From NCBI RefSeq assembly GCF_004010195.1, contig NC_057756.1, positions 2,606,776 to 2,670,775 on the forward strand: a DNA stretch of 64,000 nucleotides, written 5' to 3'. The notes beneath the pieces are model-generated. The model did no database searches. It was not told the origin of the DNA and saw nothing but the letters and a program-made list of their open reading frames with translations. Both the position numbers and the translations under genes were made by a program. This DNA comes from Chiloscyllium plagiosum. Its lineage: Eukaryota. Shown here in pieces: positions 1-64,000 of the stretch. How positions within the stretch are numbered: position 1 is the stretch's first letter; each line of letters starts with the position of its first letter.

Positions 1-1680
1 TTCCTAAGGTTACCTTCAACAGATATTATTGATAGCCGAAACTTGGCACTGTGGTGATTGGATGAATTGGATAATAAACATATTTTATAACATGATGGAA
101 TGAAACATAAATTTCAGATTTTCTTGTGAGACTAAGTTTGCATCAGAAACTGAAATGGAATGCATTTGCTATACTAACAGTGCATTCCAAAGGTGGTGAT
201 ATTTAGACCATATCAAGGTTATGTCGATTATTCCCTAAATCTATGCTGAAGTCAATCTATTCTGCAAATCCATCCTCGGGTAATTCAATAGTCAGAAATG
301 TATAATATAATGTAAACTTACAAAAACACTGAAGAAATAAAAAAAAATCATCATCGAATTCCAATAAAAAACATCACATCACACAATATCAAACCCATCG
401 TGCAGTTGACATCATAAATGTCACACTCAACACTATCGGTAGGGTACGGCCCATAAATGACGAACGCCTTTGCTGAGCAACAAATAGGTCAATTTCACAT
501 TCTGCCTGATAGTCACCTATGAACAACCACTTGAAATGCAAACTACCAGAAGACTGAAAGAATTAGAACAGGGACACCACTTGCCTATGGGCAAAAGAAG
601 AATGTGACGGGGCATGACATACTGCCACAGACTTACCAGAGTATTCCCTTTATTTCCAACTTGACTGCTTAGCAAATTCTCGTTGCACGCCCTCATTCAG
701 AAAAAGAACGTATTGTCTCAACAACAACATGCTACCAGGTCCTTAGGGCTTTTACATTTCCCCGCTTCTGAAATGTCCAAATCCAGTAACTTCGCAGTCA
801 TTCAACCTGACACAACTGACTCTGGATACATCTTGTTTACATCTTTTTCTCCCACTTCGACTTTATTGTCTTCAACCACAGAGCCAATTATTTGACTTCC
901 TCCAGCCTATGCATTAAACAACACATACATCAAGTATTCCAATTTCTTAACTGCAATACTGACCCATTTAACAACATATTGCTACTGTACTTCTAACTTT
1001 TCTGTCATTTAAAGCTCGCATCTAACATTGGGTGGACGAAGTCAACTATCTCTTTGTTATGCCATCAATTCTTCGTCCAATCTACATCGGCAAATGTCTG
1101 CAGTTAGACGAGTTTAAAAACCATTCAAGCCTACATAGAAAAAAGCCGTTACACACCGTTAAGTTTACAAACATCTCCTCTCTCAGCATCTGTCAAGGTA
1201 ACTTCTTAAATTTTTAAAATCTGATTAAACTTCATGCAAAGAAGAAAGGAACATCAAAAAGCTTGTATTGACAATACAGATATTCTTTCTGATTTTGGTA
1301 GCAAATTTGTGATTTTATCCAACTGTCATGTGATGCGAAATGAAGACAGAATGAATATCATTTAGAATTAATGTAGGAAACCATGTTTTCTAAAGTCAAT
1401 ATGAAATCCCACTTTCGAATCCATTCAGATTTTTTTTGTTTGAAGAAACACATGGTGTGACAACTTTTATCCATGTTCACTTGATGAAATGTTGGACAGT
1501 GTATTACTCATTTATGTTTTTTTTAATTGAGTTGCAAATGTAGTTAAGAAAGATAATCAGAACAAAAACTAATGTATTTTATTTTGCATACATTTGATGG
1601 AATAGTGGACAGTAACAGCAGATATCTAAGAGCGTTCTGGGATTTTTATGAGCGAGGTAAATTGGCAGAGTATTGTTAGA

Positions 1681-1873
1681 GAGGTAAAAACAATGACTGC
1701 AGATGCTGGAAACCAGATTCTGGATTAGTGGTGCTGGAAGAGCACAGCAGTTCAGGCAGAATCCAAGGAGCAGCGAAATCGACGTGATGAAGGGCGTTTG
1801 CCCGAAACGTCGATTTCGCTGCTCCTTGAATGCTGCCTGAACTGCAGTGCTCTTCCAGCACCACTAATCCAGA
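1681..1873. mobile_element. Short palindromic Penelope-derived element with ~67-bp inverted arms and 15-bp target site duplication
   Basis: Arms 1719-1785 and 1807-1873 are near-perfect reverse complements. The centre reads TGATGAAGGGCGTTTGCCCGAAACGTC. CAGAGTATTGTTAGA occurs at 1666-1680 and 1870-1884. Confidence 0.75.
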
Positions 1874-2977
1874 GTATTGTTAGATGCTGGTTAATTGAGA
1901 TATTTTGGAGAAGTTGTATATTTTGGAAGATAACCCGCATTAGGAATTATATGGTCAAAATTAGGCCATTTTAAGTGCTGTTGAGCAGAAACTTTCCTTT
2001 GAAATTAGCATCACAGTTTGACAATTGGGCAAAGAAGCCATTTCGCAATCCCGCCTTCATTGACAGGAGATTCAAGTATACCATTCGTCATGACATTGGT
2101 CAGGCCATATTTGCAGTGCTTCATGAAGCTTTATTGTCCCCAATGGAAATTATGCAGAAAGCAAAGTGCAGGATTTTCACTGGGATGACATGGCTTGAGT
2201 TTATGAGGTGAGCTTGGATTGAATGGGATTTTCCTGGAAGTTTGCAGAATGAAGCCTGACCTTAAACAAGTTTATACATTCAAGAGGACTTTAGATAAGC
2301 TAACAAACCAATGGATTTTCCCTCTGGTAGAGACTTCCAAATTACAGGTGTCACAAAGCTCGTCCTTTTATTCCTAAAAATGTTTGTTGGCTCAAAGAGT
2401 TTCTGCACTTGTTTTTATTTCACAGAGGGACAATAAACCAGGCCGGGCTGGATTAGTACCGCGATGAAAAAGATTTGGAAATGCTATTATTTGTATGTGA
2501 ACAGATGAGACAGACGTCAGGCCAAAGTGGTCATATTTTAGAAGCGACCTATATAAAGAGGGGAAAATTGTCAGCTCACTACTTGAGCTGAGGTGAGCAG
2601 TTTAGGTCAGTCTTGATCTGTTTGGAATTTCAGCAGGCAGCTATGTGGAATCTCTCTCTCTCTCTCTCTCTCTGATCTTCAAATTCAACTTGCAAAGACG
2701 TGTTCCATTTATACTGTTTGTAAAAGGTAGCTCGCTTTTTGGTACCATTGTGTATATTTGGAAGAGCATAATTAAGTCCCGTTAGATAGATTGAGTTCTG
2801 TTGGCATTGTTTCCACTGTTCGTTGTGTTTCATTGTGTAATTTTGTGAATACCTTTTCTTCTGGTTTCGAATCTCGTAGTCAACCTTGCTAACCCAATCC
2901 AGCTAATTCAAACTGTACACCTACCGAAATAGATTGCAAAGTAATGGTTTGGGCTGCATGCTTTATAATGTTTTGAG

Positions 2978-5900
2978 GGAGTCGGCAAGATGGCGGCGAT
3001 TCTGTAGAATTGTTTTGGACATCTCTGCCTAACAGCCAAGACATACTGGTGTTTTTTGCCATCCCTGGCCAACGTATGTGGTGGAATTATTACTTTGAAA
3101 CCTTACAGATCATATATCTGTTAATATTTGGGAGTGGGAAGGAGGCCAAATGGAAAAGGAGCAAGCAAACAGCAGCAGGGAGGATACTCCCCTGCAGCAC
3201 CTACCACACCAGAGACTAGAGCAGCAGCAGCATCTTTTGAACCCCCCGGGGACCTGGCAGACTCATAAGAATTGGTTGCGGCAATGGAGAGTCTTATCTT
3301 GAAAGTTGGGGCTGCAATTGAGGACATCCGTGGGGAGATTCGTGCCTAGGTCCAAACTATTGCATCCATGCTGCAGAAGCATGATCTGGAGATGCAGGGC
3401 CTCGGTGAGCGGCTAGAGGAAATGGATGGTCGAAATGAAGGCTTCGGAAGCTGCGATTGAGTCCTACCCCAGTCGTTTCCAGGTGCTGGAGCAAGAGGTG
3501 CGAGCCTTGCAAAACCATACCAATGAACACGAAAACCGATATCGGCGGATAAATCTCCAAACGGTAGGGCTCCCTGAAGGTGAGGAAGGTGAGCAGCCAG
3601 TTAGCTTCTTTGAAAGCTGGTTGCCAAAGTTTCTGGGCCTTCACATCGAGTCCAGCAGGCTACAGATTGATAGGGCATATCGCGTTACAGTGCACAGATC
3701 AGAGCTGGTGCAGCGCCCCCGCCTGGTTCTAGTGCAGGTCCATTTCTCTATTAAATTCAGATTTCAAGATTCTGTCTAAGATCCTGGCGCTGAGATTGGA
3801 ACGGGTGATGCCCCATATTAATAAGAGGACCAGGCAGGCTTTATTAGAAGGTTTCTGAATGTGGTCCAAGTTTCTCAGCAATGATCGAATCAGGGGTTGG
3901 TGATTTCCTGAGTTTCAGAGAAAGCATTTGACCGGGTTGAATGGTCGTATCTTTTTTATGTCTTAGAATAGTTTGGATTGGTGGAGTCTTTGCTAGGTGG
4001 GTGGAGGTTATATATCATCACTCTTTGGCTGTGGTCATCAACAACGGAGTGAAGTTTGGGCATTTTAGGATTTGTAGGGGTAGTTGGCAAGGCTGTCCCC
4101 CTCACCGTTGTTGTTTACAATGGTGATAGAACCGCTGGCGGAGGCCATTTGTGAGTTTGTCCACATAACCACTCCGGAAGTGGGATCGAGGGCACACAAG
4201 ATGACATTGTATGCGGATGATGTCCTTATGTTCTTATCGAACCCGATGACCTCCCCACCCCATTTAATACAATGTATCAATTCATTTGGGGCTATTTCAG
4301 GATATAAGATTAACTTTGCAAAATCGGAAGCTATGCCTTTATGGAACCTTAAGAGTCTGCAAGAAGTTGAAAGTGGCCTTAAGTCCCTTTTAAGTGGTCA
4401 TGGACAGGGTTCTGGTGCCGAGGCATTTTTATCATACACAAGGTTGATCTGTTATTTCGGACTAACTTTGCTCACTTGCTCGACAATACAGGCGAGTTCT
4501 CCAGAGATGGGAGGATCTTCTAATTTCATGACTGGGCCGAATATCTCTCATTAAGTTGAATGCTCTTCCTCGTTTGCTTTATCCCGCGCATATTCTCCCT
4601 GTAATGTTTCCCATGTCAACAGTGCGGAAGGTTATGGGGTGGTTTGGTTCCTTTGTCAGGCATCGTAGGCGGCCCCTAATCAAACTATCTAAATTGCAGT
4701 TGCCTCAAAGAGGGGGAGGAGTTGATTTCCCAGACATCAGAGGGCATCAAGAGAGTTCCCTGCTGCTCTTTGTCTGCGATTGGGTAGGTAACAATCCAAA
4801 CTCAAAAAGGCTGGATATTGTGGTCTCCCAAGCAAAGTGCCCTCTTATTAACCTCTTGTTCATGTATAAGATGAGGACTGTTATGGACCACTGCCGGAAC
4901 CCCATTGTCATTCGTACAGTCAAGGCATGAAGGGCGATGTGTCAGAGTGAGGGTTATTTATCCAAGACTTTGCCACTTTCGCCTATAGTGGGCATGCCAG
5001 GGTTCCGACCAGGGATGATGGACTCAGGGTTCAAAATATGGGCAGCGAGAGGAGTTTCTAGTTTGGGAGACTTGTTTGGCGGGGAGGTTATGATGTCTTT
5101 GGAGCAACTGAACCGCAAATACGCATTAGCCAGCAGAGATCATTTCCATTTCTTTCAGGTGAGGGATTTCATCCAGAAGAAGACTACACTTCTCACGAAG
5201 CCCTATTAGCCCGATACAAAGAGGTTGTTGCTATATTCCACAAGCACCCTTTTGGATATTGCCCTCTATCGCCTGCTGGGTGGCAGGGCCTGGCAGGATA
5301 TTAACCTGTTCTGTGAGGTCTGGGAGCAAGAGCTAGGAATGGAGATCTTTTCTGAAACATGGGAGAATGTGTGGGAGAATACTCGAAAGATCTCAATCTG
5401 TAATTGGATATGCGCTACGCAGTTAAAAGTTCTGCACAGGGCTTATCTGGCACCAGACCGTCTGGCAAAGTTTAAAAATGGGGCATTTTCAGTGAGCCCC
5501 AAATGTAAAATAAGTGTAGGTTCTCTTACCCATTGTTTTTGGGGTTCCCACAGGCTCCATGTTTATTGGAGAGCTGTGGCGTGAGAGACAGGGAGGGTAT
5601 TGAGGACTGAAGTCAAAGTAGACTCGATATCTCCCCACTTAGCTCTACCAAATTTAACATCTTTAGACGGGCATGGGAAGAAACAATTTAGCATCTTGCA
5701 TACTGTGCAGGGAAGAATATTCTGATGAATTGGGTGTCTGACAACCCGACGGGCTTGCTGGGACAGCAGAAATTAATTATGGAGCTCATTCCCTTGGACT
5801 TTTTTTTTACAAACATGGCGCACCACACAACAGACCATTGTTATAAGATATGACAGTCCTACTTGAGTTACTTGGATATAGATTTTTCAGTTATCTTAGC

Positions 5901-6277
5901 TAGTACGTTTGTCTAACCAGGTTGGTTAGATTTGTAAAGCCCTGGGCCCTGAATGGGGGTCCCCTGAGTTAATACGGGTATATAAGCAATGCTCCCGTTC
6001 CTTTGTTTGGGAGCTTTGCGCCGAGCATTGCTGTTCTGTATTTTGTGGGGTTTTTTTTTTGCTTTTCTTTCTTTTTATTTGGTGTTGCTTTGCGCAATGT
6101 TAGGGTTTGTTTTGTATTGTAGGGTAGATTAGTAGCTGGTAAACTGTAGTTGTATTGTAATTTGTGTGGTGTTTTTGGAGTTACTATAATGATATTTGTA
6201 ATCGTTTGTATTTTTCAATAATTTTGGATGTTTATAATGTTAAACAATTGTAAATAAATATATTCACATTAAAAAAA
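2978..6277 (+). mobile_element. L1-clade LINE, 5'-complete but internally deleted, inserted in the 5' LTR of the Gypsy element
   Basis: Starts GGAGTCGGCAAGATGGCGG. ORF1 remnant (ENRYRRINLQTVGLPEGEEG..IDRAYR..RPR) at 3426-3740; RT (SISLLNSDFKILSKIL, LYADD, FGAISGYKINFAKSE) at 3740-4400; C-terminal zinc-knuckle region (HCFWG) at ~5530; poly(A) from 6271. 13-bp TSD ATAATGTTTTGAG at 2965-2977 and 6278-6290. Confidence 0.92.
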
Positions 6278-9200
6278 ATAATGTTTTGAGTAGTCTGGCC
6301 TAGTCCATCACAGACTGTGCGCTCTATGCGGGAATTATAACAGTGAGTGGTAGGTGCTACTGCCATTCTTTGTGGTGTTATATTGGTTGGGTTGACAATA
6401 CTTTGGAGAGGAATCGCTCTTTCAGTCGCCAAAAGTTTTCTGGAGTGTATGCTGTGATTTTGAAGTTTTGCAAAAATGGATTAAGACCAAGTTGCAAAAA
6501 CTAGCAGGGGAGCTGGACATGGAACTGTCTGCTTTTGTGACGAAAGGAGTGATAATTACATCAGTGGGTCAGCATTTAAACTTGCTGGAGAAACCGTCAG
6601 AATCTATAGAGATGGCAAAAAATCATTTTTTGGAAATGAAACAGGTTGTCTTACGCTTAAGAGCAGAAGAGAGGCTAAATGGGGGAGAGCAGAACAGAGA
6701 GAACAAAAGAGAGAGCAGCAGAAGAGAGAAAAAAAGAGAGTTTTTGAACTACAAATTCTGACAGGTACAAAAGGAAGTCAGCATAAAAGGCCAAAGATAA
6801 CGGATGAGCTTCGGCTCAGTGAAGCTGAGCAAACCCCGTGTAGTCAGGAGTCTAGTGAGAAACTGTTTCAATATGATCAAGCGTTGCATAAATTTGATGA
6901 AAAGAATGTGGAAGCTTTTTTCATCTCTTTGAAAAGGTGGCTAAACAAATGCAGTGACCAGTGGCAATTTGGGTTTTGTGATCCAACCGATACTTGTATG
7001 TAGGGCTCATAAGTTATTCGCATCACTATCAGAGGAGATATCTTGGGAGTATGAGGAGATAAAAAAGCGATTTTAAGTCCACATGAGCATGTACAAGAAA
7101 CCTATAGAAAAAGGAGGAACACTGGTCCAAACGATATTGAGTTTGAAAGGATCAAACAGAGTAATACCGAGAAATGGATATGAAACATAAAAACTGAGCA
7201 AACCTATGATGGCCTAAGAGAGGTAATTATTTTGGAAGAATTCCTGAAGTAGTGCGAACTCTTGGAAGAGTATATGGTTAAAACAGTAAGGTTAGCAACT
7301 GAAGTAGCTGATAGTGATGAGCTGGTCCATGAAACTTGGTTTGGCTTCCAGAATGAATTACAGCCCATAAGGGATACAAATAGGGGCAAAGAGAAACCAT
7401 CACGTCGAAAAAGAAGGGCGGATCTCAGTGAATATCGTAAGGATAACTTAGCATAGGGGGGAAAAAGAAACCTTTTAGGTGGGCAAAAAAGTTAAAATGC
7501 TCACAATGATGATCTGCTAGGTGAAAGCAAATGTTGGAAAACAGATAAGCCTGGAAGTGTTGTTTGACTAGTAATACAAGCACAAGGGACTCTTGACAAC
7601 TTCCTCAGAGTGTGCAAGGTCTTTAGAGGTTGATTAAGGAGGAAGTGCCAGACCTGCTAAAAAATACACATACAAGGGTAAAGTTTATTCGGAACAGGCC
7701 AGGAGTAGTCGGTAAGGAGGTTACAATATTAAGGGAAACATGATCCTCTCAGTCTCGATGCGGAATGATGCGAAGATATGCACTTCCGAGGAAATATTGC
7801 CAGAGACGTTACTGGCAGCATGATTTCATATTGACACCAAAAATGCTCAATTATGTAAAGTAAGGCTAGAGATCCAGAGAGGAGTGGAGAATCTGTGGGG
7901 GCGGGAGGGTGGTGTATATTGTACAAAGCGTCAGATCTAGCAATACAATTTCTCCTTACAAATGATCAGCTTATTCACCAGTAGGTGTGCTGCCTACTAT
8001 CATCAAAAGTCCAGTGGAGACACAGGCAACTGAAGAAATGAAAGACCTTTATCCAGGAATTTTCCCTGATTATGTTATCACAAGATCACACAGGCACAAG
8101 CTGAAGCAAAAGAGATCAAAACGCACAGCTATGAAAACTGACATAGTGTTTTCCGAAACTTAGTTTGGTCAGATAAGTGGAACAGAAAAGGAGTAAATAG
8201 GTAAACATGCAAGTATCTTTAGCTCTGCTAAGTTTTTTTTTGATTTACAGCCGAAATATGAGGAGTTTAAACAGTTATGTCAAAAGGCATTTATTGAGAA
8301 AGAAAATGAATGCATTCCTATGTGTTGCTACATAACCAATTGTGCCTTAATGAGGAAATGGAGATCATCACACATTCAAGAAGACGAGAAATTGGCAGAG
8401 ATTAATCAAATTGTTTTGCCAGTAGGGCATAGAAAGGACGTGCTGCTAGTGGAGCATGAGCTGCCATTAAGACGATATTTAGCAGTGAGAGAAAAACAGG
8501 CTAAAATACAAGGGCATTTTTACTGACCTGTACAAAACAAAAATGTGCTCAAATTTTGCCAGATGTGTCATATTTATCAGCTGTTCAGCAAAAAAACATA
8601 GGCAATAATAAAATCTGCACCTAAAATGCCTATTCTAACATTTGAGTAACCTTTCACAAGAGTCTTTATCCATTGTTTGGCTCCTCTACCTCAACTAAGA
8701 AAGTGGGAATAAGTATATATTAACAATAATAGATGCGTCGACGAGATTTCCAGAGGCAATCCTATTATGCAACTTCACAGCTAAAAGGGTTGGCGAAGAA
8801 CTACTTTGTTTTTAACTAGCTACAGACTACCAATAGAGATCCAATCAGATCATTAATCAAATTTCAATTTAAAGTTCTTCAAGGACGTTATCGATAACGT
8901 GGGAATACAACAATTCAAATCTACTGGGTATCATCCAGAATCACAGGGAGAGCTTGAGATATGGCATTAAACACTAAAGGCTATGTTACAGGCTTATGGT
9001 CAGGATTATTCAGTTGATTGGGATAAGGGAATCCCCTTTGCAATTTTCGCGACCAGAGATGCACTGAATGAATAGACCAAATTCAGAACATTTTAATCAA
9101 TTTTTGGGCATGAGGCAAGAGGACAGTTAAACTAGAAAAAGAAGAAGTCACTTAGACTGTGTGTCAAATTTTGGAGAACGATTAAATAGAGCTGTAGACT

Positions 9201-11066
9201 TAGCGTAACACCATTTAAACTTATCACGGCATGCAGTGAAACAGGAAGCGTCAAATAAATCACACATTCACAATTTTGCCACAAGGGAAAAAGATATTGG
9301 TGTTGCTTCCATTGACAGCAAAGCCTTTAAAAACAAGGTTTAATTGACCGTAACAAATTGAGAATAAATTGAGTGAGGTGAACTACTTTATAAGGACTCC
9401 AGATAAGACGGAGTCTCACAGAGTGTGTCATGTGAATATGCTGAAAAGGTATTTTGATAGGGAAGGAAAGCACGAGGAGAAGGTGTTCATGATAATAGCG
9501 CAGAAGGAAGAATCATGTTCACAGTATTCTTAATTGGACATTCCTGAAATTAAATTGGACAATGACGAAGTTGTCAAAAATTAGGATATATTATTGGGTT
9601 GCCTTCAACAACAAAATCGAAATGACCTGGAAAAGGTTTTACTATCCAATGTGGAGAAATGTGGAAATAAACTTGGAAGTACGAATCTAACTATCAACAT
9701 CCTAATAGGCATAACCCTCTAAAGTTGGCACAGGTTCAGAAAGAGATAGCGTGCATGCTCTAAGATGGCATAACCGAAGTGAGTTACAGTGATTGAAGCT
9801 CACCCGTAGTCATGATGCCAAATCCAGATGGTACACGATGGTCATACGTGGACTATCGCAAAGTCAACTCCATTCCAAAAATATCTGATGCATATTAAAT
9901 TCAACGGTTGGAGGACAGTGTAGAAAAATTGTTACAAGCAACTTACATTTCTGAGTTTGACTTGCTCAGAGGCTACTGGCAAGTACCTCTGTCAGAAAGA
10001 CCAAAGGCAATTTCGGCTTTTGTAACGCCAAATGTACTGTAATAGTTCAAGGCCACGCCATTTGGTATGAAAACTACTCCAGCCACATTTCAGAGATTGA
10101 CATATAAGGTAATTGCTGGATTACTCAAAGGTGTGGTGTATGTTGATGAACTGGTGATTTTTATTCACTCATGGAAGGAGCATTTACAGCACTTATTGGC
10201 CATTTTCGATGGACTTCGGAAGGCAGTGAAGCTGCCAAAGCCCAGGTCAACTTGCTGCACCATGTTTTTGGACATGGAAAAATGTTTGCACGAGATGCAA
10301 AAACGAACGTTACTGGTGAATTTCTCACATGCAAAAGCAGTACTACAGTTCCTGGGGTTGAGTGGATTTTAAAGTTTCTGCTGAACTTTAGCAGCGTACC
10401 TGCTGTACTCACCGAATTGTGACAAAAGGGTAGAGGGTTCAGTAGACAGCGGAGTGTTAAAACGCATTTGACAGCCTAAAATCACTGCCCCAATATTACC
10501 TACATCGGATTAAATGAAACATTTTAAGGTGGCTATTGATGCCAGTGATGTGGGTGTCCATGCGGTGCTCCTGCAGAGGGATGGATAGAAAGACACATTG
10601 GGTAATTTTCCAGGAAGTTGAACGTTCGTCAATAGAAATATTTAACGATGGAGGAAGAGACTTTAAGCGCAGCATTATCATTGCAACATCTCAGTGCTTA
10701 TGTTACCGGCAACGCAGCTGAGACAATCAAATACACTGGTCACAACTCATTGACATTTGTGGAAAAAAATAAGGACAAAAATGCCAGACTGCTTCGATGA
10801 AGCTTGCTGTTGCGGGTATTCAATTTGAAATTTGTGCATGTGGCAAGTCGCAAAACTATGACTACCGATGCAGTCTCTCGGCTTGAAAGAGCTACGGAGG
10901 CGTTCATTGGTGTGTGCACCAGAGCCTGAATTTGCATGGGATTGTCCATGTATGCACGTTTATAGTTGGTAAAGTGTATATGTACGTTTGGACTACTACC
11001 GAGATTTTGAAGAGTTAAAAATGAAGCCAGCTTTTGTATTAATAGTTTTTTTTTTTATGGGGGAGT

Positions 11067-11718
11067 TGTCACAAAACATTTTGTTTCTAAAAACTGTTCC
11101 TTGGTACAACAAGACTCTAACCTTGATTTTTATCAAAGGGGAAATAAAGCAGGCTTGGCTTCAATTCGTCTGGTTTGATTCGGTGATGAATAGGATTTTC
11201 AGAGGGCTTATGTTCATATGTGAACAGATGAGACTTCAGCCCAAAGTGGTCATGCTTTAGAAGTGATCTGTTTAAAGTGAAGAGAATGGTCAGCTGTACA
11301 GCTGATCTGAGATGTGCAGTTTTAGTTAATTCTTGAACTAGTTGGGAGTTGAACAGAGAGCTGTGTGGAAAGTCTCTCTCACCCTCTGACCATCAACTTC
11401 AACCTGCAAGCATGTGTTCCATTCATACTGGTTTTTAAAGACAATTTGATTCTTGGGATCGTTGTGTATATTTTGAACAGCATAATTAAGTCTAATTGGA
11501 TATGTTGAGTTCTGTAGGCGTTCTTAATTCTACTCTTTGTGTTTCATTGATAATTTCATACATAATGATTTGTCTGATTTAAAGCCTAGTAGTCAATCTA
11601 GCTAACGTAATATACGTACTTTATTGTTAACTGCACACTTCCCGAAATAAGTTGCAAAGTTAAGGTGTGAGCCTGCCTGTATTAGAATGCTTTAAGTGGT
11701 CTGGCTTAGTCCATAACA
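11067..11718 (+). repeat. 3' LTR of Gypsy element 1 (~650 bp)
   Basis: TGTCACAAA...CCATAACA; collinear with 2349-2977 plus 6291-6312. Confidence 0.9.
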
Positions 11719-12095
11719 CAGGGAAAACGTTAAAGATGAGTGTGGAAATATTTAAAAGACGATTGTGGAGCAATGTTTAAGTTCAAAGATTGCTTTGTAA
11801 AGGGCTATAACTGCAAGAGATAGTGGTAATTGTAGTTAGAGTTACAGAAATTAAATATATTTTTTTCACGTACTTGAAAAGGAAATATTAAGAGGCATTT
11901 GGACCAAACTCTTGCAAATAAGACATGTTTAGTTTGAGAACATGGTTGGCATGGACCAGTTGTACTGAAGAATACGATTCCTTGCAGTTTGTATCCAGGA
12001 CTCCATGAGCATATAATGTTCGATACGATCTTGGTAATTTAATTTGTTTACATTTCAACATGTGATTGTATTTTACATTCTGTTTCACATTGCAG

Positions 12096-12116
12096 AACTC
12101 GCAAATGACATAAGTG
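12096..12116 (+). pseudogene. 21-nt micro-exon type C, copy 1 (ELANDIS in phase 1); donor degraded
   Basis: ttgcag|AACTCGCAAATGACATAAGTG|gggaat. Good acceptor, homologous to the C exons at 28305, 47762 and 63571 with the same flanks, but GG rather than GT after base 21. Confidence 0.6.
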
Positions 12117-15100
12117 GGGAATTGAATTCTTCCGTCAACGTGCCGGTTTTCTTGTTGGCCACCATGCTGTGAGAAGCTTCTGCCATTGATTTTTATTGTA
12201 TTACTCACGTGTTGAGTATATTTATCATATAACACAGGTAAAATTGGATTAATAAAATAGGTGACTGTCGGATTTCTTTCAAAGTGGTGAATTCTCCCGA
12301 AAGTCGTCAACATTAAGAGAAATGCATACGGATAATACGAAGTACTGTCAAACACATGACAATCGTGGTTAACTGAAGTGAGACGCTTTGTATCAGAGAA
12401 ATATCAATCGTCTGAACTCGTTGTGTTTTGTTCGAAATGAAAACATATTGAATGAGGAATATACCCTTGGCCAGAGGAGACAAATGACAATTGGAATGTG
12501 AAGAAAAATGTACGGGACTTACAAGTGAGGAAAAACAACAAAAAAATATAATATTCTGAAGCGGAACAGAAATTTTTGATTGAGAAGAAGCGACGAATAT
12601 TATGCACTTTCTTGGATAGAGAAATGGAGAGGTGACGTAAACGTGAGACATACAGAAGATAACGTTCAATTTGGCGTTTGCTGCCATGAAGTCTATCAAA
12701 AAACAGTAAACATAAAAGGACCAACATGTTTTATCTATTCTAAAAAAAATACACGGAGATCCACATAACTTGACGATATATAACGTTTTTGAAACTGTTG
12801 GTACAGGGAAATTTCTTCTTTAAATTTTAAACACCTTTGTACTCCTGTTTGAATCATTCTAACCCAAGAGACAGCATTTCTTTAATTTGTCTGTTTAAGT
12901 TAATGACAACGACAAAATGATGAAATATATGAATACATCTGGAGCCTCAAGTTTCAACATTAAGTGCAAAAGTGGCTCTGAGAATGTGAACAACACTCAC
13001 AGAAGAAGATGAGCACGATACTTATATTTGCTTGGGATGTACAGATTATCAAACATTCAAAACAAATCAATTCGAATTCAGGAAAAAAAAATGTATAGTG
13101 ACAGCAGCTATATATTATCTATCTAATCATAGCAAGACTGACAAAAAGGAAAATGTTAAGGAGAAATTTAAAATCGTCGGAGAAAAAGAAAGCCAAAACA
13201 AGTGATGTTGAACAAAACTGGGATTTAGAAAATTTCTGCTTGATAAAACGCTCTAATAACTCAGAGGAATGGCATTATTGTTGTTAAATAATCTCCCTGC
13301 TATCGTAATGTGACAAAGGTGAGGTTATATAATGTGGTGTAGATAATCCAGGAAAATATATAGCTGTTAATTATTTTGAATTTTACGTTTAATTTCGAGG
13401 TTAATAGCATTACTGGCCTAAGTACGGCGGTGATATTTCCACTTACTGTTCTTATGAATCTGAAGGAGTTTACTGATCCCTCAAGAGAATTTGAAATCTG
13501 GCACGGACCTAATAAGCACAGAATATGCTGAAAGACTTTTAAAAATGTAACGTTTTGTTCTGAAAAAAAGAGTTGGAACTGAGTTGCTATGTTAGACAAC
13601 AATGTCGATTTTGGCCAAACAGTTTAAATTTTTCCCCCAAGATACCAAACTCCAACAGAATTTCAATGCTACGATTTTTACGAGAGCAAACCACTGTGAC
13701 GGTTGCATCACACATTTTGGACATTTAGACAGAACGGCAAAGAGCACCAAAATAAAAATACGGCACACAGAATCGCTTTCTGAAACGTACCAGTTCATAT
13801 GAAATCTGTGTATCAGAAGACAGAAGAAAAGTCACAGGAAAATCTACAAAGGAGGATTCAGAGGAGAATCGATGCAGCTGACTGTTTTTGATATTTAAAT
13901 GTTCTGTATTCCAATTTGCAGATTGGAATACAGATAGATTGACCAGCCAAAGGACGTTTACACTGAAGGAATTTGTTGTTTAATGGTGTATTTGTTTTCT
14001 GATAGTTAAAAACTATTTTTTTAATCGTTAAATAGATGGTTGTTTCTTTTTTTCTTTGTCACATATTTTTCCAAATTACGAAACAAGGTCACTCTTCTAT
14101 GTGTCTGCTTTAACTGAGCAGAAGATTTTAGCCCGTTTCCTAACAGTTTCAGGGCTGAGGTGCGTGATTCGTACAGCCTTGGACAGATCCAGTCTGAGGA
14201 TTAGACACATTTCAATAGATTGAGGGAACGATAAGTGCCCTGTAGATTTAAGGACTTGATGGTTTCTGTGCTGGATCTTCCACATAAATCGTAAGAGAGA
14301 CAATTTGCTTACTTGCAGTTACTTGTGGTTGGCTAAGTTAAAATGATAGAAATGGATGTTAAAATTGAGAAAGAGTCTCTGAGGTTGCATGATGATTCGC
14401 AAATTTGTCAACAAAGTTCAGAAAGAAAATAAAAGAGCTTGCTCTCCGAATTAGCAAAGTAGTTAGATTTGGGGAAACTGGAAATTAAAAGGGAATTACA
14501 CAAACACTTAGGTGTATCAGAGAAACAATGAAGTGCAGTAGAGATAGAAATACTTCAAGAAAAATTGAGGAAAATGACGTTAGGAGATAAACAAGGGGAA
14601 AGGGAGAGAATGAAGAAAGAGAGAGGGAGAGCGAAAGAGAAAGAGAGAAAAGAGAAAGAGAGAGGAAATGAAATAAAAATAAAGTTCTTAGCTGAGCAAA
14701 GAGGAAGAGAAAGAGAGACAGAAGAATGGGACAGAGAAAAAGAGAGAAAATTAGAACTTCAGAATTCGCGACTTAGTCAGCAAGCTCAAGGTAACAGGAT
14801 GGACATTACAAGACGAAATATGTGAAAAAAGTCAAAATTCTGTTGAACTTTAATCAGAAAGATGTTGAAAGTTTCTGTATTTCCTTTGATAAAATGGCTA
14901 GGCATAGAGTGGTCTGATAACTTGCTCTGAATGCTCGTTCAGAATAAACTAGTCGGCAGAGATATTGAGATATTTGTTGCACTGTCAGATGAGGTGTGAA
15001 GACATTTTGAAGACGTCAAGCAGGCTATTTTATGTGCTTCTGAATTGGTGCCAAAAGAGTATACACAGCGGTGCAGAAAGTCAAACAAGTTATCACGTCA

Positions 15101-17551
15101 GACTTATGTTCATTTCGAAAGATTTAAACGTAGTCATTTTGATAAGTGGGTGTGGGCCTTAAAAATAGATAAGATTTATGAGGCCTTCAGAGAGATTAAT
15201 CTGATGGAAGATTTTAGAAACTAACTTCCAGAGATGATATGATGTCACGTGAATGAACAGAAAGTTCAGGACAGTCATTCTTCTTGAATGGTGTGGGCTT
15301 TAAAAGTAGATAAATTAATTCGCCTCTAAGTGAGATTATGCTGCTGGAGGAGCAAAAAAAATCTCGTTTTCAGAGCTCTTTAGAATTCACGTGGATTAAC
15401 AGAAAGTTCAGGAAATGAGAAGAGCAGCCGAACTGGCAGATTAATACATATTGATGCTTATTTCAACCTTACACAAATAATGTCACCCTGTGAGGTTCTA
15501 AAATTGGGAGAAGGGGAGGTTCTATATTACGAAACAAAGAGTAGCACATCCTGGTAAGTGTTTATCAAAGGTTAAAAAGGAACCCCAAAAGAGTGAAAAG
15601 GAGGTGAAGGCCTCAGGTGCTTCCACGTTGGTAAAGTATGACACGTATACTCACAGTGCTTGTCGTTAAATAAATGCACAATGAGTAAAGATTTCGTAAA
15701 AGATGCTGAGCCACTGTCATTCATGAAAGTAAGAAAGGAGCCCAAAGAAAAGTCGAGGAGCTGCAGGAGAGTGCACAGCCAAGTGACAGACTGATAATGG
15801 AGCAAGTGTCGAACCTCTATAAAAAAATCACCTCTGTGTGTAAAGATTACTCAGAAAGAATAGAGGGAGAAGAGCAAAAAGTTATAATTTTGAGAGATAC
15901 AGGATATAACCAGTCTCTAATATTGAGAAATGAGCGAATTTTCTCTCTTTGTGACCTGTTACCTGAGAGCATGGTAATAACTTGAATAGATGGACAGAAA
16001 GTTATCTCTCCCCTTTGTAACACCAGGTTGGACTTTAATCTCAAGAGTCGGGAATAAATAGTGAGGGTGATTTCCAGAGTGTCAGCTCCAGAAATCCAAT
16101 TTTTCTGTGGAATGATTTAACACTGTCCAAGATGTGAGTGACGTAAGTCACAGCACAAAGCAAAAACAAAATAGAAAGATGAGGAGTTGTCTTTCATTTA
16201 GCGAGCCCCCTGTTTCTCGTAATGATGCATGGAAACCCGAAGCAGGCAGAGGGTCATACAGAAGTGTTTAGTCCTGAACGGCTAATAGACTTGCAACAGA
16301 AAGAGAATACAATAAAAGATGCACATGTAGATGTGTACCCTGGAAAGGAAGCAGAAAATATTCCTTAGAGTTATTAATTGAAAGGTAGTATCTTAAGACA
16401 AAAACGGAGACCAAGGCAGGTTATCTTAGTACAGAGGACAAATGGGCCGAAATGCGGAAGATTATTTTGCCAATAGCATACAGGATGTGTAGGGTAGCAC
16501 AGGAATTACCTGTCGGAGGTCACAAAGGTATTCGGAAGACTCAGGCTTAGGTACAAAAATATTTTGTTGGCCAGCAATGCACAAGGACGTGATTAAATGT
16601 TGCCATACGAGTTAAACATGCCAAATGGAGGGTAGGCCGCAAGAGCAAGGGCAAATAAAAAGCTTTATTGCAACCTCTGCATGGAGCCCAATACATTTGG
16701 CAAAGATGCTTTATGTAAGGGGCAGAACAACTTTCACATATTCTCTTTATGCTACACTTTGCTTATCCTTATCACACGTTCAAGGACAAGAACTGGGAAC
16801 ATTCTAGCTTCTTTCCACATATGGAGTTGTTTCCATCATTTCTTTGCTGTTGATACAATTGAAGCTTTATGCTTTCCCTGGCTTTTCCTGAATCTGACTG
16901 TTTGCAAGACTTGCAAGGCCAAGCTGTCTGCTTGTAAAATCCAGCAAAGTCACGCTTTCTACCTAAAATGTTAGCAAAGTTCTGGACTTAGCAATGTATT
17001 CTCTTTCAGATTTCACGGTAAATGATAATTTTGTTAATTTTCCATTACACCTACTCAGTTTACTCTGTCCCAGTTAATACTGGAACATGAAGCGAAAGGT
17101 CCTTTGAAATTAATTAGGAACCTTTGACAGGACGAAAGTCGCAATCTTCACACTTCAATTATGTACCAGAGATGGGCGAGAGATGCAATCGTGTCCGTAT
17201 TGAGCTAATCTGCACGTATAAGGGGCACAGCATCGAAATAGGCACGTGACAGATAAATAATCTGAGACTCTGACATTTTTCTGTGGAGATGACGCTTTTA
17301 AATTTTTACCAGTGACAGCATATCCCGTGAAAGGCAGGTTTAGTGGTCATTATAAATTGATTAAAAAGTCGAGTCAAGTGAACTGTCTGGTAATAATGCC
17401 ATTTTGGAAAGAACTGTGTTGCGTATATCATGTGACTATGTTGAAAACATGTTAACACAGAGCGACAATATGGAAGGAGGAAGTGTTACTTCCTAACAAC
17501 CAGAGTGAGGAATCAAATACAGATGGTGTGGAATTTCATGTGCTTCAAATT

Positions 17552-18540
17552 AGAGTCATACAGTCATGGAGGTATACAGCATAGAAACAGACACGTGGGT
17601 TCCACACGTCCATGATGACCAGATATCCCAACACAATCTACTCCCAGCACCCGGCCCATTTCCCTCCAATCCCTTCCTACTCATATACCCATCCAAATGC
17701 CTTTTAGGTATTGCAATTGTACCAGCCTCCACCACTTCCTCTGGCAGCTCATTCCATGCACATACCACCCTCTGCAGGAAAAAGTTGTCTGTTAAGTCTC
17801 TTTTATATCTTTCTGCTCTCACACTGAACCTATGCCGACTGGTTTTGGAGTTCTCCCACACCAGTGAAAAGACTTTGTTTATTTATCCTATCCATGCCGC
17901 CTCACAATTTTCTAAACCTCTATAACGTCACATCTCAGCCTCCAACACTCCAGGGATAACAGACCCAGCTTATTCAGCCTCTCCCGAGAGCTCAAATCCT
18001 GCAACCCTGGAAACATCCTTGTAAATCTTTCTGAACCCTTTCAAGTTTCACAACGTCTTTTGATAGGAAGGAGACCAGAATTACACGCAATATTTTAACA
18101 GTGACCTAACCAATGTCCTGTACAGTCGCAGCATGACCTCCCAACTCCTGTACTCAATATTCTGAACAATAAAAGAAAGCATACCAAACGCCTTATTCAC
18201 TATCCTATCTAGCTGCAGCTCCACTTTCAAGGAGCTATGAACTGGCATTCCAAGGTCTCTTTGTTCAGCAACACTCCCTAGGACCTTACCATTAAGAGTG
18301 TAAGCCCTGCTAAGATTTCCTTTCCCAAAATGCAGCATCTCGCATTTATCTGAATTAAACTCCGTCTGCCACTTCTCAGCCCATTGGCCCAAGGGATCAA
18401 GATCCTGTTGTAATCTGAGGGAACCTTCTTCACTGTCCACTACACTTCCAATTTGGTGAACGCAAACGTAACTAATAATACCTCTTATGCTCGCATCTAA
18501 ATCATTTATATAATTAATGAAAAGTAGAGGACCCAGCACT
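17552..18540 (-). mobile_element. 5'-truncated CR1-clade LINE nested in Gypsy element 2
   Basis: Minus-strand RT C-terminus (LGPLLFINYINDLD..LQQDLDPLGQWAEKWQTEFNSDKC..QRDLG; FFLQRVVCAWNELPEEVVEAG) and a short-repeat CR1 tail at ~17552. Confidence 0.92.
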
Positions 18541-19964
18541 TTAATCAGTAAGGAAGTTCTTGAAGAGAATGAAAGTGTAGTAAACTATCATTATCAGGAG
18601 CAAAGAGCGCAGTTCAAAGTTTTGCTGCAGAAATAAGGACATATGCAGGAATAAGATGGAAAGGAATAAAGCTATTGTACATGAGGTAGATGCAATAAAA
18701 CATCACCCGTATTGTCTTAAACCTCTCAAAGCCAGACTGTTCCATAAAGAATTGGAAGCCATGCTGAGCAAAAATAACATCAGACCGATAATCTTTTTTT
18801 TTTCAAAACCGTATTGGTGTCGACGATTTTGCGTGGATTATTGCAAGATCAATGCCAAACAAGATCGGGCCCATACCCAGTACCACGATTGGAAGATGGT
18901 GTCGCAAAAGTCGGACAAGTGAGTTACATAACAAAGTTTGAACTGACTGCTTAGCGATTGATAGCGAACTTTGTCCGAGAAGGTGAACTAGATTTCTGCA
19001 TTCGTAGTATCAAATGGGCTACATCAAATTAAAGTTATGTCCTTTGAAATGAATAAAATACCCACCTCGTTTCTAAGACACATAAACAGAGTTGTTGCGT
19101 GTTTACCAAACAGTGCAGTGTATTTGAACGATGTAATGATTTTTCGTGAGTCATGGGAAATTTACATGATGCAGTTGGTGTAACTCTTTGATTTGCTATG
19201 ACAAGAAAATCTGGAAATAAACAAAACTGAATTCACGAAAGCAGAAGTGGAGTCCTCACGACATAACATCAGTCATCCAATGATGTCCCAATGAACGCAA
19301 AACGCAAGGCCATGGAGGAGTTTCCAAGAACAACATGATGAAAGAGGTGCTTCGAATTTTGGGACGATGTAAATTCCATCAGAATATTCTTCAAACTTCA
19401 GCAGCTTGTGTAGCCATTAACAAATGTGCTGAAGAAGAACACAAAATGTCGGTGGACAAAACAATGCCAGGAGGCGTTTTCCAATTTAAAACTAATCCTA
19501 ACGCACGCAGCAGTTTTGTTTACACCAAAGCTTTGAATACATTCATAGATACCATCGTTGCCAGTGATATAGGAGTTAGAGCCGTACTGTTACAGAAAGA
19601 TGAAGATGAAATTGAACTGCCAGTTGGCTATTTTTACAAGAAACGGAAAAACCAACCAGAGAAAATACTCCGCAATTGAAAAAGAAATATTAAGTTTGGT
19701 ACTGTCTTACAATGTTAAATTGTTTATGCCACAATGAATGAGTCAAAGAAGGATGTTTACAAGGATGACAATCCTGTAACATTATTGGAACACTTCAAAG
19801 GCAAGAATAAGAGACTTTTTCATTGCAGTCATCTGTTAAGGGCATTTGCCTGTCAAATCGTACCTGTCAACTGTCATAGAAATTTAATATCAGATGCATT
19901 ACCGCGGACTTAACTGAAAAGTTACAGATGAGATTGGTATATATTCAATGTCTGTGTGGTTATG

Positions 19965-20041
19965 TGAGTGTGTATGTGTGTGTGTGCTATATATATATAT
20001 ATATATATATACATATATACACACTCACTCGCACACACACT
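19965..20041. repeat. Compound (TG)n(TA)n(CA)n microsatellite
   Basis: Directly visible dinucleotide runs. Confidence 0.9.
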
Positions 20042-21354
20042 CGTTAATATTAACTTAGGTCAAAGTCATATCTGTGTCATGGTAATGGAGTTGAGAAATA
20101 GAGAAAAGAATAAAGCCATACTTTCATTCTGAAAATTGATTACTTTTCTAAGGGGGCAGGTGGCAAGAAGTTGCAGCGTGATACTTTATCTTCAAGATAG
20201 AGTGAAAGCTGGCAAGCTCTTAACATGCATAAAGAGTGCTGAAAAAATAAAAACTTGTAACATTTAGCTGTGAAATGAATAGCTGGTGCTGAGTTGCTAT
20301 GTGACACAACAATTTCAAATTTGAACAATTATTTCAAATTGTGCACCTAGAAAACGAAATCCATTCGAATTTGAGTCTTACTATTTTGATAACAGTGCAC
20401 AAATGAGACGATCCAGTGTTTTTGGGGAATAAAGAGCGTGCATTTTCAACAGTGAGCAAGAGTGGCAAAGAACACGAAGAAGCACAGACGGCCGGCAGAA
20501 TCACTACATGAAAGATATCTGTCCATACGAAAACTTTGCAGCAGACAGCTGAGGAAACGACCCAGAAAAATCTACAGAGGAGTATTCAGAGGAGAATCGA
20601 CACGGCTGACTGTTTCCGAAATATGATTTATTTTGTAAATCTCAATCGTGGGATTTTATCAGATCAGCATATTGTTGTCGAGAGGAATGTAGATTACTTG
20701 ATCAGCCAGAGGAGGACTACAATGTAGAAAGTCATTGTTTAAAATTTTCATTTGTTCTTGCAATCAAGTTTTTTTTTACTTGAAATATGGGAATTTGGTA
20801 TTTCTTTGTCATTCATACTTTTATAGATTTCGAAGTTTGGTGAGCTTTTCTGTGTGTCTGATTTAAACTAGCAGATGTGATTACCCCGTGTTGTCATAAC
20901 TATCCTGACGCAGTTTGTTTATTTTGCTTCAAATGAGGCTCAAAGCAACTGTTTGCAGAAACGATTCAAAGATCCATAGAAACGAAAGTGATGAGAATGT
21001 TCTGACACTGACTCGCAGATTACAAACAAATGAAATGCATGCAAAGCTGGCATGTGCATTCAGTTTGTACACAAATTGGCTTTACGTAGTTATGAATATT
21101 TCTTGTTGTTAGGTTGGTAGGTTCGATATCACACTAACATTTCGAAGTGGCCTTGTACTATGAAGTGTTCCACATGTAATTTATATCATTTGCAGTTCCG
21201 GCACAAACATGGAAAAATATTAACCTGTGACCATTTGGAGACCAGATAGTTCCTGAAAGAAACTTGCTGTGATATGATGAATGACGCATATGTGTTTTGT
21301 TTGCCACGTCAGTTGAAACATTGAATTGTGATTGGCATGGCGGTTTGCAGTCTC

Positions 21355-21555
21355 TGGTAGTGGGTCGAGAGTGTGTTGCTGGAAAGGAACAGCCAGTCAG
21401 GCAGCATCCAAGGAGAAAGTGAGTCGACGTTTCGGTCATAAGCCTTTCATCATGATTTAAAATGTCCAATCTCCTCCGTCTTCGCCTTGCATGTTCTCTG
21501 ACCAGGAACATTTTTGAAAAGGCTATTCAGCATCTGCAGTCCTCACTTTTTCCTA
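21355..21555. mobile_element. Decayed Penelope-derived hairpin element, part of the tandem unit
   Basis: GTTGCTGGAAAGGAACAGC..CAGGCAGCATCCAAGGAG..GACGTTTCGGTCATAAGCCTTTCATCA..CAGCATCTGCAGTCCTCACTTT; equivalent copies at ~40545-40720 and ~49930-50130. Confidence 0.65.
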
Positions 21556-21969
21556 CTCTCTGAAAAATGTCCGACGTACCTGTCGAAGGTAAACGTTTTT
21601 TGATCACGTCGAAATACCTATACTTACGTTGAAGCACGAGATGTTAAGGTAATTGCAACTGTCACATGACGGCTTAAGAATTCAAGAAATAGCGTCTGGA
21701 CTCCAAACTGCACTAATCAGTCGGTGATTGACCCCTCCCTGAGTACTGACACAAAATACGCATGATGTCACCGAATATATCATTGGATAACACCTGCTAT
21801 TTATGCCCAAAACAAACGAGACTAAACCAGTTCCACAGGCAGCCATTATGCCTGCTCGCCAGAAAGGAAGTCACTGGCGACAACTGAAAACATCACACAA
21901 TTCATTCGTCTCTGAATACGCGTATCTTTTGATGTCTGAGTATAGTTTCCTCATCTGAATTTCTGTGAA

Positions 21970-23000
21970 GTGAACAGACCTCGTAGTAGAGAGAGGGTGG
22001 TTTTGGAGGCTCGCCATTCAGAATGGTGCTGGGTCCATTGCTTTTCATAATTTACATAAATGTTTTGGATGTGAACTTTGCCGTCTACAGATGAGTTTAA
22101 AATTGCAGGTGTAGTGCCCAACAAGGAATTGACCTCAGAATAAAACAGAATCTTAACCAGATAGGCCAATAGGTCGAACAGTGGTAGCTTCTCTTGAAAT
22201 TTAGAGAATTGTGTGGAGCGACATTTTCGAAGTGCAAATCAGAGCAGGACTTATACACTTCATGGCAAGGTTCAGGAGTGTATTGCTAAACAAACATAAC
22301 CTTGAAATGCATGTTCATGTTTCCTTGAATGTAGACTCACGAGTAGAGAGAATATTAAATAATTCGAATGAATGTTTTACTTTATTGGGCAGATCATTGA
22401 ATATAAGAGTTGGGAGCTCAGTTTGCCGCTCTGGAGAATATTCCTTAGGCCGTTTTGGAATATTGTGTGCAATTCGGGTCTCCCTCAAATCAGAAGGACG
22501 TTATGAAACTTGAAATGATTCATAAAATTGTGTGTGTTTTTGCGGGTTTTGGCGAATTTGAGCGAATTGGACAAGCTGAGTACACTCTCACTGTTTTTCT
22601 TGGAGGTTGAGGTCGCACCTGACGAACTTTTAGTAAATCTTGAGGGGCATTGTTGTAGATACAGGTAAGATTTCCTCTTTTTCCCAGGGTACCAGAGTCC
22701 AAAACTAGAGGGTAAAAGCCTAGAGTGAGAAGAGAAATTTTTAAAAGCGACCTGACAAACAACTTCCTCATGTAGGAGTTGGTGCGTGTGTGGAATGACC
22801 TGCCATGGAAGATTGTGAAGGTTGGTGCACTTGCAAAATTTAAAAATCATCTGGCTGGTATACACTTGGGAAAGGTCTGGAGCGATGTGTGCAATGTTAG
22901 AACAAATAGGATTAAATTAAGTTTAGGTATTTGTTCAGAATGGGTATGTTGCACTAAACAGTCTGTTTCCATGCTGTACGTCTCTATGATTCTATGATTC
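21970..23000 (+). mobile_element. Old CR1-clade LINE 3' part, duplicated with the tandem unit
   Basis: VRVWNDLPWKIVKVG motif and (TCTATGAT) tail at 22983-22998; equivalents at 41140-42200 and 50700-51420. Confidence 0.8.
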
Positions 23001-23905
23001 CATAACCTACAGACTCACCTGATAACGAGAACGACCACACTTCACAAAAAAAAACGCCATTGCCTCATTAGACACCCGGAATTTTCATGTCATCCATTCA
23101 TCCATCAATTATATTATTTGTCAGCTTGAATCATCCAGTTTATGTAACAAAGCGACTGCACAGAAAAGCAAACTGGCAATATATTTACCTGCCTGCCTTG
23201 TCATTTATTCAGTCAATAAAGAAGTTCTGTATGTGCTAAGGAAATTCTTGACTGCAGCCATACTTTTTTTCAACAATACTTTCTAGTTCTACAATTATGA
23301 ATCCGACATCCAAAAGCTCTCAAATGACATCAAACTGAAAACGAATGCCTTTAAATTTCAATAAGATATTTCTTCTCCCGCCAAAAACTCGGTAAAAATC
23401 ATTCATCATGAGCATCGGAAACAATCTATCAGATTTCCCCCGGCAATTTTTTATTGAACACTGGAATATTACCAAATGGGACAATATCTGAACACGTCAC
23501 GCACATACACAGTAAACACCGGGTTGGAAGAACAGTTGAACATTTGGTATTTGGGCAGTCAAAGCACACATTTATGACAGAAAGCCGATATACTATTAAT
23601 CATTCTCATCACTGGTCAATCCTAATTCTGGTCATTTAATCTTTGTGCAGCAAAAGCATTTTGCAGCCAAATTTCATTATGTTTTTGATCCATTGGATGA
23701 TCATAATCTGATATAGAATTAAATATATGCTGGCATTATTTTAGGTCATGAAATGCATGTTAGCATTCAGATATTACGGAATTCAGGTTTCAGAAAACTG
23801 TCAAAGGAGAGGTATTATCATCCGTCCCTCTGTCACTGCGTATGATTATTTGAGGATACAACAATGCCGTCTCAAATATTGGGGCTTTTATGTTACATCT
23901 TACAG

Positions 23906-23926
23906 CGTTCAGAAAACGTCAAGAAG
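23906..23926 (+). CDS. 21-nt heptad micro-exon type D (AFRKRQE, phase 1)
   Basis: cttacag|CGTTCAGAAAACGTCAAGAAG|gtgaga. Canonical sites; paralogous to 31559 and 55078. Confidence 0.8.
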
Positions 23927-25180
23927 GTGAGAAATCTAAAACCCTGCAGACACTCTGCAGCTGAATTGACGAAGAAATGCGATTGGCACATTACTTTTAT
24001 GTCTGTTCAGGAGTGATGGAACTGGACTAATCCAAAAAGAACGGGTGTTTTAATCTATGGAAACGCCATGTTAATTGATCCCAGTTGTTCTCCTCTACGA
24101 AAATTTAATCTTGTGACATAACATGAAAGACATATTGAGAATCTGTCTGATTCCAAAAGATTGGCCGATCATTACCTTGCATTAAATTGAAAACTGATGC
24201 AATATTGTACGATATTACAAATGTGCAAAAAAAGAGAACTTTGCATTTATGCACTCAGTTGAAACAATTGACATGTTTAATGATCTCTCCTCACAATTCC
24301 CTTATGGAGCAGACCACACACTATCGAACCATTTCCAGAAGATAGTCCTAACCCTATCCTTTCAAGTTGTTTTCAGCAGATACAAGTTGGATTATCCAGA
24401 ACTGATGCATCTTCTCAAACCATTCATTATTAAACAAAACAGATTATATTTACAGACTACTGAATGAAAAACAAGCAGTGAAAATGATATTTACTATAAC
24501 AGGACAAGTTAGTAATATTTGTTTCAAGACATTGGACATTTGACATTCTTCACAAAAAAAATTGGTAGCATTGATATTCAATCATAACAACAGACAACTG
24601 CACAAACATTTGACATTGGGAATCCTTTCTCCTCAGCTGAGAAAATACGTGTTATTGTCACCCTGCTGTATCTGGTAGCAAACATGTTTTGGATGAATTT
24701 ATTTTAGAGTAATTGTCTCATTCAAGCCAGACTGATATACATGAAAGACAGTAAGTCATGCATTGTTGGGCGTTATTCGCCTATTCTAATTCAATTACAT
24801 TCAGCATGATAAGTGATGTTGTGGGTGCTACAGCAGTAAAATATTCAAATAATTCTGGCCAATGCGTAAAAACTGAAAGTAAAAAGATACTTTCTGCAAT
24901 GAGTAAGTGAAAGGCATTTCAGTACAAAGCGATGTAGCAGTAGATATAAGTAAATTCCGATCTACATAATGTGGGAAAATTAAGTGGTAGCAGAGAGCCA
25001 ACACTTACCAATATTCTGTCAGAATTTATGTTGCGATTGACTGAAGTGGAAAAAGAAAGCATTAAATCATTTACACAGATTTTGATTTTGTAAATTTCCA
25101 TTAATTATGAGTACTGCATTGTAATTATGGTATACTAATAGAGGTGAAACTAATCAAATTGCCTTTGTTACCACTTACAG

Positions 25181-25201
25181 ATTATGCAGCCAAAGAAGCT
25201 G
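25181..25201 (+). CDS. 21-nt heptad micro-exon type A (DYAAKEA)
   Basis: gcctttgttaccacttacag|ATTATGCAGCCAAAGAAGCTG|gtgagt. Consensus acceptor and donor. Confidence 0.85.
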
Positions 25202-28200
25202 GTGAGTTTATGTCAGAAACTAAATTTTGCTGTAATAAAAACTGTTTACAACAAACCAGAATAGGTTGCTCTCCTTCAAATTAGAATGTAAGTAATTGAA
25301 ATTGAATATGCGCTTTTTGTTTCTGTGCAGTTGATAAAACACGTGGTTGCGGAACTGGGCAAATACCTAAAGATGCATTTGTTCATGGATTGGAGATGGA
25401 ACACGAGAGAGGGAAGTCATGTAGACGTGACTGAACTACTGCTAAATTGCATCCATGCTCTGTTGTGCAATTTATATGGTTAAATTGTATTTGTCCACAG
25501 TATGGGCATTGTGGCTCTTTGCAACATTACTGTCAATAACTATGCGACTCACTCACAGAGAAAAAAAAAACTTTGTTGATCTGATGAGTGTATATGGATT
25601 GGTCATTAAATTTCATTCGGGCATGATCAAATGACACATGATATTTGTAAGCATATCTCCAAATAGTGTTCTTGATCGCTCAAATTTGACACTGTGGTGA
25701 TTAGACGAATTGGACAATTAACATATTTTATATCGTGCTGAACAGAAGCATCAATTCCAGATTTTGTCCTGGGAGTGAAGTTGAATTCAGAATGCAGCAG
25801 GGAAAGCATTTGCTAAACTAACAGCACATTTGACAGATAGTAATTTTCAGACATATCAAAACCATGATTATCAATTTGTTTACATGCGGAAGAATCTTGG
25901 TACTTCCACAAACTTATGCACAACTCAATCGATTCTGCAAATCCATCCGAAAGTAGTTAATAAGCAAAAACTTGTTGCGTAATACAGTCTGGCGAAAACA
26001 CTGAAAAAATGTTAAAAATATCGAATTTCATAACGAAAATCACATCAAACATTATCAAAACTGTAGTGCAGCTGACATCTTCAATGACATAGTGAAAACT
26101 ACCTGTGGGGCATGACACAAAAAAGCCAAACCCTTCTGCGACACCCACGTCAATTTCACCGTCTGCCTGACAGTCAACTTTTAAAAAACTCCTGAAATCC
26201 GGTCTACATGGTTCCCAAAGCAATCAGAACAGGGATATCAATAATTGTGGGGACAAGAAGATTGCCATGGGGCACAGGAAGAACTGAATGGGGCACCAAG
26301 TACTGTCACGGTTTCACTAGATTTATTAGTCTCTTTATTTCCAAATGGGCCTGTCAACAAATTATCGCTGCCCTCCCAAATTCCAAAAAAGAATCTATAG
26401 ACTCACCCAATGACATGCAATTGTTTGCTTTGTACATTTACGTTTACCCATTTATGAAACAGCCAAATACAGCAAGTCATTGACACTTCATTCTGACACA
26501 AATAATTCACGATACAGCATGATTCGATCTTTTGCTCGCACTTCCACCTTATCGTCTTGAACCACCAAGCCAGCGATTTCACTTACTACAATCAATGGAT
26601 TAACCACTGTATCCAGCAACTGTATTAACTTCCCAACTGCAACACTTGATCCTTTACAGTGCACTACTAATTCACTTCTCACTTACTTGGCAAAAAAAGC
26701 TCGCATCTACCATTGAGGGATTAAAGGAACTATCTTGTTAAATCATCATCCATTCTTCTTCCAGTTTACCTCAGCATAAATCTGCAAACCGATGAGTCAT
26801 ATCAAACGTTCCAGACTTCATCAGAATAGGAGCGTTCCTTACCAGTTAGTTTACAATAACTTACTCTGTCAGCCCTTACTCATTAAAAATTCACCCGTCC
26901 TTACATCTTCATAATGAACAGAAGACAACGTTGTTCTGGAACAACTTTTATCAAAGATATGATGAATAAAACTCAAACAAACTCCAACACATTTTTTCCA
27001 GCACATCGCACTTTTCATATTCTAAAGAAAAACTCTATGATAGCAAATAGACAACTGCACAATAATAGGAAAATGGACATTTTCTATTTCCAATCGTTTC
27101 TCTTCTTGTGATGAAATAAGTGTTATCGTCATACTATCCTATCAGGCAGCAACATGTTTTTGTTGAACTTAGAGAAGAGCCTTTCTTTCATTCAGGTCAG
27201 ATTGATCCAGGTAGCTTTTAAATTTTTAATTCTTGATTTATCTCTTTCAAAACAGAAGGAAGGGACATCAAAAAGCGTGTGTTGATTAATCAAAAATTAT
27301 TCCTGCTGCTGCCACCAAATTTGTGAATTTTTGCAATTGCGATACAATCTGAAATGAATAGAAAATAAATGATATTTGAAAAGAAACTAAGGAAGCATGT
27401 ACTCTCATCTCTATAAGAAATCTCTTTTTGGATTCTAATCAGAAAATATTTCTAAATTTTATTTGGAACCACATGATGTGGCAAAATTTGACCAAGTGGG
27501 AGGTGATGCAATAAGGGACAGTCACTTTCTATATTTTATATTTATAATTGAGATGCAAGCGCAGATAAGAAACATAAACATAACAACATCTGATAAATGT
27601 CATAGTATATAAAATTGTTGATATCGTGCACGATCAAAACAGTTATGTATTAATATGACTGGATCTTGTTGAGTATGGACAATGTGTTGAGTAATAGATG
27701 CTGCATAATTTAGATAATTTCAGGGAGTTGCATTTTTGTAAATCAACTCACATCAGGAATAACACCGTTAATGTTTGGACATGGGAATGTTGATAAGTAG
27801 AGATATTGAGGGATTCGGGTATGTACTTCCTTGAAACTGGCATCACAGTTTCACATGTGGGGAAGAAGGCATTTGGCAGTGGTTTAGATAAGGTAAATAA
27901 CTAAGGTATTTTCCCTTTGGCAGAGAAGTTCTGAGTTAGAGGGAAATGTTTGAAGTTGATAGTGACAATATTTGAAAGACACTTGTTGAACAGAGGCTCA
28001 TGTGTACATGGCTTCAGCCATGATAGAGCGTGATTGTTGCAGGTGGACTTATTGTATTTGAAATAGATTTTGTCAAGAACATGAGTCGGAATGATTTCGA
28101 GAAATTTGGATCAAACGCAGGCAAATGGGACAGGTTTAGAATGAGAAACCTGTTTGGCATGGAGCAATTGGACTGATAAATATGATTCGTTGCTTAATAT

Positions 28201-28304
28201 CTCCAGGACTCTCTGAACTTATAATGATTTATATGATATCGGTCGTTGAATTTGTTTCCATTTCAATATCTGATTTTATTTAATAATCCATTTTACGATT
28301 GAAG

Positions 28305-28325
28305 ATCTAGCAAACGATAGAATTG
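28305..28325 (+). CDS. 21-nt heptad micro-exon type C (DLANDRI)
   Basis: cgattgaag|ATCTAGCAAACGATAGAATTG|gtcagt. AG/GT intact, but the AAG acceptor is weaker. Confidence 0.65.
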
Positions 28326-31300
28326 GTCAGTTTGTTTCATAATCGAATACCTTAAAAAAACAAATTGCAGTGTCCTTATTGACCAAAATGTTGTGAGAAG
28401 CCAAAGCCAATATATTTTATCAACGTTTGCATGTGTTGAGAGCATTAATCAGATAACATATACTCACTTTAAAAACTGGATTTAGACAATAGGTGAATGC
28501 TGAAATTTTTTCAAACAGTAAATTGTCTCCAAAGTTATCGACGTTTTGCGAAATGCATGCAACGAATTATAGGAATGATTCTAAATATAAGATTGTTGGT
28601 AAACTGATTTGAGACGTTTTGTATCAGAGAAAAATCAATTGTGAATCCCTTACGAATTTTTTTGCCGAAATGAATATAAATTCAAAGTGAAAAATATATC
28701 CTTGTCCCGAGGGGCGAACGACAAGTTGATTATGAGGAAAAATGCATAACAGGTACAAGTGAGGAAGAAAGCAACACATTTATGATCATATAATTCTGAA
28801 GGAGACCAGTAAGTTGCGAATGAGCAGAAATGGTGAATATTACACATTTCTTTGGATGGAAATAAATCGAGGAGTGAGTTAAAAGTGAAACACATAGACA
28901 AGAAAAATCACATTGGCGTTACCTGACATGAAATCTTTCGAAGTCGGTGAACAGAAAAGTGCCAAGATGTTCCAAAGATAAAGTATTAATCAGCATCAAT
29001 TACAAGACCAGCAAGGAGAAGCACATAACTTGACGGTAACTTCAGTTTGTTGGATGTGTTTAGCAGTAAAAGTAAGGACCTTTTTTTTATTGGAAGTTGC
29101 TTCCTAGTTTGTTTTTTTTTTAAATTTAAACACAAACACTCTATTGCATGGATCAATCTCATCCAAAGAGAAGCGTTTTATAAATTTGTATACATTTGTT
29201 AACTACAAAGACAAAAACCACAAGCAGTGAATGTTGCACATGTCCTTGAATGGAAAATGAAGAGATCAGGGAAACGTGAGACAAGCAAACCAGAAAAATC
29301 ACATTGGCGTTAGATGACATGAAATCTATCATAATTTTTGAACAGACAAGGACCAAGATATCCAACAGTTGCAAAAGTACTCAGTCTCAATCAACACCGA
29401 ATATAAGGAGAACAGCCAGTACATTTTTATAGTTGATGAAAATTTAAGATTGTTGGAACGTCTTTGTTGAATTAAAAGTACGGACCAAATTCATTTTTCA
29501 AAAGGTACTTTCCATTCTGTTCTTTGAATTTTGAACACTTACATACTATTGTGTGGACCATACTGTGTGGTATTTCAAAAATATGGATTTTTGAGGTAAC
29601 CACAATGACTAAATTCATGAACTCCATGAGGAAATGCGTGATTAGTGTTGGACTCGCAAGTTGCAACATTAAATGCAAATGACGTCTCTGAGAACATCAA
29701 CACAGCAAACACTCAACGAAGAAGATGAGCAGAATGTTTGAAATTGGTTCTGGTATGGGAGTTTTGAAACATCCAAAGCAAATCAATCCCAATTGACCAA
29801 AAAGTGCAAAGTGCCAAAAGCTAATGCAGGCTATATTAGAATGTATAGCTGTAACAAAAAGATAATTATCAATTAGGTAATTCATGATCGTTGAAAAAAG
29901 GCCAATTTAAATTTGTTGAACGAAATTAGGATTTAGAACTGTTCTGCTTGGTAAACCTCGATTCATTCCGAAGAATGGTATTAATCCTGTATAATTATTT
30001 CCCTGCCCTCTTGTCCTCAAAATGGTGAGACTACCTATTGTGGTGATGTTGTTCCAGTGGAAAGTCTTGCTGTCAATTGTTTTGGTTTTCACTTTTAATT
30101 TCTGGTTTAAATATTTTAATGGCAGGCATGCAGTGGTGTTATTTCAACTCCACAAAATAGATCATTATTTTGCTCCAAATGAGGATTCACAGTAAGTATT
30201 TTCGGTAACAGGTTGCCAAGGTTCAACACCTTCTGCCAGAAATGATTCAAAGAGCCATGGGAACGGACGTCGTGAGAATGTTTTGACAATGACATGAAGG
30301 TTACAAAAAAAAGAACAAAATGCTTCGGAAGATAACACGAGAAGTCACATTTTTTGTATTTGTATGGTCATTGTCTGGACGTAGTTGTACACTCTTGAAA
30401 TCTGATTATCAATTCCACTTGATAAAAATCGATTGGTTCAGAAGAATGGCATTGCTGCTTGAAAATAACCTCCCTGCAACCTCCCGTCACCGAGGTGAAG
30501 TTATTTTGGCAAAACTATCCCAGTGAAAAGTCTAGCAGTTAATTATTTTGGATTTTAACGTAAATTCTGGGCTTAGAGTTTTATTCACATAAATGCCTTG
30601 GTTTTATATTCACTCACTATCTTGGATCACGTTATTTATTTTTCTCCAAAGACAGTTTCAAAGTAACATGTTTACAGAAACAGGTTGACCAATTTCAATC
30701 TTCTCTGCGCAGAAACGATCCAAAGATCCATAAGAGCAAAATGATCACAACGTTTCACTGTGACATACAGATGATAACCAATTGCGGTAGAACTTCCGAT
30801 TTTGTAAATCACATCTTGCGAATTAACTGCAGAGGGATGCAAAGTGGCAATTACATTTACCTGGCATTCTTTCCACTTACTCAGCTGCTTCTGAAATCCC
30901 GTGTGAGCTGATGTTACTTCAGACATCAGCCTTCTTTTCGCAGCATTACATTTGTTTAACTTAAAATATGTCCGACAAGAAAACCATTTCCCAAACCATC
31001 ACACAAGTTACAAAAACTCTGAAAAACCAACTAACAATAAAATATTTTGTATCCAAAAACTGGATACACAGATTTCATTATGAGCATCACAAACAAACCA
31101 TCAGCTCGAACCCATCATCTATATTGAACTGCTAAATCTTACGTATTTCAAAACTATCTGAACAAGTCTGGCACATACTCACGAAACACTGGTTTGATGA
31201 ACTGCTTAATACTTGATGCGCAAACCCTCCGAGTACACATTTATTACACGAATCCCGTTTGCTGTTACCATTCTCTGTTACAATTAATATGAAATAGGTT

Positions 31301-31558
31301 CACTTACTATAAGTACAGTGATTGCATTGTTGAGGGGATTGTCGTTTTTACTGTTTTTGATCTATTGGATGACCATAATCTGATATATAATGACTTATTT
31401 GTGGTGGATCATGAAATGAAAGTCCACATTGAGATGTTGTGTAATTATAGCTTTGAACATTGTGAAAATATAATCAAAATTGCTCTCCCCGTACATGGCT
31501 AATTGGTTATGGTTCAATGCCTTCTTATCTGTGTGTGTTATTCTGTTGTAAATTACAG

Positions 31559-31579
31559 CGTTCAGAAAATGTCATGAAG
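31559..31579 (+). CDS. 21-nt heptad micro-exon type D (AFRKCHE)
   Basis: aattacag|CGTTCAGAAAATGTCATGAAG|gtgaga. Confidence 0.8.
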
Positions 31580-32889
31580 GTGAGAACTCTAATACACTAC
31601 AGAAATACTGCAGCAGAATGGCAAAGAAATGCCACTGACACATAAATGTCATGTCTGTTCAAAAGTGATATAAACTGGAGTAATAAAAAAAAGGTTTGCT
31701 TTAATCTAAAGAAACACAATGTTTAAAAAATACAGCTTTTCTCTTCTCCGTAAATTTAAACTCGTGAAATGTCATGAAAGATATATCAATAATCTGTGTG
31801 ATATCTAAAAACATGACCGATTATTACCTACCAGTAAAGTGCGAACCAGTGCAATTTAGCATGACTCTTTTTTTAAAAATGCTATCACAAAAATGCATGT
31901 ATGTAAATAACTGAAACTCTTGGCAAAACAAGACATGTAGATTGATCTCTTACTCTAAATCCTGGTCTGGAATGATCAGACGCCTTCGAATTACTTCAAG
32001 AAAGAAGTCTCAACCCGAAGGTTTCCAGTTGTGTTAAGCAGATGTTTGTTGGAAATTGCTGGAGAGATGCAGCGGGTGAAACCACTAAACTTTACAAATA
32101 ACTGAATTCATTTACAGACTACCAAACGGAAAATAATCCAAATACAACAGAATTGCAGCAACCAAATATTTGAAAGCACGACAGACACGCTATCTTCCCC
32201 CCACCCAAACTTGCTGATGCGTTTTTACGATTTCCTACAATCTACCATAAACAAACCTCTTTCAAGAAAGGAATTTTCGAACATAGGTTCTTACATGAGA
32301 GAGAGAGTGTGTAGAGAGGATTATACAGGGATCGGTGGACAAAATATGTAATGTGCTTTTCAAAACAGCTTCTCAGCGTTACCAGGACACACTACAACTA
32401 TTTGAAAAAAAACCTTGAACTGGGGGAAATGGCTATTCCACTGTCCATTTTACAAAAATATTGTTTAACAAAAGAAACCTAAAAGCCATTTCTCCAGATT
32501 GTGGCCTGGGCCACCACCAGTTTGCCACAATGTGGACTTATTTCAGAAAAATCAGAAGCCGTGTCTTTTACAAACCCTTTTGGGAAAAAAATCCTCAACG
32601 GAAACCATGTCCATGTTAAAGGAGCAAGATCGTCACAATGAAAATCTAAAGTAATTGTCTTCTAAAATCACAAGGAACGATATCCATGCTGCGTCAAATA
32701 CAAGACAAAATAAATGCATCCTTGTATTCACGATTTTGTAAAACATTTTATTCTTGAAAGTTGGTCATCCACAAAAGTCACCCATGCACAGCCAAGGAAA
32801 CCAGGCGTTTTCTCAAACATTAAAAATCAACTGATCTCGTCGTATGCATTCTGTATTTTCAGTTATTCATGTAAACAAACAAATCAGAG

Positions 32890-33180
32890 GCAAGGACTTT
32901 TCCATGTGATAGCGGGGACACCAGCTGGAGCGCACTGGTTTCAGGTGAGAGGAGAATGATTTGAAAGGGACCTACTGGACAACTTTTTCACGCTGGGTGT
33001 GCTGCCTGCATGGAATGAGGTGACAGATGATCTGATGGAGGCTGCTGCGATTACAAAATTTAAAACGCATCTGGATGGTTACAATGGGCATTGTTAAGAC
33101 TGACATTTGCCAGGTGCTGGGAAGTGGGACAACATTAGTTTAGGATTTCTGGTTGGTATGGATGAGTTGGGCCCAAGGAG
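32890..33180 (+). mobile_element. Short CR1 3' fragment, unit-borne (equivalents ~43280-43580 and ~56335-56660)
   Basis: GGTTTCAGGTGAGAGGAGAATGATTTGAAAGGGACC..AACTTTTTCACGC..TGGAATGAG, typical of a CR1 3' end. Confidence 0.75.
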
Positions 33181-34465
33181 AGAGTCATTGAGATGTAAAG
33201 CACAGAAACAGACCGTTCAGTCCAACTTGTCCATGCCGACCAGATACCCCAACCGAATCTAGACCCACCTGCCTGCAACTGGCCCATATCCCTCCAAAGC
33301 TTCCTATTCAAATATCAATCCAGATGACTTTCAAATGTAACAACTATACTCGTCTCCGCCACTTCCTCTGGCAGTTCATTCCATACACGTACCATCCTTG
33401 TGTGAAAAGGTTGCCCCTTAGGTCTCCTTTATATCTTTCCAATCTCACCCTAAACCTCTGAGCTCTAGTTCCGGACTCACCCACCCCAGGGAAAATACTT
33501 TGTCCATTTATCCTATCCATAACCCTCATGATTTTATATACATCTGTAAGGTCACCCCTCAGCCTCCGATGTTCCAGGGAAAACAGTCCAGCCCATTCAA
33601 CCTCTCCATTTACCTCAAAACTTCCAACCGTGGCAACATCCTTGTAATTGTTTTCTGAACCATTTCAAGTTACGCAACATCTTTCCGATAGGATGGAGAA
33701 CATAATTGCATGCAATATTCCAAAAGTGGCCTACCCAAAGTCCTGTACAGCCGCAACATGACCTCCTAAAACCTATACTCAATACTCGGATCAATAAAGG
33801 AAAGCATACTAAACGCCTTCTTCACTATCCTATCTACCTGAGACTCTAATTTCAAGGATCTATTAACCTGCACTGCAAGGTCTCTTTGTTCAGTAACACT
33901 CTATAAGACGTTACCATTATGTGTATAAGTCCTGCTAAAATTTGCTTTCCCAAAATTCAGCGCCTCAGATTTATCTAAATTCAACTTCATCTGCCAATTC
34001 TCAGCTTATTTGTCCCAACTGACCAAGATCCCATGGTAATCTGAGGTAACGTTCTTCTCTGTCCACCTCACTTCCAATTTTAGTGTCACCTCCAAACTTA
34101 CTAACTATTTCTCTTCTGTTCAAGTCCAAATCATTTAAATAAATGATCATTCACAACTTCATGTCCGAGAAAGATTATTGGTGGCACAAAGTTGGCATTA
34201 TAGCGATTAGAAGATATGGATAATAAATATATTAAAAACGTAAGAGGCTGAAAATTTAATGGAGCCAGCACTGATCTTTGAGGCACTCCACTACTCACAG
34301 GCTTCCAGCCTGAAAAACAACCCTCCACCGCAACCCTCTCTCTTCAACCTTCGAGGCAGTTCTGTACCCAATTGCCAGTTCTCCATTTATTTTATGATAT
34401 CTAACCTTGCTAACCAGTCTCCCATGGGGAACCTTATCGGACCACTTACTGAAGTCGATATAGAC
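33181..34465 (-). mobile_element. 5'-truncated CR1-clade LINE
   Basis: Minus-strand YIDFSKWSDKVPHGRLVSKV, EGCFSGWKPVSSGVPQRSVLAP and FRVRLERYKGDLRGNLFTQ; tail at 33181. Confidence 0.92.
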
Positions 34466-35495
34466 TTGCTTGCGAGCTGTAGAGTTCAATATTTGTAAGG
34501 CACTGACTCATGGTTCGTTTTTGTTACTTTGCCAAATCTGAAATTATTGTTCACCTCATTACATAAACGAATCATGTCCCGAGAAATCAGAGTCCCTATG
34601 TTTTACGTATTTACAAACATTTTTATACACTAATTTATAATAACTTACATTCGCAATGATCATGCAGACATTCATTTATAACAGAAAGTGTTCGGCAAAC
34701 TGCAGCCCTTCTCCATTAAAAGTGCATTCTTAATTACATTTTCATAATCATTATCACGCAACGCAGTCCGCCAGGGACACATCGGATGAACAACTCTCAA
34801 ACAGCTCCGACACTTTTGTTCAAATGCATTGCACGTTTAATGTGCTGAAGAACACTAATGAGCATGGATCCTCCATCATAACAAATAGACAATTGTACAA
34901 AATGACAAAACGACATTTTCCACTTCCAATCCTTTCTTCTCAGGTGATCTAATAAGGGTTATTGTCACACTTTCCTACCTGGTAGCGCCATCTTCCAGAT
35001 AAATTTACAAAAGAGCCTTTGTCTTATTCCATCCAGATTGATTTACCAAAATGTCAGTTAACCCCGCCCTATTGCACATTACCTGCCTATTTCCTATCAA
35101 TGTCTATCAGCATGATATATGTTGGCATCCATGCTCTAGTGGAAATCTCATCAAAACAATTGGCTGATTGATCAGAAATTGAAAAAAAGAAAAAGTACGT
35201 TTCCAATTGACTATGTCGAATGCACTGAAGAATAAAGCGATAAAACGAAGGATGTAAGGACATTCTGGACACGATAATATGGGAAACACAAATGCGAACA
35301 GAGACTCATATATTAGCAATTTGTTTTTTCTAGAATTTATGTTGCCATTAAGTGAATTGGAGAAAAAAATGCGTCCACCAATTCATTAGAATATTATTAG
35401 GTTTGCTAAATTTCCATCAATAATGAGAATACATCCAACCCATCACATTTTGAAACAGCAAAAAATAATGTAAATTTACTTATTTCCCCTTGCAG

Positions 35496-35516
35496 ATTAT
35501 GCAGCGAAAGAAGCTA
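35496..35516 (+). pseudogene. Type A micro-exon with destroyed donor (DYAAKEA)
   Basis: ttccccttgcag|ATTATGCAGCGAAAGAAGCTA|tggatg. The paralogous position reads CTG|gtgagt, so GT is lost here. Confidence 0.7.
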
Positions 35517-35940
35517 TGGATGTTATGTGTAGAAGCTAGATTTTTTCTGAGATTGGAATGCTCATAATAAGTCAGCATAAATTGCTTCTTTTGAATTTGT
35601 AAGGAATGTCGCTTAAATTGAATCTGCACATTGTGTCTCTAACAGTTGATAAAACTGAGTAATCCTGGAGCTATGCAGACATCCAGAGATACATTTGCGG
35701 ATCGATTGCATTTGTAATATAAGCGACTGAAATAATGTAGCAATAATTTATCTGAAATAGTGCAAAATTGCATTCATTTTCTTTTATACAATTAGCACGT
35801 GTAATCTATTTGTTGCTATAACGGAATTGTTGCCCAAATTTCAGCCAAGATAACATACTACTGTCAATAACCATTCTTGAAGAAAAAGCAGACTACACAC
35901 ATACATCAACACTGTTAATGTTTAACTAATTGTCCGACAG

Positions 35941-35961
35941 ATATGAAGAAGTGCAAGGAAG
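35941..35961 (+). CDS. 21-nt heptad micro-exon type B (DMKKCKE)
   Basis: actaattgtccgacag|ATATGAAGAAGTGCAAGGAAG|gtgaga, with a branch-point-like ACTAAT upstream. Confidence 0.8.
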
Positions 35962-37101
35962 GTGAGAATCATTAAGAGAAAAAAAAATGTTGATCAGATG
36001 AGAGCATATATATTGGTTAATAGCTTTCATTCGGCCATAATTATTCACGACTTCATGTCCAACAAAGATTATTGGTAGCACAAAGTTGGCACTATGGCGA
36101 TTAGGCGATAGGGATAATAAATACATTTAAAAACGTGGTAGACTGAAAATTAAATTCCAGATTTTTTCGTGAGAGTAAATTTGAAATCAGAAAGTAGCAG
36201 GGAATGCATTTGATAAACTAACAGCAGCATGCATGTCAATTTCGCCTTTAGCCTGATCGTCAGCCATGACCCACCTCTTGAAATTCGAACTACAAGCTGA
36301 CTGAAAAATCAGAATAGTGAAACCACTTGCATGTGGACACAAAAAGAATTTCATGGAACAACAGATATTGCCACAGACTCACCATATGTGTTATTCTCTT
36401 TATTTCCATATTAAAAAGTTAGCAAATTCACAATGCCCACCTCATTCAATCAACAATGCACAGACTAAGCCAAAACACATTCTATCAGGTACATAGTGTT
36501 TTTTTTTCATTTTGCCTATTGATGAAACAACCAAATCTTGTTACTCACCACCCATTTAATCTGGTGTAATAGTTTCTGGATACATTTTGTTGAGAACTTT
36601 TTCTCCCACTTCTACTTCATTGTCTTCGACCAGCGAGTCAAATATTTGACATCCTACATGTAATGCATTAACCACCGCATCCATCAATTAGAGTGGTTTA
36701 TCATCTACAACATTTTTCTCTTCAACAGCACACTACTACACTACGTCTCACTCATCTGGCAAGCAATGGTAGCATCTACCATCAGGTGAATTACAGTAAC
36801 TACCTCGATGCAACACCATCCATTTTTCTTGCAATCTACCTTACAAGAAAACTGCAATCTGACGAGTAGCACCAACCATTCAAGACCCAGAGGTAGAAAA
36901 TAGTGCTTCACCACTTTGTTCACATAAAATCCGGTCGCTCAGTTTCGGTGAAGGTAACATTTGAAAATTTTAAAATTTTAAAATCTGATTTACCTTCATG
37001 CAAAACAGAATTTTTAAAAAATCAGAAAGCGTCTATTGACTATTCAATTATTCTTTCTGAAACTGCCGGCAAATCTGTAATTTTTGTATCCAATAGGTAT
37101 G

Positions 37102-37279
37102 GAAATGTGTTGCTGGAAAAGCGCAGCAGGTCAGGCAGCATCCAGGAAAGCCTTCTTCAGGAAAGCTTATGTCCGAAACGTCAATTCTCCTGTTCCCTGG
37201 ATGCTGCCTGACCTGCTGCGCTTTTCCAGCAACACATTTCCAGCTCTGATCTGCAGCATCTGCAGACCTCACTTTCTCC
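37102..37279. mobile_element. Palindromic Penelope-derived element with 15-bp TSD
   Basis: Perfect ~46-bp inverted arms (GGAAATGTGTTGCTGGAAAAGCGCAGCAGGTCAGGCAGCATCCAGG and its reverse complement). TSD TATCCAATAGGTATG at 37087-37101 and 37280-37294. Confidence 0.8.
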
Positions 37280-38492
37280 TATCCAATAGGTATGTCATTT
37301 GAAATGAACGGGGATGAATTGGGATGAACTTATGGAAGCATGTAGTCTTATCTTTATATTAAAACCCATTGTGGACGCGATTTAGCGATTTTTTTTTGGA
37401 AAAAAAATACATAGCATGTCAACTTTTCTCCATGTGGTACCTGACGAAATGAATAATGGTATGTTACAGATTTCCATACACATAGAGAGATGCAAAGGTA
37501 GCTACGAAAGAGAAAAAAGAACACCAACTGATATTTGTATATCATTTAAAATTGATGGTATGATCGACAATGAAGCCGAAAATCAAACAGCCTAGTGGGA
37601 TCTCGATGCACGAGGCCAATGGGCCGAGGAGTTTTAGATGCTGCTTAATTAAGAGAAGTTCGAGTTTTTATCTTTTGTTAAGCAAATCGCATCAGGAATC
37701 ACACGTTTAATGTTAGCCCCTTGGGAGTGTCGTTTAGCAGAGGGGTTCAGGGATTCAGGCACGTATTTCTTGGAAAGTAACGTCACATTTTGTCATTGTG
37801 GCAAAAGAATGCATTTGACAAACCTCCCTTCATTGATTAGAATATCAAATATGATAGTTATGACGACATTGGCGTGGCTATATTTGGAGTTCTTCGTACA
37901 GCCCTGCTGTGGGAAGGACGTTACTACAATGGAAATTATGCACAAAACAATATACAAAATTTTAACGGGGACGACTGCGCCTGAGTTAAGAGGAATGCTT
38001 GGATTGGACGGGATTTGTTCCCGAGAAGTTTGAAGGCTGAGGGTAAAACTGAAACAAGTTCACATCCAAGAGGGGATTGGATAAGTTAAGTCACAGAAGT
38101 GTTTTCCCGAGAGTACAGAAGTTCAAAGCTATAGGAAACTTTTTTTTAAAGTTAACCGTGGAAATATTTAAAAGACACTTCAGTAGTACTGTTTAAATAC
38201 ACAGGTTGTTGCATAAATGTCTTCGATCCAGGTGGAGTTACTGCAATTAGGAGATATATTGTCAACTGCATGAATGAGAAAGATTTAAAAGGATGTCGGC
38301 CAAATGCAGGCAAATGGGACCGTTTTAGTTTGAGAAACCTCGTTAACATATACCAGTTGGACTGAAGAGTACATGTCCATGCTGCATGTTTCCATGACCC
38401 TCTGACCTTAAAATGAATGTTATGATGTCGGTAATTTAATTTGTCTCCAGTTCAACACGAAATTTATTTCACGTTCCATTTCCCATTTGTAA

Positions 38493-38513
38493 ACGTCGCA
38501 AGCAAAATAATTG
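38493..38513 (+). pseudogene. Type C micro-exon with destroyed acceptor (DVASKII)
   Basis: atttgtaa|ACGTCGCAAGCAAAATAATTG|gtaagt. Perfect donor, but the acceptor AG reads AA. Confidence 0.7.
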
Positions 38514-39204
38514 GTAAGTCTTTTCATAATCGGATTTCTGAAAAAAAAACATTTGCGTGCTTTTATTCACCACAATGCTATGAGAAGCAAATGCCATGGA
38601 ATTTCATTACACTCCTCATACTTTGAGAATATTTATGACATAACACTTGTTCAACTCATAAACGGAACTAAGCCAATAGGAATCCAAAACCTTGTCAAAC
38701 TGTTGAATTGGCTGAAAAGTTATCAGTGCTTTGTGAAATGCATACGGCGAAGGACAGGAACTTTCGAAAACATACGATTTTTGGTAAACTGAAGTGAGAC
38801 TTTCTGTATCAGGATAAAATCAATTATAAATATCTCTTGCCTTTATTTTTCGAACAGAACATAAATTGACGTAGGAATATACACTTTAACGAGGGGTGAA
38901 TGGCAATTGTAATATGAATAAGAACGCTCAACAATTATAAGTTAGGAACAAAACAACAAACTTAATATCATAAAATTCTGAAGAAGACCAGAAGATTGTG
39001 CTTAAGCACATGTTGCTAATATTACATATTTCCTTGGATGAGAAAAATGGAGAGTTGTGGGACAGATGAGACATACGTAACAGAAAAAACGTCACGTTGA
39101 AGTTAGCTGTCGTTAAATATGTCGAAATCGGTGAACAGAAAAGAACCAAGATGTATTTCTGTTGTTAAAGTATTATATAAGTCAACATGAATTGCAAAGA
39201 ATTG

Positions 39205-39295
39205 AAAAAAGTGGTGCTGGAAAAGCACAGCAGGCCAGGCAGCATCCGAGGAGAAGGAGAAACGACGTTTCGGGCATAAGCCCTTCTTCAGGCAT
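39205..39295 (-). mobile_element. Penelope-type terminal fragment with hammerhead-like core
   Basis: Minus strand reads CCTGAAGAAGGGCTTATGCCCGAAACGTCGTTTCTCC..GGATGCTGCCTGGCCTGCTGTGCTTTTCCAGCACCAC. Confidence 0.65.
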
Positions 39296-41139
39296 GAAAA
39301 GGAGAACATTAAAGAAATCTGCATCACTTTTCGATAATTAAAGTTGTGGGGTCTGTCAGTAGAAGTAGAATTAAGGGCCGAATTTATTTTTCAAAGGTTG
39401 CTTCTCCTTTCCTCTTTGAATTAAAAAAAAACATACGCTCTACTGGATTGATCATTCTCATTTACCGGTTGCTGTTTCAGAAATCTGTAGATTTAAGTTA
39501 ATTGAAATAAGAAAATTAATTAACCCAATCAGTTAAAATTCTAGTCCTGTTGCACACTCAAGTTTCAATATTAATTGCAAAAAGAATGGTTCCGAGAATA
39601 TCAATGCAAACAAACACTCAGAAAATAAAAACAATATCTGTATTTGGTTGGACTTTCAAACAAGAAAATATATCAATCAGAATTTACTAAACAAAAATGT
39701 AAAGCGACAACAGCTAATGCAGGAAATATTAGATAGCAAGACGGTGAAGAAAAGGAATTGCCATGTGGAGTATTTAAGGTCGTGGGAAATAAAGTCCAAA
39801 TTAACTTTGCTGAACGAAATTAGGATTTAGAAGTGTCCTGCTTGGGAAAACTCGATTCATTCAGAAGAATAGCATTACTGTTAGAAAATAATCTCACAGC
39901 CCTCCTCCCCTGAATGCGGTGAGGTTACCTATTGTGACAAATCTGTTCCAGTGAAAAGCCTAGCTGTTAATGACTTTGCGTTTCAAATTTAATGCCTGAG
40001 TTTATACTGTTAATGACATTATTTCTATTGTGTTATTTCCACTCGCTGTCCGAATCACTTTCGCTTCGAATGTGGTTTGGAAGTGAGCGATTTTGGGAAT
40101 ATTTTGCCCACTGCCCATCTATTTTGCCCAGAAATGACCCAAAGAACCACGAGAGCAAAAAGGATGATCATGTTTTGACAATGACATGCAGATTACAAAG
40201 AAATAAAATGCATGTGAGGCTGACACAAGCATTTGTTTTGTAAAGTAATTGTCTTGACGTAACTATGAACACTTCTCGTTGGTTGGCTGATCAAATGTTT
40301 GACATCAGTCTGAGCATTAGAAGTGTCATAATACTATTACGTGTTACTCGCATAATTTCTGAAATTTATAATTCTGCCACAAAGATGGAAACGTATATAT
40401 CTGTGAAGATTTCCAACAATGTATTTCCTGACTGAGTCGTGCTGTGGTATGATGAACGCAGAAACATACTTTGCTTGCCAGGAGAGTTGAAACATTGCCT
40501 TGTGCACGATACGGCATTGTACAATCTCTTGAAATGTAGTCGAAGAATGTGTCACTGAAAATGGCAAGCAGGCCGGGCAGCATCGGGAAGTGGAAGAGTC
40601 GAAGAAACATGCATCAGGTTTGGAAACGTCTGCTGTCATGCTCTTCAGATGTGGCTGGATTGGATGTACTTTTCCAGTGCGACACTTTCGAATATGCTAT
40701 CCGGCATCTGCTGTCCTCCTTCTGTCCTTGCCTCTGGAAAATTTTCGATTTATTGTGGAATTTCAACATTTGTCACACATGCTGAAATACTTATATTTAC
40801 GTACAAGCATGAGGTTTTTAATAATTCTAGCTGTCATTTAACGGCTTATGAACTAAATAAGTAGGGTCTAGACTCCATGCTGCACCAATCAATCAGAAAT
40901 TTGCTTCACTCTGAGTACTAATAAAATGTACAATTGATTTCATTAAAATTCTCATTGGATAACACCTGCACGTTGCGTCCAAAATGAGCTATAGGAAACG
41001 GGTTCCCCAGATATGGATTATGTATGCTCACCAGGAATGCAAAAGCAGGAGATACATGAAAACATCAGGTGATAACACTCTCATGTGAACACGCAAGTCT
41101 TTGTACGCCCGAAAATAGTTTCCTTATCTGAATTTCTGA

Positions 41140-42200
41140 AAAGTGGAAAAAGCTGTTCAGAGACAGAGTGTGGTGTTTGTGGGTTACATTTCAGACTGGA
41201 GATGTGTGGCCAGTGGTGTGCTTCAGGAATCATCGCTAGGTCTACTAATTTTCGTCATTTATGTGAAGGACTTTGATGTTAACAGAAGAGATAAAATTAT
41301 GACGTTTACAGTTGACACCAAAATTGATGGCGTAGTGGATAGCGAACAAGTTTTACTCAGTATCCAAATGGATCTTGCTTAGATGTACCAATAGATTGAG
41401 CAGTATGAGATGGCGTTTAATTTAGGGTGATGTGCAGAATCACATTTTGGAAAGGGAATTCAGAGCAGAAATCATACTCTTAAAGGTAAAGTTCACGGCT
41501 GTGTTACTGAACAAAGGGACCTTGCAATACAGGTTCATAGTTCCTTGAACTTGGATTTTCAGGTTGATGTAGTATCATAGAATGTGCTTGGTATGCTTTC
41601 CTTTATGGTTCAGAGTGTGAGTATAGGATTTGCAGTTGTAGAGGACTTGATTAGGGCATTTTGGAATAATGTGTGCAATTCAGGTCTCCCTGCTCTTCCA
41701 AAAATGTTCTGAAATTGAAAGGGCTTAGAAATAATTTACAAGCATTTTGCCAGAGTTAGGCAATATTTCCGAAAGGGAGTGCTTGATTTTGCCGGGGTTG
41801 TTTTCCCTTCAGTGTCATAGGCTGAGCGGTGTCCTGAGAAAGTTTTATAACATCATGACTATTAGGAATAGGCTTATCAGCATGATCATTTCCCGGACAT
41901 GGCGTAGTAAAGGGCTAGAGGGCATGGTTTCACAGTGAGCTGAGAAAACAATTTCAAATGACATAATAAGCAACGTTGCTACACAGGGTTTTGTGCATAT
42001 GTGGAATGAGCTTTCAGAGGACTTAGTTCCAGATGGTACACATATAAACTTTAAAAAAGGCATATGGATGGGGACATGATTGGGATGGTTCTGGAGGTAT
42101 ATATGTAAAGTATTAGCAAAATTTGTTTAAGATACTTTCTCGGCATGGACGTGCTGGAATGTAGACGTATTTGCTGTAAAACTATATGAATTTCGGATTC
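41140..42200 (+). mobile_element. Old CR1-clade LINE 3' part (unit copy)
   Basis: SDWRCVASGVLQESSLGLLIFVIYVKDFD..FTVDTKIDGVVDSE. Confidence 0.85.
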
Positions 42201-44513
42201 ACTCACCTGCACTCTTACCTGATAATTACCACTAAAAAACTCACAGAAAGGCAACATTGTCTCATTCGGCAGCAGAGGACTTGCATCTCATCAATTTATT
42301 CATCAACTAGTTTCTGTGTGAACTTGAACTCATCCAGATTTATATAAAACATGTTGCAAACTAACTGCAGAGAAATGTAAATTAATATTAAAATCATCCT
42401 GCCAGCCTTCACACTTATTCGGTCGCCACTGTAATCACGTGTGTGCGAAGGGAATCCCAGACTTCTGTATTTGTCAGAGCAATGAGTATCGGAGTTGGGA
42501 GCTGACAAAGCAGATAGAATAATACTTTAATCTAAAGCAATGGAAAATCAAAAGGATCCCACTTTTTCTTTTCTACGAATATTTCAAGTTGGATACATCA
42601 AAAGTCATATATTAAAATCTGCCTGTCTTCTAAAAAAAAGAACGATCATTAACTAACTGTACATTGATAATCAATGCAATATTTTACGGTATGAAAATAT
42701 ACACACAAATCTTTGCATTTATGCAACAATTGAAACACGTGGCATATTCCAAATCATGTACATTGATCTCTCACTATGAATGCTGTTATAGATCAGGCCA
42801 GACACCTTCAATATTCATCCATTGTACAGACGTTTGTTAATAATAAAAACAAACACACTATAAACCCTTTTCCCTGTTTGCTGCCGAGGGCAACATCTAT
42901 TACCCAATAAGATCGTGGCCTCATTTCATACAAGTCGGAATTTAAGCCTTTTACGCTTCCTTTCTAAAAAAAAACTACACACGATGGCAAAGCAGAAGCA
43001 CTGTCGTGTTACACACCAGAATTCAAATCTACACAAAGTCTCATCTTAAAACACAATAAATGACATTGGGGCGACAACAAAGAGAGTCCAAATACGTACT
43101 TCAGCATGTTCAACAACGCACAAAGCCATTTTATATTTGAAATGTGTTTATCTGGTAAAGTCACTTATTGATTGACAGTCAAAAACACAAGGCCCCTCCT
43201 CACAAATGAAAACCCAACTGTTCTTGTCTCCACCTTCTGTGTTTTATTTATTAAAGTAAACAAACAACGCAAGAGGTAATAGCCCAGGTTTTTCTTCTGG
43301 AGTACGGCAGTCTAGATCATTAGGACATCGTGTAAGGGTGACAGGGGAAAGATTTTAAATGGACTTAAGTGGAAGCCTCTTCACACAGAATGTTGTCTGT
43401 GTGTCAAATGAGCTGTCCGAGGAAGTGTTGGAGTGTGCTGCAATTGCAACTTTTAAAAGGCAGCTGGAAAGGTATCTAGCCAAATGATTGCAAATTTGAT
43501 GAGATTAAATTCGGATTTGTGATCGGCATGTATGAGTTGGAATGTGGGATGTGTTTCCATGCTGTACATCTCTATGGTCCAGTTTTTTTTTCCACATGCC
43601 GCACTTTGATTAATCTCTTTCCACATTCCAAGAATGACTCATGTCTGGAACGGTCAGACATCATATGCTTCACATATTAGGAAACATTTTTGTTGGCTGT
43701 GTTATGATGAACTAATTTCTCAATGATCTCACAGACAATCATCTTTGACAGTAAGGACAATGGAAACTGCAGACCTTATCCATTTAAAATTCACTGTCAT
43801 GGCATCTTCATAATCAATAGCATCCAACGTTGTCCTTCGGGCAAACGTCACAATGTTTCAATATATTGCACATTTGATATCCGACAAATAGTAGCAGCAT
43901 GGATAATCCATCATGCAAGCACACAACTACACAATAATCATAGATCACTAAATTCCCGTTTCCAATCCCCTGACCTCAGGTGATGAATTCACACCATCCT
44001 ATCTGGCAGCAATGTCTTTTTGATACATTTACACAAGAGTTTTTGTCTCATTCAAGAATAAATTTATCGAAATATAAGTAAGTCATGCCATGCTGGACGT
44101 ATCTTGCCAATTCTATATGAATGACTACCAGCATGATATATGTGATGTGACTGTTTCAGCAGAATTCCAGTGAGAAAATCCTGGCCAATACATGAGAGAC
44201 TGAAAGAAAAATATATGTTCCATAATGAGTAATTGGGAGATATTTCAGAACAAAGTGATAAAACAGTGAATAAAATACATTTTGGTGAACTGCTTATGGG
44301 AAAAATAAATAATAGTACCGAATCAACTGCTATCAAAACTTTGTCAGACTTTATATTCCCAAAAAGTGAAGTGGACGAAGAAGGCGTTTATCTACTTATT
44401 AACATGGAATTAAGTTTTCAATATTTCCTTCAATATTGACGACTGCATTCATTTTGTGACATTTTGATACAGGGAAAATAAAAACAATTATAATGTCTTT
44501 GTTCCTCTTGCAG

Positions 44514-44534
44514 ATAATGCAGTCAACGAAGCTG
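44514..44534 (+). CDS. 21-nt heptad micro-exon type A (DNAVNEA)
   Basis: ctttgttcctcttgcag|ATAATGCAGTCAACGAAGCTG|gtacgg. Confidence 0.75.
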
Positions 44535-44846
44535 GTACGGTTATGGGCAGACATCAAATTTTGCTATTAGGAATGCTCACAATAAGCCAATACAAGCTGT
44601 CCTGTTTGAATATCGAAAGAAATGAAATTGAATTGAATACATGTTTTTGTCCTTGTGCAGTTGATATTGTGAAGTGATGCCAGAGCTTTGCAGATAGCCA
44701 GAGATCATTTATCAGAGTTGGAATGTAAGAAACTGAAATAATGGAGATGTGATTGAAATAGTGCAAAATTGCATTCCTGTTCTGTTGTACAATTTGCACA
44801 TTTGAATTGTAATTTTTAAAAAAATGGGAATTGTGTTCTGAATTTT

Positions 44847-44900
44847 GCACACACATACACACACACACACTATATATATATAATATATATATATATATAC
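44847..44900. repeat. (CA)n(TA)n microsatellite just upstream of a B micro-exon
   Basis: Directly visible dinucleotide runs. Confidence 0.9.
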
Positions 44901-44944
44901 TTTTCATATTACAACGATTAATAATTTACTAATTTGTCCGACAG

Positions 44945-44965
44945 ATATAAGGAAGTGGAGAGAAG
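44945..44965 (+). CDS. 21-nt heptad micro-exon type B (DIRKWRE)
   Basis: actaatttgtccgacag|ATATAAGGAAGTGGAGAGAAG|gtgaga. Confidence 0.8.
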
Positions 44966-47225
44966 GTGAGACACATGGGCAAAAAAAGATGGTTAGCTGA
45001 TGAGAAAATATGGATTCGTCATTAAAATTCCTTTGGCCATGATCAAATGAAATTGACATTGTTAAATTTATTTCTGACAGTGCATTTTTCGGAGGAAAAT
45101 GTTAACACTTTCATGATTGGGCTAATTGAATAGCAAACGTCCTCTATAACTTGAAAACCTCGATTGTAAGTTCCAGATTTTGTCGTGTGAGTACGTTTGA
45201 AATTAGAATATAGCGGGAAATGCATTCGTTAAACGAACAGCGCATTGCTCAGTTAGAAATTTTTAGTTCATATTAAAGCCAGGCTAGTCATTTTGATTCC
45301 TTGTGGAATTATCTTGGTAATTCTGCCATTTTGTGTCAAAGTCAATCTATTCTGCAAATCCATTCTCAAGTAATTTCATAGTTGGCAAAAAGTCTTTCAA
45401 TGGAAACTTGCTAAAACACTGATGAAAAGTAAAAAAAAAATGTATTTCAACAACAAAAGACACATTGAGCTTTCTCAAATACATCGTACAGTTCACATTA
45501 TCAAAAAACAGACTCAACACTGTCTGTAGGGTACATCAATTGAATAGCATACCCCATTTCTCAGCAACACCTACCTCAACTTTGTCTTCTGACCGATAGT
45601 CATTTATTACCAAACTAGTTAAATCCGAACTACAAGATGACTGATACAATCTGTACATTAATCTACTTTTCTGTGGGAGTGCGAAGAATTTCATGTGGAA
45701 CTACATGCTTCACACACTCATTAGAAATATCATTCTCTTCATTTCCAAACTGACCCGTTTGCAAATTCTTACTCTGCACTCTAATTCAACCAGCAAACTA
45801 CAGACTCAACAGTTAACCTGCTCAACCTGTTAACGGGGTCAGTGTTATTACTCTTGACAGTTTATAAAACAGCCAAACTTTCTTGCCGATAAGGCATTGA
45901 ATGTGACATAATTATTCTGGATATATTTTGCTTAAATAATTTACACTCATTTCTACTTTATTACCTTTGATCACGGAGACAATTATTTGATTTCTTACAC
46001 TCAATGCATCAACTACTGCATAGAAGCTATATCCTATTTTTTCATTTGCAAAATCTACGCCTTAGGCAGCAAGATTCTCACTTATCCAGCCTTCAAAAAG
46101 CATTATATATTCTTCTTCAAATCTATCAAGCCATAAGATTTCACTCTGAAGAGTAATATCCGCCATTCAGGCATTCACAGGTAGAGACCTCTCACTCATC
46201 GCATACATTTCAAAAATGTCGTCTCTCAGGTGGCTTTAAATAAAAATATGCTCAAATCCATGGAAAAGAGAAGGAAGTAACATCAGAAAGCGCCTGTTGA
46301 CCATTTGGTTATTCTTTCTGTTGTTGCCATCAAATTTGCAGTCTTTGAATGAGAATGCAATCTGAAATGGAAGACAAAGAAACGATAATCAAGCAAGCGT
46401 ATGTATGGAAGCATGTTCTATAATCTGTTTAAGAAATCCCATCTTGAATGCTGTACAGAGAGTGTATACATTTGTCAAAGTGGGACTTGACGATTGTGTC
46501 ACGGTGAGGTGTTTTTTTTATTCCGTTTTAGTTGAGGCACAAATATAGTTACAACAATAAATAAAACAAGTGATACATTTTACATTGTGTAAAATTCTTG
46601 GCATCGTGGACAATGAAGACAGTTGTCTCACAGTGACAAGGGATCTTGAGGCCAATGAGCCGAACAGTGGTTGTTCTGCTTAGTATAGAGGTCAAGGAAT
46701 TCATGTGGCTGCTTCCTTGAAAGTGGCACCACAGATTGACAGGGTGGGGTTAATTCCAGCCTTCATTGATTAGAGCTTCATGTGTAGACTAGATGAAGAC
46801 ATTGATGAGGTCATATTTGGGATACCATGTACAGCCAAACTGTACAATCAATCCGTTTTTCATAGAAAGTGTTCAGAAAAAACAATGTTTCTACCAGGAC
46901 TACAGGGCTTGAGTTATGAGAGGAGGATGAATTCATTGGACCTTGGTCATTGGAAGGTACAAGCTTGAGGGTGGCATTATATATAACTATAAACGCAACA
47001 GTGGAATACATGAGGGAAATAACCAGCATCTTTTTCCTTGGGCAGAGAAGTTCAAATTTACAGGGAAACTTTTGAAGTTGACAGGGTAAATATTTAAAAG
47101 ACACCTAAGGGACAACGTTTAAATGCAGAAGGTGTTACGTAAATGGCATTAACTACTGTAAAAACTGTTAGTTGCAGGTAGGGTTAAAGCATTTGAAAGA
47201 AATTTTGTTTAGTATTTCAAATAAT

Positions 47226-47569
47226 TCTTGGAATCCCTACAGTGTGGAAACAGGTCATTTGGCGCAACAACTTAACACTGAAAATCCAAGGAGTAGCCCG
47301 ACCAGAGCCATTGCTGTATCCTATGACGTGATATCCCTTCTGACTAATGTATCTAACCTACATAAGCCGGAACACTATGAGCAATATAGTATGGCCTAAC
47401 CTTCTGTATTGTTAGACAGCTTGAGGAAACCAGAGTACCAGAAGACAACGAGACCAACATGGGGAGAATAGCAAACTTCACATTGACAATCACCAGAGAC
47501 TGGAATTGAATCCGAAGCTCTGGCGCGGTGAGGTAGCACAGATAATCATTGATCCACCGTGTCACCCCA
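47226..47569 (-). mobile_element. tRNA-derived SINE (HE1/V-SINE-like)
   Basis: The reverse complement begins GGGTGACACGGTGGATCAATGATTATCTGTGCTACCTCACCGCGCCAGAGCTTCGGATTCAATTCCAG (A/B-box tRNA head), continues with a V-SINE-like core (AGTTTGCTATTCTCCCCATG..GGTTTCCTC) and ends in a CR1-like tail (CCTGTTTCCACACTGTAGGGATTC). Confidence 0.8.
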
Positions 47570-47761
47570 TGAATAAGAAAGATTTGGGCCAAACGGAGGA
47601 AAATGGGACAGGTTCATGGGTGAATTGAACTGACTAGTACGTGTCCTTGCTGTGTGTCTCCAGTACTGTATGAAATTACGATGAACAATATGATGTTGGT
47701 AACTTAACATATTTCAATCTCACCATGTGATTTTATTTAATGTTTCATTTCACGTCTGCAG

Positions 47762-47782
47762 ATGTTGCAAACGAAAAGATTG
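47762..47782 (+). CDS. 21-nt heptad micro-exon type C (DVANEKI)
   Basis: tttcacgtctgcag|ATGTTGCAAACGAAAAGATTG|gtgagc. Confidence 0.85.
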
Positions 47783-48477
47783 GTGAGCCTTTTTATTTAT
47801 AACTGAATTCCTGAAGCTACCTTGTAGTAGCCTTATTCACCAAAATGCTGTGAGAAGCCAATTAAATGGAATTGTATTATTCTCTGCATGTGAGAAAACA
47901 CAGAAAATATGACACATATTCACGTTAGAAACGGGATTAACACACGATTCGATTCGCAGATTGTGTTTTAAATGATGCATTTTCTCCAAAGTTTCTAACG
48001 TTTCGAGAACTGTACACAACGGAGATACTGTAACACAAAATGCTACATACATAAGTCTGCAGGTAACCTGAATTGAGACGTTTTGTATCAGGCAAGTTTT
48101 AGTTGTATAAATCACTTCCATTTTTGTTATGATTTGAAGTTAATGTTAAAGAGGGGTATACACCTAGCTCTAGGAGAAAGACGATAACTTTAACATGAAC
48201 AAGAAAGAACGATAATTGCAAGTGAGGAAAAAAAACAGCCAAACTATCACGTAAAATTCTAAAAATGGTCAGACGATTATGATTGAGCAGAAGTCGTGTA
48301 CATTGCATATTTTCTTGAATGTAATCTAGGAAGATGTGGGAAATGTGGAATATACAGAACAGAAAAAAAATAATATATATTATATATATATATATTGACG
48401 TTAACTGACGTGAAATCTATCAAACACGGTGAGGAGAAGGGGAGCAAGATGTCTAACGTTTCAAAATATTAGGTATT

Positions 48478-48648
48478 TTGACCATGCCAAATTACCCATA
48501 ATGTTCAGGGAAGTGTAGATTAGGTGCAGAAGTCAGGGATAAATGTATTAGAATAGGGCAATTGCTCTGGGTGGCTTTTGTTTCGGAGTATAAGTATGGA
48601 CATCTTGAGCCAAAAGGGGAGTTTCCACAAGGAAGGGATTCTATGATT
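48478..48648 (+). mobile_element. 3' half of the same SINE family
   Basis: GACCATGCCAAATTACCCATAATGTTCAGGGAAGTGTAGATTAGG..GTTTCCACAAGGAAGGGATTCTATGATT. Confidence 0.65.
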
Positions 48649-50699
48649 AAAAAAGTTGAATATAAATCCACATTCATTACAAGGAGAACAGCAAGGAAAT
48701 CCAAATAACTTGATGATAATTGAAGTTTGTGTGATATGTTAGGAGAAGTAAAAGAAAAGGCAGATTTTATTTGTCAAAATGTGCTTCCGGATTTCTACTT
48801 TGCATTTTAAACGCATACACAGTAATATCTAGGTCATTCTATTAGCCGTGTGTTTCTTTTTTTTAGAAATCTGTAGATTTAATTTAACATCAATGACAGT
48901 ATTCCAGATGCTATTAAGGAAAAAGAAAGAATATGTTTAAAGTCGCAACTTCGAATATTAAATGCAAAAACGTGTCAAAGCATATCAACTCCAACATTCA
49001 GTTTAGAAAATGCACACAATACTTGAATGTGTTCAAGCTTTATGTTTTTTCTAATAAACAAAATAAATTAATAATAATTGATGAAAAATTGTAACGTGAC
49101 AATAGATAATGCAGGAAACATTATTTAACAACACTGTGACTAAAATGCAATTGTGAAGTAGATTATTTAAACTCGTGGAAATAATGTTCATGATGAGTTT
49201 TACTGAACGAAATTAGGATTCAGACATGTCCTGCTTGTTAAAACGTGATTAATATAGAAGAATGGCATTACCGCTGTATCATTATCTCCCTACCTCTTTC
49301 CCTCACTAAGGTGAGGTTAATTATTATGGCGAAGTTATTTCAGTAGAAAACCTCGCTGTTAATGACGTTACATTTCACCTTGAAATTCTGGTTTTATAAT
49401 TTGAGTGGCATATCTGCAGCAATTTCAACTCCTCAATCTGAATCACTTTTTTTAAATTCAGCTCCAATGGTGGTTTCAAAGTGACTGTTTACAGTAACAG
49501 GTTTCCAACATTAATATGCTCTGCCCAGAAGAAAAATAAAGTGAAATAGCCATCGAAGTGAAAGTAGTGAGAATGTTTTCAAAATGATATGTGGATTGCA
49601 AAGAAATAAAATGCATGTGAAGCTGACACATTCACTCGGTTTGTATATTGAATGTTTCGACGTAGTTCTAAACATTTCAAGTTGTTTGTTCGATAAAAAA
49701 AAGTTTATATTACGCTGTCCTTTAAAAGTTGTGTCATACTATGAAGTGGTACTCGTGTAATTTATGAAATTGGCAATTCCGAAACAAACATGGAAAAGTA
49801 TTTGTCTGTGCACAATTGGAGATCAAACATTTACTCAAAGAAGCTTGTGCTAACTAGCACATTTTGATTGATTGGAGAGTTGAAAAATCGAATTGTGCTA
49901 CACAGTTCCTTACACTCTCTGGAAAATATTTCGAAATGTGTGGCCCTGGACATGCACAGCAGTTCAACTTGCATCCGAGAAGCAGGACAGTCAATTTTTC
50001 GAGCATAAACCCTTCATAATTAGTCGAAATGTAGACTTCTGCACCTTGGTTGCTTCTTGAAATGCTGTGCTTTTCCAATGCCACAGTGTTCGACTGTGTT
50101 ATCCAGCATGTGTAGTCCTTACTTCTTACTAATCTGTAAATATGTACAATGTAAATAGGAAAGTGAATATTCGACGATCATGCTGAATTACCGTTATTTA
50201 TGTTGAAGCACGAGACATTACACAATTTTAACTGGCACATAACGGCTTATGAACGAAATAAATAGTTTCTACACTCCACAGTGCAACATTTAATCAGAGA
50301 TTGACTGCTTTTAGAGTACAGACACGAGGTGCATACTTTATCTCGAACGTCTCACTCGATAAAACTTGCATGCTTCGACTGAAATAAGCGAGATCAAACC
50401 AGTTCCGCATACATGGATTAAGCACGTTTTGAGGAATGCAATAGCAGGAGACACATGAAAACATCAACTGATTACCCCAGTACGCATGAGATCTCTGAAT
50501 GTCTGATTGGATAAAACCTGCACGTTATGCCCAAAATAAGCAGTACCAAACGAGATTTCCAGACATTGATTATGCACGTCTCCTGGAACGCATATAGCAG
50601 GAGACACGTGAAAGATTCAGATGTCAGCATTTCCCTCTGCACACTCGAATGGTTGCATGTTTGAACATATTGTTTGTCATCTAAATTTCTGAGAAGCGA

Positions 50700-51420
50700 A
50701 GTACCTGGTAGAGGTCAAAGGATTAGTTTCAAGGCTTGTCACTCAGACTGGAACCCTGTGACTATTGGTGGGGCACAAGGATCGGTGTTGATTCCCCTGT
50801 TTTGTCTCATTTTTGACAATGATTTCTATATGAGCATAGGAGGTACAGTCAGTAAGTTTACAGATGACGTTGAAGTTAGAGGTGCAGTGCACAGCGAAAA
50901 AGGTTAGCTCACAGTACAACTGGACTTCCAACAGATGGGTAATAGACTGAACCGTGGAAGATGGAGTTTAATTTAGAGAATTGTGCATTGCCACGTTTTG
51001 GAAAGGCAAATCAGAACGAGACTCATAAACTTAATGGTCAGGTCATGAGGAGTGTTGCTGACAAATATACCTTGGAGTCCAGGCTCATCGTTCCTTAAAC
51101 ACAGAGTGAGAGGCAGAAAACATCGTGAAGAAGCCGTTTGCTGCACTTTCCTTTATTTGTCAGACCGTTGAGTGTAGGAGTTGCGAGGATATGTTCTGGC
51201 CAAGGGGACATTGGTAAGCCACTTTTGGAGTACTGTGTACAAATATGATCTATCGGAAGAACGCTGTCAAACTTGGAACAGTTCAGAAACGTATGTTGGC
51301 AGGCTCAGAGGACTTCAACTAAAGGTAGAGGCTGAATAGGCTGGGGCTAATTTCTGTAGAGCGTCGGAGGTGAAAAGCTTATCTTGTGGAGGTTTATGAA
51401 ATCTTGAGAGGCATGGACAT
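50700..51420 (+). mobile_element. Old CR1-clade LINE fragment (unit copy), interrupted at 51420
   Basis: SDWNPVTIGGAQGSVLIPLF..VSKFTDD. Confidence 0.8.
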
Positions 51421-54040
51421 TACTGGGCTGGAACTAACGTTATAGGGAGTGCTTTTGCTAATGCTTTGGGGAGGGTATAAACTAATGTGGTAGGGAAATG
51501 GGACCTAAATGAGGAAATTAGTGGCAGCAACGGTGTGCTAACTGAAGTCAGTAAGGCTTGAGATAAACAAATCAGCGTTACAAAGGCGAGGAGTAAGCAA
51601 GGAGCAAATGGGACAGGTGGTCTTAAGTGCATTTGTTTCAATGCGAGACATTGAGTAGGTAAGGCAGATCAACTAAGAGCTTGCTTTAGCAACAGGGAGC
51701 ATGATGTTATTTCTATTCGTGAAACTTGGTTGAGGGGAGGGCATGATTTGCAAATACATACCGCCGGATATAGATGACTCAGGCAGGTGAGAGAGGGAGA
51801 TGAAAGGAGTGGACTAGTTACATTACTGGTCAGAGAAAATAGCGTAGCTGTGCTCAAGGAGTGCACTATGGTGGACTGGAGCAGTGAGAAAATGTGGAAA
51901 TAGCTCACAAATAGGAACGGACAGAATAGTAAAAAATCCGTAACAATGCAGTAACGATGTTGGGGTTGTGCAATAGGACACCTTACAACGAGCTTGAGAT
52001 AGACATGCAAGTATGTGAAAGATATACGAGCAACAGGGTGATGGGAATAGGAAATTTCAATTATCCTCACATTGAATGGGATTCAGTTACTACTGGTGCT
52101 TTAGGTGGAGGAGACTTTGGAAGGAGGATCCATGAGGCGTTTATGTAATTAGTTCATACTGGGAAGGGGCCATACTGGACCTGTTGTCGGCTTGTGAGCC
52201 CAGCCAAGCAGTTGAAGTTTCAGGGGATCACTGTGGGAATATTGATCAGAATTATGTACGTTTTAGAAGTCATGGATAACGATGAAAATGGTCCTAAAAT
52301 AAGAATGGTAAATTGGGGGAAAGCTAACCATTGCAAAATCCGGTGCTAACTGGGCAATGTGGATCTGCAACAGCGATTTGAGGGTAAATCCATATTTGAT
52401 ACATGGAAGGCTGACAAAGAGAGGTTGATTAGAGGATAGGACACACATATTCCTGTGAAAAGTCAGGATTAGGAAACTATGGACGACAGGTGAAATTGTG
52501 ATACTCCTCAAGAGGTAAAAGAAAGCACAAATAAGGAGTAGGCGACTGTAAACAGACAAAGCCTTCGAAGTAGTTTGGCTAGATAGGATCAACCTGAATC
52601 GAGAACTTAAGAGGGCTGAAAGGGGTCATGAAATATTTTTTCGCAAACAGGGTTAAGGAATACCCCAAAGCCTTTAACTCGTATATAAAGAGCAAGAGGG
52701 TAACAAGAGAAAGAGATGGCACACTCAAGAGCAAAGGAGGAAAGTTATGCGTGGAGTCAGAGAAACTGGTTGAGCTCGTAAGTGATATTTTGCATTGGTA
52801 TTCACCAAGGAGGGGACCATTACGGATGTTGAGATCAGGGAAAGATATTTAATTACTCCACGTCAATTCGGCATAAGAAGGGAGGAAGTGTTGGGCATTC
52901 TAAAAGGTATTAAGGTGTACAGTTCCCCAAGTCCGAACGGGATCACTCCAAGGTCAATAAGACAAGCGAAAGATGAAAAAGTTGGGGCCTCAACAGATAT
53001 CATTGCAGCGTCCTTGAACACGGATGAGATCCCGGAGGATGGAGAATTGCTAATGTTGCGCTCTGTTTCAGAAGTGTAGCAGGGATAAACCAAGTCATTA
53101 TGTGCTAGTGAGCCTGACGTCAGTGGTAAGTAAATTGCTGGATAATCTACTCACATTTGGGAAAAAGATGGGCTTATCAATTATACACAACATTGTTTTG
53201 TGAAGGGAAAATCATGTCTTATATAATTGCCGAAATTCTTTATGCAATGATAAAGTCGATTGATGAGGGAAGAGCTGCAGATATCATATACATGGACTTC
53301 AGTAAGACATTTGATAAACTTCTGCATGGTGGGCTGATGGAGAATTTGAAGTCACATGGTGTCCAGGGTGTACTGACTACATGTATAGAGCACTGGCGGA
53401 ACAGCAGGAGACAGAGAGTAGAAGTGAAAATGAGTTTCTCAAAATGGATAACTGTGAGCAGCGGTGTTCAACAGGGATCCGTGATGGCGCGCTGTGTTTG
53501 TGAAACACATAAATCATCTGTAAGTTTAGATTCTCTAATTAGCAAGTTTGCAAATGACACTAAGACTGGTGGAGTAGAATGTAGTGAACGGGATTGTCAG
53601 AGAATGCAGCAGAATATAGATATATTGAAGCGTTGGACAGAGAAATGACAGTGGCAGTTTAGTACTGGCATATGTGAGGTAATACATTTTGGAACATCCA
53701 CTTCAAGAGCAAACATTTCATGCAAACATGCAAACGTCCTGGGGAAAATCATGCACAAATAGATCTCGCTGTGCAAGTTATTGCACCTGAAAGGTGGCAT
53801 CGGAGGTCAATAGAGATTTCAAGAAGAAATATGGCATGCTTACCTTCATCAGATGGGGTATTGAGTACAAGAGTTGACAGTTCATGTCACAGTCATGTTG
53901 GTGTTTGTTTCGGCCACATTCAGAATTCTGTGTGTCGTTGCAGCGGCAGCATTACCAATAGGATATTGGAGCATTTGAAAGAGTGCAGAATACGGATGTT
54001 GCCTGGAAGGAGTGTTTTCGCTATGAAGAGAGGTTTAGTA
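51421..54040 (+). mobile_element. Longer decayed CR1-clade LINE: end of ORF1, APE endonuclease and RT
   Basis: LKCICFNAR (~51622), SIRETWL, GNFNYPHIEW, SPSPNGITPR, DIIYMDFSKTFDKLLHG, SGVQQGSV and SKFANDTK; frameshifted. Confidence 0.88.
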
Positions 54041-54469
54041 TTGTTCAAAATACGAAAGAGATGGCTTTTCAACATGTTTGGTAGGTAATGCTGACGGTTT
54101 GTTTCTGGTGCCAATGATAGATTACGTGCATCGAATTCTTGACGAAAAATGTTTTATTGATTTTTAAAGGTATTTTAGCAGTTTAATGAAATGTGAGGAC
54201 AGCTGGATGTCTGACTCATAAGAGAGCAACTGGAAATTATTGTGTGGAAAACATGTTTGAAGTTTAGGATTCCCTTAACACACACAAGAGTAAGAGGTGA
54301 CTGAATAGGTTTGAAAGCTTGTAGATAGGCATAAATGTCAGCTTACTTTTCTTTGTAGTTACTCTTCATTATGTGCTGCACAAAAGTGAATGAATTCAAA
54401 TTGAGAAAGAAACTAGCTGATGGATGAATGGATGAAATGTATCCCTCTGCTCGTTGCCAAAGTATGCAT

Positions 54470-54720
54470 CTGTCTAGACACATTTTGAATGACACAATCG
54501 TGCCCACCATTCACCACCCCTATTTGCAACGCATTTCAGACAACCGCTACCCTTTGTGTAAAGAACTGTACACGTATATCTCCCTTAAACTTTTCCCCTC
54601 TTACTTTGAAATGGTGAACCCTGGCACGGTGGGAAAAAAAAATGCTTCTTCTTGTCCAACCGGTCGAGGCCTTCCATGATTTTGTAGACCTGAATCAGTT
54701 AACAGTACAACCTTCGTCCT
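54470..54720 (-). mobile_element. Degraded CR1-like 3' fragment
   Basis: CCCTTTGTGTAAAGAAC..TCCCTTAAACTTTTCCCCTCTTACTTTGAA..CCATGATTTTGTAGACC resembles the minus-strand CR1 ends at 17770 and 33400. Confidence 0.55.
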
Positions 54721-55077
54721 TTAAATTAAAATCTGGCATTGCGATAATTGCCAGTATCCAGGATATGTACATTGATCAAGCAAAACTACGGTCTTGACAA
54801 AGAGTTTAACCCTGGGTATTCGAAAACTGCATGCACACATTTGTCACATAAATCACAAAATTGATCCATTGAATGATTATAATCTATATAGAATGATATA
54901 TATCCTGGTGTATTTAGGTCATGAAATGGAAGTCAACATTCAGATACAATGAAATTCTGCTTTCGGATGTTGGCAAATGCATTGCACTATACTCCCTACT
55001 ACTGTCACTGTACACAACTAATTGGGAATCCAAAACTGCCTACTTCCGTATTTGTTCTCTACAGTTGCACGTTACAG

Positions 55078-55098
55078 CGTTCAGATAATGTCAAAAAG
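55078..55098 (+). pseudogene. Dead type D micro-exon (donor GT>CT and in-frame TAA)
   Basis: gttacag|CGTTCAGATAATGTCAAAAAG|ctgaga. Phase 1 reads A-F-R-stop. Confidence 0.75.
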
Positions 55099-57050
55099 CT
55101 GAGAACTCTGAAACACTGTAGTGACTCTGCATCTTTAATGCTGTAGAAATGCGCTTGAGGTAGAAAGTTCATACCTGTTATAGTGTGATGGAACTGAACT
55201 AATATATAATGAAGATATGTTTTAATCTAAAGAAACGCAATGCATAACAGGAGTCCAGTTGTTCTCTACTGACATAACATGAAAGATAAATTGCGAATCA
55301 GTCTGACTTCACAAATAGGAACAAATTATTGCACTTATGCAGTGCATTGCGATAATTGCCAGTATCCAGGATATGTACATTGATCACTTATTGTGAATAC
55401 TGTTATTGACCACAGCACACTCCTTCAAAACATTTCAAGAATCTAATACAGATCCAAAATCATGCAGTTATTTTAACCAAATGTAAGTGGGGTATTCCAG
55501 GAGGGATGCAACTTTTCAAACGTTTCATTTTTAGATGAAACAGAATTTATTTACAGACTGCTGAATTAAAAGCAAGCAAATGAAAACAGAAATTACAAGT
55601 ACAAATATTTGAAAACTGGACGGACATGATATCTCCAGCAATTTATCACACAACTGTTCTGATTTCCTCCAACATCCCATAAACACACCCCTACCTAAAA
55701 AAAGATTCAAACGCAGGTTATTAAAGGAGAGAGAGAGAGATTATAAAGAGGATCATTCAGGGATCACTGGATGAATCATATTTCCTTTTCTTTACCAGCA
55801 AACTCCTGAGGGTTCCCAGCAACAAATGAACCAAACTAGAAAAGAATCCCTGAACTAGGAGCACTCGTTACTCCGTCTCCATTGTACAAATGTTTGTTTA
55901 AAAAAAGTTCGAAAAGCCCTTTTCCCAGATTGTAGCCTGGAGCAGCAACAGTTAGACAGAATCAAAGTGGCCATAATCAGACAAAACGGAACTTCTGTCA
56001 TTTATGACCACTTGTATTGAAAAAAAAATCTGCACAAAACAAAATCTTGATAAAAGAGCAGCATCATCACAATATGCAGCAGATTGACAAGCTACATCAA
56101 TTCCCATCCTAAAGCATGATGAACGACACATGTTCTGCATGAAATGAGCAGTGAAATGAACACATCATTGTTTTTCCGATGGCCCAAACCATTTTATATT
56201 AGAAATTTGTCTATCCTCACAATATCCCTATTATCTACAGCCATGAACGTCGCACAGACATGAAAATCTATCCCATTTCGTTCACTAACTTCGATGCATT
56301 CAGCTATTCAAGTAAACAAACAACTGAAGAAGTAACAGCCAAGGTCGTTTCCCACGGGTAGGATAATCTAGAATTAGAAGACATAGGTGTCAGGTGACAG
56401 TGGAAGGTATAAAAAGGGACCGCTAAGCAACATATTCATGCAGAGTGCGTATAACGTAGGGATGGGCTGAAAGAGCAAATGGTGCAGGCTTTTGCAATTA
56501 CAACATTTCAACAGCATGTGAATGGACTTATGAATATGAAGAGTGTAGAGGGATCTGGGCCAAGTGCTGGCAAAAAATAGATTAGATTAGTTCATGATTT
56601 GTGATGGTTATGGATGAGTTTTAGCGGAGGATCTGTTTCTGTGCTATCCACCTCTCTGATCTGAAGAGACTGACCACGTTTACCCTTTATCAGTTGCTTT
56701 CATTTGCTTTATCTATCTTCTCATGACGAAAACAATTCATGTTCAAAAAGTTCATAAACCGATGATTTACACATTTGTAAACATTTTTATCGGCTATTTG
56801 AAAAAAAAGTTACATTCTTATTAATCTTACAGGCAATATTCTATGACAATACATGCTGTGGCAACTGTACCTTTTCTCAATCAACAATTCACCCGTCGTT
56901 GCATATTAATGATCACTGACATATAGTATTATCTTTCAGGCAAATATCACCTTACATAGTATGAACAACTCATAAACAAGCTCCTACACGTGTGTTCCAA
57001 TACAATGCAAATTTGATAAACTAGTAAACTTGTCAGTATGTATATTCCAG

Positions 57051-57550
57051 NNNNNNNNNNNNNNNNNNNNNNNNNNNNNNNNNNNNNNNNNNNNNNNNNN
57101 NNNNNNNNNNNNNNNNNNNNNNNNNNNNNNNNNNNNNNNNNNNNNNNNNNNNNNNNNNNNNNNNNNNNNNNNNNNNNNNNNNNNNNNNNNNNNNNNNNNN
57201 NNNNNNNNNNNNNNNNNNNNNNNNNNNNNNNNNNNNNNNNNNNNNNNNNNNNNNNNNNNNNNNNNNNNNNNNNNNNNNNNNNNNNNNNNNNNNNNNNNNN
57301 NNNNNNNNNNNNNNNNNNNNNNNNNNNNNNNNNNNNNNNNNNNNNNNNNNNNNNNNNNNNNNNNNNNNNNNNNNNNNNNNNNNNNNNNNNNNNNNNNNNN
57401 NNNNNNNNNNNNNNNNNNNNNNNNNNNNNNNNNNNNNNNNNNNNNNNNNNNNNNNNNNNNNNNNNNNNNNNNNNNNNNNNNNNNNNNNNNNNNNNNNNNN
57501 NNNNNNNNNNNNNNNNNNNNNNNNNNNNNNNNNNNNNNNNNNNNNNNNNN
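57051..57550. other. Assembly gap (500 N)
   Basis: Run of exactly 500 N, probably a placeholder length. Confidence 0.99.
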
Positions 57551-57943
57551 TGTGCAGCACCTAAAAGGTGTTATGATAGGAATTCTTACAATAAATAACA
57601 CAAATTGTTAAGTTTGAATTTGCAATGAAAGTAATTTAAATAGAATGCATACGTTTTGTTTCCATGCAGTACATTAAAAAAGTGAGTTAGGAGCTGTGCA
57701 GATAGCGAGAGATTCATTTTCTCATGGAAACGACTTGCAATATGAAAACGTGAAATATTTAGATTTGACTAAAGTATTGCTAAATTGCATTCCTCCATTT
57801 TTGTGCAAATTGCACTTTTGAATTCTATGACGGAAGTATGATCTTAGTAGCATTACTGTTAGTAAACATGGACGAAGGAAAACGTAGATTTTAAAAAATA
57901 AAACTTGTACAATTATTTTCTTTTTGTTATATTTTCCCTACAG

Positions 57944-57964
57944 CTATGAAGAAGCACATGGAAG
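57944..57964 (+). CDS. 21-nt heptad micro-exon type B (AMKKHME)
   Basis: attttccctacag|CTATGAAGAAGCACATGGAAG|gtgaga. Confidence 0.85.
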
Positions 57965-58679
57965 GTGAGACAAATTTTTTAAAATCTTTGCTAAGCGGAT
58001 GACAGCATTTGTTTTTCATCTAACCATGTTCAATCGCACATTAGATCCATTAATTTATCTCTGAGAAAGCTTATTGGTAGCACAAAGAGAGTACTGTTGT
58101 GGGTAGATGAATTGGATGAGAATCACATTTTATGCAATGATAGACAGAAACTTAAACTGGCATTTTTCCTCAGGAGAGAAAATTTGATATCGGAATGATG
58201 CAGCGAACGGTAGACTTAGAACGTATTGTCCAAGTATTAATTTTCAGGCTATATTGAAAACATGCTGGTCAGTTTGATGAGATTAAAAAAAAACATGCTA
58301 GTCGATTTGATTACATATGGTATTGATGTTGCAATGGAAATCCAGTGTTAACATTCTGGCCAATAAATGAGAAACTAAAAAAAAAACATACGTTCTGTAG
58401 TGAGTAACGCAAATGCATTACAGATCAAAACGATAAAAAGTAGTAATAAAGAGTGCTGGTCAATGAAATACAGGAAATATAAACAGCAGATAATTAACAA
58501 TTCGCAAAATTGTGTCAGAATTTATGTCACGATAGAGGGTATTAGAGAAAGGACCGTGCATCATTTTATTAGCATGGATCGAAACTTTGTACTTTTCCTT
58601 CAATAATGAAGGATGAATGGAATTCATGATATTTTAATATAGCAGAATATTATTGAAAGTGCCTTTGTTCATCTTGTAG

Positions 58680-58700
58680 AATTTGCAGCCAAAGAACCTG
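58680..58700 (+). CDS. 21-nt heptad micro-exon type A (EFAAKEP)
   Basis: ctttgttcatcttgtag|AATTTGCAGCCAAAGAACCTG|gtgaga. Confidence 0.85.
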
Positions 58701-59101
58701 GTGAGATAATGTGCAGCACCTAAAATGTGTTATGATAGGAATGCTTACAATAAATAACATATATTGTTCAGTTTGAATTTGCAATGAAAGTAATTTAAAT
58801 GGAATGCATATGTTCAGACTCCATGCAGTATATAAAAAAGTGAATACGGAGCTGTGCAGATAGCGAGACATTCATTTTCTCATGGAAACGAATTGCAATA
58901 TGAAAGCATGAAATAATGTAGATTTGGCTAAAATATTGCTAAATTGCATTCTTCTGTATTTGTGCAAATTTCACTTTTGAATTCTATGCTGGAAGTTTGA
59001 TCATTGTCGCATTGCTGTTAATAAACATGGACGATGGACAACATAGATTTTAAAAAATAAAATATGTACAATGATTTGCATTTTCTTTTTTTCCCCTACA
59101 G

Positions 59102-59122
59102 CTATGAAGGAGCGCATGGAAG
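59102..59122 (+). CDS. 21-nt heptad micro-exon type B (AMKERME)
   Basis: tttttttcccctacag|CTATGAAGGAGCGCATGGAAG|gtgaga. Confidence 0.85.
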
Positions 59123-59838
59123 GTGAGACTCATTAAAAAAAAAACTTTGGTAAGTGGATGGCAGCATTTGTTTTGTCATCTAATCATGTTCAATCGCACA
59201 TTAGATCCATTAATTTATCTCTGAGAAAACGGATTGGTAGCACAAAGAGAGTACTGTTGTGGGTAGATGAATTAGATGAGAATCACATTTTATGACATGA
59301 CAGACAGAAACCGAAACTGTCATTTTTCCTCCGGAGAGAAAATTTGATATCAGAACGATGCAGTAAACTCTAGACTTACAGCGTATTGTTCAAGTATTAA
59401 TTTTGAGGCCATATTGAAAACATGCTGGTCAATTTGATGAGATTAAAAAAAAACATGCTAGTCGATTTGATCACATATGATATTGATGTTTCAATGGAAA
59501 TCCAGTGATAACCTTCAGGCCGATACGTGAGAAACTGAAATAAAACATACGTTCTGCAATGAGTAACGCCAATGCATTTCAGATCAAAACGATAAAAAGT
59601 AGTAATAAAGAGTGCTGGTCAATGAAATACAAGAAACATAAACAGCAGATAATTAACAATTCTCAAAATTGTGTCAGAATTTATGTCACGATAGAGGGGA
59701 TTAGAGAAAGGATGGTGCATCATTTTATTAGCATGGATCGAAACTTTGTACTTTTCCTTCAATAATGAAGGATGGATGGAATACATGATATTTTGATATA
59801 GCAGAAAATTATTGTAAATGCCTTTGATCATCTTTCAG

Positions 59839-59859
59839 AATTTGCAGCCAAAGAAGCTG
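59839..59859 (+). CDS. 21-nt heptad micro-exon type A (EFAAKEA)
   Basis: gatcatctttcag|AATTTGCAGCCAAAGAAGCTG|gtgagt. Confidence 0.85.
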
Positions 59860-60260
59860 GTGAGTTAATGTGCAGATCCTAAAATATGCTGTGATACGAA
59901 TGCTTACAATAAATAACACAAATTGTTCAGTTTGAATTTGCAATGAAAGTAATTTAAAGGGAATGCATATGTTCAGACTCCATGCAGTACAAAAAAAAAG
60001 TGAGTTAGGAGCTGTGCAGATAGCGAGAGATTCATTTTCTCATAGAAACGAATTGCAATATGAAAGCGTGAAATAATGTAGATTTGTCTAAAATATTGCT
60101 AAATTGCATTCCTGTTTTTGTGAAAGTTTCACATTTGAATTCTATGCCGGAAGTATGAGCACTGTAGCATTGCTGTTGATAAACATGGACGATGGAAAAC
60201 GTAGATTTTAAAAGATAAAACATGTGCAATGATTTGCATTTTGTTATATTTTCCCTACAG

Positions 60261-60281
60261 ATATGAAGAAGAGCATGGAAG
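60261..60281 (+). CDS. 21-nt heptad micro-exon type B (DMKKSME)
   Basis: attttccctacag|ATATGAAGAAGAGCATGGAAG|gtgaga. Confidence 0.85.
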
Positions 60282-62499
60282 GTGAGACTTATTTTGAAAA
60301 AAATTTGATAAGCAGATGAGTGCATTTGTTTTGTCATCTAACCACGTTCAATCGCACATTAGATCCATTAATCTATCTCTGAGAAAACGTATTGGTAGCA
60401 CAAAGAGAGTATTGTTGTGGATAGATGAATTGGATGAGAATCACATTTTATGACATTTTTGCTCAGATGAGAAAATTTGATATCAGAACTATGCAGTGAA
60501 CTCTAGACTTACAGTGTATTGTCAAAGTATTAATTTTCAGGCCATGTTGAAAACATGCTGGTCAATTTGATGACATTAAAAAAATGCTAGTCGATTTGAT
60601 TACATATGGAATTATCGTGGTAATTCCACAAATCTGCGCCCATCGTCAATCTATTCATCAAATGCATCCTTAGTTAGATTGATGGTCAGAATAGTTTCGT
60701 TGATGTGAACTTACCAAACACTGAAGAAATGTAAAACACATTGAATTCCAACAACGAAAATCACAACAAGCATTCACAAGATCTTCGTACAGCTGACATC
60801 ACAAATGCCACAATCCAAACCACCTGTAGGTTGCGACACATAAATGGTGAAACCTTTGCACAGCAAGACTCATAACGATTTCGCCTTCTCCCTCATAGTC
60901 ATGCACTAAAAAAAACCGATTGAAATCTGAACTTCAAGATAACTGAAGCAATCAGCACTGGAACGTTATGTTTCTTGGACACAAGACGAATTTCACGGTG
61001 TGCAAAATATTGCCACAGACTCATCAGGGAAGTTATTATGTGTATATGCAAATTGATGCATTAGCGAATTCTCACTCTACACTCTCATTCAAACAGCAAT
61101 GTACAGGCGCATCCAACAACTTGCTCCCAGTTGCCTATTGCTTTTACGCTTAACAGTTTATGCAACAGAGAAATAGTGCTACTCACCACCCATTCAATCA
61201 GACGTAAATGATTCTTGGTACACTTTTTTCTAGACCTTCAGTGCCCATTTCTACTTTACTATCTTTGAACAAGGATGCATTTATTTGAATTCCTACAGCC
61301 AATGTATTTATTACTATGTCCAGGAACGATGCTAATTTCTCATCTACAACACGTATACATTACGGAGCACATTATTACTGTACTTCTCAGTCATCTGTCA
61401 ACCACTGCTACCATCTACCAGCAGAGCGATTAAGTGAACTACCTTGATTCAACATCATCAATTTTTCTTTCAATCTATCTCTGTTGAAATCTGCATTCTG
61501 TTGGTCATATAACACATTCAAACCTTCATTTGCAGAGCACCGTTTCTCAACACATCAGTGTGCAAAAATTTCGTGTCTCAGTTTCTGTCAAGTTGACTTC
61601 TAAAAATGTTAATATCTGTTTCATCTTCAAGGAAAACAGAAAGAAGTAACATCAGAAAGCGTGTGTTGTCTATTCAGCCATTCTTTCTGAAATGCCATCC
61701 AATTTGAGGAGCATTCGAGTTTGGATGCGATCTGAAATGAACAACAAATGAATGATGATTGGAATGAATATATGGAAGAATGTACTCTAAGATCTACACA
61801 TCATCCCACTTCGGACAATATTCAGAAACTCTCTTTTCTTTGAAAAAAAAACACAAATTTTGTTCACGTGGAATTCATGACATGCAGAACTTTGTGTTTC
61901 AGATTTTTTAATGTTGTTTTAATACAGGCTTAACTTTAGTTCAGAAGGATAAACAGAACACCAAATAATGCACTTTATGTAATAAAATGGTTGCTATAGT
62001 GGATAGTCAAGACTATTATCTAAGTGTGGCATGGTATCTTGATGGGAGGTGTCGATGGGCCAAAAAGTTGTCAAAGATATTTAATTTAGATAAACTCGTT
62101 GAGATGCATTTTTAAGTCAACTCAAATCATAGTTAATGGAAAGCTCTGAAGAGTGTTCTGGGGACTCAGGCACATATTTCCTTAAAAGAGGTACCACAGT
62201 TTGGCGATGAGCCATTTGGCATTCCTGCCTTTATTCATCCAAGCATCATGTATAGGTTTTGGAGAGACATTTGCGCGCTCACATGTGGAATAGTGCAGAT
62301 AGCCCTGTTGTAGAAAGAATTTTATTCGAACTGAAAGTGTGCAGAATATAAAACAATGTTTCTCCCGGTACTACAGGGCATGAGTGTTTGGTGAGGTTGG
62401 ATTGGCTGTGATTTGTTCCCTGGAAAGTTAAGGGTTGCAATTCTACATGTTTATAAATCCAAGAGGAAAACAGATACGGTGAATAACAACGAGGTACAA

Positions 62500-62955
62500 A
62501 ACATGCGTCCAGACCTCCCCGCTCACTTCCATCCAATGCCCAAATGGATACTTCCACATGCCGTAGAGATTTTCCTGCACTGCCACTAGCTTCATGTTCG
62601 GTGTCCATTACAGTTCTTGGGTCTCCTCTACATGGGTAGACAGAATGCTTACTTGCAGAGCATTTCAAAGAACATCTCTGAGATAAAAAAGCCACCACAT
62701 TGTTGCCAATGTCTGTCATTCCTCTTCAAACTCAGTTAAAGAAATGCAAGTCCTGGGCCCCCTCCACTGCCTAACTCTAGACACGTGACGCCTAGAGGAA
62801 GAACTCCTCATTTTCTGCCTTGGGACTCTTCAAACACACGGAATCAATATTGATTTCATCAGTTTCCTCATTTCCGCTCTTACCGTCTTATCCTGGATTC
62901 AATATTCCAACTTGGCATTTCCGAATTGATCCTGCATTCTCTCATGCGATCATCA
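62500..62955 (+). mobile_element. Penelope-like element fragment (GIY-YIG endonuclease C-terminal part)
   Basis: Frameshifted GLLYMG..LLAEHFKEHL (~62620-62680) and RLEEELLIFCLGTLQTHGINIDF (~62789-62857), a characteristic PLE C-terminus. Confidence 0.75.
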
Positions 62956-63570
62956 ACTGTTGGATTTGGAACGGCATTTGCGAGGCCTGTTTTTGGAGTA
63001 CTGAATGTAGCCCTGCTGTAGGGAGGGCATTGTGACATTCCCAAATGTGCAAAAATATAAATGCATGGTTTCTTCTTGGACTACAGGAAGTCTTATAATG
63101 AGAGGTTGGTTTAGATGAGATTTGTTCCCAGGAAGGTACAAGGTTGAGGGGTGACATTATACGTGTGTATTAATTTCAGAATTTAATAGTGAAGATAAAT
63201 GAACAAGGCTCTTTCCCTCTACAGAGGAGTTCAAAATACGGGGAAACGTTTGAAATTGCAGACGGTGGTGAGCAAATGACAATAACTGTTGCATGAAGTG
63301 ATAGATGCCGGCAGAATTATATTATGTTAAACACAATTGGTCAAGTACACAAAGAGATGAGGGTTAAGGGGATTTTGGCCAACCACAGGTGATGGGAGAG
63401 ACTTACTTTCAGATACCTGATATCAGGTGGACAATTCGGATTGAAGATTATGATCCATTCTGTATTTCTCCAGGATCCTATGAACTTATCATTAAAAAAG
63501 GATGTTGATAATTGATTTTGCTTCCAGTTTAACATATGATTTTATTTAGTGTTCGATTTCACTGTTGCAG

Positions 63571-63591
63571 AACTTGAAAACGAACGAATTA
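63571..63591 (+). CDS. 21-nt heptad micro-exon type C (ELENERI)
   Basis: tttcactgttgcag|AACTTGAAAACGAACGAATTA|gtaagt. Confidence 0.85.
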
Positions 63592-64000
63592 GTAAGTCTT
63601 TCTCTCATCACATAACTTAAACTTAATTTGTATCCTTTTTCGTCACAGGGATATGAGATTTCAATACTGTGAATTTTATTACGTTCCATATGTGTTGAAA
63701 ATATATTTGTGTGAAAAAGGTGATTTAGACAGTCGGTGAATCACGGATTTAGTTCACCAAATTGAATTATAATCAAAGTTAACACCTTCTTGCGAACTGT
63801 ATACGACAAATAACAGGAACTGTTGCATAGAAAGACTTTTTATTGCTAAACTGAAGTGGGAGATTTTATATCAGAGAAACGGCAATTATACAAATCCCTT
63901 GCGGTTTTCTATCGAAATGAACATAAATTAAATGAGGAATATACATCTAGCCTTTGGGGATAAACGAAATTTAAATATGAAAAAGAAGGAATGACAATTG

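Follow-up and report, generated by a model that had tools for sequence, protein, structure and literature searches.

The window, i.e. the whole analysed stretch of 64,000 nucleotides from Chiloscyllium plagiosum, carries on its forward strand a series of 21-nt segments which, judged from their sequence, are probably true coding micro-exons that belong to a single, very large plus-strand gene of this shark. All 18 segments noticed in the initial annotation were recovered, exclusively on the plus strand, when both strands were scanned for 21-mers with at most 6 mismatches from the named exons (Table 1). AG and GT borders were confirmed for 14 of the 18, and the heptad translations of these 14 intact segments are exactly those given before. 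When joined, they are open in phase 1 only (no stops in 97 codons versus 6 and 7 in the other frames), and the stops that had been pointed out, ATA TGA in the B exons and ATC TAG at 28305, are present. Due to the 21-nt length and the phase-1 symmetry, each exon would add exactly one heptad.

Composition and extent of the array

The region read comprised 334 kb, from -140 to +194 kb, with the part of the scaffold (C47) upstream of 2,296,200 lying outside. Profile searches of this region revealed 69 plus-strand copies of the same four exon types, including 47 intact and 22 decayed ones, versus two weak matches on the minus strand. According to pattern searches, the array occupies C47:2.30-2.73 Mb, a span of ∼432 kb of which the window represents the 3' third; the extent of more than 50 kb proposed initially was thus too small, as the array runs far past both window ends. 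The prediction that the segments are internal parts of a very large transcription unit is supported. Since neither the first nor the last exon of the gene was found within the 334 kb read, the membership of all exons in one gene is something that we infer.

Apart from two unplaced contigs, the pattern searches confined the array to one scaffold of the 3.56-Gb genome. The B-type pattern matches the genome at 12 places and the C-type pattern at nine; all of the former and seven of the latter fall on the plus strand of C47 (control 0 in both cases), while a 30-nt string consisting of exon 35941 and its borders was found, with up to 3 mismatches, at five places on the plus strand of C47 and two on unplaced contigs (control 0). 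When open AG-N21-GT sites of the 334 kb were ranked by a heptad scoring matrix, which had been trained on the plus-strand exons, a score of at least 6 was reached by 41 of 820 sites on the plus strand and 1 of 695 on the minus strand; this excess is not due to chance.

Two exon types, B-like and C-like, alternate in the 5' part of the array, and the 3' part consists of a repeated four-exon cassette, A-C-B-D, corresponding to a super-repeat of 28 residues. The array probably grew via tandem duplication of cassettes. In the youngest tandem B-C units (57944-59101 and 59102-60260; 91.0% identity over 1155 aligned columns) the exons are no better kept than the introns, with 19/21 and 20/21 identical bases versus 91% overall, and every difference between the B exons alters an amino acid. 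A near-identical B exon is also carried by two unplaced contigs. A TACTAAT branch-point-like motif is situated upstream of exon 44945.

Table 1. Segments of the array and the assembly gap located in the window
Feature	Position in window	Strand	Evidence and remarks
Type D, decayed copy	12096..12116	+	21-mer scan, profile match; donor GG
Type A, AFRKRQE, intact 21-nt exon	23906..23926	+	AG/GT, open phase 1; nhmmer type-A score 51.6
Type C, DYAAKEA, intact 21-nt exon	25181..25201	+	AG/GT, open phase 1, profile match; donor GTGAGT
Type D, DLANDRI, intact 21-nt exon	28305..28325	+	AG/GT, open phase 1, profile match; weak acceptor context GAAG; donor GTCAGT
Type A, AFRKCHE, intact 21-nt exon	31559..31579	+	AG/GT, open phase 1, profile match
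Type C, decayed copy	35496..35516	+	21-mer scan, profile match; coding letters intact, donor TG
Type B, DMKKCKE, intact 21-nt exon	35941..35961	+	AG/GT, open phase 1, profile match
Type D, decayed copy	38493..38513	+	21-mer scan, profile match; acceptor AA not AG
Type C, DNAVNEA, intact 21-nt exon	44514..44534	+	AG/GT, open phase 1, profile match
Type B, DIRKWRE, intact 21-nt exon	44945..44965	+	AG/GT, open phase 1, profile match
Type D, DVANEKI, intact 21-nt exon	47762..47782	+	AG/GT, open phase 1, profile match
Type A, decayed copy	55078..55098	+	21-mer scan, profile match; in-frame TGA, donor CT
Assembly gap, 500 N	57051..57550	.	Directly upstream of recently duplicated B-C units; copy number uncertain at gap
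Type B, AMKKHME, intact 21-nt exon	57944..57964	+	AG/GT, open phase 1, profile match; opens recent tandem B-C unit
Type C, EFAAKEP, intact 21-nt exon	58680..58700	+	AG/GT, open phase 1, profile match
Type B, AMKERME, intact 21-nt exon	59102..59122	+	AG/GT, open phase 1, profile match, unit alignment
Type C, EFAAKEA, intact 21-nt exon	59839..59859	+	AG/GT, open phase 1, profile match; 20/21 bases identical to 58680
Type B, DMKKSME, intact 21-nt exon	60261..60281	+	AG/GT, open phase 1, profile match
Type D, ELENERI, intact 21-nt exon	63571..63591	+	AG/GT, open phase 1, profile match; last base A, hence following junction codon Lys

Exon anatomy, frame and conservation

Among 46 intact exons, 42 are preceded by a CAG acceptor and 41 end in G, while the donors are mainly GTGAG or GTAAG. 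The introns vary from 401 to 31,508 nt in length (median 3,233), and exon-free stretches reach 23-31 kb. According to the micro-exon literature, exon definition would have difficulty with 21-nt exons whose flanking introns reach 31 kb. Vertebrate neural micro-exons are 3-27 nt long and SRRM4/SRRM3-dependent; like the exons of the array, they are very short and frame-preserving, and ordinary exon definition does not suffice for exons of this size, but they represent single cassettes in ordinary genes, whereas dozens are found in tandem here. The TGCAG acceptor is present in 14 of the 46 exons versus 6.6% of control sites, and this enrichment (UGC) may have been inherited by descent among the copies.

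The 46 intact exons joined in order yield 321 open codons (the other two frames contain 15 and 29 stops), although this statistic is inflated, since exons were counted as intact on the basis of an open frame and AG/GT borders. The 45 junction codons, which played no role in this choice, include no stop. Ungapped identity within an exon type is highest on the exon and the adjacent splice signals (0.61-0.90) and drops to 0.27-0.33 beyond ∼50-60 nt (0.43 upstream in five type-A copies). In gapped alignments, the identity of the core is above that of either flank for each of the four types (in type B, 0.704 versus 0.58-0.61, the random baseline being 0.562), and variability is highest at third codon positions, again in every type. 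The conservation peak, the variable third positions and the frame open over 46 exons bear out the initial annotation, according to which the segments behave as real phase-1 micro-exons of one heptad each. As approximately one third of the copies (22/69) have decayed, the constraint on any single exon must be loose. Every exon keeps both the frame and the heptad register, and hence the gain, loss or skipping of exons would be harmless; such harmless loss would fit the occurrence of 22 decayed copies among 47 intact ones.

The predicted heptad rod and related systems

The chemistry of the heptads was computed on 44 exons (308 residues), with codon 2 taken as position 'a' and codon 5 as 'd'. Codon 2 is L, F, M, Y, I or V in 40 of the 44 heptads. 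Codon 5 is occupied by Cys in 12, Tyr in three and Met in one, and is hydrophobic in 18 when Ala and Cys are counted, while codons 4 and 7 are hydrophobic in 8 and 18 heptads, respectively. Position g is acidic in 31/44, position e is occupied by K or R in 18/44, and the split codon at the junctions nearly always encodes Asp, Glu or Ala. With two Pro, one Gly and a net charge of 0 in the 308 residues, the product is predicted to be a long alpha-helical rod, rich in Lys, Glu and Ala and poor in Pro and Gly. The rod would likely form a parallel coiled coil or else stay a single stable helix; because 'd' is weakly hydrophobic, a coiled coil of the classical kind is by no means certain. If extracellular or luminal, the rod could possibly be a disulfide-laddered coiled coil. 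The KEKE-rich triadin/junctin/ASPH proteins, which are encoded by many small exons, are not supported as candidates: the N-terminal Asp-B-Hydro_N/triadin exon (PF05279) that such a gene should contain has three matches in the genome, all of them on C4 and C3 and thus away from C47 (34/34 candidates scored).

Modular variation of a protein segment through consecutive, very short symmetric exons is known from schistosome micro-exon genes and from avian fast troponin T with its cluster of 15-nt P exons; both differ from the shark array in exon size, phase, product and taxon, and their loci are far smaller. The chicken BG tails resemble the array in exon design. These tails are encoded by 27-38 exons of 21 nt, seven residues each and with a split first codon, their length follows exon number, and an alpha-helical coiled coil is predicted (PMC5938342, PMC4046983). 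Many 21-nt exons, one heptad each, and a first codon split in phase 1 are therefore common to both systems. The shark array, however, comprises at least 47 intact exons in 334 kb and has introns of 0.4-31 kb, its hydrophobic codons are 2 and 5 instead of the 4 and 7 given for BG (PMC5938342), and Cys is frequent at codon 5. Butyrophilins (BTN/BTNL) have a few short heptad exons between TM and B30.2, the number of which varies among species (PMC12841164, PMC4046983).

A full-text literature search found no report of such an array in cartilaginous fishes. To our knowledge, an array of at least 60 exons of 21 nt, if real, would be the longest vertebrate micro-exon array described. It is tentatively suggested that one shark gene, more than 430 kb long and with at least 60 such exons, could encode a Cys-laddered heptad rod of BG-independent origin, the length of which would depend on the number of exons and perhaps on their regulated skipping. 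If this were true, the 'one exon, one heptad' architecture would be convergent, and the spliceosome would be able to recognise 21-nt exons by the dozen, one after another, with introns as long as ∼30 kb between them. If spliced, the array would put the recognition of micro-exons to an extreme test in nature and provide a second, probably independent, case of one 21-nt exon per heptad, known so far from avian BG genes; symmetric heptad exons would then appear as a recurrent route to rods of adjustable length. As ORF finders are blind to such genes and spliced short reads composed of nothing but 21-nt exons may fail to align, annotations may miss or mangle them.

Alternative explanations

The array might be a relic, that is, a once-functional set of exons now unexpressed and decaying, or one of which a small subset is still used, in which case it would be an ordinary curiosity. 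The loss of splice site or frame in the decayed copies, the presence of several A-C-B-D cassettes with just two exons still intact, the long exon-free stretches, the lack of flanking domain exons in the 334 kb scanned and the absence of excess exon conservation in young duplicates all speak for such decay. Nevertheless, AG, GT and frame are kept in 47 copies despite introns diverged almost to the random baseline, neutral decay would be expected to destroy most four-base splice signals, and the excess third-position variability persists in every type, so that a relic seems rather unlikely. Retroelement fragments are abundant in the region (RVT_1, RNase H, integrase and GIY-YIG matches), and Pfam scans of the 334 kb detected nothing but retroelement pieces (on the minus strand, in the frames of the window and outer flanks). 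It is nonetheless very improbable that the segments are a non-coding, locus-specific tandem repeat or mobile-element remains with chance AG...GT edges, given that conservation is limited to a unit of just ∼50-60 nt, in the middle of which lies a 21-nt core bearing consensus splice signals, and that the introns around it are non-repetitive and very different in length. The restriction of the motif to one locus, the codon periodicity of its variability and the strict amphipathic seven-residue pattern likewise argue against a repeat. Coding micro-exons of one large gene are the explanation that we prefer.

The same exons had initially been proposed to belong to a BG/butyrophilin-like receptor, the array forming its cytoplasmic heptad tail, with Ig and TM exons upstream and an optional B30.2 exon downstream. 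The exon architecture, with its 21-nt units and split first codon, has withstood the analysis, while the family membership has not and now appears very doubtful. The phase-1 symmetry, which is the rule in Ig-superfamily genes, counts for the assignment, as does the BG-like dependence of length on exon number, and the 5' end of the array upstream of C47:2.296 Mb, outside the region read, leaves room for an unusual Ig exon; butyrophilins are, moreover, present in cartilaginous fishes (PMC12841164). Against it stand the different hydrophobic register, the kilobase-long introns and the flank scan, in which the anticipated IgV/IgC, TM and B30.2 exons did not appear: no Ig, TM-linked or B30.2 exon was found from -140 to +194 kb. 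Within these limits, the scanned open frames contained neither Ig nor SPRY on the plus strand (on the minus strand, in the window and outer flanks), no SPRY was detected in open frames of at least 75 aa up to +194 kb, and tblastn with B30.2 exons of the same genome gave no match across 264 kb. None of the 54 genome-wide matches to the BTN1A1 IgV+IgC query is on C47 (90/90 candidates scored), and hence this search detected no IgV exon of BTN/BG type on the scaffold of the array; BTN-type B30.2 exons are absent from C47 among the best 150 of 294 candidates, and the sole SPRY match listed for it, at 4,577,660, is 1.84 Mb downstream. Whereas chicken BG genes lie in or beside the MHC, none of 50 MHC class I exons of the shark is on C47, their location being, at the scaffold level, C37 or unplaced contigs. 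The different heptad register and the missing Ig/B30.2 context tentatively suggest that the array might have originated independently of chicken BG. Butyrophilins always possess IgV/IgC and usually B30.2, but in this genome such exons are found on C37, away from the array: the BTN1A1 IgV+IgC matches cluster on that scaffold, which the BTN-like Ig exons share with B30.2 and MHC class I exons. The shark origin deduced in the initial annotation, here narrowed to an orectolobiform-like shark, is corroborated by a B30.2 exon of the same genome, which shares 96% identity with a protein from Chiloscyllium punctatum.

Exons inside the window and extent of the array

The window consists of AT-rich eukaryotic DNA (GC ∼0.38) with a single 500-N gap at 57051-57550. 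A scan of both strands for 21-mers with no more than six mismatches to the named exons recovered all 18 segments reported in the initial annotation, every one of them on the + strand. Fourteen are intact, that is, bordered by AG and GT and open in frame, as had been described, and four are decayed. The translation of the exons is identical to the heptad peptides given previously. When the 14 intact exons are joined in order, phase 1 contains no stops over 97 codons, whereas the other two frames contain 6 and 7, which bears out the proposed reading frame.

Exon copies in the window and retroelement debris in the introns of the array (window coordinates unless stated otherwise; start positions for exons)
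Feature	Position	Strand	Remarks
Intact 21-nt exon	23906	+	AG/GT borders
Intact 21-nt exon	25181	+	AG/GT borders
Intact 21-nt exon	28305	+	AG/GT borders
Intact 21-nt exon	31559	+	AG/GT borders
Intact 21-nt exon	35941	+	AG/GT borders
Intact 21-nt exon	44514	+	AG/GT borders
Intact 21-nt exon	44945	+	AG/GT borders
Intact 21-nt exon	47762	+	AG/GT borders
Intact 21-nt exon	57944	+	AG/GT borders
Intact 21-nt exon	58680	+	AG/GT borders
Intact 21-nt exon	59102	+	AG/GT borders
Intact 21-nt exon	59839	+	AG/GT borders
Intact 21-nt exon	60261	+	AG/GT borders
Intact 21-nt exon	63571	+	AG/GT borders
Decayed copy	12096	+	donor GG
Decayed copy	35496	+	donor TG
Decayed copy	38493	+	acceptor AA
Decayed copy	55078	+	in-frame TGA, donor CT
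Retroelement debris	4084-4551		
Retroelement debris	10046-10369		
Retroelement debris	18084-18584		
Retroelement debris	L032:5423-5677		window ∼+169.4 kb

The array was followed through a continuous 334 kb of DNA (window coordinates -140,000 to +194,000) and a further 5 kb upstream, and its exons run on past both ends of the window. Nucleotide profiles specific to the four recurring exon types (A to D) matched 69 copies on the + strand, 47 of which have kept AG, GT and frame and 22 of which are decayed, and gave two weak matches on the - strand. The most downstream recognisable exon lies at window position +126,718. A heptad-like exon is still present at position 2,298,844 of the scaffold carrying the array (C47), within the most upstream 5 kb read (L036), so that the 5' end of the array lies beyond the DNA read. 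The array spans about 432-435 kb, its 5' limit being set by the edge of that DNA. The window itself corresponds to C47:2606776-2670775 of a 3.56 Gb assembly, and genome-wide pattern searches confine the array to this locus. The B-type pattern (up to three mismatches; control 0) has 12 matches, every one of them on the + strand of C47 between 2,301,252 and 2,725,788, and seven of the nine C-type matches also fall on this strand (2,320,557-2,531,504; control 0). A near-identical B exon occurs on two unplaced contigs (C40851 and C100091, both minus strand), which may represent haplotigs or gap filling.

Exon anatomy was described from 46 intact exons between window coordinates -131577 and +126718, of which 14 belong to the window itself. 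Of the 46, 42 have a CAG acceptor and 41 end in G, and the first two exon bases are for the most part AT, AA or AC. Among the 45 junction codons, 22 specify Asp, 9 Glu, 8 Ala and the remaining 6 other residues, with no stops; of the 2116 ways to pair the exons, 26 would yield one. Introns range from 401 to 31,508 nt, with a median of 3,233. With decayed copies counted, B-like and C-like exons alternate in a first sub-array (∼-131 to -20 kb), and a second (∼-19 to +127 kb) is made of about 11 recurrences of a four-exon A-C-B-D cassette, from which 0, 1 or 2 exons are missing. Just 3' of the assembly gap stand two tandem B-C units of 1158 and 1159 nt (window 57944-60260), each pairing a single B exon with a single C exon. 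Their 91.0% identity next to the gap indicates that duplication is ongoing and that the copy number there is uncertain; further B-C units may have been collapsed by the assembly at this point.

Conservation, transcript data and the predicted product

In ungapped comparisons of same-type copies, identity peaks (0.61-0.90) across the exon and its neighbouring splice signals. Beyond ∼50-60 nt it drops to 0.27-0.33, except on the upstream side of the five copies of type A, where it is 0.43. When gaps were allowed (core of -25 to +11 around the exon, random baseline 0.562), the core exceeded both flanks in all four types: 0.789 versus 0.64-0.69 in A, 0.704 versus 0.58-0.61 in B, 0.659 versus 0.59-0.62 in C and 0.722 versus 0.64-0.68 in D. 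The third codon position of the phase-1 frame is the most variable in every type (e.g. 0.42 versus 0.28 and 0.21 in B). The 46 intact exons, when joined, are open over 321 codons, with 15 and 29 stops in the other frames, figures to be read with the caution that AG/GT borders and an open frame were the criteria by which these exons were chosen. The youngest duplicates show no better conservation of the exon than of the intron, and the differences between B exons are all non-synonymous. The simplest reading of these comparisons would be long-term purifying selection on the exon and its splice sites, with the number of exons loosely constrained. The array is a real, striking feature, and its segments probably belong to an authentic micro-exon gene of giant size.

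Two single-cell RNA runs and one contig set guessed to be RNA were compared with window 44001-64000. Run X5 gave 160 reads, 159 of them lying only partly on the stretch and repeat-derived, and X6 gave none. Depth was zero over 57341-62009, with no joint at the exons. This outcome carries no weight for or against the exons, as the libraries are single-cell poly(A) and presumably 3'-biased, and reads composed of 21-nt pieces may fail to align. Nearly all reads and contigs on this 20-kb stretch are drawn, partially and at 90-95% identity, to a short repeat at 47231-47270 whose flanking consensus is conserved; the repeat is an abundant, transcribed dispersed element and does not reflect local transcription. 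A 27-nt exon-exon junction probe for a retrocopy had no match in the whole genome. Sixteen of the 46 exons lie within stop-free frames of at least 40 aa, of each of which the real coding part would be 7 residues. Against a 7-column heptad profile, the conceptual product reached -58.8 bits (bias correction 133.6), so that profile searches for an annotated orthologue would fail.

Splicing of exons of 21 nt would depend on strong assistance from the introns. A TGCAG acceptor precedes 14 of the 46 exons, as against 176 of 2663 (6.6%) control pyrimidine-tract YAG sites. The enrichment is reminiscent of the UGC motifs described for micro-exons that depend on SRRM4, and is only a lead, because the exon copies share ancestry. 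A TACTAAT branch-point-like motif is found ∼12-18 nt upstream of several B-type exons. The two motifs are possibly the signature of dedicated micro-exon splicing, or possibly the mark of shared descent alone.

The predicted product, taken as 44 heptads (308 residues), contains 19.5% Lys, 16% Glu, 12% Ala and 8% Asp, together with two Pro and one Gly, and has a net charge of 0. Codon 2 encodes L/F/M/Y/I/V in 40 of the 44 heptads, codon 5 Cys in 12, codon 1 Asp/Glu in 31 and codon 6 Lys/Arg in 18. If codons 2 and 5 correspond to positions 'a' and 'd', the chain would form an amphipathic helix in which 'g' is acidic, 'e' is basic in part and 'd' is weak and frequently occupied by Cys. As judged from the sequence, such a product could fit a parallel coiled coil, which might be disulfide-stapled if located outside the cytosol, or else a charged single helix. 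Since an alpha-helix rises by ∼0.15 nm per residue, a rod built from 47 heptads would be roughly 50 nm long.

Affiliation of the array and its genomic surroundings

The initial annotation assigned the array to a BG/butyrophilin-like gene, and the exon design on which that proposal drew has held. Chicken BG tails are described as encoded by 27-38 exons, each 21 nt long and with its first codon split (PMC5938342, PMC4046983), a design shared by the shark array, and butyrophilins have a few such heptad exons (PMC12841164, PMC4046983). The hydrophobic residues of chicken BG, however, are placed at codons 4 and 7 (PMC5938342), in contrast to codons 2 and 5 in the shark array, which also differs in its scale (at least 47 intact exons, ∼432 kb), intron size and genomic context. 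The literature search found no paper on such an array in cartilaginous fishes and nothing relevant on 21-nt or 21-bp exon arrays outside BG.

The Ig and B30.2 exons that the initial annotation proposed to seek in the flanks were absent from the frames scanned between -140 and +194 kb. Pfam scans of stop-free frames detected no host domains (Ig, SPRY or other), the matches being pieces of reverse transcriptase, RNase H, integrase, endonuclease and GIY-YIG only. The scans comprised 99 frames of at least 80 aa on both strands of the window, 119 of 172 frames and a further set of 134 in the outer flanks, and 148 + strand frames of at least 80 aa in the inner flanks and L035, another flanking stretch. 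Downstream of the array, between +126.7 and +194 kb, there are 309 frames of 40-74 aa on the + strand, and the first 150 of them (up to ∼+157 kb) gave no domain matches. In the genome as a whole, 54 exons matched the IgV+IgC portion of BTN1A1 (part of P0089), none of them on C47 and most on another scaffold, C37 (90 of 90 candidates scored). No BTN-type B30.2 exon was located on C47 among the best 150 of 294 candidates, and the one SPRY on C47 among the matches listed lies 1.84 Mb downstream. With all 67 candidates scored, the 50 matches to MHC class I exons were located on C37 or on contigs that are unplaced. A search with the V-set family, in which 150 of 1319 candidates were scored, carries little weight. 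With the location of the Ig, B30.2 and MHC class I exons and the heptad register all speaking against it, membership of the array gene in the BG/butyrophilin family is unsupported and seems unlikely; an ectodomain of atypical form may lie upstream of 2.296 Mb. Lys/Glu-rich domains are encoded by many small exons in triadin/ASPH-type genes as well; a gene of this type was rejected, as PF05279 matches were found on C4 and C3 only.

Scaffold C37 harbours an MHC-linked B30.2 expansion of very large size: most of the MHC class I exons and BTN-like IgV/IgC exons listed for the genome lie on it (∼9-34 Mb), together with well over 100 B30.2 exons of TRIM/A33-like and BTN-like types. One of its B30.2 exons shares 96% identity with a Chiloscyllium punctatum protein and 93% with a Rhincodon typus protein; the probable shark origin suggested initially is correct.

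Among the retroelement debris in the introns are fragments of RVT_1, reverse-transcriptase tails of CR1/L2-like type and one match to a GIY-YIG endonuclease, an enzyme typical of Penelope-like elements. Long open frames of up to 245 aa are present in two flanking stretches, at window ∼+100 to +103.4 kb (L012:6000-9400) and at L020:3128-3820. They are Ser/Thr/Pro-rich, have ∼50% GC and no Pfam match, are located where the array has no exons and probably represent an unclassified repeat in a non-coding frame.
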